This document shows positions 1-64,000 of a stretch of DNA of 64,000 nucleotides, in pieces. Under the pieces are notes generated by a model, which searched no databases, had not been told where the DNA came from, and saw only the letters and a list, made by a program, of their open reading frames with translations. The translations under genes were made by a program, and so were the position numbers. The DNA comes from Nemertoderma westbladi (Eukaryota > Animalia > Xenacoelomorpha). The stretch spans positions 142,707 to 206,706 of the forward strand of contig JAUCBJ010007728.1 of NCBI GenBank assembly GCA_032718475.1, read 5' to 3'. Numbering within the stretch: position 1 is the first letter of the stretch; every line of letters begins with the position of its first letter.

Positions 1-2026
1 TTCACCTGATTATTTAATTTGGTAAGGTCAACCGTGATGCGAATTTCATCCGGTCGACCGGGTTTGGGGCAAACAACCATGGGATGACACCAATCTGTGG
101 CCCGGTCACCCACCCGTTCAATGATGCCTTTGTCCAACATGTCGTTGAGTTCGGCGTGGGCTTTATCTCTGTACGCGTAGGGTATAGAGCGGGTGGCGTA
201 GATGCAGAAAGGTTTTGCACCTTCCTTGACTTCTATAGTCATAGGGGGACCCAGCATCGGTTTAAGTTGGCCTTTGATGGCAAAGTCGTCACTAAACTCT
301 TCCAGAAGTTTTTGTTTTATTTTTTCTACGAGTTCAGCATCTATGTTAATAGGTGCAACCACTTTATTTTCCTTCACTAAATGGAGTGGTGTGGGGAATT
401 CGTCGTGGACGATGTTGAAGGCTTAACAACTGTAAAGGAAAGATAAATATCTTTAATTCCGTCACAAATATAAACCCATTCGTTGTAACGCATGTTTTCA
501 ATCTGTAGAGTTAGTTTTAAACGTCCTATACATTTTATTGGATTGCTGTTTATTGCTTCCAGTGGCTCGTCTAATTCTCTAAGTTTATTTATAGATATAC
601 CGAGGCGATTTAGAATACCGATTCCGCCAGCGGTGACGTCTGCGCCGGTGTCTGCAATGCAAGCGCTTGTTGTTAGCAGTTTCCCCGTACCGGTATGCAC
701 GAATTGTATGGAGATGCGAGGTTTACCGGCCTCCCGGGCTAGTTCGCGTGGTTCGACGCCAATTTTCGCGAGGGAAATCGCACTGGAAGTTGCCTTCTTT
801 GGTTGGCGACATAGATGGGTGAAGTGGCCGATACGTTCGCATTTTTTGCATTCGCGGCCAATGGCTTTACACGGTTTATCTTTCTCGTGAGGCCAAACTC
901 CACCACATTTCCAGCAGCGATTATTGTCTCGTATTTGTGGATGGGGTTTGAATTGTCGACCTTTACTGGAGCTCCGTTGGCTATCTGACTTACTAAAATT
1001 ACGCCCTCGGTTCTGAGGTTTAACTGCGTTAACTTTGTATGTCAGTCGTTGATCTTCCCGAACAGCCAGCTCCCGATTACGGCAAAAATCGACAGTTTCA
1101 TCGCGGGATAGGGCAGGCCTTTTACCCAAAAGTTCCTGGCGTACCTCCTCATCCCGTATACCGCAAACTATTAAAGTGGAGATCCAGTCCTCCTTTGTCA
1201 TAACTTCGATGTTTGCGTCATCCACCAGTTCGCACAACTGAATGTAGTAATCGTCGAACGACTGTTTGTCTTCCTGTTTAGTCCGTACCAGTTTGTAGCG
1301 GTCTACAGTTATATTCTGTTGTGCGCGGAGGTGTTCCCGTATTTTTACGAGGATTTCGTCCGTTGACAGTCAGGTATCTTGAGGAATTTTGACAGCATAA
1401 TGCATCCGGTTCAGGAAATCAGGGCTGCAGTATGAAAAGAACGTTGCCACCTGATCTTCCATAGGTTTGCTGTCGAGTTTTGTCACCCGGGCATAATTGC
1501 GCCATGTTGTCTCCCACCGTTTAAATGTTTTGTAGGAAACGTCGTCCTCGATAATGTTTCGCGGGTGTACAGTGAGTTTGATTGCCTCGCGGTCTTTGGG
1601 ACGTCTGGAGCTTCCGTGCGTTGCCGATCCCGGGCCCGCAACTGCTATTACGTCGCGCTCTTCCCGCAATCCCTCAAGTAAATGCTGTTGGTTTTGATCG
1701 ACGAGGTAGAGGAGTTGTCTGTGCTCTTCCGCCCGTTCTCGTCGTTCAACCCGCTGTTCTTCCATTCGTTTAGCATCCTGGTCGACAAAGTGCGCGAGGA
1801 GTTTAGCTAAATCGGAACCTCCGACTTCTCCGGTTTGTTCAGGTTCTGATTCTGCTCCTTCTACGAACTTTAGCAACCGTTTTCTAAGAACCGTTGTTGC
1901 CATTCTGTGGCTGTACTTAATTCCGGCATTTGCGAGGTGTGCTTTAATAGTCGCCCGGTCAAGGTGTTCTATCGAAGCTGGATCAATTTCCCACATTTCA
2001 TCCTGGGTTGGGAGTTCGTCCATCAC
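1..2026 (-). pseudogene. gag-pol: Gypsy gag-protease-RT polyprotein (disrupted)
   Basis: ORFs 1370-2026 and 377-1237 are in the same frame, separated by one TGA at 1370-1372. A frameshift near 420-435 leads into an RT frame that stays open to position 1. Confidence 0.88.
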
Positions 2027-2198
2027 GCAAATTAAATAGGCCTATGTTTTTTTAATATATGAAATTTCAAATTATTAATTAGCAAGCAAATAACGTCAGA
2101 ACGTGCAGACGTACAGTCGATCGATGATCGATCGGTGATATTGCAGTGCAGTTTATTGCGTAAGTTCAAGCGCAGCGCGGTACTGGTACTGCGCCTAT

Positions 2199-2210
2199 CT
2201 CACTGCGCCA
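2199..2210 (-). promoter_or_regulatory. Primer-binding site, probably tRNA-Ser
   Basis: TGGCGCAGTGAG immediately follows the LTR-terminal CA on the minus strand. Confidence 0.7.
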
Positions 2211-2396
2211 TGGTATGTCCGGCTGTCCGGTACATAGCCAGACAACTGTAGCCTGTAGGCTGAGGTAAAAATGGATGCTGGAGCGACACAACCGGTCCGT
2301 ATAATATAAGCAGAATGCCAGCAAGATATGTAGGCCCGTGCCATAGACAGTAAGGGGGAATAATGAAATAGGCCTATACTGTATATATCCATACCA
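2211..2396 (-). repeat. 5' LTR (186 bp) of the Gypsy element
   Basis: Inverted termini TGGTATG...CATACCA. It is flanked by the PBS on one side and satellite on the other. The partner LTR is outside the window. Confidence 0.8.
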
Positions 2397-3146
2397 ATAT
2401 GTGGCTGTCTGAGTGGAGCGATAAGTAGCCTATCTCCTTGTTAATATTGTTGTGTTCTAGAATATTTATTATAGTTTCATCGTATTGCCAAAGTGACTAG
2501 AGCTGAAGTTGACTCATAATACAATAATTCACCTCAAATATCTCAGCTATTTCATGAACATAATGAAGTATTAAAGCCATCTCGAAATCCTTGGTGTTTT
2601 TCTGCAATAATTTATCAGAATATCCTCTGTTTTTTTACAAAAACCATATCGATTTTCATATTTATAACTTCTAACCCACTCCAAGAGATAGAGAATCTTA
2701 GATGAATGTCACAAGAACAGGTAACACTTACATTTATAGAAGTAATCAGCTGTTATTTGCTACGTCTTTCCGCTGAGGATGAATGCATTTTGATTGTGTC
2801 AGAACACCCCCTATCTGTGGTTGTATGAGTGGAGAGATAAGTAGCCTAACTCCCTATTAATATTGTTGTGTTCTAGAATATTTTTAATAGTTTCATCGTA
2901 TTGCCAAAGTGACTGGAGCTAAAGTTATTATGTAATGCAATAATTCACCTCAAATATCTCAGCTATTTCATGAACATAATGAAGTATTAAAGCCATCTCG
3001 AAATCCTTGGTGTTTATCTGCAATAATTTATCAGAATATCCTCTGTTTTTTTACAAAAACCATATCGATTTTCATATTTATAACTTCTAACCCACTCCAA
3101 GAGATAGAGAATCTTAAATGAAAGTCACAAGAACAGGTAACACTTA
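2397..3146. repeat. Satellite block, ~1.8 monomers of the ~416-bp repeat (variant subtype)
   Basis: Same monomer as 34033-55981 with its own diagnostic variants (GCCATCTCGAAATCC, CCAAGAGATA, GTCACAAGAAC). Confidence 0.95.
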
Positions 3147-5440
3147 TGTAAGGTCCAGATCCTAGTAACGATGTATCTTACTATGAGACTCTAGTAATGT
3201 ATACGGGCTCGTACAGTATCTGACAACAAATCCCAGTCCAGGATATCTAAACAAACAGATACAATACACAAACGACTACTGGCGAGGAACAGAGCCTAGT
3301 ATCTATTCTATGTACGTGAGCGGGTCTAATGCCTACGTACTAGACAAAAGGATACCTGTCCTCTAACCGGTGAGGCAGATGTACAGTTACAGTAACAGAC
3401 CAAACTCACAGGAAAACAATCCCCGCGCAGCGAATCCTAACTATCACTGACAGTCCTAAATACAGTAACTTGCCGCGGTGTGATTTATATGGTTTATATA
3501 CGAGCTAGTGGGTTAACAGACCTAGCGTAACAACACTGATTCTGTCCTAAATCAGTCGAAAAGGGGTCGTGCCTAATGTAACAATAACTGATCCCCCTGT
3601 ACGAAATCAGTCTAAAGGGTCAGGCCTAAATGTAACAATACTGCTGAACAGGAACCAACAGTTTAATAACGAAAATGAAATACTCTCTCTTGCCGCAACT
3701 AAATATCAGATCCTAATTTTATAAATACAGATAATTTCTGCCTAAAGTAATGTATAGTGCGCTATAGCTAGTAGAACTCTAAGGGCGAATATGTTTTAGG
3801 GCGTGTGTGTGTGGGTGTGTTACAAATAAAACAATTTCGTGTATTTCCTTTTACTAGGTTTTAGTGATTTTCTGACCGAAATGATACCGTGCGCTAGCTA
3901 CTAAAATAAACCAGTCGCGTTTTGTAGAACTTTATACTCACAAATGACGTCAAAGCTCTCTCCTTCCTATCCACAACACAATGGGCAACCACGGTGTTAG
4001 TAACTACACCCGTGATCGGCACTAATACCAGATTCTGGTTGTAAGATAAGAAATAGGGGTTAATCGCTACCGTACGTTAGCTGATCTGGTATACAAATTT
4101 GATTCTAGAACTTTGTTGCCGCGGTAGTTAGCAGCAATACCTATCAGTACGTGGCAAGGCGCGGTAGGATATTAATAAACCTCCCTAGGCCAAGCAGTGT
4201 GCCGGTAGCAGAAATGCTCCTTGCCTGATCAAATAGCTAACTCCAGACAGGGGGGGGGGGGGGGTACTAATGTACGTTCTACAAAGCGAACCGGTACCAA
4301 ACAGTCAGTACTACGAATCACTAAATTATGGAACATATGCTGTCCGTACCTATGTACTCGCGTACTGACGAATGGCAATAGTTCGCACCTGTATGTAGGA
4401 AGAACAGGTTAACCCAGGGGTTCGTAGGACATAATAAAGGGGGGGGGGTGTTTCTGTCTGAATATAATTATTTGATCCTAAATTTGCGGCGTCCAGGACG
4501 GCGTCACGCTTACCCTGATCTATAGGTCTTACGGCGGGCAAGGGCATCGAACAAAGTCTTACCTTTCTCACAAAGCGGGCGCTGCATGGCAAGTAGAGTA
4601 TTTCGAAGGGCAAAGGGGGTGCGCGGTCAATCCAATGTCGGCGCTAGCGTGTTGTGGACATCCTTTCCCTGCGTTACTGACGGCCTAACGGTCTAGGCTG
4701 CCATCTTCCCGATGTTTGGCTGTCCCAAAGTTGGACCAAAAGAAAACATGTTCAGGAATTTGCAGTATATTTACAGTTTTACAAAGGATTTATCAAACAA
4801 AGTTTCAACAAGAAACCAAATAAACTAATAACAATTTACTAAAGATAGATGATCTAAAAGGGGTAACGAGGCAGTAAGAAGGGTGGTTTTTTACAAGAAG
4901 TGATAACCGAAGGCAAACCGGCCTTTTATACTAAATATCACACATGGAAACCAAACATAATTTTCCACATCTTCACATTTGAGCAATAAAGTGCTTTGTG
5001 CCCTATGATTGGCCCAGCTCATCGTTCAACGCAATCCGGCCCTTGCACTAATCTGGGACATGGAATCCTAACAGAATTTTCCATTGCCTCACATTTGAGC
5101 AATAAGATAATTTATGCCCCATGATTGGCCTGGCTCATCTTTCGCTACGTTGTACGCTTCTCATTGGTCCGCCAATTAGCACCAAATGAAATTAAATGGC
5201 CCCAAAATACAAATTTCCCGACCGGGATTCGAACTCGTAACGAGTTCGAATCCCGGTCTGTAATGTAACCAACGCCTTAACCATCTGACCACTACGCCAC
5301 GAGAGTACCTAAGGGTTTTATGTGTACAAATATGAATAGGCAATATTACATTACTGTAACTTAATCAAAATGCGTCGGATTTTCGAAAGTTTTTACGTTA
5401 AAGTTAAACTACAAATGCTACCTTATAGTGAAATAATTCA
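3147..5440 (-). repeat. Putative long (~2.3 kb) 3' LTR of element A; inner boundary uncertain
   Basis: Ends in CA at 3147. Contains CCAAT boxes, TATAAAAG near 4925-4932, and blocks shared with B's terminal repeat (CCATATAAATCACACCGCGGCAA, TAGGATTCGCTGCGCGGG, CTGCCTCACCGGTTA). Confidence 0.6.
5215..5300 (-). ncRNA. tRNA-derived/Pol III promoter-like unit in the terminal region of element A
   Basis: A-box-like TAGTGGTCAGATGGTTAAGGCG and B box GAGTTCGAATCC. There is no normal anticodon arm; a perfect 19-bp inverted repeat occupies that position. Confidence 0.55.
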
Positions 5441-5675
5441 TCACCGCTCCATGAAAACAGTAAGTAAGACTGTTTTCACCAATCGAAATATAAAATATTT
5501 ACAAACTACTTCTAAATCTACTGGTAGGGCCTAAAATATAAAATATAATCACTATCTAATTATTGCATACTTAATATTGCAGATACGGCATAAATACATA
5601 CGTACATACATACAAATCGTACAGATCAGAATCGTACAAATCGGTAGGCTCGCAAGCCTTCCTTCCACTCGCTTT

Positions 5676-8600
5676 CTATTCCTTCGCTGAGCGGGCTCGT
5701 CCACGTCCTCTAGTGCGATTGGGGGGTGGTCGAGGTCGAACTGGGCTCGGACTTTGGCGTCGAGTCGTCGGTGGTTCCAAAACGCTAGGAAAGGGAACGA
5801 CGGGAGTTTCGCACATCCGCCGTGCGCTCAATCCTCTAAATCCTCGTCCGATTCCAACTGTCGGCTTAACATCGGATCTAGTCTCTACAACGCTAGGAGG
5901 AAGTCGAAAGGGTAGGACCGTTCCGTCCGTTGACACCTCGCTCTCTGACGTCGTTTGAATCCTAATGGGTTCAGTCAAAGCGTATCCTGTCCCTCCGCGT
6001 GGTTCTCTAGCAAGGGAAACCGTGCCCCGAGTCATCCGGATTTGCGACTTCGATGTCGTCCTCTCGGCGACATTTACTATCTTCTTAATCTCTTGTCCGG
6101 CCTTCTGGGCTTTGAGTATACGAAATTGCTGATCATCCTGTGGGTGACGCGTCTTCTCTGCTAACGGCGTGGCCTTGAAGCCAGTCTCACGCAAAACGTC
6201 GGTCTCGTCCGGAATGCACGAGGTTACGCGTTTGTGATAAAATGCGCTCCAGTATGCCCAAGCTATCGAATGCCAGGCTCCTCGATTCCGCTGTTCAACT
6301 CGCAGTTTATCGAATTCTCCGGCGGTAATCTTGTTCACCACAGTTTGAAAGTTCCAAGTATTCTTGTTGTCGGGGTGCACTTGTAAGAAATAGTCCCGCA
6401 CAATTTTGAATCCACTGTCCAACGGCAATATATCCAATACCTCCAACAATTCATCATACTGAGGCATAGCCGATACATATCCTTCCTTTGACATTATGAG
6501 AGGGTTTACGGCCCAAAATCCCAAATGTGCTCTCATAGGGAAGCGGCGTCGCTGCGTCGATACATGCTCGTCTGCTAGATCCTCCCAATGGTCGAATAAT
6601 TGTCGAACGATTTTAACTGACATGTGCTCATAGGGGACGTCTCTAAGTTGACATTCGGATGCCCTATGGCCCTTAATATTACAATAAGTACACTGCGCCA
6701 CGAAACGCCAGCAAGTGTAGAAAGTGTGCGAACGTGATCCCCGCACCAGTTGCATACTAAATCCGGTAGAGATATGTGCTTCGCTCCGCACTTCTTTGCG
6801 TGATGGCCAGTTGCTCCGCATCTGCCACAAATAGTGTTGGCAGGATACCAAACTCGCTCATAGATGAGATCTCAGATGGGGCGAGCGCTACCGTCCACGT
6901 GATAATTCTCATCATCTGGGTCAGTCGGTATGTTCGTCTCTGTAGGTTGTACACAAACCATGGCGTCTCTTTTCTCCAACTCGCGTATCTCAGTTCGCGT
7001 CTTCCTCGGAAGGTTCTCCTCTATCTCTATGAGTTGCCATAACGGTTCGTCTATTAGCGCCAACTCGGTCGGATCCACATCGTCATGATGGGCGGTAGGC
7101 TCGCGAGCCTTCCAGGATCCTTCCGGGCGTTCGAATTCCGCGTGGCGTTCCCCGTCGTAGGGTACTAACGTTAACATCGACGGTATGTCGACTAGACTTC
7201 CCGCGTGAGTGAGATAGACGTCCCTGAAAACGCTAAGTCCCGCTCGCGTGAAAACTTCGCAGTGCGCATCGGTGTTATAAAAGGGTTGGAGAAATCGTCG
7301 GAATACATCAGTATGCGTCCTTCCTCCATCGTAAAAGGTATGTCCTTCGCCAAGACATAACGGGTGTCGCTTTAGGGTTCTGGATACTACGTCCGCGATG
7401 AAACAAACGTTAACCGAAGATTCTATCGCTAAATAGTATTGCAAGATTATCCGCGGAGGTGAAGTAATCGCCCAATACACGCAACCTCGCCACTTCAACT
7501 GTGACTCAAACTCGTTTACGCTGGGGATATCTCCCTCTCCGTATACGTCCGTGTATTTGTTCCTCTTACTCTCCTTGTAATCCCAACTGAACATTAGATA
7601 TGAGATATAACCCGTCCCAGTTTTTAGCGTGTTATACTCCCTAAAATATCCTTGCTCAATAGCCCAAAGCAACAATAATGGTCTAGTATCCACGTATGGC
7701 GTAGGCAATCGGTCCTCTTCCGTGGGCATCCCTGCAAAGTCGCTAATAAGGTCATCCCGTACACCGGATCCGATCTTGACGATGCTCTTATCCAACACAA
7801 CGTCTCGCACGGCCTTTGGCAACATCCTAGCTTCTATGCTACAAGCCAGGTCCATGGATTTAACTATCCGTTTTATCATCGCGTGTCTTTGCGTCGTTCC
7901 TTCCGGCATAGGCATCTTCCCATCACTCCTCTGTCGGCTGAAGACATGTAACACGCCATCTGGTGCTCTAATCTGTATAGTCTTTGAAGTGAGGCTTTGC
8001 TGATGGCTTCCTCCTTCATTATCGTAAAACATATAACCATTCTCTTTCAGAGATCGGCTAGTCACATCCCAATCGTCGAGTAAATCGTCGGTAGGGTTCC
8101 AAATTCTCCCAATCGACTTTTCATCATCGAAACTAATAGGTTTACCGGTCCAATTGGTCGCGATATCGGTGTCGGTCTCAAACGTTCCAACTCCGATCCA
8201 TAATCGAATCGTTTTCGTCAGATATCCTCGCAAGATACAAGGTGCGATATCCGTCCCCGCGCGATCCACTTCCTTAAAGTCCGTAATATGTGGAGGCACG
8301 TTGCGTACGATTTTTTGAACTATTACTTTACGCAACTCGGCTGATTCTAACACATCACCGAAGGTAACCGATGGGAGGAAATCCAGGTTCGAGATGATCT
8401 CCGGGTGTTCAACTATAGGGATCTCGTAAGTTGTCTCCTTCCGGGTCGGTATACTAATAGGAAAACTAGTTGGTCTCGCAACCGGTACTATCGCTCCAGT
8501 GGAATGGGGCTGAGGTTCTCGCGTCATCTCGACATGAGGTATCTGTAGTCTCTGCGACAAACGCTGAGCAAAGGTGATACTATCGAAGAGCTCGGGTGTC

Positions 8601-9430
8601 ATCTCCTTGGGTTCGGTTTGATCGTGGGATATCCAATAGAATGGTAGGCTCGCGAGCCTTCCGCCGAACTCCTCGATCTCACCTTTCTCGTACGCCTTGT
8701 ATGCCCTGTAGAGGCTCAAAGCTTCCCATTTCTCTTGTGTCGACTTATTAGACTCGTCCACTACCATGCTGTAGACGTCTGGTTCGACTAATTTGGGTTC
8801 GTAAATAACGATCTCACCCGCGTTCGGTCCACTCATTTTAAACGAATGATACGGATTTGTCAAAGGGTATCCGCCTTCTTGGTAACGTAGACTTTGGTGG
8901 TGTGAACATCGCACTAATATCGGCTCGGGGTTCTCCGAGTTCAACCGCATAGGAATCGCGTTGTCTTGCTCGCGCATACACGCTCCACATTTATAAAACA
9001 GTTTGTATATGGAGAACGCGTCCTTGGTCTCTGGATCCGCACCTCGAGCGCGTCTATAAAGATGCATTCCTTCAAATTCGTCTCTAGCTGCAGGTAAGGG
9101 TTCGTTTACTGTCAAATATTGCAGCGTATGATACAATCGGCATATTTCGGTGTCTGGATCCTCGCAAATGTCGCTAGCGTCGCATAACGCATCGTAGGGA
9201 TATAACGCATTGAACTCCGCGCGTAATTCCTCCGTCCTTTTGTTGTATGCATCCAACCGCTGTCGCGTAACATTCGGGTCCGCCTTGGATTTAGCGAGCT
9301 TGGCTGTACTCCTAGCCATACTCTCCACTCCAAACACACTAAAGTTTTTAGCTCCATAACGATTGAATGGCGCCTGGTGCTCTTGTTCTTGCGTAAACCC
9401 TTGACGTAACTCTTTATACATCTTCTCCAT
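5676..9430 (-). pseudogene. ORF3 of element A: DEDD-type 3'-5' exonuclease-like domain plus three zinc knuckles (~1250 aa reconstructed)
   Basis: ORFs 6872-9430 and 5676-6851 join across an in-frame TGA (G in B) and a 1-nt deletion near 6735. Motifs: FYDNEG, TIQIRA, LPKAVRDVVLDKSIVKIGSGVRDD, YVDTRPL, YYLAIES, CGRCGATGHHAKKC, CTYCNIKGHRASEC. Confidence 0.8.
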
Positions 9431-10164
9431 CGTATACGAATATATATGTGGTTACATATCGTTACGTTTCTACTAGATGAAGCACAAAATAGAGGTTAGA
9501 TGTGACGTGACTTAGAGTTTGTCGGCTTTTGGCTCAACTCTGCTCTAAACCCCAACCCATTTGCCTAATGATTTCGGGTTCGCGTGATTTTGCACTGGCT
9601 CCTAATCCAAAAAATGTGCCGATAAAAAACGAATTCCGGGTAAACTAGCCGCGAGTCTAAAATACTCACCTTTTAATTTCCCACGCTACATTTCCCAAGA
9701 AAAATAGTGCAGTTGAGAATTAATTGGTCTAAATAATAGTAGACACGACTACGTAGAACAAGGCCGATTTTCTTTTCCAAAAAAAATTTATCGGTAGGCT
9801 CGCAAGCCTTCCATCCGCTCTTGTCCTCCCCAATTTTAATTTTTATCTAGCTGTATTCTAGAATTTGCTTTTACTGGAGAATCGTTTTTCTTAAATTTAA
9901 ATCCAAATAAATGGATTTATTTAATAATTTTTGAAAATTGTCTCACTTGTGGGTTCCAAGTGGAATTCCATTCCTACTGTACACACAATCCCACTCCTAT
10001 GTGATACATAAGGGTACTACCCTCCATGTTCACGTATAAAGACAATGGAATTCCACCGCTGTCTCTATCTACAGTGAAGAGGATTACAAATGCACGTACA
10101 GTAATACAAATACAAATAACTAAAATACAGTAGGTCTATGTGGTGGCCAATCAAGGTCCCACAT

Positions 10165-13100
10165 CTATTTACTAATATTGGGTGGAGATTTGTAGTCTCC
10201 TGTCTCGTTTCTAGTCTCCTCAAGGAGCACGAGACGTTGTACAGGCCTATCTACGGTACGTCCGTCGATAGTCCTTACAGTAACTGTCCTCACTACACCA
10301 GATGTAGGGTGCGTGGTCAAAATGACTCCAGTCAGCCAAAAACGTCTTTTCAGATTTGCTTCAGCCAATAAAACATGGTCACCACGTCTTAAACATCGGG
10401 TATTTAGATACCAAGAGGTTCTGGTCGAAATAGAGGGCAAATAATATTTCTGCCATATTTCCCAGAATTTATTTGCAAGCAATTGAGTGATTTTCCAAGC
10501 CTTGTTGCCGTATCCGTCACTATCAACGGGTACCGAAATGGGCAACAATGTCGTCGGCGCCTGCATAAGCAGGTGCGCTGGTGTCAAGGCAAACTGTACG
10601 TCGTTATTGTCTGGGATCAAAGCGATCGGTCTAGTATTTAAGATTGCTTCGATTTCTATTAGTAACGTCGTCAGTTGGTCGTCTGTCAAGATGTGTTGCG
10701 TCGGTACGACTTTAGCCATAGCTGTCTTTATTGAGCCAATCAGCCTTTCCCAAACGCCGCCTCTCCACGGACTGTCTGGAGTATTGAAATACCAAACAAT
10801 ACGGTGAGGACGTAGTTCCTCGGAAATCTGGTTTTGGTCCAATTTTCTCAAAGCTCTGGTTATTTCGTTCCGTGCACCCACAAAGTTTGTCCCTTGGTCG
10901 CAGTAAATGGATTTGACCAATCCACGTCTAGCGATAAATCGCCGTAAGGCTAGGATAAAGGCATTGGTGGTCAAGTCTGTCACTCGCTCTATATGGACAG
11001 CTCTGCTGGCCATGCAAGTGAAGATCAATCCCCAACGTTTTACCTGTACCCTTCCGCGTTTCGCGATTATGGATCCCTGTCTCAGTGAAAGGGGGTCTAA
11101 ATGCCTGTAATCTCGCTAGTGGTAGTTCACTCATTTCTTGGTGTCCTATCTTCGCGTGCACCTTCTTACAAATAATACAGTTCCGTGTTACCGAACTCAG
11201 TGCCTTACTAGGTCTAATCAGTACAAACCTCGAGCGTAAGTGTGATAGACAGTGGTGTCTACCTACGTGTTTGAGTTGTACATATGCGTCCAGTATCATA
11301 GCGTGCTGTAATTCATGGTGTTGCGGTATGATGATAGGATACCTAAAGTCAAGTGCAAAGTCGATGTTTTGGAGTCTGGACTTGTGACAAAGTAAGCCCC
11401 GGTAAATAATCGGACTCCAACTCAAAATCGGTGAAGACTTAATCTGTTTACCTTGTTTGATCGCTGTGAATTCTCGTGTGAAATATCGCAATTGATAATG
11501 TCTAATGATATCAACTTCACAGTGGCCAATTTCCTTTAAGGTAAGTCTTCTAGGAAAGTCGCGTTTGCCTCTGGCATATTGTCTCAATCGTTTGAGCCAT
11601 GCTAACTTGCGGCACGCGTCAGTCCATGATCTAGTTAGGTTCACTATCCTGTCAACGTAAGTGTTAGTGACGTCATCAGGTATGGTGTAGTCGTAGTGTG
11701 GATACTTGTCTGGACTTGGTAGGCCCACGGGCCTTCCGGTAGGTTTGTCTGAGTCCCCAAGTACGTCAATCTCTACAGTCTTACCTTTACCGTCCGCACC
11801 TAATGTGTCGACTGGCAGTAACGGTTTCAACTCTACAGTGTCAGTGTGTTCCTGTGAGCCTGTAAGCTTCCTAACCTTAGTCACACGTTTACCTGTAGGT
11901 GGTAAGTCAAGTACCTTCTTTGAGCGGAGTGTAATCCCTGTGGCCACACCTTTGTCATCCAAAGAAGTCGAATTCGGTAAGTCTCTAAAAGTCCACTCCA
12001 ATGGGTCTTCTAATGGAGTGTCTAATAGACAGTCTGGTGAAGCGTCTGGTGAACAGTCTGGTGAGACGTCTGGTGAGACATAGCGCGGAACTTCCGGCGA
12101 AATGTCCTGTCGTTGGTCCCAAATTCTGTCTAGCGTAACTTCTGTCAGAAAGTCTGGTTCAAAGTCTGGTGGACAGTCTGTAGAGATGTCTGGTGGAAAG
12201 TCTGGTGAGACATCCGGTAGACATTCTGTCGAGAGTTCCATCAAACAATCTGGCGAACAATCCGGAGAACAATCTGGTGTCGCTTCTGGTGAATAGTCTG
12301 GCGAGTAATCTGGTGAACAATCCGGCGGAACGTCTGGTGAAATCTCCCGCGGAACATCCGGCAAAGGATTCGTACAAGCGTCTGGTCGAATGTCTGGTGA
12401 GACGTCTGGCGTAATGTCAGGTCTGGCGTCCAGGTCATCAGATTTCGTCCGTCCTTTTTTCCTCTTGACCTTGGCGTTGGCTTTCGCTTTAGACTTGACA
12501 ACCTTGTCGATTTTTATCTCGGCACCCTCTGGTATGGTGTTGGTTGTCGCGTCGAATAACGGTGGCCATTCGTCTGATGGTCGCTGTAGGAAATCGGGTC
12601 CTCTAAACCAAAAGGATTTATTGTCCGGTTTACAAAAGTCAAGCGGTTGCATCCCCCGTGACGCGATGTCAGCTGGGTTCAGCTTCCCTGGACAGTGACA
12701 CCAATCTTGTTTGAGCGACCGGTCTAGTATTTCAGCCCGTCTGTTGGCTACGAAAGTCTTGAACTCAAATGCTTCGTTGTTTATGTACCAAAGTACCAAT
12801 GTCGCATCCGTCCAATATGTGACCTTCAAGTTAGCCTCCAGCTCACGTTGAACTAGACTGACAATATCTGTGGATATCGTCCTGGCTTGCAGCTCCCCAC
12901 GAGGTACAGTCATATACTTCAATGGCATTGTTCTAGCCCTTGAAGTAACGAGAGATACATCGTAGCTGTCCGATGTCACTTGTCGTCTAAGGTATAAGGT
13001 AACCCCCAATCCATCCTTGCTAGCGTCACTAAAGCTGTGAAGCTCTAAATCGGCAGGAAAGGTGGTTTGTAAAGGAAAGTATACCCTCGGTATGGTATAG

Positions 13101-14698
13101 TCTTGTAGGAACGTCAGTTGGGCTTCCCAGTCCCTCCATCGCTCAGCTAACTTTTCTGGGATGGGGTCGTCCCATTCCAGTCCGGCTTGCCAAATGTTGC
13201 GGAGTATGATCCTAGCATGTAGGATCACTGGACTAATGAAACACAGTGGGTCATACAATCGACTCATGGTCGATAAGCAAGTCCTCTTAGTGAGAGGTCT
13301 AGTCTGGTCGTTGGACCTTACACGTACCCTAAAATTGTCGGTGTTAGGGTCCCAACTAAGTCCTAATACTTTGGTCGTCGGCAGAGGTTCTAAGTCTAAG
13401 TCCAAGTCACCTCCACTGCGATCCATCGGGTCAAATGAGTTCACCAGCTCGGGTTCGTTGGAAGCAAACTTCGTCAGGTGAAATCCGCCCTCAGCGAGAC
13501 AATCCTGGAGTTGGTGTGCTACGGTTGTAGCGTGCTCCAAGGTGTCACAACTCTTGAGGCCATCATCCACGTAGAAATCTCGTTCCACGGTCCGAACTAC
13601 TTCTGGCTCAAATTGGTCTCGTGTGTCTAATGCGGTCTGCTTTAATGCGTACATGGTGCAGTTGGGGCTGTCCCTGGCTCCGAATACTCTTACCTGCATT
13701 AGGTAAGTCTCTGGCGGAAGTTGTAAGTTTCCATCCGGATACCAAAGAAACCTCAAACTGTCCCTGTCCCGCTCCAAAGCCTTAACCTGGTGAAACATGG
13801 CCTCTACGTCACAGGTGAAAGCCACTTTGCGTTGTCTAAAACGCATTAGGACTCCCATGAGGTAATTGTTCATATTCGGCCCGTTCATCAGTTCGCTATT
13901 CATAGACATCCCTTGGTAAAGTGCAGCGCAGTCGTTGACTACACGCACCTTGCCAGGTTTGTCCGGGTGTCGAACAAAATGATGTGGCAGGTAATATGTC
14001 TGGTCTGTGGTTACCTCGGGATTTAACATCCTAATGGCGTATCCCTTTTGGAGATACGTCTGAAGTTGTGCATTGTATTGCATATGGGCCGTCTCGTCTC
14101 GCAACAATCGCTGCCTTATTGATTTGAGTCGCCTCAAAGCAAGCGGGTAATTGTTAACGAGCTTAGGTTGTCCATTGCGCCACAACATACCAACCTCATA
14201 GTGGCCATTCGCAGTCTGGCGAATGGTATCTCTCATAATATTTAATGACCGTTTTTCCTGTTCTGACATAGCGGTCTCGTAACCGGGTTCTGCTGAGTCC
14301 TGTTCCAACCATTGTATGGTCCGTTCAGTCAGCAGTCGGTCAAGCGCTGCTTGCACTGCGCCATGGTCCTCGTCCACGTCTTCGTCCGCTGCGGTGGCTA
14401 GTGTCAATGTGTCTGGTAGGCTCGCAAGCCTTCCGGTGTGACTAGTCGGCGTCGAATCGTCGTGCGGCTGTTTGACAACCTTTTGATCTGTCGGTAGGCT
14501 CGCAAGCCTTCCAAGATCAACGACCGGTGTCGAAGCCTGGTGGGTGGGGTCAATGACCTTCGGACTTTTCGGTAGTCTCGCAAGCCTTCCAAAATCCTCG
14601 TTCATCGAGTCATCCACGGCAACAACCCTTTGGTCTTCAGTAGTCAATACAACCTGGTCTACTGCATGTAGTTGTAAGTCAGAGGTCCGTGTGGTCAT
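10165..14698 (-). pseudogene. pol: pol of element A (RT, Pao-type RNase H, integrase), disrupted
   Basis: FYVDDG, HSFSDAS, CIIC, YCDQGTNF and GGVWERLI are present. A small deletion near 11070 removes the DCFG segment present in B (first integrase Asp) and shifts the frame. Confidence 0.92.
12030..12430 (-). repeat. 12-bp coding minisatellite (PDxS/PDxx repeats) between RNase H and integrase of A
   Basis: Repeated TCTGGTGA/CCAGAC units encode SPDY, SPDC and SPDV. A related tract lies in B at ~23620-23940. Confidence 0.85.
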
Positions 14699-14779
14699 GT
14701 CCAGATCGGTTACGTCAGTATCGGTGGCGTCTGCGTTAGTGACGCAAGTCTGTCGTAGTGCCGTCCATACAATTGGACA

Positions 14780-16374
14780 AGAATTTCAACTCATTTAAAT
14801 TGACCGCTACAAATTAATTGCATTTGTCTGTACCAATGAGACTGTAGTTATTTGATTGTAACCAATGTCGTGCAAGTTATATATTAGCTGGACCAATAGT
14901 TATCTTTAAAATCCTGTTAGAACCTATAGAACAATCGAGAATTTTCTCGATTGATTGCAGCACAAATTTGCTATATAAAGGTGCGATTTGTTCATTAGTT
15001 ATCAATCTTAATCTATCTCTCTATATTCAATTATTCTGAGTTATCTGATATTTGTTTATTCTGTTATTAGTATTCAGATTACATTTTGTATTATTATCTG
15101 CAATAAATTCAGAAATACCGCTATCTGCTTTTCTTTCACCATGATTCACTACGGTGAACAAACTTAAGAACAGGATGGCCGGCTAGAGATCGGGCCGCAG
15201 CAATGAACGGGAACATCAGGGGAATGTAGACAAGAGACAACCCGCAATACCATCTCAGTTATTCGCCCATCGCCTGAAAGGTTAGACAGCGTTCGACGCC
15301 TTGCTACCTAAGCGTAAGACCAAAGATCAAAAGGTAGAAGTAGTGACACGCTGTGAGCCTAAAATTACATCTTAGGGACTGTACTGTTTTAATTCAGGAA
15401 AACCACGGTAGACCTTCACATTCCTTTAACTCTTGCTAATCCCTTACTCATTAACTCTTGCTAAGTACAGGTGTGTGTGCGACTATTTGTAGTACGACAG
15501 TGTCCATTGCATTAGAACTTGTAGGCTAGGGGGGTTGCTGTGTTTTCACCTGAATTGGGATTGTACCATTCAGGCGGTAGGGCAGTTTACACTAGGCGCA
15601 AATAAATTGAGGCTATCAGGGATACTAACATCTACCGTGTCCCCGCCAACGCCCTAATAGGAAGTTACCCGGACTACCTGGGTGACTAAAATTCTAGATA
15701 GGAGCCAGGATAGCTATTAGTACCTGTACGCCTACAGTAGTAAACTAACACATCTCTTCTTAGTATCAGGGACCTGGTACCTAAAATTGCCGAATTCTGG
15801 GCGTAGCATTAACCCTATGCCTGAATTTGAGTCCTGGAAATACGCAAGAGGGGAAGGAACCTTATCATTCGTGAGTATTAGACCTACAAGTTACAAAATT
15901 AGAATATTCGTAAAATGCACACCGTACCCAGTAATTATATATGTGAAGGAGCAAAACTGTTTTGACCGTTCAGAATTAACACACGCGCGTTAGAAATTAT
16001 TTACACCTCAAAATATATAAAATTAACTTTGTCCGTACTGTGCTTTGCCCGCTAGTTAGACATCTCCAAATCTCTGCCTGTACCTAGCTAGCGTCTCTTC
16101 GCCCAACCATATAAATCACACCGCGGCAAAGTATACAAGCCCCTTAGTCCGTCAGTGAGTCAGCCTGATTTTAGGATTCGCTGCGCGGGATTTTGTTTTA
16201 TCGAAGTTTGTCTGCTCGTAGACTGTTTTCTGCCTCACCGGTTATAAGAGATCGATACTGCAATATATTCGCTTACTTAGAGTTTACTGTTTTGGTGAGA
16301 AGGTCGGATTTATGATTTGATTTACAAACTTTACAGTAGGATATTGCAGGTATTGTTACCGTCTCTTCCAATTA
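14780..16374 (+). repeat. 5' LTR segment of B (shared with 32344-34032)
   Basis: Near-identical direct repeat; the chance ORFs 15787-15993 and 33445-33651 differ at one residue. It starts abruptly at the junction with A. Confidence 0.9.
14833..14980 (+). promoter_or_regulatory. Putative LTR Pol II promoter (three CCAAT boxes and a TATA box)
   Basis: CCAAT near 14833, 14862 and 14893, TATATAAA at 14972, AATAAA near 15103. The same layout recurs in the 3' copy, and CCAAT plus TATA recur in A. Confidence 0.55.
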
Positions 16375-17184
16375 GTAGGAATATGTTTTACTGAACTACG
16401 GTTCGGTAGGACTAAAGTTATTTGAAAATTTTGTATTTTGAGGTAAAAATTTGTATTTGATTAGCTAAGTGCTAATTTTTTGAAATAAAATTTGATTTGA
16501 ATCGCGTGTAAAATATTTTTGGAATTGAATACCGGTGTTTAAAAGGGTTTAAATACCATATTGTACCGGTACAAAATTTTTCGTAAAAGTAAAACCTAAC
16601 TCTTTTGTTTTTTCAGGATTCAGAACTCATTTCTAGACTGTAACGGGAGCAAGACCGTGTTTAGCAAGTTTGGGAGATAGATAACTCAACAACTTTGGTT
16701 GAGAAAATCGTGTTTCGTCCGCAACGCTGAAAACGGAAAGGTTCACGTCCGGTTTGTATCTGGGAATCTGTTTTTCTGGAGAATTATTGGAGTGGGTGAG
16801 TTCGAAAAGTTGCATAAATAAGTTAGGCATTACCGTATTAGTTAAAATTATTGTGGGTTCCACTGTCTCAAGTATTTATGCATTCCGTATGATTTCTTTG
16901 TTCATTGCTGAATTAGTCCGTATTATTGTATTTAATTTACCTTTTGATAACGCATATCGTTATCCGATTTATTTGTTATAAAATTGGCCGTTAGGCTAAT
17001 TTTATTATATACTTATTCCGTGACATTTATTTGCTGTAAAATTGGCCGTTTAGGCTAATTTTATCCATCTGCTATAAAATCGGCCGGTAGGCTAATTTTA
17101 TAAGACTGTAATTAGTACCGTTTTATACAAATACGGTAAGTTCGATACTTTGACACTCACTTTACTTGACTTATAACTACCGAA

Positions 17185-20100
17185 ATGAGTGACAAACAAG
17201 ACTATACGAAAAATACACAAACCGACTATGACTCATGTGACGCGGATAAGTCAGCAGCGGAAGAACAACAGGGGAAGACTCGCGAGCCTACCGAACCTAC
17301 ACCGTGTGCGTCACCAGTACATCCAACGGGAGTACCGGATGCCGTAGTACGAGGCGACGGCAGGACCGAGGACTTTCTAACTGTTCCGCAACCTAGATAT
17401 AGGGAAACGGACATGGTAAGTTCAGCAGGAAGCACAGAAAGTGTGGTTAGAAGCGTCGGAGGTTACATGGCGCATATAACCAGGAGTATTGGAGAAGGCC
17501 AACGCATATTAGATGGGTTGACCGCTCCGATGTCTCGATTCGAGTTCTACACCCTCCAGGTTAGAGTACAGAGTAAAGTATATAAGTCCGTAGATAATCT
17601 AGTTGGCCTACAAGATCTAGCTAGACAGAGACAGGACATGGATACTCAACTTAGAATCCTCGAGAAACTAATGATCGCTAGAGAGAAACTGATTCAGTTT
17701 AAGTCGACGATTAGACACATACAACAGGAACAAGCGGACCAGTTGTTAGGTGAGTCAGTTTCGGACGAATTATTACAGCCCGAGGAAGAACAGGAACTGT
17801 ACCGACTGGATGGACAATTGAAACATCTAAAGGATCACTTACGTATGTGCGGCGAAGACGTCGGCGATTTGGAAACCATACCGGAATATACGAGGGACAC
17901 TTCACTCGTACGAATCGAATCGGCAACGGGAATATTGGATCAATCGTTGGTGAGTATTCGCAGCGAAATTGGCGAGGTGAGTATGGCTACGTCAGAAACT
18001 GCTCGACAACAGCAACTCTACAGACAACAACAGGAGATGGAGGAACAAGCTCAACTTCTAGTGATGCAGGCAGCAGCAGAAGAAGAGAAGCTACGCGTTG
18101 CGAATGTAGCGAGAATCTCTCATCTACAGGAACAAGCTGAATTAGAAGCAGCTGAAGTAGAAAGGTTAGAGGTAGACATTGCTCAACGAACAGCAGCGGC
18201 TGATTTAGCGCAACGAAACGCAGCGGCCGAACTAGAGCGACAAACGGCAGCGGCGGAATTAGAGCGACAAACGGCAGCAGCGGAATTAGAACGAGAACGG
18301 TTAGTTTCAGAAGCGCGGGCCGAAATGAAAACACGGCAAATAAAAGCTCAATCCGCTATACGACAAGCGGAGTTTGAGGCGCAACGACAACAAACGGAAC
18401 AAAGAGAGAAGACAGCTAAACTTCGTTTCGAACTCGAGAAGAAGGCGAGAGAATTAGCCAACGCCAAGGAAGATCTGGATCTACAAGCCCGTGATCGATC
18501 GATGAGATCTCGTGACGGACATGATTTGGACCAGTTGGAGGTAAGACATCGCCAAATTCAGTAACGAAAGAAGGAAGGAAGCGTAGGAGCACCCGGACGG
18601 GAACGACAATTAGTAAAGGACTTGTGTCAACGATTCCCACAGGTAACTCATATGTTTGCACCGGTTACGACTAAGGAACCTGTTTCGATTGCTGGTAGCG
18701 GTGATATCTCTCCTATCCATGGTGTGACGGAACACAGGTTTGTTATTCCGGACAAGTTTACACCGCCAAGAGCAACGTCGTCGCCTATTCCGAAAGTCAA
18801 GGTAAGTAACCCGCCGATTACGGATCGTAGTAGTTTATTGACCGGACCTGCACTACTGACGACTAAACAGGTGAGTCCACCTTTGACGCCTAAACCCGTT
18901 ACACACTACGCTTACCCAATGACGTTTCGACCTACAAGGCCAGTTGATTCAAATGCTGTCATTCGCCCACCGGTTCAGTTTACATCGCAATCTACGACTT
19001 CGAGGAAGACTTGTGAGCCTACCGAACAACGGAGAACAGTGGATACGCGACCGTTCAACCAATTTACATCGCAATCTACGACTTCGAGGAAGACTTGTGA
19101 GCCTACCGAACAACGGAGATCAGTGGACGATGTTCCGAAACGGAATGTTAGAATTCGTACGACGCAACGGACGCGAGCACGTCGACCACCATATCCAGAT
19201 GATAGTAGTACTTCGAGCGAATCGGATTACCCGAAACGCGAGGTATTTAGAACAGGGGCGGCCGATGAATATAAACGCGAGCGTTCAGACAACTCCTTTG
19301 CAGACAATCCTCCACAGAATACACCAACACAGAAGGCGTTACAACCAACGGACGCAATTAGTACACAACAGTTCGCCGACATTCTGCGACCAGTTGTCAA
19401 TAAGTTGGCTCAGATCGAGGAACGTCTGGAGGAAGGTTACACCGACAGTTCGAGAAATTCCGAATTCGAACACAATAGACACCCGAAGGAACCACAAAGA
19501 CCGGTACCTTCAAAACATACATCGTATCAGGGAAAAGCGCCAAGAAGGGAGAACATCAACCTGGTTACCAACCAAGGACGCGAAACTCTGAACGTTGCCG
19601 AGGAGATAGCGAAATTCGCAGCCAGACAGGGATTGCCGGTACAACAACCACCGAAGTTTTCCGGTAGCTCAAAACACTGGCATACTTTCGTAGACTATAT
19701 CGAATCCCAGATCGCCGTGTGCGCCTTTACATCACGGGAGAAGTTCAATTACCTGCTCCAAACGTTGTCAGGAGAACCTAAACGTTTGGCGGAGACTTTC
19801 GTCAGTGTACCGGACGCTTTCGAACTAGCGTACGATCGTTTAACTTCGATATACGGAGGTACAGTTAGTATGGCCAGGTCAGTAATAGAGGAACTCTGTA
19901 AGGGAGGGGCTATCACTAAACCCGTCGACTTATTAAAACTGGCCGACGAGATAAAAAACGCTATCACTACTTTAAGATCCATTGGACAACTTGATTACGG
20001 GAATACCCCTACAGTCCTATTAAAGATCATAGGACGACTCCACCATCGACTTCGTCGGGAGTGGAGAAAGGTCGAATACCAGCGAGAAGAGCGGGGAGGA

Positions 20101-23100
20101 TTCTTAAAATTAGAAGATGTGTACCTTTTAATATCCAGGGAGGCAGTAGTAGAAACTCGATCTAACTACACTGACCAGCACATCGTGGCAGAAGGGATCA
20201 CCTTGCCATCCTCCAACCGACAAAAACCCCAGACAACATCCACTAAGACGGCCACTTACACCACACCGACGGAATCACGACAATTCTCGGACGGTAGTAG
20301 GGTATCTGCGCCCATTGGGACAAAACAGACGAGACAACAACTCGGTACCGACTTCAGCGGCTGCCAATACTGCGAGCATCTAGGCAAGCGGTATATCGGT
20401 CACAAGTTGAGGGGTTGTCGACAATTTCGCGAGTTGAACTCGGAAGAACGACGGCTGCAAATACGGCCATTGGACTCTTGTTGGCGGTGTACGCGACACG
20501 GACACGTCCGTAAAGATTGCCCAAATACCGACACTTGTCCATCCTGTGGACGCAACCACGACGGTCTGCTCCACACAGACAGCCACACGCCGACAAAACG
20601 CTTCGCCAGGGAACACCCGGAAGCAGCAGCGAGATGTGATGCGGCCTACCGAAAACGAGAATCGAAAACGACTCCAACCTTCGTGACCCATATTGAGGAT
20701 TGCTTCTCAGAACAATCCGGATCGTCGGACGAAGAGTTAGAAGACGACGACGAATATTCCAATGGAGACGAACAACCGTCGATCGCGCTTCTGACTACTG
20801 ACCAACTGAAGGGATTCAGTGTAATTCCGATTAAGATTACTGGCACAAAGGGGAGCAAAAGAATCTACGCGATTCTAGATTCAGCCTCATCTCATAGCTA
20901 CGTGGATGAAAAGATAGCTGACGTAGTGACGGATCTTAAACAAGGTAAGCGCGTCAGTTATACCGTAAGTAGTATGCACGGACAGCGTGCAATACCAGTG
21001 ACACGAGTTAAGTTGGACTTAGACTCTCTTCTTCCAAAATCGCAACACAGCGAGAGGGAGAGGTCTTTGTTACCCTTTAAAGATCTAACCTTTGCGGCCA
21101 CGAAGGACTTTAGTAACCTACTAGGTCCAGTGCCGGAACAATCTCTAGAGGACCGTAAGTATTTCAGACACCTTGGTGTACCCGAATGTCCTGTCAATTA
21201 TAGATCGGTAGCAATGCTGATCGGGACGGACCAATTCAACCTACATCAGGTGTGGGAAACCAGACCATCGGCAGTCGTAGCGGGAAACGCATACGCCTGC
21301 AGAACGCCGATAGGGTGGTATACTCGAGCGCCTGTGCGCACACTAGACGTAAGTGACGAGGAAGACGATGTACAGAGTACATGTAGTTTATTAACTACAA
21401 ATTCAATTCATTCCTTTTCACACGACGTGAACCATACTACACTACAGTCGACAAAACATGACAGACGTGTAACTAGTATGATAAGTCACAAGGAGCAGCT
21501 AACCCACCAGGTGAGTTTAGAACTTGGGGAGAAGACGAGTCAGCTAGAGACTCCATCGACGACAGATGATAGGCTTGCGAGTCTACCTACCCCAATAACT
21601 TCAACAATGCCCGTCGAGATCGACGATGACGCGTTGAGAAATCATCAGTTGGAACAAGCTGTACTAGACAAAGAATTAACGGAGAAGACTATCAGGTGGT
21701 TAGAACAAGATACAGCTGAACCTGGTAGCTACGAACCTTGTATGTCGGAACAGGAGAAACAATCTCTGAAGATCATGGAAGATACTATCCGCCAGACGAA
21801 AGACGGACATTATGAGGTAGGGATGTTATGGCGTAGCCAAAGTCCTAAACTTATAAACAACTATCCACTAGCCTTGAGACGTCTACACTCAATACGGCAA
21901 CGTCTATTAAAGGACGAGAAAGCCCATCTGCAGTACAACACTCAGATGGAGACGTATTTGACAAAAGGATACGCTATCCGAATGACTAACCCGGAAATAG
22001 TGACTGACCAAACCTATTACTTGCCACATCACTATGTGAGACACCCCGACAAACCAGATAAAGTACGCGTAGTCAATGACTGTGCGGCTCTGTTTGAGGG
22101 AATGTCCCTCAATAGTGAGTTGATGGATGGACCAAACATGAATAATTATCTTATGGGGGTGATTATGCGCTTCCGTCAGCGTCAAGTAGCTTTTACTTGT
22201 GACGTTGAAGCGATGTTTCACCAAGTGAGAGCGTTAGAGCGAGACAGAGACAGTTTGCGGTTCCTCTGGTACCCGGAAGGAGACTTAAGTCTACCACCGG
22301 CGACTTACCAAATGCAAGTTCGCGTTTTCGGTGCCAGAGACAGCCCAAATTGCACGATGTACGCCCTAAAGCAGGCCGCTAGAGATCAGAAACATCTATA
22401 TGACCCAGAGATAATTAGGATTGTGGAGCGTGACTTTTATGTAGATGACGGTTTACAGAGTTGCGACACAGTAGAACGTGCTACAACAGTAGCACATCAA
22501 TTACGGGACTGCTTAGCGGGCGGAGGTTTTAACCTCACCAAATTCGCCTCAAACAGTGCCGAATTAGTAGACTCATTCGGGACGACTGAGCGTGGTGGTG
22601 GTGACATAGACCTAGAGTTCGAACCACTACCGACGACTAAGGTGTTGGAGCTCTTTTGGGACCCAAACACAGACAACTTTCGAGTGAAAGTGAGACTGGA
22701 CAGTCAAGAGAACACACTGACAAAGAGATCATGCTTGTCAAAATTGAGCCGATTGTTCGATCCGTTAGGATTCATCAGTCCAGTGATACTGCAAGCCCGC
22801 ATTTATATGCGCAGTATATGGAAGGATGGACTAACATGGGACGAGCCGATCTCATCAGACCAAGTGGACTTATGGAAGACCTGGGAGGCGGAATTATCTT
22901 CGCTAGAGGATTATTCCATACCCAGGGTTTACTTTCCATTACAAAGTACATTTCCTGACAACTTGGAACTACACTGTTTTTCTGACGCCAGTGACAACGG
23001 TTTTGGTGTGGCAGCGTACTTGCGCAGACAAGTAGAATCAGACGAGTTCGATGTTTCGCTCATTACTTCTAAGGCTAAGACCATGCCTACTAAGTATATG

Positions 23101-25844
23101 ACGACACCACGAGCCGAGCTACAAGCCGCAACCCTGTCAACCACCATCGTGAACCTCATACAGACAGAACTACAGTCGAGTTTACAGATATTTTATTGGA
23201 CTGACGCGACGTTGGTTTTATTTTACATAAACAACGACACACTCGAATTCAAGACATTCGTAGCTAACCGTCGCGCGGAAATTCTAGACCGTTCAATAAA
23301 AGAGGATTGGCGACATTGTCCCGGACCACAAAACCCAGCTGATATTGCGTCGCGAGGAATGATGCCTGAGGAATTCTGTAAACCGGAGAACAAAGAATTT
23401 TGGCAACACGGACCCCAATTCTTGCAGAAATCGACACAAGATTGGCCTCCGTTATACGACAACAAATCTAACACTATCCCTAAGGACGCCGAAATCAAGA
23501 AACCAAAAAAGGGGAAGACAAAGAAAAAGACGACGGCGGCAAAACTCAAGAAAAAACCGAAGGCGAAATGGAAAGATATAACTTCAAAGGTCAAGAGAGG
23601 AAGACTTGCGAGCCTTTCTACACCAGACATATCGCCAGACGGTCAACCAGACACGTTACTAGACGGTCAACCAGACGTTTTGCCAGACATATCACAAAAT
23701 GTTCTACCAGACACTAGTGACATACTGACAAACAGTAAAGCCGCAGTTTCCCTATTGGAGCGGCCTTCTATTGACAAACAACCAGATACGTTACCAGACG
23801 TATCGCCAGACACATTACTAGACAGTCGACTAGACATTTTGTCAGAAACATCACAAAATGTTCTACCGGACATTAGTAATGTATTGACTAACAATAAAGC
23901 CGCAGTTTCCCTATTGGAGCGGCCTTGTATTGACAAACTACCAAATTTGACACACTTGAGCAACCATAAGCACGGTGAAACCTCATGTATTACAGATGTG
24001 GGTAGTACCTACGCTAATGTAAATACAGGTGTTACTCTGCGCTCAAGAGACATACCGAACTTGCAACCTATGGTGAAACCTGGGATTAATATCGGCAGAA
24101 AAATAAGTTTACCGAAAGCCACTGATCCCACAGAGTTCAAACCACCATTAACGATCGACTTACAAAGTACCGACAATCAAGGTAAGAAGACAAAGAAGGA
24201 CAAATTACTTGTAGACCCGGACGGATCAACAGTCAACAAGGGATTACCTACCGGCGGACCCGTGGGCCCTTCTAGTAATTCAAAACCTTCCAAAATCTCC
24301 ATTGACTTACCTGATGACGTCACAAATACTTACGTCGACCGTATTGTAAACCTAACAGATTCTTGGACAAACGCTTGCCGAAAATTAGCGTGGATTGTAC
24401 GTTTTGTACAATACGTTAAAGGCAAACGTGACTTTACACGTCGACTTACATTGGCTGAGATTGACAGGTGTGAGATTAAATTAATTCGCCATTATCAACT
24501 GCGATATTTCGCGCGCGAATTCACATCCATAAATCAAGGTCAACCAATCAAGTCGTCACCAATACTGAGTTGGAGTCCGATTATTTATAATGGCTTGATT
24601 TGTCATAAATCTCGGCTTCAAAACATTGACTTTAACACAAACTTTAGGTACCCAATAATAATACCGCAACATCACGAACTACAACGTGCAATGATACTGG
24701 ACGCACATTTACATCTGAAACACGCTGGAAGACACCACTGTCTTTCCTACTTACGTACTAGATTTGTATTAATTAGACCCAGTAAAGCATTAAGTTCAGT
24801 GACACGTACGTGTATTATTTGTAAAAAGGTACATTCTTGAATAGGTACCCAAGAAATGAGTGAACTACCACAAGCACGACTTCAAGCATTCAGACCACCT
24901 TTTACAGAGACTGGAATTGATTGCTTTGGTCCCATACATACGAAACGTGGACGTATACTAGTAAAACGCTGGGGACTGATTTTCACATGTATGTCCAGTA
25001 GGGCAGTTCATAATGAACGTGTGATGGATCTTTCCACCAACGCGTTTATACTAGCATTGCGGCGATTTATCGCTAGACGCGGACTAGTGAAATGCTTGTA
25101 CTCAGACCAAGGGACAAACTTTGTTGGTGTTCGGAATGAGATTGCTAGAGCCTTTAAGAAATTAGATCATGATCAAATCTCGAACGAACTACAACCTCAT
25201 AAGATTGTTTGGAAGTTTAATCCTCCAGATAGTCCATGGAGAGGCGGAGTCTGGGAGAGATTGATTAGATCTATCAAGACAGCCATGGCAAAAGTCATTC
25301 CAGTAAACCACATACTGACAGACGACCAACTGACAACACTGTTTGTTGAAATCGAGGCAATACTAAATACTAGACCAATAGTATTAGTACCCGATGACAA
25401 ACAATCTCAATTCGCTTTGACACCGGCACACCTGCTAATGCAGGCACCGACACCACTTTGACGCCGATTTCTATTCCAATAGAAAGCGACAGCTACGGTA
25501 GAAAAGCGTGGAAAATCACGCAACTACTGGCTAACAAATTCTGGGAAATATGGCAAAACCATTATTTGCCCTCTATTTCTGCCAGAACAAACTGGTACAA
25601 TAACACCCGCGCATTAAAGCCGGGAGATCACGTGCTGTTAGCGGAAGTGAATCTAAAAAGACGCTTCTGGATAACAGGTGTAATTTTAGCCACACATCCA
25701 TCCATGGATGGAGTGACAAGAACTGTGACGGTACGGACAATTGACGGTCGTACAGTAGACAGACCGACTCAACGTCTCGTACTTCTTGAAGAGACTCGTA
25801 ACGAGTCTGGAGACTACAAATCTCCACCTAATACTAGTAAATAA
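17185..25844 (+). pseudogene. gag-pol: gag-pol of element B (~2880 aa reconstructed): coiled-coil N-terminus, Pao gag, zinc knuckles, protease, RT, RNase H, integrase
   Basis: PKFSG..W..F..EKFNYL, CWRCTRHGHVRKDC, ILDSAS, FYVDDG, FSDAS, H..H..CIIC, IDCFGP, SDQGTNF and GGVWER. Lesions are in-frame stops at 18562-18564 and 24838-24840 and a frameshift near 25455. Confidence 0.93.
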
Positions 25845-25947
25845 TTAGGAGTTTACAAATAGATTTCCACGTACCTGTACACCGTAGTAAGGACAGCGGT
25901 AGAATTCCATTGTCTTTATATGTGAACATTGAGGGTAGTACCCTTAT

Positions 25948-26991
25948 TAGGGTAGGTCGATTTTTACTTTTTTTGGATATCTAGATTTTCTCATTGATAA
26001 AAAGTGGCCTTGGGTCCTAAAACTTTGTAGAAACGAAATTTTAACTCCTAAAAATCATGTTTGACCCCTGCACTGGACGTCGTCCAGTTCCCGCCCTAGC
26101 CGCTAGTGAGTCATTTTCCCAATTATTGTGATGATCAACTTCTAGTATTCCTACCGCATTGATATTATGCTCATTAGAACCGCAATGACCGATTTAGTTG
26201 GTGTAGACACCTTCAAAACAAGCATAGAGCGAGTAGTTTTTGAGATATTGCAGAATATGTGAAGTCCGGTACAAGTCAACATTAGCGCCTTGATGCGGTA
26301 TTGACAAATACACTAAAAATGATACTTCTAATTATCTCAAGGCATCCACAATTTACACATAACTGCAGTGATCAATTTAGGGGATGTTGAAACTCTAATA
26401 ATATGAGTTCAGTGATTAGTTCTCGAGTTATTGTACAAAACGTCTGGATTGAGTCAGCTCAATATAAGGTCATTAATTGGTGGACATAACCTTGACATTT
26501 TGTACAATAACTCGAAAACTAATCACTCAATTAATATTTTTAGAGTGTCAACATCCCCTAAATTGATCATTGCAGTTATGTGGGAATTGTGGTTGCCTTG
26601 AGAAAATTAGAATTATAATTTTTAGTGTATTTGTCAATACCGCATCAAGGCGCTAATGTTGACTTGTACCGGACTTCACAAATTCTGCAATATCTTAAAA
26701 AACTACTCGCTCTATGCTTGTTTTGAAGGTGTCTACACCAACTAAATCGGTCATTGCGGTTCTAATGAGCATAATATCAATGCGGTAGGAATACTAGAAG
26801 TTGATCATCACAATAATTGGGAAAATGACTCACTAGCGGCTAGGGCAGGAACTGGACGACGTCCAGTGCAGGGGTCAAACATGATTTTTAGGAGTTAAAA
26901 TTTCGTTTCTACAAAGTTTTAGGACCCAAGGCCACTTTTTATCAATGAGAAAATCTAGATATCCAAAAAAAGTAAAAATCGACCCACCCTA
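25948..26991. mobile_element. Non-autonomous hAT-type palindromic (foldback) MITE, 1044 bp
   Basis: Termini TAGGG...CCCTA and an 8-bp TSD ACCCTTAT (25940-25947, 26992-26999). Near-perfect inverted arms of ~495 bp surround a ~50-bp spacer. The empty site is visible in element A near 10010. Confidence 0.92.
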
Positions 26992-27312
26992 ACCCTTATG
27001 TGTCACATAGGAGCGGGATTTGTAGGTATAAGAAATGGAATTCTACTTGGAACTCACAATATTTAGACAATCCATTTGGATTTGAAAAATTTTTAAAAAA
27101 AAAAAATTTTCTCCAGTGAATAGATTTCAGGGTCCAGTCGGGTGGAACTTAAAATTAGAGAAACAAGAGAGGAAGACTTGCGAGCCTTTCTTAAAATTTT
27201 AATTAAATTTTACACGGTCTTGTTTCAATAAGTTACGTCAAAATAGACTCCCCTATATATTTATTACTAATTCTTGACTGCTTATTTTCTGATAATAGTT
27301 TGGGATCAAAAA

Positions 27313-27520
27313 GTGAGTATTTTAGACTCACAGCCAGTTTAGCCCAAATTCGTTTTTACTTCGGCAAAAAAAAAATTTTAGATAAGAAGCAGCGTGTCAT
27401 TAAAGAAACCCTAGATCTTAGGCTATGGGTAGGAGGTTAGAGCGTTGTCGAGCCCAAAGGGCAGACGAAACTCTCACGTCTCCTCACAACTAACTACAAA
27501 CTCTGTTGTATTCCCTCTAG
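27313..27520 (+). promoter_or_regulatory. Putative intron upstream of ORF3 in B (counterpart in A at 9473-9669, minus)
   Basis: Donor GTGAGTATTTTAGACTC, branch-like CTAAC, pyrimidine tract and TCTAG acceptor are conserved in both elements. Confidence 0.6.
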
Positions 27521-27550
27521 TAGTAATGATTATGTAACTACACCCTAATT

Positions 27551-30500
27551 ATGGAGAAAGGGATACAAGGAGAGCCGAGATGGGGATATGATATCCAAGA
27601 GGAGGCAGCAGCGCCATTCGAAAGATTTGGAGCCAAGGACTACACTATATTTGGTATAAAGGAATTATCGGAAAGTACAGCGAAACTCGCGAGAACTAAA
27701 TATGACTCGAACGTATTAAAGAGAAGGCAAAACGCATTAAACGAAAGAATCGAAAGTTTGCGCCAAACCTTCAACGAACTTTACCCGTACGATGCTTTGT
27801 GTGATACGGGAGACATTAGCGAAGACCCCGATACTGAAATTAGTCGTTTGTATCATACCATGCAATACCTAAAGGCGCACGAACCTATGCCCGTGGTACG
27901 CGATGAATTTGAAGGAATGCATCTTTACAGACGAACTCGAGGGGACGATAGATAAACCAAGGAAGCATTTTCAGTTTATAAACTTTATTATCAATGCGGT
28001 TCTTGTATGCGCGAACAACGAAATGCGATCCCGATGCGTTTGAATAAGGAAAATCCCGAACCGATATTGGCGAGGTGTTCGAATCATCAACAACTACGCT
28101 ACCAGGAAGGAGGGTATCCTTTATCGAATCCATATCATTCATTTGCTATGACCGGACCAAAGGCGGGAGAAACTGTCATTTACCCACCTAAGGTTGTTGA
28201 ACCCGATGTATTTGAACTTACGCTGGACGAGGCGAATCAGTCAACCCGCGAAAAGAAAGAAGCTCTTAGCCTATACAGAGCCTACAAGGCTTTCGAGAAA
28301 GGTGAGATGGAAGAATGGGGTGGAAGACTCGCGAGCCTACCTTGCCATTGGACGTCACACGATCAAACTTCAGCTAAGGAGATGACACCGGAAGTTTTCG
28401 AGAGCATAAACTTTGCTCAAAACGTTATTCAGAGACTACAGATTGCATCCCCGGAGAGGCCAAGAGAAATGCAACCGTATAGTACTTCAACTACGAAACC
28501 ATTGAGTACGACACTCAATTTCCCTATTAGTATACCAGTCCGACAGGATACGACGTACGAAATACCCATCGTGGATCATCCAGAAATCATTTCAAACTTG
28601 GAGTTTCTTCCTGCAGTTGTTTTCAGCGATATGAGTAAGATATATGATTTACGTAGACATATTACTCAAAAGGTCGTGTACAACGTTCCACCTCATATTC
28701 AAGATTTCAAGGAACTGGATAGAGCTGGTGCCGATATAGCTCCGAGTAATCTGAAAGGATATCTAACCAAGACGATTCGTTTATGGATTGGAACCGGAAC
28801 CTTCGAGTCGGATACAGATATTGCCGCAGATTGGCGAGGTAAGGTTATTCGTTTCGATGAGGATAAGGATATAGAGAAGATTTGGCAACCTTCGGAAGAA
28901 TTGTTGGATGAATGGAATAGGACGTTTAGATCGTTTCAGGAAAACGGTTACATGTTTTACGATAACGAGGGCGGCAGTCATCAGCAGAGTTTGACTTCTA
29001 AGACTATACAGATTAGAGCGGCGGACGGAGTCCTGCACGTTTTCAGTAGACAGAGGAGCGACAAACGAATGCCGATACCTCCAGCGAATACAAAGCGACA
29101 CCATCTTATCACCGATATAGTAAAGAAGATGGACCAAGCTTGTAATATTGACGCTAGAATGCTACCGAAGATGGTAAGAAACATGATTTTAGATAAAACT
29201 GTTGTAAAGGTTGGATCAGGAGTAAGGGAGGATTTAATTAGCGACTTCGCCGGCATGACGGACAGCGATGACCGACTACCGACACCTTACGTCGACACTC
29301 GACCTCTTATTCTGTGGTCTATAGAACAGGGATATTTTCGTGAGTATAATACTCAGAAGACTGGAACTGGATACATTTCCTACCTGTTATTCAATTGGGA
29401 TTATAAGGAAGGTAAGAGAAACAAGTATATTGAAACTTATGGAGAAGGTGATACTCCAGATATGAGTGAGTTTGAATCACAGCTTAAATGGAGAGGATGC
29501 GTGTATTGGGCTATTACGTCACCTCCAAGAGCGGTCTTACAATATTATTTAGCAATAGAGTCGTCAGTGAATGTTTGCCTAATCGCCGACATTGTGTCTC
29601 GGACTCTCAAAAGACATCCACTTTGTCTCGGAGAAGATCATACGTTCTACATGGAAGGGAGAATTCGTACCGACGTGTTTAGACGATTCCTTGAACCCTT
29701 CTACAACTCCGACGCTCAGTGTAATGCCTTTACTCGAGCAGGATTTAGTATATTTCGAGACGTGTATCTTCGCTGTGCGGGATCTCTTATCGAAAGACCA
29801 TCTATGTTTACATTGTTACCCTATGAAGGAGAACGTATCGTGGAAATTACGGATGAATCACGGCAGACGCGCGCGCCTATCGGTCACCTTGGTGATGAAT
29901 TCGAAGTAACTACTACGATCGCCGACGATCCTTTAGAGGAACTTCTTGAGATAGAAAGGAACCTCCCGAAGAAATCTCAGACGGAGATTCGACAACTTGA
30001 AGCAACAGATGCTATAGTTTGTATACAACCTTCAGAAACCTACCAACCCATAGACCCAGATGATTACGATTATAGTATGGGAGGAAGCGCTCGACCGATT
30101 GGAGATCTTATATACGAACGAGTGTGGTACCCTGCCAATACGATGTGTAGTAAATGTGGCGTCGCTGGACATCATATGGCAAAGTGCAGTGGAAAGCACA
30201 TTACTACGACTCAGCTAATCTGTGGATGGTGTGGGGATCAAGGGTCTCATACCTTTTATACTTGCTGGAGATTTATGGCTCAATGTACTTATTGCAATAT
30301 AAAGGGACATCGAGCATCTGAATGCCAACTAAGAGACATACCTTATGAACACGAATCTGTAAAACTCGTGAGGAAATTATTTGATGAGTGGGAAGATTTA
30401 GCCGACGAACATGTATCGGCACAAAGAAGACGGTTTCCGATGAGAGCGCATCTCGGATTTTGGGCGGTAAATCCCCAAACGATGATGTCGGAAGGATATA

Positions 30501-31276
30501 TCTCCGCTATGCCCCAATATGACGAACTTATCGAGGTTGTCGATATTTTGCCCCACGACAGCGGATTCCGAGTGGTGCGCGAGTATCTACTACAGATTCA
30601 CCCGGATAACAAAAACACGTGGAATTTTCAGAAAGTCGTTAATCGGATTACGTATGGTGAATTCGATCGTTTCCGAACTGAAAAGCGGAACAAGGGAGCT
30701 TGGTTAACCGTCGCATGGGCGTACCGAGCCGCGTTTTACCACAAACGTATACGAGCGAGCGTATTCGAGGAAGAGGAGGTCCTAGAGGCGACGAATATAC
30801 CAGCCACTCCGGTTGCGCCGTCTGCACGTCACCCTCGGGAGGACGGGCAGGGTAGGATCATACGGGTCCAGAAAGTGGGCCAACAATTAAAGAAAATTAT
30901 TAATGTAGAAGAACGCAAGGGAGTTGAGCCGACCATTCGAGTTACTCGGGATACGGTATCACTTCCAAGAGAACCAGTAGGAGGATCGGGACATACACCA
31001 GCTGATCAACAGGGGGCGCAAGCCACTCTTGGGTCTGCGTCGTCCGCCTTTCGCGCGTTCCCAGACGTTCTACCAACTGTAGTGACGACTGATCGGTCAC
31101 GAGGAATCGGTCGAGGTTTTGGGATGCCAAATAGACGAATTTGCGAGGAAATAGTCGCACCGTCTCTCAACGTCCCAAGTAAACCAGTGACTCGCCCCAT
31201 TAGTCCCATATCGCGAGCAAAGTCACCTGTGCGCAGTTTTCGAGGACGCGGCAGGGCTCGATCCACTAAGCGATAA
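27551..31276 (+). pseudogene. ORF3 of element B: DEDD-type 3'-5' exonuclease-like domain plus three zinc knuckles (1241 codons, one premature stop)
   Basis: 27551-27955 and 28007-31276 are in frame, separated by a single TAA (E in A). Exonuclease-like motifs lie at ~28940-29600. Knuckles CSKCGVAGHHMAKC, CGWCGDQGSHTFYTC and CTYCNIKGHRASEC lie at ~30146-30325. The C-terminus is RG-rich. Confidence 0.82.
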
Positions 31277-31354
31277 AAGGGAGGGCAAGGGTGGACGGAA
31301 GACTCGTGAGCATTTCTTATGATTTTGTGATTTATTTGAATTTATATTTATATT

Positions 31355-31900
31355 TGTGCTTATTCCGAACTTATGCAATTTGTATTGTTCCGAATTTATG
31401 AAATTTAGAAATAAGAACTTATATTTTAGTAAAACTTATATTTAGTAAGACTTATATTTGTAAGAATTTATATTTTATATTTACGTGATTATTTCGAACT
31501 TATGCAATTTATATTATTCCGAACTTATGCAATTTATATTGTTCCGAATATTATGCAATTTATATCTTATAAGCAGTATTTGTATTTACAGTGAAACAGA
31601 AAGTAAGAGTAGATGGAAGACTCGTGGGCCTTTCTTATAGTTTTATTTGTAAAGTGTTATATTTTGTATTTAGAAAGTTTTATAGTCAGAAAATTTTGTG
31701 CTTAGAAAGACTCATATTTGTAATTATTCCAAACTTATGCAATCTACATTTAGGTACGAAAGTATTTGTAATTACTTGAATTTATGCAATATTTGAGATG
31801 CAATAGTAGATGGAAGACTCGCGAGCCTTTCTTATTGTTTTCATTTATTTGTATTTGTAATTGTTTGAATTTATGCAATATTGAGATGCAATAGATTTAT
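31355..31900 (+). repeat. AT-rich short tandem repeats in the 3' UTR of B
   Basis: Multiple TTCCGAACTTATGCAATTTATATT-like units interleaved with copies of the 20-nt palindromic motif. Confidence 0.75.
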
Positions 31901-32252
31901 ATTGGTGAATTTAATTTAGATTTATATTGTACTTACTTAGTAAAGCCTTAAATACGTAAAGTTTGAATTTGTAATTATTTTGTATCGAATCATTACGTAG
32001 AAAGGAAGTATTGTTTGAAATTTAATTGTAAATATGTAAGTACGCCCTAAGTATTCTATAGTTTGATTGATTATTGGTGAAAACCGTATATTTTATGCAC
32101 GATAATATCCTGTTTTCATGGAGCGGTATAGAATTATATTCCCTAAATGCCGTGGATTTTCAAAATTTTATTTTATTCGGATTAACTTTGTAAAGATTGC
32201 TTTGAGTTCTCATTCGTATTGGTTCTATCATTTGTGCACCTATCGGTCAAGT

Positions 32253-32339
32253 GGTTCAGTAGCTCAGTCGGTAGAGCGTTGGAAATTATATGTGTAGTAG
32301 GTATTGAGTTCGAATCCTAGTAAGTGCGAATTATTTTTT
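32253..32339 (+). ncRNA. tRNA-derived/Pol III promoter-like unit in the terminal region of element B
   Basis: A box TAGCTCAGTCGGTAGAGCG, B box GAGTTCGAATCC (32306-32317) and a T6 terminator-like run at 32334-32339. Confidence 0.6.
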
Positions 32340-32343
32340 GTAC

Positions 32344-34032
32344 AGAATTTCAACTCATTTGAATTAACCGCTACAAATTAATTGCATTTGTCTGTACCAA
32401 TGAGACTGTAGTTATTTGATTGTAACCAATGTCGTGCAAGTTATATATTAGCTGGACCAATAGCTATCTTTAAAACCCTGTTAGAACCTATAGAACGATC
32501 GAGAATTTTCTCGATTGATTGCAGCACAAATTTGCTATATAAAGGTGCGATTTGTTCATTAGTTATATATCTACTTACAACAATCTATTATATTAATATT
32601 CACATCTATTCTGTCGTGCTTAGTTTATTTCAGATTACATTGTACATATTATTATAATCTTTTGTAATAAAAGTTAGAAATACTTGTCAATCTCAGCCCT
32701 TTTCTATCTGTTTTACCATGGATTCACTACGGTGAACAAACTTAGGGACAGGATGGCCGGCTAGAGATCGGGCCGCAGCAATGAACGGGAACATCACGGG
32801 AATGTAGACGAGAGACAACCCGCAATACCATCTAGAGTTATTCGCCCATCGCCTGAAAGGTTAGACAGCGTTCGACGCCTTGCTACCTAAGTATAAGACC
32901 AAAGATCAAAAGGTAGACGTAGTGACACGCTGTAAGCCTAAAATTACATCATAGGGACTGTACTGTCTTGATTCAGGAAAAACCGCAGTAGACCTTCATA
33001 TTCCTACGGGGGGGAGGGAGAGAGAGCAGGCAGATACTAGTACGCAGATAGGACGTAGGCACACCGGTACAAGGCATACAATTGGTTAGGGTGCAGCAAA
33101 CTGTACGCTTAACTCTTGCTAAGTACAGGTGTGTGTGCGACTATTTGTAGTACGACAGTGTCCATTGCATTAGAACTTGTAGGCTAGGGGGGTTGCTGTG
33201 TTTTCACCTGAATTGGGATTGTACCGTTCAGGCGGTAGGGCAGTTTACACTAGGCGCAAATAAATTGAGGCTATCAGGGATACTAACATCTACCGTGTCC
33301 CCGCCAACGCCCTAATAGGAAGTTACCCGGACTACCTGGGTGACTAAAATTCTAGATAGGAGCCAGGATAGCTATTAGTACCTGTACGCCTACAGTAGTA
33401 AACTAACACATCTCTTCTTAGTATCAGGGACCTGGTACCTAAAATTGCCGAATTCTGGGCGTAGCATTAACCCTATGCCTGAATTTGAGTCCTGGAAATA
33501 CGCAAGAGGGGAAGGAACCTTATCATTCGTGAGTATTGGACCTACAAGTTACAAAATTAGAATATTCGTAAAATGCACACCGTACCCAGTAATTATATAT
33601 GTGAAGGAGCAAAACTGTTTTGACCGTTCAGAATTAACACACGCGCGTTAGAAATTATTTACACCTCAAAATATATAAAATTAACTTTGTCCGTACTGTG
33701 CTTTGCCCGCTAGTTAGACATCTCCAAATCTCTGCCTGTACCTAGCTAGCGTCTCTTCGCCCAACCATATAAATCACACCGCGGCAAAGTATACGAGCCC
33801 CTTAGTCCGTCAGTGAGTCAGCCTGATTTTAGGATTCGCTGCGCGGGATTTTGTTTTATCGAAGTTTGTCTGCTCGTAGACTGTTTTCTGCCTCACCGGT
33901 TATAAGAGATCGATACTGCAATATATTCGCTTACTTAGAGTTTACTGTTTTGGTGAGAAGGTCGGATTTATGATTTGATTTACAAACTTTACAGTAGGAT
34001 ATTGCAGGTATTGTTACCGTCTCTTCCAATTA
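32344..34032 (+). repeat. 3' LTR segment of B, truncated at the satellite junction
   Basis: Direct repeat of 14780-16374. It ends CCAATTA|ATCTCAGC with no terminal CA. Confidence 0.9.
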
Positions 34033-37000
34033 ATCTCAGCTATTTCATGAACATAATGAAGTATTAAAGCCATGTCAAAATCATTGGTGTTTTTCTGCAA
34101 TAATTTATCAAAATATCCTCTGATTCTTTACTATAACCATATCGATTTTAATATTTATAACTTCTAACCCACTCCACGAGATAGAGAATCGTAAATGAAA
34201 GTCAAAAGAACAGGTAACACTTACATTTATAGCAGTAATCAGCTGTTATATGCTACGTATTTCCGCTGGAGATGAATGAATTTGGATTTTGTCAGAACAC
34301 CCCCTATCTGTGGTTGTATGAGTGGAGAGATAATTAAGTAGCCTATCTCCCAATTAATATTACTGTGTTCTAGAATATTTATTATTGTTTTATCGTATTG
34401 CTAAAGTGGTTGGAGCTAAAGTTATTATGTAATGCAGTAATTCACCTCAAATATCTCAGCTATTTCATGAACATAATGAAGTATTAAAGCCATGTCAAAA
34501 TAATTGGTGTTTTTCTGCAATAATTTATCAAAATATCCTCTGTTTTTTTTCAAAAACCATATATCGATTTTCTTATTTATATATTCTAACCCACTCCACG
34601 AGATAGAGAATCTTAAATGAAAGTCAAAAGAACAGGTAACACTTACATTTATAGAAGTAATAAGCTGTTATTTGCTACGTCTTTCCGCTGGAGATGGTTG
34701 AATTTTGATTGTGTCAGAACACCCCCTATCTATGGCTGTCTGAGTGGAGAGATAAGTAGCTTATCTCCCTATTAATATTGTTGTGTTCTAGAATATTTAT
34801 TATAGTTTCATCGTATTGCTAAAGTGGCTGGAGCTAAAGTTATTATGTAATGCAATAATTCACCTCAAATATCTCAGCTATTTCATGAACATAATGAAGT
34901 ATTAAAGTCATGTCAAAATCATTGGTGTTTTTCTGCAATAATTTATCAAAATATCCTCTGGTTCTTTACTATAACCATATCGATTTTAATATTTATAACT
35001 TCTAACCCACTCCACGAGATAGAGAATCTTAAATGAAAGTCAAAAGAACAGGTAACACTTACATTTATAGCAGTAATCAGCTGTTATATGCTACGTATTT
35101 CCGCTGGAGATGAATGAATTTCGATTGTGTCAGAACACCCCCTATCTGTGGTTGTATGAGAGGAGAGATAAGTAACCTATCTCCCTATAAATATTACTGT
35201 GTTCTAGAATATTTATTATTGTTTCATCAGATTGCTAAAGTGGTTGGAGCTAAAGTTATTATTTAATGCAATAATTCACCTCAAATTTCTCAGCTATTTC
35301 ATGAACATAATGAAGTATTAAAGCCATATCAAAATCATTAGTGTTTTTCTGCAATAATTTATCAAAATATCCTCTGATTTTTTACAACAACCATATCGAT
35401 TTTCATATTTATATCTTCTAACCCACTCCACGAGATAGAGAATCTTAAATGAAAGTCAAAAGAACAGGTAACACTTACATTTTTGGAAGTAATAAGCTGT
35501 TATTTGCTACATCTTTCCGCTGGAGATGGTTGAATTTTGATTGTGTCAGAACACCCCCTATCTATGGCTGTCTGAGTGGAGAGATAAGTAGCCTATCTCC
35601 CTATTCATATTGTTGTGTTCTAGAATATTTATTATTGTTTCATCGTATTGCCAAAGTGACTGGAGCTAAAGTTATTATGTAATGCAATAATTCACCACAA
35701 ATATCTCAGCTATTTCATGAACATAATGAAGTATTAAAGCCATGTCAAAATAATTTGTGTTTTTCTGCAATAATTTATCAAAATATCCTGTTTTTTCAAA
35801 AACCATATCGATTTTCTTATTTATATATTCTAACCCACTCCACGAGATAGAGAATGTTAAATGAAAGTCAAAAGAACAGGTAACACTTACATTTATAGCA
35901 GTAATCAGCTGTTATTTGCTACGTATTTCCGCTGGATATGAATGAATTTTGATTGTATCAGAACACCCCTATAGGTGGTTGTATGAGTGGAGAGATAAGT
36001 ATCCTATCTCCCTATTAATATTGTTGTGTTCTAGAATATTTTTTATGGTTTCATCGTATTGCCAAAGTAACTGGAGTTGAAGTTAACTCATAATACAATG
36101 ATTCACCTCAAATATCTCAGCTATTTCATGAACATAATGAAGTATTAAAGCCATGTCAAAATCATTGGTGTTTTTCTGCAATAATTTATCAAAATATCCT
36201 CTGTTTTTTTTCAAAAACCATATCGATTTTCATATTTTTACCTTCTAACCCACCCCACGAGCTAGAGAATCTTAAATGAAAGTCAAAAGAACAGGTAACA
36301 CTTACATTTATAGCAGTAATCAGCTGTTATATGCTACGTATTTCCGTCTTTCCGCTGGAGATGGTTGAATTTTGATTGTGTCAGAACACCCCCTATCTGT
36401 GGTTGTATGAGTGGAGAGATAAGTATCCTATCTCCCTATTAATATTGTTGTGTTCTAGAATATTTTTTATAGTTTCATCGTATTGCCAAAGTGACTGGAG
36501 CTGAAGTTAACTCATAATACAATAATTCACCTCAAATATCTCAGCTATTTCATGAACATAATGAAGTATTAAAGCCATGTCAAAATCATTGGTGTTTTTC
36601 TGCAATAATTTATCAAAATATCCTCTGTTTTTTTTCAAAAACCATATCGATTTTCTTATTTATATCTTCTAACCCACTCCACGAGATAGAGAATCTTAAA
36701 TGAAATTCAAAAGAACAGGTAACACTTACATTTATGGAAGTAATAAGCTGTTATTTGCTACATCTTTCTGCTGGAGATGGTTGAATTTTGATTGTGTCAG
36801 AACACCCCCTATCTGTGGCTGTCTGAGTGGAGAGATAAGTAGCCTGCCTATCTCCCTATTAATATTGTTATGTTCTAGAATATTTATTATAGTTTCATCG
36901 TATTGCTAAAGTGGCTGGAGCTAAAGTTATTATGTAATGCAATAATTCACCTCAAATATCTCAGCTATTTCATGAAACTAATGAAGTATTAAAGCCATGT

Positions 37001-40000
37001 CAAAATCATTGGTGTTTTTCAGCAATAATTTATCAAAATATCCTCTGATTTTTTACAACAACCATATCGATTTTCATATTTTTACCTTCTAACCCACCCC
37101 ACGAGCTAGAGAACATTTTCGATCAATGTCAAAATCATTGGTGTTTTTCTGCAATAATTTATCAAAATATCCTCTGATTCTTTACTATAACCATATCGAT
37201 TTTAATATTTATAACTTCTAACCCACTCCACGAGATAGAGAATCTTAAATGAAAGTCAAAAGAACAGGTAACACTTACATTTATAGCAGTAATCAGCTGT
37301 TATATGCTACGTATTTCCGCTGGAGATGAATGAATTTTGATTGTGTCAGAACACCCCCTATCTGTGGTTGTATGAGTGGAGAGATAAGTAGCCTATCTCC
37401 CTATTAATATTGTTGTGTTCTAGAATATTTATTATAGTTTCATCGTATTGCTAAAGTGGCTGGAGCTAAAGTTATTATGTAATGCAATAATTCACCTCAA
37501 ATATCTCAGCTATTTCATGAACATAATGAAGTATTAAAGTCATGTCAAAATCATTGGTGTTTTTCTGCAATAATTTATCAAAATATCCTCTGATTTTTTA
37601 CTATAACCATATCGATTTTAATATTTATAACTTCTAACCCACTCCATGAGATAGATAATCTTAAATGAAAGTCAAAAAAACAGGTAGCACTTACATTTAT
37701 AGAAGTAATAAGCTGTTATTTGCTACGTCTTTCCGCTGGAGATGGTTGAATTTTGATTGTGTCAGAACACCCCCTATCTGTGGCTGTCTGAGTGGAGAGA
37801 TAAGTAGCCTATCTCCCTATTAATATTGTTATGTTCTAGAATATTTATTATAGTTTCATCGTATTGCTAAAGTGGCTGGAGCTAAAGTTATTATGTAATG
37901 CAATAATTCACCTCAAATATCTCAGCTATTTCATGAACATAATGAAGTATTAAAGTCATGTCAAAATCATTGGTGTTTTTCTGCAATAATTTATCAAAAT
38001 ATCCTCTGGTTCTTTACTATAACCATATCGATTTTAATATTTATAACTTCTAACCCACTCCACGAGATAGAGAATCTTAAATGAAAGTCAAAAGAACAGG
38101 TAACACTTACATTTATAGCAGTAATCAGCTGTTATATGCTACGTATTTCCGCTGGAGATGAATTAATTTCGATTGTGTCAGAACACCCCCTATCTGTGGT
38201 TGTATGAGTGGAGAGATAAGTAGCCTATCTCCCTATTAATATTACTGTGTTCTAGAATATTTATTATTGTTTTATCGTATTGCTAAAGTGGTTGGAGCTA
38301 AAGTTATTATGTAATGCAGTAATTCACCTCAAATATCTCAGCTATTTCATGAACATAATGAAGTATTAAAGCCATGTCAAAATAATTGCTGTTTTTCTGC
38401 AATAATTTATTATCAAAATATCCTCTGATTTTTTTCAAAAACCATATCGATTTTCATATTTATAACTTCTAACCCACTCCACGAGATAGAGAATCTTAAA
38501 TGAAAGTCAAAAGAACAGTTAACACTACCATTTATAGCAGTAATCAACTGTTATATGCTACGTATTTCCGCTGGAGATGAATGAATTTTGATTGTGTCAG
38601 AACACCACCTATCTGTGGTTGTATTAGTGGAGAGATAAGTATCCTATCTCCCTATTAATATTGTTGTGTTCTAGAATATTTTTTATAGTTTCATCGTATT
38701 GCCAAAGTGACTGGAGCTGAAGTTAACTCATAATACAATAATTCACCTCAAATATCTCAGCTATTTCATGAACATAATGAAGTATTAAAGCCATGTCAAA
38801 ATCATTGGTGTTTTTCTGCAATAATTTATCAAAATATCCTCTGATTTTTTACAACAACCATATCGATTTTCATATTTATACCTTCTAACCTACCCCACGA
38901 GATAGAGAATCTTAAATGAAAGTCAAAAGAACAGGTAACACTTACATTTATAGAAGTAATCAGCTGTTATTTGCTTCGTCTTTCTGCGGGAGATGGATGA
39001 ATTTTAATTGTGTCAGAACACCCCATATCTGTGGATGTCTGAGAGGAGAGATAAGTATCTTATCTCCCTATTAATATTGTTGTGTTCTAGAATATTTATT
39101 ATTGTTTCATCGTATTGCCAAAGTGACTGGAGCTAAAGTTATTATGTAATGCAATAATTCACCACAAATATCTCAGCTATTTCATGAACATAATGAAGTA
39201 TTAAAGCCATGTCAAAATAATTTGTGTTTTTCTGCAATAATTTATCAAAATATCCTCTGTTTTTTTTCAAAAACCATATCGATTTTCTTATTTATATATT
39301 CTAACCCACTCCACGAGATAGAGAATCTTAAATGAAAGTCAAAAGAACAGGTAACACTTACATTTATAGAAGTAATAAGCTGTTATTTGCTACGTCTTTC
39401 CGCTGGAGATGGTTGAATTTTGATTGTGTCAGAACACCCCCTATCTATGGCTGTCTGAGTGGAGAGATAAGTAGCTTATCTCCCTATTAATATTGTTGTG
39501 TTCTAGAATATTTATTATAGTTTCATCGTATTGCTAAAGTGGCTGGAGCTAAAGTTATTATGTAATGCAATAATTCACCTCAAATATCTCAGCTATTTCA
39601 TGAACATAATGAAGTATTAAAGTCATGTCAAAATCATTGGTGTTTTTCTGCAATAATTTATCAAAATATCCTCTGGTTCTTTACTATAACCATATCGATT
39701 TTAATATTTATAACTTCTAACCCACTCCACGAGATAGAGAATCTTAAATGAAAGTCAAAAGAACAGGTAACACTTACATTTATAGCAGTAATCAGCTGTT
39801 ATATGCTACGTATTTCCGCTGGAGATGAATGAATTTCGATTGTGTCAGAACACCCCCTATCTGTGGTTGTATGAGAGGAGAGATAAGTAGCCTATCTCCC
39901 TATAAATATTACTGTGTTCTAGAATATTTATTATTGTTTCATCAGATTGCTAAAGTGGTTGGAGCTAAAGTTATTATTTAATGCAATAATTCACCTCAAA

Positions 40001-43000
40001 TTTCTCAGCTATTTCATGAACATAATGAAGTATTAAAGCCATATCAAAATCATTGGTGTTTTTCTGCAATAATTTATCAAAATATCCTCTGATTTTTTAC
40101 AACAACCATATCGATTTTCATATTTATATCTTCTAACCCACTCCACGAGATAGAGAATCTTAAATGAAAGTCAAAAGAACAGGTAACACTTACATTTTTG
40201 GAAGTAATAAGCTGTTATTTGCTACATCTTTCCGCTGGAGATGGTTGAATTTTGATTGTGTCAGAACACCCCCTATCTGTGGCTGTCTGAGTGGAGAGAT
40301 AAGTAGCCTATCTCCCTATTCATATTGTTGTGTTCTAGAATATTTATTATTGTTTCATCGTATTGCCAAAGTGACTGGAGCTAAAGTTATTATGTAATGC
40401 AATAATTCACCACAAATATCTCAGCTATTTCATGAACATAATGAAGTATTAAAGCCATGTCAAAATAATTTGTGTTTTTCTGCAATAATTTATCAAAATA
40501 TCCTGTTTTTTCAAAAACCATATCGATTTTCTTATTTATATATTCTAACCCACTCCACGAGATAGAGAATGTTAAATGAAAGTCAAAAGAACAGGTAACA
40601 CTTACATTTATAGCAGTAATCAGCTGTTATTTTCGTATTTCCGCTGGATATGAATGAATTTTGATTGTATCAGAACACCCCTATAGGTGGTTGTATGAGT
40701 GGAGAGATAAGTATCCTATCTCCCTATTAATATTGTTGTGTTCTAGAATATTTTTTATGGTTTCATCGTATTGCCAAAGTAACTGGAGTTGAAGTTAACT
40801 CATAATACAATGATTCACCTCAAATATCTCAGCTATTTCATGAACATAATGAAGTATTAAAGCCATGTCAAAATCATTGGTGTTTTTCTGCAATAATTTA
40901 TCAAAATATCCTCTGTTTTTTTTCAAAAACCATATCGATTTTCATATTTTTAACTTCTAACCCACCCCACGAGCTAGAGAATCTTAAATGAAAGTCAAAA
41001 GAACAGGTAACACTTACATTTATAGCAGTAATCAGCTGTTATATGCTACGTATTTCCGCTGGAGATGAATGAATTTCGATTGTGTCAGAACACCCCCTAT
41101 CTGTGGTTGTATGAGAGGAGAGATAAGTATCTTATCTCCCTATTAATATTGTTGTGTTCTAGAATATTTATTATTGTTTCATCGTATTGCCAAAGTCACT
41201 GGAGCTAAAGTTATTATGTAATGCAATAATTCACCACAAATATCTCAGCTATTTCATGAACATAATGAAGTATTAAAGCCATGTCAAAATCATTGGTGTT
41301 TTTCTGCAATAATTTATCAAAATATCCTCTGTTTTTTTTCAAAAACCATATCGATTTTCTTATTTATATATTCTAACCCACTCCACGAGATAGAGAATCT
41401 TAAATGAAAGTCAAAAGAACAGGTAACACTTACATTTATAGAAGTAATAAGCTGTTATTTGCTACGTCTTTCCGCTGGAGATGGTTGAATTTTGATTGTG
41501 TCAGAACACCCCCTATCTATGGCTGTCTGAGTGGAGAGATAAGTAGCTTATCTCCCTATTAATATTGTTGTGTTCTAGAATATTTATTATAGTTTCATCG
41601 TATTGCTAAAGTGGCTGGAGCTAAAGTTATTATGTAATGCAATAATTCACCTCAAATATCTCAGCTATTTCATGAACATAATGAAGTATTAAAGTCATGT
41701 CAAAATCATTGGTGTTTTTCTGCAATAATTTATCAAAATATCCTCTGGTTCTTTACTATAACCATATCGATTTTAATATTTATAACTTCTAACCCACTCC
41801 ACGAGATAGAGAATCTTAAATGAAAGTCAAAAGAACAGGTAACACTTACATTTATAGCAGTAATCAGCTGTTATATGCTACGTATTTCCGCTGGAGATGA
41901 ATGAATTTCGATTGTGTCAGAACACCCCCTATCTGTGGTTGTATGAGAGGAGAGATAAGTAGCCTATCTCCCTATAAATATTACTGTGTTCTAGAATATT
42001 TATTATTGTTTCATCAGATTGCTAAAGTGGTTGGAGCTAAAGTTATTATTTAATGCAATAATTCACCTCAAATTTCTCAGCTATTTCATGAACATAATGA
42101 AGTATTAAAGCCATATCAAAATCATTGGTGTTTTTCTGCAATAATTTATCAAAATATCCTCTGATTTTTTACAACAACCATATCGATTTTCATATTTATA
42201 TCTTCTAACCCACTCCACGAGATAGAGAATCTTAAATGAAAGTCAAAAGAACAGGTAACACTTACATTTTTGGAAGTAATAAGCTGTTATTTGCTACATC
42301 TTTCCGCTGGAGATGGTTGAATTTTGATTGTGTCAGAACACCCCCTATCTGTGGCTGTCTGAGTGGAGAGATAAGTAGCCTATATCCCTATTCATATTGT
42401 TGTGTTCTAGAATATTTATTATTGTTTCATCGTATTGCCAAAGTGACTGGAGCTAAAGTTATTATGTAATGCAATAATTCACCACAAATATCTCAGCTAT
42501 TTCATGAACATAATGAAGTATTAAAGCCATGTCAAAATAATTTGTGTTTTTCTGCAATAATTTATCAAAATATCCTGTTTTTTCAAAAACCATATCGATT
42601 TTCTTATTTATATATTCTAACCCACTCCACGAGATAGAGAATGTTAAATGAAAGTCAAAAGAACAGGTAACACTTACATTTATAGCAGTAATCAGCTGTT
42701 ATTTTCGTATTTCCGCTGGATATGAATGAATTTTGATTGTATCAGAACACCCCTATAGGTGGTTGTATGAGTGGAGAGATAAGTATCCTATCTCCCTATT
42801 AATATTGTTGTGTTCTAGAATATTTTTTATGGTTTCATCGTATTGCCAAAGTAACTGGAGTTGAAGTTAACTCATAATACAATGATTCACCTCAAATATC
42901 TCAGCTATTTCATGAACATAATGAAGTATTAAAGCCATGTCAAAATCATTGGTGTTTTTCTGCAATAATTTATCAAAATATCCTCTGTTTTTTTTCAAAA

Positions 43001-46000
43001 ACCATATCGATTTTCATATTTTTACCTTCTAACCCACCCCACGAGCTAGAGAATCTTAAATGAAAGTCAAAAGAACAGGTAACACTTACATTTATAGCAG
43101 TAATCAGCTGTTATATGCTACGTATTTCCGCTGGAGATGAATGAATTTCGATTGTGTCAGAACACCCCCTATCTGTGGTTGTATGAGAGGAGAGATAAGT
43201 ATCTTATCTCCCTATTAATATTGTTGTGTTCTAGAATATTTATTATTGTTTCATCGTATTGCCAAAGTCACTGGAGCTAAAGTTATTATGTAATGCAATA
43301 ATTCACCACAAATATCTCAGCTATTTCATGAACATAATGAAGTATTAAAGCCATGTCAAAATCATTGGTGTTTTTCTGCAATAATTTATCAAAATATCCT
43401 CTGTTTTTTTTCAAAAACCATATCGATTTTCTTATTTATATCTTCTAACCCACTCCACGAGATAGAGAATCTTAAATGAAATTCAAAAGAACAGGTAACA
43501 CTTACATTTATGGAAGTAATAAGCTGTTATTTGCTACATCTTTCTGCTGGAGATGGTTGAATTTTGATTGTGTCAGAACACCCCCTATCTGTGGCTGTCT
43601 GAGTGGAGAGATAAGTAGCCTATCTCCCTATTAATATTGTTATGTTCTAGAATATTTATTATAGTTTCATCGTATTGCTAAAGTGGCTGGAGCTAAAGTT
43701 ATTATGTAATGCAATAATTCACCTCAAATATCTCAGCTATTTCATGAAACTAAAGAAGTATTAAAGCCATGTCAAAATCATTGGTGTTTTTCAGCAATAA
43801 TTTATCAAAATATCCTCTGATTTTTTACAACAACCATATCGATTTTCATATTTTTACCTTCTAACCCACCCCACGAGCTAGAGAATCTTAAATGAAAGTC
43901 AAAAGAACAGGTAACACTTACATTTATAGAAGTAATCAGCTATTATTTGCTACGTCTTTCCACTGGAGATGGATAAATTTTGATTGTGTCAGAACACCCC
44001 CTATCTGTGGATGTCTTAGAGGAGAGATAAGTGTCCTATCTCCCTATTAATATTGTTGTGTTCTAGAATATTTATTATTGTTTCATCGTATTGCCAAATT
44101 GAATGGAGCTAAAGTTATTATGTAATGCAATAATTCACCACAAATATCTCAGCTATTTCATGAACATAATGAAGTATTAAAGCCATGTCAAAATCATTGG
44201 TGTTTTTCTGCAATAATTTTCAAAATATCCTCTGTTTTTTTTCAAAAACCATATCGATTTTCTTATTTATATCTTCTAACCCACTCCACGAGATAGAGAA
44301 TCTTAAATGAAATTCAAAAGAACAGGTAACACTTACATTTATGGAAGTAATAAGCTGTTATTTGCTACATCTTTCTGCTGGAGATGGTTGAATTTTGATT
44401 GTGTCAGAACACCCCCTATCTGTGGCTGTCTGAGTGGAGAGATAAGTAGCCTATCTCCCTATTAATATTGTTATGTTCTAGAATATTTATTATAGTTTCA
44501 TCGTATTGCTAAAGTGGCTGGAGCTAAAGTTATTATGTAATGCAATAATTCACCTCAAATATCTCAGCTATTTCATGAAACTAATGAAGTATTAAAGCCA
44601 TGTCAAAATCATTGGTGTTTTTCAGCAATAATTTATCAAAATATCCTCTGATTTTTTACAACAACCATATCGATTTTCATATTTTTACCTTCTAACCCAC
44701 CCCACGAGCTAGAGAATCTTAAATGAAAGTCAAAAGAACAGGTAACACTTACATTTATAGAAGTAATCAGCTATTATTTGCTACGTCTTTCCACTGGAGA
44801 TGGATAAATTTTGATTGTGTCAGAACACCCCCTATCTGTGGATGTCTTAGAGGAGAGATAAGTGTCCTATCTCCCTATTAATATTGTTGTGTTCTAGAAT
44901 ATTTATTATTGTTTCATCGTATTGCCAAAGTGAATGGAGCTAAAGTTATTATGTAATGCAATAATTCACCACAAATATCTCAGCTATTTCATGAACATAA
45001 TGAAGTATTAAAGCCATGTCAAAATAATTGGTGTTTTTCTGCAATAATTTATCAAAATATCCTCTGTTTTTTTTTCAAAAACCATATCGATTTTCTTATT
45101 TATATATTCTAACCCACTTCACGAGATAGAGAATCTTAAATGAAAGTCAAAAGAACAGGTGACACTTACATTTATAGAAGTAATAAGCTGTTATTTGCTA
45201 CGTCTTTCTGCTGGAGATGGTTGAATTTTGATTGTGTCAGAACACCCCCTATCTGTGGCTGTCTGAGTGGAGAGATAAGTAGCCTATCTCCCTATTAATA
45301 TTGTTATGTTCTAGAATATTTATTATAGTTTCATCGTATTGCTAAAGTGGCTGGAGCTAAAGTTATTATGTAATGCAATAATTCACCTCAAATATCTCAG
45401 CTATTTCATGAAACTAATGAAGTATTAAAGTCATGTCAAAATCATTGGTGTTTTTCTGCAATAATTTATCAACATATCCTCTGTTTTCTTTCAAAAACCA
45501 TATCGATTTTCTTATTTATATCTTCTAACCCACTCCACGAGATAGAGAATCTTAAATTAAAGTCAAAAGAACAGGTAACACTTACATTTATAGAAGTATT
45601 AAGCTGTTATTTGCTACGTCTTTCTGCTGGAGATGGTTGAATTTTGATTGTGTCAGAACACCCCCTATCTGTGGTTGTATGAGTGGAGAGATAAGTATCC
45701 TATCTCCCTAATAATATTGTTGTGTTCTAGAATATTTTTTATAGTTTCATCGTATTGCCAAAGTGACTGGAGCTGAAGTTAACTCATAATACAATAATTC
45801 ACCTCAAATATCTCAGCTATTTCATGAACATAATGAAGTATTAAAGCCATGTCAAAATCATTGGTGTTTTTCTGCAATAATTTATCAAAATATCCTCTGA
45901 TTCTTTACTATAACCATATCGATTTTAATATTTATAACTTCTAACCCACTCCACGAGATAGAGAATCTTAAATGAAAGTCAAAAGAACAGGTAACACTTA

Positions 46001-49000
46001 CATTTATAGCAGTAATCAGCTGTTATATGCTACGTATTTCCGCTGGAGATGAATGAATTTTGATTGTGTCAGAACACCCCCTATCTGTGGTTGTATGAGT
46101 GGAGAGATAAGTAGCCTATCTCCCTATTAATATTGTTGTGTTCTAGAATATTTATTATAGTTTCATCGTATTGCTAAAGTGGCTGGAGCTAAAGTTATTA
46201 TGTAATGCAATAATTCACCTCAAATATCTCAGCTATTTCATGAACATAATGAAGTATTAAAGTCATGTCAAAATCATTGGTGTTTTTCTGCAATAATTTA
46301 TCAAAATATCCTCTGATTTTTTACTATAACCATATCGATTTTAATATTTATAACTTCTAACCCACTCCATGAGATAGAGAATCTTAAATGAAAGTCAAAA
46401 AAACAGGTAGCACTTACATTTATAGAAGTAATAAGCTGTTATTTGCTACGTCTTTCCGCTGGAGATGGTTGAATTTTGATTGTGTCAGAACACCCCCTAT
46501 CTGTGGCTGTCTGAGTGGAGAGATAAGTAGCCTATCTCCCTATTAATATTGTTATGTTCTAGAATATTTATTATAGTTTCATCGTATTGCTAAAGTGGCT
46601 GGAGCTGAAGTTAACTCATATTACAATAATTCACCTCAAATATCTCAGCTATTTCATGAACATAATGAAGTATTAAAGCCATGTCAAAATCCTTGGTATT
46701 TTTCTGCAATAATTTATCAAAATATCCTCTGTTTTTTTTTTAAAACCATATCGATTTTCTTATTTATATCTTCTAACCCACTCCACGAGATAGAGAATCT
46801 TAAATGAAATTCAAAAGAACAGGTAACACTTAAATTTATGGAAGTAATAAGCTGTTATTTGCTACATCTTTCCGCTGGAGATGGTTGAATTTTGATTGTG
46901 TCAGAACACCCCCTATCTGTGGCTGTCTGAGTGGAGAGATAAGTACCCTATCTCCCTATTAATATTGTTGTGTTCTAGAATATTTTTTATAGTTTCATCG
47001 TATTGCCAAAGTGACTGGAGCTGAAGTTAACTCATATTACAATAATTCACCTCAAATATCTCAGCTATTTCATGAACATAATGAAGTATTAAAGCCATGT
47101 CAAAATCATTGGTGTTTTTCTGCAATAATTTATCAAAATATCCTCTGTTTTTTTACAACAACCATATCGATTTTCATATTTATACCTTCTAACCCACTCC
47201 ACGAGATAGAGAATCTTAAATGAAAGTCAAAAGAACAGGTAACACTTACATTTATAGAAGTAATCAGCTATTATTTGCTACGTCTTTCCACTGGAGATGG
47301 ATGAATTTTGATTGTGTCAGAACACCCCCTATCTGTGGATGTCTGAGAGGAGAGATAAGTGTCCTATCTCCCTATTAATATTGTTGTGTTCTAGAATATT
47401 TATTACTGTTTCATCGTATTGCCAAAGTGAATGGAGCTAAAGTTATTATGTAATGCAATAATTCACCACAAATATCTCAGCTATTTCATGAACATAATGA
47501 AGTATTAAAGCCATGTCAAAATAATTTGTGTTTTTCTGCAATAATTTATCAAAATATCCTGTTTTTTCAAAAACCATATCGATTTTCTTATTTATATATT
47601 CTAACCCACTCCACGAGATAGAGAATGTTAAATGAAAGTCAAAAGAACAGGTAACACTTACATTTATAGCAGTAATCAGCTGTTATTTTCGTATTTCCGC
47701 TGGATATGAATGAATTTTGATTGTATCAGAACACCCCTATAGGTGGTTGTATGAGAGGAGAGATAAGTATCTTATCTCCCTATTAATATTGTTGTGTTCT
47801 AGAATATTTATTATTGTTTCATCGTATTGCCAAAGTCACTGGAGCTAAAGTTATTATGTAATGCAATAATTCACCACAAATATCTCAGCTATTTCATGAA
47901 CATAATGAAGTATTAAAGCCATGTCAAAATAATTTGTGTTTTTCTGCAATAATTTATCAAAATATCCTGTTTTTTCAAAAACCATATCGATTTTCTTATT
48001 TATATATTCTAACCCACTCCACGAGCTAGAGAATCTTAAATGAAAGTCAAAAGAACAGGTAACACTTACATTTATAGCAGTAATCAGCTGTTATATGCTA
48101 CGTATTTCCGCTGGAGATGAATGAATTTCGATTGTGTCAGAACACCCCCTATCTGTGGTTGTATGAGAGGAGAGATAAGTATCTTATCTCCCTATTAATA
48201 TTGTTGTGTTCTAGAATATTTATTATTGTTTCATCGTATTGCCAAAGTCACTGGAGCTAAAGTTATTATGTAATGCAATAATTCACCACAAATATCTCAG
48301 CTATTTCATGAACATAATGAAGTATTAAAGCCATGTCAAAATCATTGGTGTTTTTCTGCAATAATTTATCAAAATATCCTCTGTTTTTTTTCAAAAACCA
48401 TATCGATTTTCTTATTTATATCTTCTAACCCACTCCACGAGATAGAGAATCTTAAATGAAATTCAAAAGAACAGGTAACACTTACATTTATGGAAGTAAT
48501 AAGCTGTTATTTGCTACATCTTTCTGCTGGAGATGGTTGAATTTTGATTGTGTCAGAACACCCCCTATCTGTGGCTATCTGAGTGGAGAGATAAGTAGCC
48601 TATCTCCCTATTAATATTGTTATGTTCTAGAATATTTATTATAGTTTCATCGTATTGCTAAAGTGGCTGGAGCTAAAGTTATTATGTAATGCAATAATTC
48701 ACCTCAAATATCTCAGCTATTTCATGAAACTAAAGAAGTATTAAAGCCATGTCAAAATCATTGGTGTTTTTCAGCAATAATTTATCAAAATATCCTCTGA
48801 TTTTTTACAACAACCATATCGATTTTCATATTTTTACCTTCTAACCCACCCCACGAGCTAGAGAATCTTAAATGAAAGTCAAAAGAACAGGTAACACTTA
48901 CATTTATAGAAGTAATCAGCTATTATTTGCTACGTCTTTCCACTGGAGATGGATAAATTTTGATTGTGTCAGAACACCCCCTATCTGTGGATGTCTTAGA

Positions 49001-52000
49001 GGAGAGATAAGTGTCCTATCTCCCTATTAATATTGTTGTGTTCTAGAATATTTATTATTGTTTCATCGTATTGCCAAAGTGAATGGAGCTAAAGTTATTA
49101 TGTAATGCAATAATTCACCACAAATATCTCAGCTATTTCATGAACATAATGAAGTATTAAAGCCATGTCAAAATCATTGGTGTTTTTCTGCAATAATTTT
49201 CAAAATATCCTCTGTTTTTTTTCAAAAACCATATCGATTTTCTTATTTATATCTTCTAACCCACTCCACGAGATAGAGAATCTTAAATGAAATTCAAAAG
49301 AACAGGTAACACTTACATTTATGGAAGTAATAAGCTGTTATTTGCTACATCTTTCTGCTGGAGATGGTTGAATTTTGATTGTGTCAGAACACCCCCTATC
49401 TGTGGCTGTCTGAGTGGAGAGATAAGTAGCCTATCTCCCTATTAATATTGTTATGTTCTAGAATATTTATTATAGTTTCATCGTATTGCTAAAGTGGCTG
49501 GAGCTAAAGTTATTATGTAATGCAATAATTCACCTCAAATATCTCAGCTATTTCATGAAACTAATGAAGTATTAAAGCCATGTCAAAATCATTGGTGTTT
49601 TTCAGCAATAATTTATCAAAATATCCTCTGATTTTTTACAACAACCATATCGATTTTCATATTTTTACCTTCTAACCCACCCCACGAGCTAGAGAATCTT
49701 AAATGAAAGTCAAAAGAACAGGTAACACTTACATTTATAGAAGTAATCAGCTATTATTTGCTACGTCTTTCCACTGGAGATGGATAAATTTTGATTGTGT
49801 CAGAACACCCCCTATCTGTGGATGTCTTAGAGGAGAGATAAGTGTCCTATCTCCCTATTAATATTGTTGTGTTCTAGAATATTTATTATTGTTTCATCGT
49901 ATTGCCAAAGTGAATGGAGCTAAAGTTATTATGTAATGCAATAATTCACCACAAATATCTCAGCTATTTCATGAACATAATGAAGTATTAAAGCCATGTC
50001 AAAATAATTGGTGTTTTTCTGCAATAATTTATCAAAATATCCTCTGTTTTTTTTTCAAAAACCATATCGATTTTCTTATTTATATATTCTAACCCACTTC
50101 ACGAGATAGAGAATCTTAAATGAAAGTCAAAAGAACAGGTGACACTTACATTTATAGAAGTAATAAGCTGTTATTTGCTACGTCTTTCTGCTGGAGATGG
50201 TTGAATTTTGATTGTGTCAGAACACCCCCTATCTGTGGTTGTATGAGTGGAGAGATAAGTAGCCTATCTCCCTATTAATATTGTTGTGTTCTAGAATATT
50301 TATTATAGTTTCATCGTATTGCTAAAGTGGCTGGAGCTAAAGTTATTATGTAATGCAATAATTCACCTCAAATATCTCAGCTATTTCATGAACATAATGA
50401 AGTATTAAAGTCATGTCAAAATCATTGGTGTTTTTCTGCAATAATTTATCAAAATATCCTCTGATTTTTTACTATAACCATATCGATTTTAATATTTATA
50501 ACTTCTAACCCACTCCATGAGATAGAGAATCTTAAATGAAAGTCAAAAAAACAGGTAGCACTTACATTTATAGAAGTAATAAGCTGTTATTTGCTACGTC
50601 TTTCCGCTGGAGATGGTTGAATTTTGATTGTGTCAGAACACCCCCTATCTGTGGCTGTCTGAGTGGAGAGATAAGTAGCCTATCTCCCTATTAATATTGT
50701 TATGTTCTAGAATATTTATTATAGTTTCATCGTATTGCTAAAGTGGCTGGAGCTGAAGTTAACTCATATTACAATAATTCACCTCAAATATCTCAGCTAT
50801 TTCATGAACATAATGAAGTATTAAAGCCATGTCAAAATCCTTGGTATTTTTCTGCAATAATTTATCAAAATATCCTCTGTTTTTTTTTTAAAACCATATC
50901 GATTTTCTTATTTATATCTTCTAACCCACTCCACGAGATAGAGAATCTTAAATGAAATTCAAAAGAACAGGTAACACTTAAATTTATGGAAGTAATAAGC
51001 TGTTATTTGCTACATCTTTCCGCTGGAGATGGTTGAATTTTGATTGTGTCAGAACACCCCCTATCTGTGGCTGTCTGAGTGGAGAGATAAGTACCCTATC
51101 TCCCTATTAATATTGTTGTGTTCTAGAATATTTTTTATAGTTTCATCGTATTGCCAAAGTGACTGGAGCTGAAGTTAACTCATATTACAATAATTCACCT
51201 CAAATATCTCAGCTATTTCATGAACATAATGAAGTATTAAAGCCATGTCAAAATCATTGGTGTTTTTCTGCAATAATTTATCAAAATATCCTCTGTTTTT
51301 TTACAACAACCATATCGATTTTCATATTTATACCTTCTAACCCACTCCACGAGATAGAGAATCTTAAATGAAAGTCAAAAGAACAGGTAACACTTACATT
51401 TATAGAAGTAATCAGCTATTATTTGCTACGTCTTTCCACTGGAGATGGATGAATTTTGATTGTGTCAGAACACCCCCTATCTGTGGATGTCTGAGAGGAG
51501 AGATAAGTGTCCTATCTCCCTATTAATATTGTTGTGTTCTAGAATATTTATTACTGTTTCATCGTATTGCCAAAGTGAATGGAGCTAAAGTTATTATGTA
51601 ATGCAATAATTCACCACAAATATCTCAGATATTTCATGAACATAATGAAGTATTAAAGCCATGTCAAAATAATTGGTGTTTTTCTGCAATAATTTATCAA
51701 AATATCCTCTGTTTTTTTTCAAAAACCATATCGATTTTAATATTTATAACTTCTAACCCACTCCACGAGATAGAGAATCTTAAATGAAAGTCAAAAGAAC
51801 AGGTAACACTTACATTTATAGCAGTAATCAGCCGTTATATGATACGTATTTCCGCTGGAGATGAATGAATTTTGATTGTGTCAGAACACCCTCTATCTGT
51901 GGTTGTATGAGTGGAGAGATAAGTAGCCTATCTCCCTATTAATTTTACTGTGTTCTAGAATATTTATTATTGTTTTATCGTATTGCTAAAGTGGTTGGAG

Positions 52001-55000
52001 CTAAAGTTATTATGTAATGCAATAATTCACCTCAAATATCTCAGCTATTTCATGAACATAATGAAGTATTAAAGCCATGTCAAAATAATTGGTGTTTTTC
52101 TGCAATAATTTATTATCAAAATATCCTCTGATTTTTTTCAAAAACCATATCGATTTTCATAATTATAACTTCTAACCCACTCCACGAGATAGAGAATCTT
52201 AAATTAAAGTCAAAAGAACAGTTAACACTTACATTTATAGCAGTAATCAACTGTTATATGCTACGTATTTCCGCTGGAGATGAATGAATTTTGATTGTGT
52301 CAGAACACCCCCTATCTGTGGTTGTATGAGTGGAGAGATAAGAATCCTATCTCCCTATTAATATTGTTGTGTTCTAGAATATTGTTTATAGTTTCATCGT
52401 ATTGCCAAAGTGACTGGAGCTGAAGTTAACTCATAATACAATAATTCACCTCAAATATCTCAGCTATTTCATGAACATAATGAAGTATTAAAGCCATGTC
52501 AAAATCATTGGTGTTTTTCTGCAATAATTTATCAAAATATCCTCTGTTTTTTTACAACAACCATATCGATTTTCATATTTATACCTTCTAACCCACCCCA
52601 CGAGATAGAGAATCTTAAATGAAAGTCAAAAGAACAGGTAACACTTACATTTATAGAAGTAATCAGCTGTTATTTGCTACGTCTTTCCGCGGGAGATGGA
52701 CGAATTTTGATTGTGTCAGAACACCCCCTATCTGTGGATGTCTGAGAGGAGAGATAAGTATCCTATCTCCCTATTAATATTGTTGTGTTCTAGAATATTT
52801 ATTATTGTTTCATAGTATTACCAAAGTGACATGGAGCTAAAGTTATTATGTAATTCAATAATTCACCACAAATATCTCAGCTATTTCATGAACATAATGA
52901 AGTATTAAAGCCATGTAAAAATAATTTGTGTTTTTCTGCAATAATTTATCAAAATATCCTCTGTTTTTTTTTAAAAACCATATCGATTTTCTTATTTATA
53001 TATTCTAACCCACTCCACGAGATAGAGAATCTTAAATGAAAGTCAAAATAACAGGTAACACTTACATTTATAGCAGTAATCAGCTGTTATATGCTACGTA
53101 TTTCCGTCTTTCCGCTGTAGATGGTTGAATTTTGATTTTGTCAGAACACCCCCTATCTGTGGTTGTATGAGTGGAGAGATAAGTATCCTATCTCCCTATT
53201 AATATTGTTGTGTTCTAGAATATTTTTTATAGTTTCATTGTATTGCCAAAGTGACTGGAGCCGAAGTTAACTCATAATACAATAATTCACCTCAAATATC
53301 TCAGCTATTTCATGAACATAATGAAGTATTAAAGCCATGTCAAAATCCTTGGTATTTTTCTGCAATAATTTATCAAAATATCCTCTGTTTTTTTTTTCAA
53401 AAACCATATCGATTTTCTTATTTATATATTCTAACCCACTCCACGAGATAGAGAATCTTAAATGAAAGTCAAAAGAACAGGTAACACTTACATTTATAGC
53501 AGTAATCAGCCGTTATATGATACGTCTTTCCGCTGGAGATGAATGAATTTTGATTGTGTCAGAACACCCTCTATCTGTGGTTGTATGAGTGGAGAGATAA
53601 GTAGCCTATCTCCCTATTAATTTTACTGGGTTCTAGAATATTTATTATTGTTTCATCGTATTGCCAAAGTGACTGGAGCTAAAGTTATTATGTAATGCAA
53701 TAATTCACCTCAAATATCTCAGCTATTTCATGAACATAATGAAGTATTAAAGCCATGTCAAAATCATTGGTGTTTTTCTGCAATAATTTATTATCAAAAT
53801 ATCCTCTGATTTTTTTCAAAAACCATATCGATTTTCATAATTATAACTTCTAACCCACTCCACGAGATAGAGAATCTTAAATTAAAGTCAAAAGAACAGT
53901 TAACACTTACATTTATAGCAGTAATCAACTGTTATATGCTACGTATTTCCGCTGGAGATGAATGAATTTTGATTGTGTCAGAACACCCCCTATCTGTGGT
54001 TGTATGAGTGGAGAGATAAGAATCCTATCTCCCTATTAATATTGTTGTGTTCTAGAATATTTTTTATAGTTTCATCGTATTGCCAAAGTGACTGGAGCTG
54101 AAGTTAACTCATAATACAATAATTCACCTCAAATATCTCAGCTATTTCATGAACATAATGAAGTATTAAAGCCATGTCAAAATCATTGGTGTTTTTCTGC
54201 AATAATTTATCAAAATATCCTCTGTTTTTTTACAACAACCATATCGATTTTCATATTTATACCTTCTAACCCACCCCACGAGATAGAGAATCTTAAATGA
54301 AAGTCAAAAGAACAGGTAACACTTACATTTATAGAAGTAATCAGCTGTTATTTGCTACGTCTTTCCGCGGGAGATGGATGAATTTTGATTGTGTCAGAAC
54401 ACCCCCTATCTGTGGTTGTATGAGTGGAGAGATAAGAATCCTATCTCCCTATTAATATTGTTGTGTTCTAGAATATTTTTTATAGTTTCATCGTATTGCC
54501 AAAGTGACTGGAGCTGAAGTTAACTCATAATACAATAATTCACCTCAAATATCTCAGCTATTTCATGAACATAATGAAGTATTAAAGCCATGTCAAAATC
54601 CTTGGTATTTTTCTGCAATAATTTATCAAAATATCCTCTGTTTTTTTTCAAAAACAATATCGATTTTCTTATTTATATATTCTAACCCACTCCACGAGAT
54701 AGAGAATCTTAAATGAAATTCAAAAGAACAGGTAACACTTACATTTATGGAAGTAATAAGCTGTTATTTGCTACATCTTTCCGCTGGAGTTGGTTGAATT
54801 TTGATTGTGTCAGAACACCCCCTATCTGTGGCTGTCTGAGTGGAGAGATAAGTAGCCTATCTCCCTATTAATATTGTTGTGTTCTAGAATATTTATTATT
54901 GTTTCATCGTATTGCCAAAGTGACTGGAGCTAAAGTTATTATGTAATGCAATAATTAACCTCAAATATCTGAGCTATTTCATGAACATAATGAACTATTA

Positions 55001-55981
55001 AAGCCATGTCAAAATCATTGGTGTTTTTCAGCAATAATTTATCAATATATCCTCTGATTTTTTACAACAACCATATCGATTTTCATAATTTTACCTTCTA
55101 ACCCACCCCACGAGATAGAGAATCTTAAATGAAAGTCAAAAGAACAGGTAACACTTACATTTATAGAAGTAATCAGCGATTATTTGCTACGTCTTTCCAC
55201 TGGAGATGGATAAATTTTGATTGTGTCAGAACACCCCCTATCTGTGGATGTCTTAGAGGAGAGATAAGTGTCCTATCTCCCTATTAATATTGTTGTGTTC
55301 TAGAATATTTATTATTGTTTCATCGTATTGCCAAAGTGAATGGAGCTAAAGTTATTATGTAATGCAATAATTTACCACAAATATCTCAGCTATTTCATGA
55401 ACATAATGAAGTATTAAAGCCATGTCAAAATAATTGGTGTTTTTCTGCAATAATTTATCAAAATATCCTCTGTTTTTTTTTCAAAAACCATATCGATTTT
55501 CTTATTTATATATTCTAACCCACTTCACGAGATAGAGAATCTTAAATGAAAGTCAAAAGAACAGGTAACACTTACATTTATAGAAGTAATAAGCTGTTAT
55601 TTGCGACGTCTTTCTGCTGGAGATGGTTGAATTTTGATTGTGTCAGAACACCCCCTATCTGTGGCTGTCTGAGTGGAGAGATAAGTAGCCTATCTCCCTA
55701 TTAATATTGTTATGTTCTAGAATATTTATTATAGTTTCATCGTATTGCTAAAGTGGCTGGAGCTAAAGTTATTATGTAATGCAATAATTCACCTCAAATA
55801 TCTCAGCTATTTCATGAAACTAATGAAGTATTAAAGTCATGTCAAAATCATTGGTGTTTTTCTGCAATAATTTATCAACATATCCTCTGTTTTTTTTCAA
55901 AAACCATCTTATTTATATCTTCTAACCCACTCCACGAGATAGAGAATCTTAAATTAAAGTCAAAAGAACAGGTAACACTTA
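34033..55981. repeat. Tandem satellite array, ~416-bp monomer, roughly 53 copies, with local higher-order repeats
   Basis: Continuous head-to-tail monomers. Chance ORFs recur at offsets 416 (46595/47011), 2072 (40164/42236) and 4148 (46595/50743). Confidence 0.98.
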
Positions 55982-57240
55982 TGTAAAAGCTTTTGTGGGA
56001 TAACTGATTCGTTTGCCTTGTTGGCCAGTTCCCCCCCGGTCGCTAGAATACTCTCAAGGGGATCGATAGCTAAAATAGTGCAAGCTACCAGCTTATTGGC
56101 TGATTTGCTGTACGCAGGCATCTGGGCTCTGTTTAATCGGCCAACTAGCCTAGGAAGGTTGCGTCATAGCCTTGTTTTTGTATCTCCCAATAGAATTTGA
56201 GTTAGCCTTGATTTTGACCTATCACAGAGCTACTGAACTGAAATTTTCCTATCTCACTGCTCTTTCTCTGTGTTGAACGGGAGCTTCGTGGAATAAGGGT
56301 AGTTGGTATCCTCGTATAGAGCAGTAGTCACGAGTTTTTCAAAGCCACGAAAGAACGGCTTTGTAGTGTTTTGTGTTTTCTGCTTTTTAGTCCAACACTA
56401 GTAGGTTTAATTATAAGGACATATATCCTTTAACTGCTAACTAATCATACATACTGACTGCTGAAACATTGCAAACTCATAACAATCAGTGTTCAGTTGT
56501 TGTTTTATACTGCTATTTACTGTCAGTTCTTCATAATATGGTTGATGAATTATTATATATGGAATAACGATAAATAACCCCGAAACCCAATATTCTTGAT
56601 ATACCGAAGGTAAGAGAGAAGGGTTACAGATAAACGATTGTGACTTATGTTAAAGTGGTTTGAAGTGAATCGAATGTTATTTGATAGACCCTACATGAGT
56701 CAGTCTTTGTTCCTTTTATATGTGACTAAAATCAGTGAAGATTGGCAGATTAGTGTGCAGTATTGTGCAGCATTGTGTATGAGTGAGTCTGTTAAAGAAG
56801 CAATTCCTAAAGAATGTGCCATATATGTGAATTATAATTAAGCCATATCGTTGTGAGTAGTTTAAGTCATAACTCTGTTTATATAGATAAAGCGCCACGT
56901 CCTAAAGGAACTGTTAATATTCCCGAAGGTGAATAATATTGTCAGAGATTATATAATACTGTCAGTCGAATAATACATTAGGCTTACATAGCAATAAAAT
57001 TAAACCGTCGAACCCAATCTCCCGGGAATATCCAGCGGGTGAATGATCGCGCACAGATTGGTTTCGACTAGTGTAGTGAATCAAATACTTGTCATAGACT
57101 AAAAAGCGATTTAATATCTAGAAGACATCTTAATTTGGCGGGTTAAACTGCCAAAGGTCTGAAAGCGCGAACATTAAAGGATATAGCTTCTTTGTTGCAG
57201 TAAGCAATAAAGTTGAAAGTACCGGTCAACCGGTAAACCT

Positions 57241-57364
57241 GAACCGGTACATCTGTAGGTCAGTAGGCCCAACTGCCAGAACCGGTACTGCCGTAGGTCC
57301 GTAGGTCCAACTGCCAGAACCGGTACTACTGTAGGTCCGTAGGCCTAGCTGTCCTAACCGGTAC
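57241..57364. repeat. 38-bp tandem repeat, ~3.3 copies
   Basis: GAACCGGTAC...GTAGGTC.GTAGG...CTGCCA units start at 57241, 57279, 57317 and 57355. Confidence 0.85.
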
Positions 57365-57545
57365 TTCCGTATAAGTACACTAGTATTATTCGATTTGATT
57401 GTTGCATACCGGTAGGCTGTTTAAGGGATTAGGGATTGATCACCCCTTATTCCTTTATATGGTTTACTTATTTCTGTCAAGTTTTATTTATTTGTAGGCC
57501 AGTATTGAACAGAAGGCGTGTAAACCTGATCAGATTGTACAGACG

Positions 57546-58106
57546 ATTTGTAGGCTGAGCTGTTGTCTGATTGCTGTTAAGTCCGAACGAATTGCAGTGT
57601 GTGTAGATCACCTGTCCGATTAAGTACGGTTAGGAAGTAGGGGCAGCGAATGCTGTAAGGTAAACCCCCAACTAAAGAATAAGTCGTACTACTGGGTTAG
57701 AACGCATACTCCCTAATCATTTCGGAGTCTGCATGTCCTGTAGTTTATTTAGGCTTGAGAGTAGTCTGCCATCGTTTAGTCTGTACTTTGTTTGTGTAAG
57801 TCTGTACGGGTAGCGTATAATTTTATTTAGATAATTTGTAGGCTGGATAGTTGTCTGGCTGTTATTAGGTCTGAACGGATTGCAGCGTATGTAGATCACT
57901 TGTCCGATAAAGAACGGTTAGGAAGTAGGGGCAGCGAATGCTGTAAGGTAAACCCCCAATTAAAGAATAAGTCGTACTACTGGGTTAGAACGCATACTAC
58001 CTAATTATTTCGGAGTCTGCATATACCGTAGTTTGTTTAGGCTTGATAGTAGTCTGTCAGTGTTCGGTCTGCATTTTGTTTGAGTAGTTTGTACGCGTAG
58101 CGTAAT
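57546..58106. repeat. 288-bp tandem duplication in the leader of C
   Basis: GTAGATCAC at 57603 and 57891. The shared block GGAAGTAGGGGCAGCGAATGCTGTAAGGTAAACCCCCAA occurs in both copies. Confidence 0.9.
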
Positions 58107-59376
58107 ATTTATTATTCAGAGTTTATGCGATTATTCGCAACATTCATTCCCCAAGTTTGTTCCTACAGTAATTGTGTTTGTTATACATACCGCTATAGTT
58201 AAATTAACCCCGGTACTACACGGGCTGCTTGGCGTAGGTAAAGACTGGTGATTTTGTGCATCGGTCACTCCAGCAGATGCCGTGGTTCTTTTAGCTGTTC
58301 AAGTATATTTAACTACTGATTATCTGTTGTACAAGTACTCGTACCTAATTTAGGGTTTAGTGTACAGTACTTTCCGAAGTAATTAGTGTAGACATTATAT
58401 TTGTGTTGTAAAGTGGTTGATAGGCACGTTCGATTAGCTCTATTAACTTCTAGGTAGGAACACTCCGTGATACATAACGTAGAACCTATAGCGATACGGC
58501 TATAGGTCGTCAGGCGGTGGTATTTTTCTATCTGTACAACGCAGTGTATTTACTACTACTTATTATTTCAAATACCGTAGTACCCTGTCCGTTGTAATAA
58601 CCAGTTTTCTAACTCTTTGTTAGGCTGGTTTGTAGACTTCTTGTAAAATTACCCTGACAATTCGTATTTGTGTTTTTTGTAAATTTTTGTGTTTATTTAG
58701 AGATTGTAATCTCACCCGAATTGTACGTAATTTGTAGTATTAAGTAACTTAGGTAAATTAGAATCATTTGTTTTAGGGTCCTGTACGTAACACTTCACTG
58801 AAAGCGTACCGCTTTGTGTAGTGATTACCCCAGAAATAATAACATTTATTTCAAACATTGACTAAACCCATTAAAACGGGTATATATATATTATAAATCA
58901 AATCTAACGATTTATAAATAGTAGGCCTACCATATAACAATTAGGTCTCAATATCAGTTAGACTACTGCTTAAATAACGGTAATAAAGTAAGTTAAAGTA
59001 ACCAAGTAACCCTAAAGTTCAGAAATTCAATTATTCTAAAATAATTGACATACCAGTATTTACAATAGGCTTATTATATTTATTTCTATAAGGTTTAGGT
59101 TGAAATCATACCGGTATTCTGTAATTAATTCTAGTCTGTAATTATACTTATATATATACACTATAAGTGTAAACTGTATACCGGTATTCGGTGATAAACC
59201 TAGTCTGTAATAATAGTTATATATACTATAAGCATACCGGTATTCTAATATATTATATATCACGCTACACTGAGTAGCAGTACCGGTAATTAATTACTAG
59301 GCTAGCAGTTAATACTGAGTTACTAGACTTGCTCAGACTGTGATACAGCAGTAGACATTCAACTGTATACATAAAC

Positions 59377-62300
59377 ATGTCTGATACTAAGCAGAACCTG
59401 TCAGACAGTATATTAGATGTAACTATCTGCGACTCAGATAGAGACGTACAACCGTCTGGTCGTAAGTTCAGTTCACCTCCCACTGTGAGGAAGGTCATCC
59501 CTCCAGTAGTAATAACAGAACCTAGGCTAGTCCAACATCGTAGGTCTATCATAGGCACCCGAGCTCAAGTCAAGCGGGACCAAGAGGCGGCGGAGCGGCG
59601 GCAGCCCGCGAGTCAGGAGCTTGTTCCTCGGCGGCCCAGCAGCTCCTGTGGTGAGGATACTGTAGAGCTGACACCCGAGCGCGGAGCAGAGATGACGGAT
59701 GCGGCTTATACGGATCCCCTTCTCATCCTTCCTGCAGCCGTACTCACTAGGTTATTGATCGCGGTGGAAGAACACCAGATCGATTGGGCGAGAAGTCAAC
59801 GGTCAACTAGAGATAGTTACGCGGGATACACGAGTGAAGAACTGAAGTCTATTGTCGAGTCGCAATGGAACTTCCCCGGACCCGGACTCCCGTTTGATTT
59901 ATCAGAAGCTGCCTGGGAAGACATACACCGGATGGGAGTAGCCAAGGAAACCATCGATCCAGCTGTGTGGAAGAGGTCCGCAGCCGGATACGCACAGGGA
60001 TTCTTCAGCTCTATGGAGCGAGTAAAAGAACAACTGTTTCAACAACCTCAAGGACCTCAAGAGCAGGGATCGCTGCTTTATCAAGTTAGGGAAAGAATTC
60101 TACGAATCAGGCTAATCTTATCGGCCTTTGAGGAGGCTTCTAAAAGAAGACAAGACACGTCATTGCAAGTTGCCGTAAAGACTTGGTTTCAACGGGTGAG
60201 TCGCCAGGTTCAAGGAGCAGCTCAGTGGAAAGCTCAGTTGGAGGAGCGCTCAACCCATGGAGAATCAACAGACGCTACTTTTTCCCAAGTGGAAAGTGAA
60301 GCGACGGCAGAGAAACCGCATAAGAGGGATGCCATTGACATCTATCTGTCAGACTATCAACGTTTTTTAGGTAATGACGAGTTGAGGAGAAGGTTAGAGG
60401 GACTTAGCCCTAATAGTGAAGGAACCAAGCTTGTGTTGGATGCCATCGATGTGGAAATGAGGGCTGCGAATCAGGCTAAATTTGATGAACAACTCCGCCT
60501 GACACGAGTCCAAGAAGAACAAGTAAAGAAAAAACGTATAGAAGACAGAAAGAAAGCAGCAGTGGTAGCTGCAGAAGCAGAAAGAAAAGCGGCAGCGGCA
60601 GAGGCAGCGGCAGAGGCAAAGGCGGCAGAGGCAGCGGCAGAGGCAAAAGCGGCAGCGGCAGAGGCAAAGGCGGCAGAGGCAGCGGCAGAGGCAAAGGCGG
60701 CAGAGGCAGCGGCAGAAGCAAAAGCGGCCGAAGCTGAAAGAAAGGCGGCAGAGGCAGTGGCAGAAGCAGAACGGAGAGCGACTGAAGAAACCACCCAATT
60801 AGAATTAGAAAACATTCAGGAGAATCAAGACTGCATAAATAAACAGTTAACAGCTAGTAATATGCAGATGATGAATCGATCTACTCCCAAAAGGCAGGGA
60901 TATACATCATCTGAGGAAGGCGATACCACCGATACTGAAGGCAAAGGAAATAGATCTCGTCTAAGCAGACGTAAAAGAACATTCCACCGTCAGAAATTGC
61001 CTGATTTGCCTCCAGCTGTTAGAAGGCAACTAAATAGCACCAACTTAGGCAGTACAGAACCCACAGACCAAATAATTAAAATAGAAAGACTCCCTACTAT
61101 AGTAGATGAGCCTGAAATAATTAGGCCTGTTCTCGAAATCACCCCTTCGGTGATAGACACCCCTGTGCTCCCTGAAGTTACCTCTAAATTCCCTCTGCAT
61201 AGCACTAAGCTACCTGTGCCCCGTAGAACTGCCCCAGAGACAGTTCAGGTCCTGGGTCCCGAGCGAAATATTCATAATTTGTCGCCCGTTGTCCATCGTC
61301 CGCCCGCTACAACGTTGGCGACTCCCGCTTCGGCGGTCGAATGGGTGGACGAGGGACGGCGGGGGATGGATATCCTGCTCGGACAGATGCAGGAGACTGT
61401 CCAGCAGTTCAAGGGCACAGTAAGGGAAAGTAGGCTAGAGTTGCAAGAAGTGCAGCAAAGTATCGCGCTAGAGCGCGATAAATTAGTAAATACTCAAAGA
61501 GGTATACCACCACCCTCTGTAACAATGTGTCAACCTGTTAGGTCTGAAGTATCTCATGCGCAAGGTGTGGAGCCTACACGCATATATACTGCTAGCGAAG
61601 TAGAAACTCCTATAGTGAACCCTATTAAGGGTAATTATAGACCTGTTGATAATGATATTCCACTATAGAACTGATCATAATCCGAGAAATTTATATACCG
61701 ATAACTCGATATTAAATAACACGATGGCCCAAGAAAGTTTTACGCGTCAAATGGCTAGAACCGAAGCCCGGCAAGCGGTAAAGGTGGGAGAGATCGTCAA
61801 GTTCAATGGAGATGAGATGAAATGGTTACCTTTTAATGAATATTACAAAGATAACATACAGAACTCTGTACTATCTAATGGAGAAAAACTTAGATACCTC
61901 ATCGAGTGCTTGGAAGGATCTCCCAAGTTAATGGCGTTAAAGTTTATTGGACATCCAGACGGATTAAGACAAGTTTGGGATACACTAAACATCAGGTATG
62001 GTAATAGGAATAATATCGCTGGGTACTTATATGCAAAGTTAGTAGCGCCCCGAAAGTTTATTAGTAGTGGAATTATCGAGTTTTCCGATGAGATCCAGGA
62101 GATCTGCAGACAATTAGATTGGCTAGGTAAGTCTCATGAGTATCAGAACACTATGGTTATTAGAGCAGTGGCTTCTACTTTACCGAAAGGTGGAGTAGGT
62201 ACACGCTGGGATAAGAAAGTGTTATATATGATGGAACAACAACGACGAGACCCTACCATGGCTGATCTCATGTCATTCCTAGATGGAGAAGTGAAATTAC

Positions 62301-64000
62301 AGCTCCTGAAACTGTCCAGAGAGAAGACACCGGAAAACAAGGTAAGTGAAAAACCCGTCTCTAGGAGAAAGGTAACACCAGTATGTTATACCGATGACGG
62401 CGAAAGCCAGACTTCTCAAGGAGAAGATAGCGGGAAGGACACGGATAGATCTTATTACGTGAATAAAATGCCTAAAGATCAGGTAAGTAAATTCAAGTCT
62501 CGAACAAATGACAGGAGGGAACAGGTAAGAAAAACTCCTCCCACGTCTCCCAAGAGAATTCAGGTGAGAAAACCCGAAGAAAAGGCAAGTGTACACAATG
62601 TGACTCAAAATAAGGTAAGTAACATCAAACCGAAATGTGCGCTGTGCGACGGGACCCACCATTTGAATAGGTGTGATGAATTTCTAAAGAAATCATTAAC
62701 AGAGAGACGCGAAGTCATGTGGGATAAGCGGTTATGTTATAATTGCCTCAGACAAGGACACCAACGGCGAACCTGTTTCTCTGACATAAGGTGTGCAAAG
62801 TGTGGTGCGAAACATCATATCTTGTTGCACGCTGAATTCGATCGAAATAGTCCGAATCAGGTGAGTGATTCCGAGTTACATGTCCAATTCAGTGATGTGA
62901 ACGACACTGATCAATCTGAGATGGAAGGATTCTATACAGACGAGTTCTCCGACGAAAACGAATCCTGTTACATGATAAATACCGCAGTGTATCGAGCACT
63001 CACATATGAAAAAGATACAGATAACGACTTTACTCTAACTACTTCTGAGCGACAACCATCTTGGAAAGAGCCATCTTCCAATGTAGGGATCCGAGAGTTT
63101 CCTGTGGTGCAAGTAAGGGTTCACGGACCTGAGAGGAGTTATGTAGTGAACGCCCTCCTTGACTCCGGTAGTACAGGAACATTCATCGACAAAGAGCTAG
63201 CCGAAGATATATTTGCTGGACAACCCAAGTTCCAAACTAAGCTCAACATGTCAGGCATTATGCAAGTTTGGAAATCTACAATAACAGCTGATTATTATGT
63301 AGGAGCGTTGTCCACCCCCCAGGACGAACTAGGAGAACACAGCATAAGGTCAGTGAAAATGGTGGCTATAAAGAACTTCGCTACTACTCAAGCAGACCTT
63401 TATAATTGGGACGAGGATGAGAGCATCCAACATCTTAACATACCTCGATTCCAGACTGATTATCCTGGAGTGCAAATACTCATCGGCCAAAACGCGCATG
63501 AGGCGCTGGAGACGTTAGAGAAACGGCCTGCTCAACCGCAGCCCCTACAGACCTATGCGGTAAGAACTAGAGTAGGTTGGTACTTTACTGGCCCTTCCCG
63601 TAGAACACTCAGAGAAAGACTACCGCCAGAGAGCGTATGCCAGGTGAGTGAATGGGAAGATGATACCAGTGAGGGAGACAACTCAACTGAGGGAATTCCA
63701 TACTCCTCAGATAATGACGACGTTCACCAGCTTTTTGATGAGGAGAATACCATCGATCTCCTTAAGGAAAACGAGGCTTGGCAAAACCAAGTGAACTTAT
63801 GTCAACTTCTCTATCCATCTGAACGAGAAGCTTATAACGACGAGTTAAATGACGTCATTGAGCGTTGCAATGCCAAGACTCGAGATGAACATGCTGTACG
63901 ATTCTTTACGCAAGAGGCGGTAGAGCCCAATTCCTACGATAAAGCCTTGTCGGTGGAAGAGGAAAGGGCCAAGCAGATCCAAGAGACAACTACACGTTTC
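59377..64000 (+). pseudogene. gag-pol: gag-protease of element C (frameshifted near 61660, open to window end)
   Basis: ORF 59377-61668 has Ala/Glu/Lys repeats. The +1 frame continues with KFNGDEMKW..EKLRYLIECLEG, CALCDGTHHLNRC, CYNCLRQGHQRRTC, CAKCGAKHHILLH and NALLDSGSTGTFI. Confidence 0.88.

Follow-up and report, generated by a model that had tools for sequence, protein, structure and literature searches.

What would lead an LTR retrotransposon to carry one short sequence, always in the same orientation, throughout its genes and untranslated regions? The question is raised by 64,000 nucleotides of Nemertoderma westbladi DNA (assembly GCA_032718475.1, contig JAUCBJ010007728.1, positions 142,707 to 206,706; hereafter the window), in which a 20-nt near-palindromic motif occurs in 20 copies, 8 in an element designated A and 12 in its neighbour, B. 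Both carriers belong to BEL/Pao (Belpaoviridae), having PF05380 and PF18701 domains (in B also PF03564), LTRs and RT-RH-IN order, with RT-RH up to 41-44% identical to BEL proteins of aquatic animals. They share with that group a DUF1759 Gag, Peptidase_A17, DUF5641 and PR-RT-RH-IN order, and differ from it by the dispersed motif, by an additional ORF3 and by a module resembling a tRNA that adjoins the 3' LTR. Self-priming by this module was unsupported, as 19% of 452 windows pair equally well. Element A (PF05380, E 3.6e-40; PF18701, E 7e-19) is without gag and 5' LTR, the reading frames of B contain in-frame stops and one frameshift, and local duplications are frequent in both. The carriers and their parts are as follows.

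3147..14779, minus strand: element A, a 5'-truncated BEL/Pao LTR retrotransposon with pol, ORF3 and a 3' LTR (~3147-5211)
~7274-8122, minus strand: probable DEDDy/WRN-like 3'-5' exonuclease domain of A ORF3
14780..34032, plus strand: element B, a BEL/Pao LTR retrotransposon (PF03564, PF05380, PF18701; LTR pair)
~14780-16374 and ~32339-34032, plus strand: LTRs of B
17170-25844, plus strand: gag-pol of B
~27550-31276, plus strand: ORF3 of B, about 1,240 codons

An earlier note on this DNA had placed the motif at 18 positions, in two coding frames and in UTRs, and had described it as sense-oriented, amplified by tandem duplication and missing from the LTRs, the satellite and a third element, C. 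All of this was borne out: the motif is present at 18/18 positions, and two further copies came to light, at 11718 in A and at its orthologue 24253 in B.

5643..5662, minus strand: A 3' UTR, orthologue of 31297
7094..7113, minus strand: A ORF3 linker, KAREPT phase, orthologue of 29862
8643..8662, minus strand: A ORF3 N-part, GRLASLP phase, orthologue of 28322
9793..9812, minus strand: A pol-ORF3 spacer, orthologue of 27171
11718..11737, minus strand: A RH-IN linker (additional copy), closing pair C8-G13, orthologue of 24253
14415..14590, minus strand: A PR-RT linker, three copies (14415, 14493, 14571) in a 78-bp tandem, orthologous to 21568
17273..17292, plus strand: B gag N-terminus
19004..19107, plus strand: B gag, two copies (19004, 19088) in an 84-bp tandem
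21568..21587, plus strand: B PR-RT linker, with G6 and U15
23599..23618, plus strand: B RH-IN linker
24253..24272, plus strand: additional copy in B, found by orthology, with G4-C17 and C8-G13 double changes
27171..27190, plus strand: B pol-ORF3 spacer; family copies vary between C and T at position 9
28322..28341, plus strand: B ORF3 N-part
29862..29881, plus strand: B ORF3 linker, G8-C13 double change
31297..31831, plus strand: B 3' UTR, three copies (31297, 31615, 31812)

Seventeen sites lie within four mismatches of the perfect palindrome, against an expectation of 0.02 per 31-kb simulation (order-3 Markov, 100 runs). Fourteen of the 20 copies are coding, nine in the GRLASLP phase and five in the KxREPT phase, mostly within protein linker regions, and six are non-coding; a protein-level repeat was rejected, given the two phases plus UTRs. 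Since A and B are homologous, the 20 copies count as nine independent loci, spaced 0.7-2.7 kb along the elements. Three of the nine hold two or three copies, and both the 78-bp x3 and the 84-bp x2 duplications were verified. The sense strand of the element gives the best score in 20/20 copies under a scoring model built from these same copies, the orientation of 21568 being nearly ambiguous (26.0 vs 24.0 bits). In the LTR of A, both LTRs of B, element C, the satellite and bases 1-3146 no match was better than 7-8 mismatches, and no copy was found in the left-hand gypsy-like fragment of the window or in the 5' leader of B.

A and B have six loci in common by orthology, each of which keeps 14-19 of its 20 bases, while four-fold sites between the two elements are saturated (28% identical, n=372) and their non-coding regions are about 40-57% identical. 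Four-fold sites within the orthologous coding copies are identical in 12/13 cases by hand count (p 2.8e-6 against background), and the constraint thus acts on the nucleic acid, as the earlier note had proposed.

The four central bases always read YGYG (UGCG in 8 copies, CGCG in 6, CGUG in 4 and UGUG in 2; n=20), with G10 and G12, which would be exposed, invariant in all of them. C9 is changed to T at five loci and C11 at three, without a single G>A at the mirror positions (sign test 0.008), and C19>T is found at five loci against one for G2>A, in an element B whose background is rich in G>A. The closing pair at positions 8 and 13 is complementary in 20/20 copies (UA 16, CG 2, GC 1, UG 1), and the covariation check that had been called for gave it a score of 0.228 against 0.147 +/- 0.023 that 1/500 shuffles matched; two of five covariation measures were unremarkable (178/500 and 65/500), related sequences can beat shuffles, and template switching at palindromes can also yield symmetric changes. 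CpG decay as the source of YGYG was rejected, CpG o/e being 1.10-1.18 in the internal regions, with no mirror G>A. Taken together, the C>U changes lacking their mirror, the invariant G's and the covarying closing pair favour a stem-loop in sense RNA over a symmetric DNA site.

A double-stranded DNA site, made of two GRWAGRC half-sites with a 6-bp spacer and bound by an element protein (for example through the Cys/His-containing N-terminus of ORF3), would keep the element open in satellite chromatin much as VANC proteins do, and we consider it unlikely. It would account for arm sequence that is conserved even where unpaired, for half-site positions 2 and 6 being A on both arms of 21568, and for copies that are evenly spread and tandem-amplified, like VANC targets, in elements embedded in a 416-bp satellite. 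A homodimer should, however, accept mirror changes equally, and the observed ratios are 5:0, 3:0, 5:1 and 1:8; it offers no DNA-level reason for the invariable 8/13 complementarity, every copy is sense-oriented, there is no CpG depletion, and an ESM Atlas search with ORF3 residues 1-300 gave no match and no DNA-binding fold. The VANC precedent comes from VANDAL elements, Mu-like DNA transposons of Arabidopsis, where the protein VANC21 attaches to motifs in non-coding dsDNA and causes DNA methylation to be lost (PMC5735166). The likeness drawn in the earlier note stands as regards a short element-specific motif multiplied in tandem, with an element-encoded accessory protein as candidate reader, and fails elsewhere: VANC motifs are 8-9-bp dsDNA sequences in non-coding DNA and their effect is methylation loss (PMC5735166), whereas the present motif is a 20-nt covarying palindrome, is not concentrated in non-coding DNA and belongs to a retroelement with undepleted CpG.

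The predicted stem differs between the two elements, sense hairpins reaching -7.6 to -9.6 kcal/mol in 7/8 A copies and 0 to -4.2 kcal/mol across the 12 B copies. G6 has become A at 8/9 B loci, with an A·C mismatch (A6, C15) in 10/12 B copies, 21568 being one of only two without A6 and C15 together; at 37 C the sense hairpins of the mismatched copies come to 0 to -3.4 kcal/mol, their antisense being equally or more stable. In context, mean stem-pairing probability is 0.00-0.39 for 11 B copies, and 0.21 and 0.55 for two A copies. C15 is kept although its partner is lost, which indicates sequence readout. The excess of A6 in B over A loci has a Fisher p of 0.0014 that ignores B's G>A drift, since 43-57% of the synonymous sites that are G in element A read A in B; once this drift is counted, the parallel changes at position 6 (5/6) give p 0.05-0.19, which weakens the proposition that concerted evolution proves a co-evolving reader. 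A host protein could do the reading, either an adaptor for the export or transport of RNA or a factor acting in transcription or insulation, for which the elements would have gathered sites, and the difference between A and B at position 6 would not speak against it. The same genome's element C, gypsy-like fragment and satellite are nevertheless without the motif, and an Rfam covariance-model scan of 3100-34100 yielded three sub-threshold matches, none on the motif, making a host reader quite improbable in our view.

Slightly less probable still are self-complementary RNA-RNA sites that would align two genomic RNAs in register, through kissing loops or extended duplexes. YGYG comprises exactly those 4-mers able to pair with themselves when G·U wobbles are allowed, so that loop changes confined to C>U could be explained without a protein, and in 7/8 A copies the self-duplex attains -30.7 to -34.9 kcal/mol, with sense better than antisense for UGCG copies. 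Self-duplexes in B are far weaker (-8.2 to -23.9), though, pairing alone would not keep arm sequence between saturated families, and the putative spliced RNA described below also holds copies. Least credible is a neutral by-product, in which template switching or local duplication would have multiplied a palindrome that protein linkers tolerate. Coding copies do mostly fall in linkers, in elements prone to such duplication (A's tRNA-like module, now a long perfect hairpin, suggests that symmetric copying occurs), but the six orthologous loci have outlasted saturation of their surroundings and internal mismatches persist uncorrected.

The reading that we prefer, tentatively and with a probability of roughly 0.45, is that the motif forms a stem-loop in sense RNA and that CCHC knuckles belonging to an element protein, most likely ORF3, bind its YGYG loop, which would tag the element's own transcripts over their full length. 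Among the options raised by the earlier note, a YGYG hairpin read by knuckles is the best supported, with a precedent in G2/G4 tetraloops, and the weak folding of B copies tells against it. The motif would fold as a small stem-loop in vivo, the knuckles of ORF3 (or, as a second candidate, those of Gag) would bind the loop, and transcripts would thereby be marked along their whole length. The outcome we favour is a coated, protected RNP, which would bring the ORF3 3'-5' exonuclease domain onto element RNA, might shield that RNA from small-RNA silencing or decay, and could aid particle loading. A more specific proposal, which we regard as speculative and unlikely to hold in full, is that of an RNA-level counterpart of VANC in BEL/Pao: a spliced protein with a DEDDy exonuclease and three knuckles would dock on a private hairpin that recurs every 1-2.5 kb in the element's coding sequence, so that the nuclease acts on, or protects, RNA of its own family only, against host small-RNA silencing.

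The precedent is retroviral. In HIV-1 the NC knuckles bind G2 and G4 of a tetraloop, and in RSV an NC knuckle binds G218 in a UGCG loop (PMC7599994, PMC5035970). These hairpins (RSV mu-Psi SL-C, UGCG; HIV-1 SL3, GGAG, and SL2, GGUG) likewise combine a short stem with a tetraloop, the G at loop position 2 (in HIV-1 also 4) entering the CCHC pockets (PMC7599994, PMC5035970), and the SL-C loop is the commonest of the present motif (8/20). Changing the RSV loop from UGCG to GAGA left Gag specificity undiminished in one study. Retroviral hairpins are single and differ from one another within one 5' leader signal, whereas here one sequence recurs at nine loci across gag, pol, ORF3 and UTRs, with none in the LTRs or 5' leader. 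Nor would unspliced RNA be singled out as by a classical Psi; five of B's 12 copies lie 3' of a putative ORF3 splice acceptor, and the packaging or export signal that had been suggested fits less well. The features of B that bear on a reader are these.

16795..27520, plus strand: putative intron (GT..AG) of a spliced ORF3 mRNA, weakly indicated by one contig of run X4
20362..20574, plus strand: Gag Cys/His knuckle cluster, alternative candidate reader (sequence; PF00098 E 0.0083, below cut-off)
28856..29701, plus strand: probable DEDDy/WRN-like 3'-5' exonuclease domain of ORF3 (ESM Atlas lead; homologue P0002)
30146..30328, plus strand: three CCHC-type knuckles of ORF3, candidate reader (sequence; PF00098 E 0.0035, below cut-off)

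The contig that spans the putative splice has 29 letters on its short side, and donor and acceptor are consensus-like. ORF3 itself consists of an extra N-terminal region, the exonuclease domain, the knuckles and a C-terminal domain. The exonuclease lead from the ESM Atlas scored 0.91, with 151/256 features shared and PF01612 on 38% of the cluster, and ORF3 and P0002 can be aligned at DxE, D and YxxxE/D strings, which would be DEDDy motifs by the pattern of WRN-type enzymes. No Pfam family was found at E 0.01, PDB matches were at chance level only, and the AlphaFold models (pLDDT 28.6 and 31.1) are unusable for fold confirmation. Homologue searches gave at most three matches, others none, and only P0002 matched outside the knuckles. 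From its sequence, ORF3 probably carries a DEDDy-type exonuclease.

DEDDy-like ORF3s are known from the bdelloid LTR retrotransposons Juno and Vesta and from Athena/Terminon elements, the LTR lineages named being Juno, Vesta, TelKA and Mag, and their function has been open since they were described, catalysis not being demonstrated in that account (PMC5408684). The present ORF3 resembles them as a third ORF 3' of pol with a domain that is probably DEDDy-like and with a putatively spliced message, spliced messages being typical there (PMC5408684). The carrier differs in being BEL/Pao, and we know of no repeated cis motif in the bdelloid elements described in PMC5408684. Our literature search found no DEDDy ORF3 in BEL/Pao and no comparable dispersed coding-region tag. 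The locus offers a concrete candidate cis partner for a DEDDy ORF3, in the form of a 20-mer whose loop and stem vary naturally. If an LTR element puts up with altered amino acids in Gag, Pol and ORF3 for the sake of one signal at nine places, it would exemplify self-recognition by a dispersed code, in contrast to the single leader signals of retroviruses. Were ORF3 the reader, the element would encode a system that protects RNA in a sequence-specific manner in an animal.

Neither the motif nor an ORF3 homologue was detected in 79 other BEL loci. Among those with an integrase end only 7/63 extend >3.5 kb beyond it, so the link between motif and ORF3 rests on one lineage. A de novo dispersed-repeat control of modest sensitivity gave at most three clusters in 76/79 of these loci, the clusters of the remaining three reflecting 6-7-kb duplications (checked in L042 and L050; L043 is on L042's contig); element A gave six clusters and the halves of B three and five, and under a looser test B's 5' half was not separable from background. 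A scan of viral contigs returned one single-copy match, which precedes a T-rich run and was considered unrelated. Within the elements, two candidate atypical copies with a CCAC loop may be added (E 1.3 and 3.9, alone not significant).

24727..24746, plus strand: candidate atypical copy in B, CCAC loop, in integrase HHCC codons
11244-11263, minus strand: candidate atypical copy in A, orthologue of 24727, with a reciprocal 3-18 pair

Finally, in the 130 nt around 27171 the sole substitution reaching at least 1% is at loop position 9, with flanks as invariant as the motif itself.

The motif, a 20-nt near-palindrome, is carried by two elements, A and B, which are assigned to BEL/Pao by PF05380, PF03564 and PF18701 and are surrounded by a 416-bp satellite:

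3147-14779, minus strand: element A, a BEL/Pao LTR retrotransposon, 5'-truncated
14780-34032, plus strand: element B, a BEL/Pao LTR retrotransposon

Their closest RT-RH relatives are ~41-44% identical, the named ones coming from cnidarians, molluscs, echinoderms, fish and other aquatic animals. Stops and frameshifts interrupt both copies, and the B family is covered from end to end in three sequencing runs of one organism. Every coordinate listed in the earlier note does hold the motif, and two copies are added here, A 11718 (copies are named by element and window start) and its orthologue B 24253, making 20 in total. Seventeen sites differ from the perfect palindrome at no more than four bases, against 0.02 per run in 100 runs of an order-3 Markov model of 3147-34032, and a covariance model of the 20 copies gives no further match better than E 1.3 anywhere in the window. 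Its next-best matches include an orthologous integrase pair, B 24727 and A 11244, with a good stem and a CCAC loop, a candidate pair of copies only. The LTRs, the satellite and element C, another element in the window, do lack the motif, as reported, the closest match there and at the left end having 7-8 mismatches. The copies collapse to nine loci 0.65-2.7 kb apart, six of which A and B share as orthologues, and they do occupy two coding phases (nine copies in one, five in the other) as well as non-coding sequence (six).

The motif is a real, selected, dispersed cis element of an unusual BEL/Pao lineage, as read from sequence comparison. Constraint at the nucleic-acid level, proposed earlier, is borne out: four-fold sites are 28% identical between A and B overall (n=372) and 12/13 identical, by hand count, inside four orthologous coding motif pairs (p 2.8e-6; two of the four were chosen by motif match in both elements), while two orthologous UTR pairs keep 14/20 and 17/20 bases. 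In runs X1 and X2, a diverged contig (window 27174-27234) is B-like from inside the motif onward and has an unrelated upstream flank, a hint that the UTR copy at 27171 is retained in a third subfamily.

Our tentative reading (probability about 0.45) is that the motif is an RNA stem-loop bound by an element-encoded knuckle protein, in an RNP that would deliver a putative exonuclease domain to the RNA of the element itself. On the sense strand, the loop (positions 9-12) is YGYG in every copy, with G10 and G12 invariant, and the closing pair (8-13) takes four forms, all paired; copy 24253 shows a further double change at 4-17. In the 130 nt around 27171, a single substitution reaches at least 1% among family copies, at loop position 9. 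C>T changes occur at five loci at position 9, three at position 11 and five at position 19, the mirror G>A changes at 0, 0 and 1, respectively. Since C>U preserves a G·U pair on the sense strand only, this bias favours a sense-strand stem-loop and counts against a homodimeric DNA site, which should show both kinds of change alike; CpG decay does not explain it. A DNA site like those of the VANC anti-silencing proteins is an unlikely, if the foremost, alternative. Motif amplification is indeed common to both systems, as had been suggested, but VANC targets are short dsDNA motifs within non-coding tandem repeats (PMC5735166, excerpt), a location that the motif does not share. The hairpin proposed in the earlier note is favoured by the constant loop and the covarying closing pair, less so by the stem. 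The covariation score is matched by 1/500 shuffles, two other measures are unremarkable, and kinship among copies inflates such tests. Position 6 is A at 8/9 B loci with C15 retained, so that B sense hairpins are marginal (0 to -4.2 kcal/mol at 37 C; about -3 to -6 kcal/mol at 15 C for the seven computed) and mostly not formed in predicted sequence context. That the arms are kept in spite of weak stems suggests that their sequence is recognised in addition to their structure. General G>A drift in B can explain much of the A/B difference at position 6, and family-specific co-evolution with a reader is thus not established.

Loop geometry is what would point to a knuckle protein, by analogy with retroviral NC-binding hairpins, as far as the excerpts describe them: in HIV-1, the NC knuckles take up the guanosines that stand second and fourth in the loops of SL3 and SL2, and in RSV the N-terminal NC knuckle does so with G218 in the tetraloop of SL-C (PMC7599994, excerpt); altering that UGCG loop cost 10,000-fold in NC affinity, and Gag specificity was unaffected in a later assay (PMC5035970, excerpt). 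The motif does not qualify as a classical Psi. A host protein as reader is improbable, and RNA-RNA dimerisation marginally more so; neutral copying, hard to reconcile with the four-fold and UTR conservation, is very improbable.

For the stem-loop and knuckle-protein reading, the preferred reader would be ORF3, the extra ORF after pol in both A and B (70% identity across the aligned part), rather than Gag. Gag knuckles are general in BEL elements, yet across 79 other BEL loci (582,942 nt) and the first 8 kb of element C we found neither the motif (best E 1.4) nor a tblastn match to ORF3, a comparison of one lineage with mostly short control loci. Moreover, 5/12 B copies would fall within spliced ORF3 RNA. 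One contig connects 16794 to 27520 with GT..AG ends resembling consensus splice sites, with 29 nt on the short side and in a run presumed to be DNA, which weakly suggests a spliced mRNA. The middle part of ORF3 resembles a WRN-type exonuclease in the ESM Atlas (score 0.91, 151/256 features), a lead only, the fold being left unconfirmed by Pfam, PDB and AlphaFold; its acidic motifs we assigned presumptively, from WRN patterns, and three CCHC-type knuckles follow. An outside homologue with exonuclease-like part, knuckles and C-terminal domain, P0002 (558 aa, on an ENA contig of 7,460 nt), has the same domain order at 26% identity, and the module is thus not confined to this host. DEDDy ORF3s, predicted enzymes that are usually made from a spliced mRNA, have been described in the bdelloid elements Juno and Vesta (PMC5408684, excerpt). 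An RNP coating the element's RNA would bring the exonuclease domain onto it, and might shield it from small-RNA silencing or decay. Neither the motif nor its arrangement is described in the literature covered on BEL/Pao exonuclease ORFs (most subscription journals and Repbase lying outside it), on palindromes or stem-loops scattered through LTR retrotransposons, or on LTR anti-silencing proteins (including the available part of PMC12859917).

The elements have further peculiarities. The B 5' LTR (14780-16374) lacks its first 5 nt, is joined directly to the truncated A pol, and is chimeric relative to the 3' LTR (32339-34032), at 87% identity over the first 650 nt and 99.7% over the remainder. 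Adjoining the 3' LTR, at 5220-5300 (minus) in A and 32245-32330 (plus) in B, is a tRNA-like module with A-box, B-box and T-run, part of which is a long perfect hairpin in A; it drew no call from ARAGORN or Rfam, occupies the expected site of a polypurine tract, none being evident in either element, and may be a Pol III promoter, an insulator or a plus-strand priming device. A (at 3147) and C (at 55982) adjoin the same satellite-unit position in opposite orientations, which may reflect a target preference, and the right end of B adjoins a different position. Degenerate repeats of 12/24 nt, which encode (S/P)PD-rich peptides, enlarge the RH-IN linker in A (12020-12430, minus) and B (23622-23943, plus). 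B also contains a foldback insertion of 1,053 nt (25940-26992), which is 94% self-inverted, has 8 nt that fit on either side, is missing from other B-family copies in all four sequencing runs compared and is probably a non-autonomous DNA transposon.

Follow-up and report, generated by a model that had tools for sequence, protein, structure and literature searches.

A predicted exonuclease and zinc-knuckle gene in the third position of two BEL/Pao retrotransposons of Nemertoderma westbladi

A stretch of 64,000 nucleotides from the xenacoelomorph Nemertoderma westbladi (contig JAUCBJ010007728.1, positions 142,707 to 206,706; hereafter the window) contains two related large BEL/Pao retrotransposons, A and B, each of which carries a third gene, ORF3, located 3′ of the integrase. 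A first-pass annotation, made from the sequence alone, read this gene as a DnaQ-type exonuclease followed by zinc knuckles in the position of env. Among LTR retrotransposons, an exonuclease cargo has since 2017 been a curiosity of rotifers. The locus raises the question of what kind of protein ORF3 encodes, and what it may do for an element of this type.

Two oversized BEL/Pao elements and the predicted expression of their third gene

The assignment of the host elements to BEL/Pao was confirmed by the order of their domains (DUF1759, Peptidase_A17, Integrase_H2C2, DUF5641; PR-RT-RH-IN) and by a YVDD motif, with Pfam matches in the gag-pol of B to DUF1759 (E 3e-11), Peptidase_A17 (E 2e-42) and Integrase_H2C2, and in the pol of A to Peptidase_A17 (E 4e-40) and DUF5641 (E 7e-19). 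Element B is 19,257 bp long, or 18,205 bp without a palindromic insertion, matching the ~18-kb genome originally estimated; the insertion is missing from other copies, and a joint skipping it was found in all four public runs analyzed. Belpaoviridae (PMC8742986) share with A and B the gag-pol order, the BEL-specific Pfam domains and the LTRs, but are described with genomes of 4.2–10 kb (here 18–19 kb) and LTRs of 0.2–1.2 kb (here 1.6–1.7 kb), which places B outside both descriptive ranges while its membership by pol stands. They also differ from the present elements in that the third gene here is not env and that, where an 18-nt tRNA primer-binding site is characteristic of the family, the candidate primer site here shows an 11-mer complementary to the LTR. 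Direct repeats flank B at both ends, and self-BLAST of these LTR-like repeats gave 99.7% identity for 15451–16374 versus 33109–34032 and 87% for 14780–15425 versus 32344–33005, the first 650 bp diverging by 13%. No target-site duplication was recognisable around B, and no purine tract was seen 5′ of the apparent LTR start in the elements of the window.

An ORF of ~1240 codons had been proposed between the integrase and the 3′ LTR of both elements. The placement and, in B, the length hold, but both copies are broken, and that of A lies on the minus strand. In B, the single in-frame stop at codon 135 (27953–27955) is private to this copy, as all covering depth in three of the runs (X1, X2 and X4) has a different letter, and the nuclease and knuckle part is naturally unbroken over residues ~430–1070. 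The A copy has a stop at 6872–6874 and a one-base frameshift near 6735. The public runs contain many copies of this element family, and exonuclease-less deletion forms are present in three of the four.

One contig, from run X4, joins 16795 to 27521 across a GT..AG boundary with a canonical donor and an acceptor just 5′ of ORF3; the joint occurs in one of the four runs, has one side of 29 letters, and comes from a run that was tool-guessed to be DNA. An acceptor-like site is also found 5′ of the A ORF3. This contig and the conserved signals suggest that ORF3 is likely made from its own env-style spliced RNA, from which gag-pol is removed.

Table 1. Coordinates of the features of elements A and B in the window
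Feature	Position	Strand	Basis or remark
A 3′ LTR-like region	3147..5200	−	CA end against satellite; start approximate
A ORF3, broken	5676..9430	−	homolog of B ORF3
A exonuclease-like domain	7364..8092	−	78% identical to B counterpart
A pol, 5′-truncated; RT, RNase H, integrase	10165..14785	−	Pfam
B 5′ LTR-like repeat, ~1.6 kb	14780..16374	+	self-BLAST; adjoins truncated pol of A
Candidate self-priming site, 11 nt directly 3′ of B 5′ LTR	16375..16385	+	complementary to 32997–33007 in 3′ LTR
Splice donor GTGAGT of predicted ORF3 subgenomic RNA	16796..16801	+	joint 16795/27521
B gag-pol (BEL/Pao), split over several frames	17185..25820	+	Pfam domains
Palindromic insertion, ~1.05 kb	25939..26992	.	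inverted repeats; 8-bp duplication at its flanks
Splice acceptor: CTAAC branch-like site, pyrimidine tract, TAG	27490..27520	+	joint and sequence
B ORF3, 1241 codons	27551..31276	+	between integrase and 3′ repeat
Putative zinc site CxxC-x23-CxxH	27995..28087	+	residue 149; kept in A
B exonuclease region (predicted)	28895..29620	+	several computed lines
Three CCHC-type zinc knuckles	30146..30325	+	A versus B identity 80%
Basic tail, two short RG motifs	31100..31273	+	poorly conserved
B 3′ LTR-like repeat, ~1.7 kb	32337..34032	+	end abuts 416-bp satellite; start approximate
YGYG motif sites, A	5643, 7094, 8643, 9793, 11718, 14415, 14493, 14571	A sense	
YGYG motif sites, B	17273, 19004, 19088, 21568, 23599, 27171, 28322, 29862, 31297, 31615, 31812	B sense	

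Domain content and conservation of the ORF3 protein

An env identity was rejected, in agreement with the first reading, as ORF3 has neither signal peptide, transmembrane anchor nor furin-site features. The 19-residue hydropathy scan peaks at 1.38 in B and 1.48 in A and gave no transmembrane segment in either protein, the N-terminus is polar, and the B protein contains no R-x-K/R-R site.

A sequence search of 1.84 billion representatives returned three matches, the sole informative one being P0002 (E 1.5e-5), a protein from one 7460-bp ENA contig, in which DTE...D...YLRGD and then three knuckle-like motifs follow one another as they do in ORF3. All 10 rows matched by the Atlas model of P0002 were clusters carrying PF01612 (TM 0.73 by row, with 199 residues covered, for a 210-aa exonuclease), and the language-model features of B ORF3 itself matched a PF01612 cluster at 0.92. 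Comparison by hhalign of A, B and P0002 with 65 bacterial PF01612 domains gave a probability of 50.5 (E 1.6e-4) for the pooled set and of just 1.7–20.8 for the three sub-groups taken separately; the 118 matched columns run from ExoI to a point beyond ExoII but short of ExoIII, and none of 30 shuffles scored as high. The single NCBIfam match was to DnaQ and weak (E 0.035). On the other hand, PF01612 in Pfam matched neither B, A nor P0002 at E up to 10, no exonuclease sequence match was found in Pfam or PDB, and PDB 7c42 was hit via the knuckles at E 0.88, which is no significant sequence similarity. Word-index protein searches found no relatives past P0002, DNA-pattern scans of metagenome and viral contigs gave no confirmed locus, tblastn of P0002 against plasmids and phages returned nothing useful, and a profile (A5) run over 301 bacterial genomes produced weak, short matches alone (best E 0.007).

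All the exonuclease motifs quoted at first pass were located in B ORF3 (FYDNEG at 469, TIQIRA at 485, LPKMVR at 538, YVDTRPL at 580 and YYLAIE at 665). In an alignment of 47 rows (44 bacterial members with B, A and P0002), residues D471, E473, Q487, K553 and D561 are invariant, and the ExoI DxE and the ExoII Asp are in register with DEDDy exonucleases. The candidate ExoIII motif reads YxxxE in both A and B (Y666-x3-E670), with Glu for Asp as had been proposed, and aligns with the YLRGD of P0002; its placement against the bacterial rows differs between two MAFFT runs. Structure prediction, suggested earlier as a check, had a mixed outcome: AlphaFold on the three natural homologs reached a pLDDT of 29, and once bacterial PF01612 rows had been added to the alignment a pLDDT of 70, but these rows make the resemblance of the guided model to DnaQ folds (Z 8–11.6, rmsd 3.4–5.1; Foldseek E 2e-4, TM 0.33), in a list headed by family-A polymerase proofreading domains, largely circular. 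Overall, the DEDDy/DnaQ reading draws on four agreeing lines of weak to moderate weight (the layout of P0002, the language-model features, the profile–profile match and the weak DnaQ match), and the domain is predicted to adopt this fold, keeping three of the four acidic positions unchanged and having Glu in the fourth.

Beyond the predicted nuclease, the N-terminal CxxC..CxxH pattern, a putative zinc site, is present in both proteins. Three zinc knuckles lie where expected (residues 866, 891 and 912), but the middle one has the spacing C-x2-C-x5-H-x4-C and the zf-CCHC match (E 0.019) falls below the Pfam cut-off. The tail is not RG-rich as had been claimed, with four RG dipeptides past residue 1100.

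ORF3 is held by strong purifying selection, both between and within families, with constraint at the level of the reverse transcriptase. As first noted, the A and B proteins align along nearly their whole length (1222 codons, 67% identity); pN is 0.218 at a saturated pS of 0.776, and the bootstrap upper bound of omega, 0.08, is not near 1. The exonuclease region is 78% identical (pN/pS pair 0.147/0.887) and the RT-RNase H region 73% (0.167/0.826), and of 29 differences within the family, 23 are synonymous (P 4e-7). The accompanying statement that the flanking non-coding DNA is mostly unalignable applies to the 3′ UTR and LTRs, where the alignment barely exceeds the shuffled level, but not to the pol–ORF3 spacer, which aligns at 63–65% (E 8e-32; score 430 versus at most 158 in 10 shuffles).

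Possible roles of ORF3

Our preferred explanation, held tentatively and with somewhat less than even confidence, is that ORF3 is an RNA-directed 3′–5′ exonuclease countering small-RNA silencing, its activity being predicted from sequence. The protein would be translated from a spliced RNA of the element, separately from Gag-Pol, and would combine a DEDDy-type 3′–5′ exoribonuclease with three knuckles that, by analogy with trypanosome RNase D, may bind RNA, possibly the element's own YGYG hairpins. It would then trim or degrade host small RNAs (piRNA or siRNA being the presumed target), and the element RNA would be protected. In TbRND, the C-terminal CCHC fingers raise both RNA binding and cleavage, and small guide RNAs are trimmed (PMC7797062); arenavirus ExoN has a role in immune evasion (PMC7968707). 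If this reading is right, the transposon would encode a nuclease of small RNAs that it could use directly as a weapon in its arms race with piRNAs.

The candidate RNA target is a set of 19 dispersed 20-nt near-palindromes, GG.AG(A/G)CT-YGYG-AGCCT.CC, which lie on the sense strand of each element between 5643 and 31831; at up to 3 mismatches, 18 oriented motifs were observed versus 0.6 expected. The commonest loop is UGCG (8 of 18), which as a tetraloop in RSV is recognized by a CCHC knuckle (PMC8833184). The knuckles of Gag, instead of those of ORF3, could also be the hairpin binders. In an extended form of the preferred explanation, which appears improbable, the ORF3 knuckles would dock on the ~19 hairpins, and the exonuclease tethered in this way would destroy any piRNA or siRNA guides engaging there, so that the element would have an addressed means of counter-silencing that acts on RNA. 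Plant VANDAL/VANC, reportedly an anti-silencing system, would then have an RNA-based counterpart in animals.

The rival that survives best, although we consider it unlikely, is an RNA-binding adaptor of Egalitarian, Rev or CERV type, in which nuclease fold and knuckles would bind hairpins and export, localise or shield the unspliced genomic RNA, any catalysis being incidental. Both the excess of oriented motifs and the Glu at ExoIII in the A and B families would fit such a role. Egalitarian has all five DEDDy residues and mutating them leaves its function unaffected, the DEDDy domain being used in stem-loop binding, so that conserved residues are no proof of catalysis; CERV, the product of a spliced mRNA of Cer1, is needed for genomic RNA export (PMC10309623). 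However, the ExoI and ExoII acidic residues of ORF3 have persisted through a divergence that is saturated, and the YxxxD of P0002 is canonical. Moreover, 5 of the 11 B motifs also fall within the predicted spliced ORF3 RNA, and the motifs are therefore no mark of unspliced RNA; one position of the stem lacks pairing in 10 of the 18 motifs, and a two-sided change is seen in just one of seven pairs.

Rather doubtful, and a little less probable than the adaptor, is an active exonuclease whose substrate would be nucleic acid of the element itself, and which would trim an RNA self-primer to the duplex edge or polish RNA or cDNA 3′ ends during reverse transcription. The 11 nt that follow the 5′ LTR of B do not begin with TGG and are complementary to the LTR itself, a match reproduced in 2 of 5000 shuffled LTRs, which makes them a candidate self-priming site; tRNA-like stretches in the window drew no call by ARAGORN or Rfam. 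Since the complementary segment lies in the LTR interior, the primer 3′ end must come from cutting or trimming, and processing of element-RNA 3′ ends has been proposed for rotifer DEDDy ORF3s (Rodriguez et al., PMC5408684). On the other hand, a separately made protein would have no built-in route into the particle. In Tf1 the primer is reportedly made by the RNase H of RT, which also counts against maturation by ORF3.

Proofreading of reverse transcription in the manner of nidovirus ExoN is very unlikely, and is the weakest of the roles first proposed, because ORF3 apparently comes from its own spliced RNA, outside Gag-Pol, and is not fused to pol. The 18.2-kb size of B minus its insertion, the ExoN of nidoviruses of at least 20 kb, and the (circular) list headed by polymerase proofreading domains would be in its favor, but the knuckle layout resembles that of an RNA-trimming RNase D, and far larger LTR elements have been described, in the accessible part of the source with no such domain named for them. 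Least probable of all is a chance likeness of motif order in an unrelated protein, or a passenger without benefit to the element, for which the negative or weak direct searches against curated exonuclease models and the low pLDDT without bacterial rows could be cited, but against which stand several partly independent lines pointing to PF01612 and the strong purifying selection.

Comparison with known systems

The motif order and predicted fold of ORF3 are those of the PF01612 proteins EXD2, WRN, Nibbler (Mut-7), EXD1 and Egalitarian, from which it differs by insertions of ~25–35 residues after the third strand and before ExoIII and by the ExoIII Glu; no orthology to their exonuclease domains was detectable. 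TbRND (PMC7797062; PDB 7c42) likewise joins to its DEDDy domain C-terminal CCHC zinc fingers, which bind RNA and enhance trimming, but it is a cellular enzyme of ~350–380 aa whose fingers number four and whose active site is canonical. By Atlas features, P0002 comes closest to a Euglenozoan PF01612+CCHC cluster (0.87), which is no more than a lead. The C. elegans Cer1 protein CERV (PMC10309623) resembles ORF3 as an animal LTR-element accessory protein made from a spliced mRNA, and is likened to it by expression mode; the abstract of the paper does not present it as a nuclease.

The first-pass annotation was not aware of such cargo as standard in BEL/Pao elements; the gene is less new than this suggested, DEDDy exonucleases having been described in 2017 as ORF3 of LTR retrotransposons. 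A literature search found no report of an exonuclease in BEL/Pao, although part of this search was weak, as the spelling 'BEL Pao' probably misses 'BEL/Pao'. A nematode Cer-type element is said to have been described once with an extra RNase D-like domain, which, if right, would make ORF3 less new. Juno and Vesta, rotifer elements already known to carry a DEDDy ORF3, are reportedly of Ty3/gypsy type, whereas the host of the present ORF3 is BEL/Pao. The word 'exonuclease' has zero occurrences in PMC3118150 and PMC2774666, supplements aside.

DEDDy exonuclease ORF3s of the bdelloid rotifer elements Juno/Vesta and Athena/Terminon were described in 2017 (Rodriguez, Kenefick, Arkhipova; PMC5408684), where the same roles are considered for those of Juno/Vesta. 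As in A and B, the Juno/Vesta/Athena ORF3 lies 3′ of pol, has no transmembrane segment and shows one catalytic Asp replaced by Glu. In contrast, the rotifer proteins, compared here by description, have strong homology to cellular DEDDy enzymes and the motif DEED, whereas the A and B proteins are missed by Pfam and read DEDE, and B ORF3, a protein of 1241 aa, has several domains, among them three knuckles, and selection on it was measured here. With the nuclease–knuckle portion unbroken in B, and with the YGYG hairpin as its candidate RNA target, the role of these ORF3s is open to direct tests. Set beside the rotifer cases, the BEL/Pao ORF3 is likely a deeply diverged exonuclease-plus-knuckle gene, in a different family of elements and in members about twice the described size.

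A conserved third gene in two large BEL/Pao elements

The window carries two elements, A and B, arranged head-to-head inside a 416-bp satellite and assigned to the BEL/Pao group by DUF1759, Peptidase_A17, Integrase_H2C2 and DUF5641 in a domain search. B spans 19,257 bp; leaving out a palindromic insertion, which is missing from the other copies in four of four public sequencing runs, it measures 18,205 bp. The first-pass annotation had placed a third gene (here ORF3) between integrase and the 3' LTR of both; the long frame in B and its homolog in A were indeed found, but neither is open. The stop in B is private to the window copy, as all covering depth in runs X1, X2 and X4 has another letter (X5 has zero depth there).

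Features of the window
Feature	Position	Strand	Remarks
Element B	about 14780-34032	+	LTR, leader, gag-pol, spacer, ORF3, 3' UTR, LTR
Element A	about 14785-3147	-	remaining: partial pol, ORF3, 3' LTR
B ORF3	27551-31276	+	1241 codons; one in-frame stop (codon 135)
A ORF3	9430 to 5676	-	one stop, one frameshift
Upstream frame, B	27521-27550		very short, ATG-TAA end, between acceptor and ORF3 start
Upstream frame, A	9431-9475	-	as in B
Palindromic insertion	25939-26992		near-perfect, 1.05 kb, 8-bp flanking duplication, MITE- or foldback-like
B LTR pair, first 650 bp	14780-15425 vs 32344-33005		87% identity
B LTR pair, last 924 bp	15451-16374 vs 33109-34032		99.7% identity
11-nt stretch	16375-16385		directly follows B 5' LTR; exact complement of 32997-33007
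3' LTR stretch	32997-33007		initiator-like context
tRNA-like stretch, A	about 5214-5310	-	directly before 3' LTR
tRNA-like stretch, B	32245-32325	+	directly before 3' LTR
416-bp satellite	2394-3146, 34033-55981		>50 units; A and B each abut it directly
Third BEL/Pao element	56000-64000		distant, ~30% identity to B; gag-protease part, long leader; 3' half beyond the window
gag-protease-RT fragment	1-2041	-	zinc knuckle; apparently Ty3/gypsy-type (by eye)
BEL gag regions	17185-18564, 59380-61668		long N-terminal extensions, apparent coiled-coil, low-complexity repeats

ORF3 is a real gene. As had been claimed, the A and B proteins align over nearly their full length (67% identity across 1222 aligned codons), with pN 0.218 and pS 0.776; because synonymous sites are saturated, omega is given only as a bootstrap upper bound of 0.08. 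Identity reaches 78% in the exonuclease region, 80% in the knuckles, 73% in RT-RNase H and 46% in the tail. Within the family, 23 of the 29 ORF3 differences (of 31 listed rows, the break and one row beyond the ORF were set aside) are synonymous, against 33% expected for transitions (P 4e-7). The flanking non-coding DNA, described earlier as mostly unalignable, barely aligns in the 3' UTR and LTRs, but the pol-ORF3 spacer aligns at 63-65%. The view that the product is not env-like agrees with the lack of transmembrane-level hydrophobicity in A and B and of a furin site in B. Out-of-frame deletion forms devoid of the exonuclease (joints 27690/29723 and 27710/29835, in X1, X2 and X4) are probably non-autonomous derivatives.

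The unequal identity along the B LTRs suggests recombination or gene conversion; the LTR terminal dinucleotide is TA in B and CA in A. No Pfam match was obtained for the N-terminal extensions of either gag region, and the RNase H-integrase linkers of A and B are long, with PDxSPD-type repeats. The tRNA-like stretches, lying at the expected place of the polypurine tract, carry A-box- and B-box-like motifs by eye and drew no call from ARAGORN or Rfam.

The putative exonuclease domain

Pfam and PDB sequence searches returned no exonuclease match for ORF3, and the single family returned by NCBIfam was DnaQ (E 0.035). Searched exhaustively, 1.84 billion representatives yielded three matches, two via the knuckles alone and one, P0002 (558 aa), via the central domain (E 1.5e-5). 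The part order of P0002 is that of ORF3: DTE, KxGSxxRxD and YLRGD, then three motifs resembling knuckles, then a block that matches the one behind the ORF3 knuckles. In a feature search B residues scored 0.92-0.93, a cluster of the DEDDy 3'-5' exonuclease family PF01612 appearing at 0.92 with 163 shared features, below the 170 typical for true family members. A combined A/B/P0002 profile aligned with 65 bacterial PF01612 domains over 118 columns, from ExoI through ExoII plus the next helices (probability 50.5, E 1.6e-4); none of 30 block shuffles scored as high, and the reversed control gave E 0.1. Of the DnaQ motif series proposed at first pass, D471 and E473, as well as D561 (B numbering), are invariant in a 47-row alignment, as are Q487 and K553. 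The ExoIII assignment is less certain: Y666-x3-E670 lines up with YLRGD in P0002, while its register against bacterial rows varies between runs.

The Atlas model of P0002 (overall pLDDT 0.44) returned ten structure rows, all ten being clusters that carry PF01612 and all below the Atlas bar for family naming; the best (TM 0.73) covers a 210-aa exonuclease. AlphaFold gave no usable model (pLDDT 29) with the three natural rows (A, B, P0002) and reached pLDDT 70 after 44 bacterial PF01612 rows were added. Against the latter model, DnaQ-type chains scored Z 8-11.6 (Klenow exonuclease, RNase D, WRN, Nibbler, trypanosome RNase D (TbRND), EXD1, Egalitarian), and Foldseek matched it to EXD2 (E 2e-4, TM 0.33); built with bacterial rows, this model demonstrates compatibility with the fold rather than giving independent proof. 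Overall, a DnaQ/DEDDy fold is very probable, and catalytic activity is somewhat favoured.

Probable splicing and the dispersed YGYG motif

One X4 contig joins 16795 to 27521, skipping 10,725 nt with a GT start and AG end. The donor is GG/GTGAGT; the acceptor, in which a CTAAC resembling a branch site is followed by pyrimidines and TAG, lies 30 nt upstream of the B ORF3 ATG, and A carries a matching acceptor before its ORF3. The joint, found in one of four runs with a short side of 29 letters, is the pattern of an env-type subgenomic RNA. X4 is DNA by the tool's guess, and a retrocopy would also account for the joint.

A GRLASL peptide is repeated in pol and ORF3; the underlying repeat is nucleic, not peptide, with copies in two different frames and also outside coding sequence. 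A loop-blind, strand-symmetric scan for this 20-nt near-palindrome picked up 18 sites within A and B (six of them non-coding) with <=3 mismatches of 14, against a mean of 0.6 and maximum of 3 in 60 simulated sequences; the sites are not independent, since the template was derived from them and several of them are copies of one another, in tandem or by orthology. The sense-strand loop is YGYG in 18/18 (UGCG 8, CGCG 5, CGUG 3, UGUG 2) and the mirror form in 0/18. At the same threshold only two sites lie outside A and B, their loops not YGYG, and none in the 56000-64000 part of the third element. Pairing in 90.5% of cells (G-U wobbles included), with two-sided change in only one of seven pairs and one pair open in 10 of 18 rows, weakly supports an RNA stem. 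In the retrovirus RSV, a CCHC knuckle is known to bind a UGCG tetraloop (PMC8833184); Gag or ORF3 is a candidate binder of the YGYG sites.

Possible functions and comparison with known systems

We infer all functional steps. ORF3 protein would be translated from its own separate message and, having CCHC knuckles behind a predicted DEDDy domain, could act on RNA as a nuclease and weaken silencing by small RNAs. We tentatively favour this reading over all rivals because of its TbRND-like layout, its fold relatives in small-RNA pathways and the roles of viral ExoNs. Nibbler/Mut-7 and EXD1 act in such pathways. TbRND shares the DEDDy-then-CCHC arrangement, and its fingers are required for RNA binding and efficient guide-RNA trimming (PMC7797062); arenavirus ExoN functions in immune evasion and nidovirus ExoN in proofreading (PMC7968707).

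An adaptor role, as for Egalitarian (bioRxiv 10.1101/2025.08.03.668247) or CERV (PMC10309623), is possible, if rather unlikely. That ORF3 matures the primer or the 3' ends of its own element seems unlikely; in favour of this is the 11-nt LTR-complementary stretch, which together with its match in the 3' LTR makes a candidate self-priming site of the Tf1 type. In the 5' LTR, the counterpart (15417) of the 3' LTR member is changed, beside a ~72 nt deletion. Proofreading, the nidovirus role, is quite improbable, and least probable of all is that the exonuclease likeness is chance or ORF3 a passenger.

A nematode Cer-type element was reportedly once described with an RNase D-like domain, a possible precedent. 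RNase D-like DEDDy ORF3s are described for bdelloid Juno and Vesta elements and Terminons (Rodriguez et al. 2017, PMC5408684), their function untested there, and are restated in later reviews (PMC6431247, PMC6338049, PMC5718144). These have a DEDDy-type third gene, as is predicted for A and B, but DEDD is altered to DEED there, whereas ORF3 here has DEDE. No report of an exonuclease in BEL/Pao was found in the openly accessible literature, including passages of PMC3118150 and PMC2774666. New here are the BEL/Pao host, the 18-kb size, a nuclease-knuckle protein of 1241 aa that bears a DEDE signature and is missed by family models, its measured constraint, the splice joint found in a public run and the sense-oriented YGYG motif. 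According to the ICTV profile, Belpaoviridae have genomes of 4.2-10 kb, LTRs of 0.2-1.2 kb and no third gene other than env (PMC8742986), in contrast to B, with its length without the insertion and its non-env ORF3.
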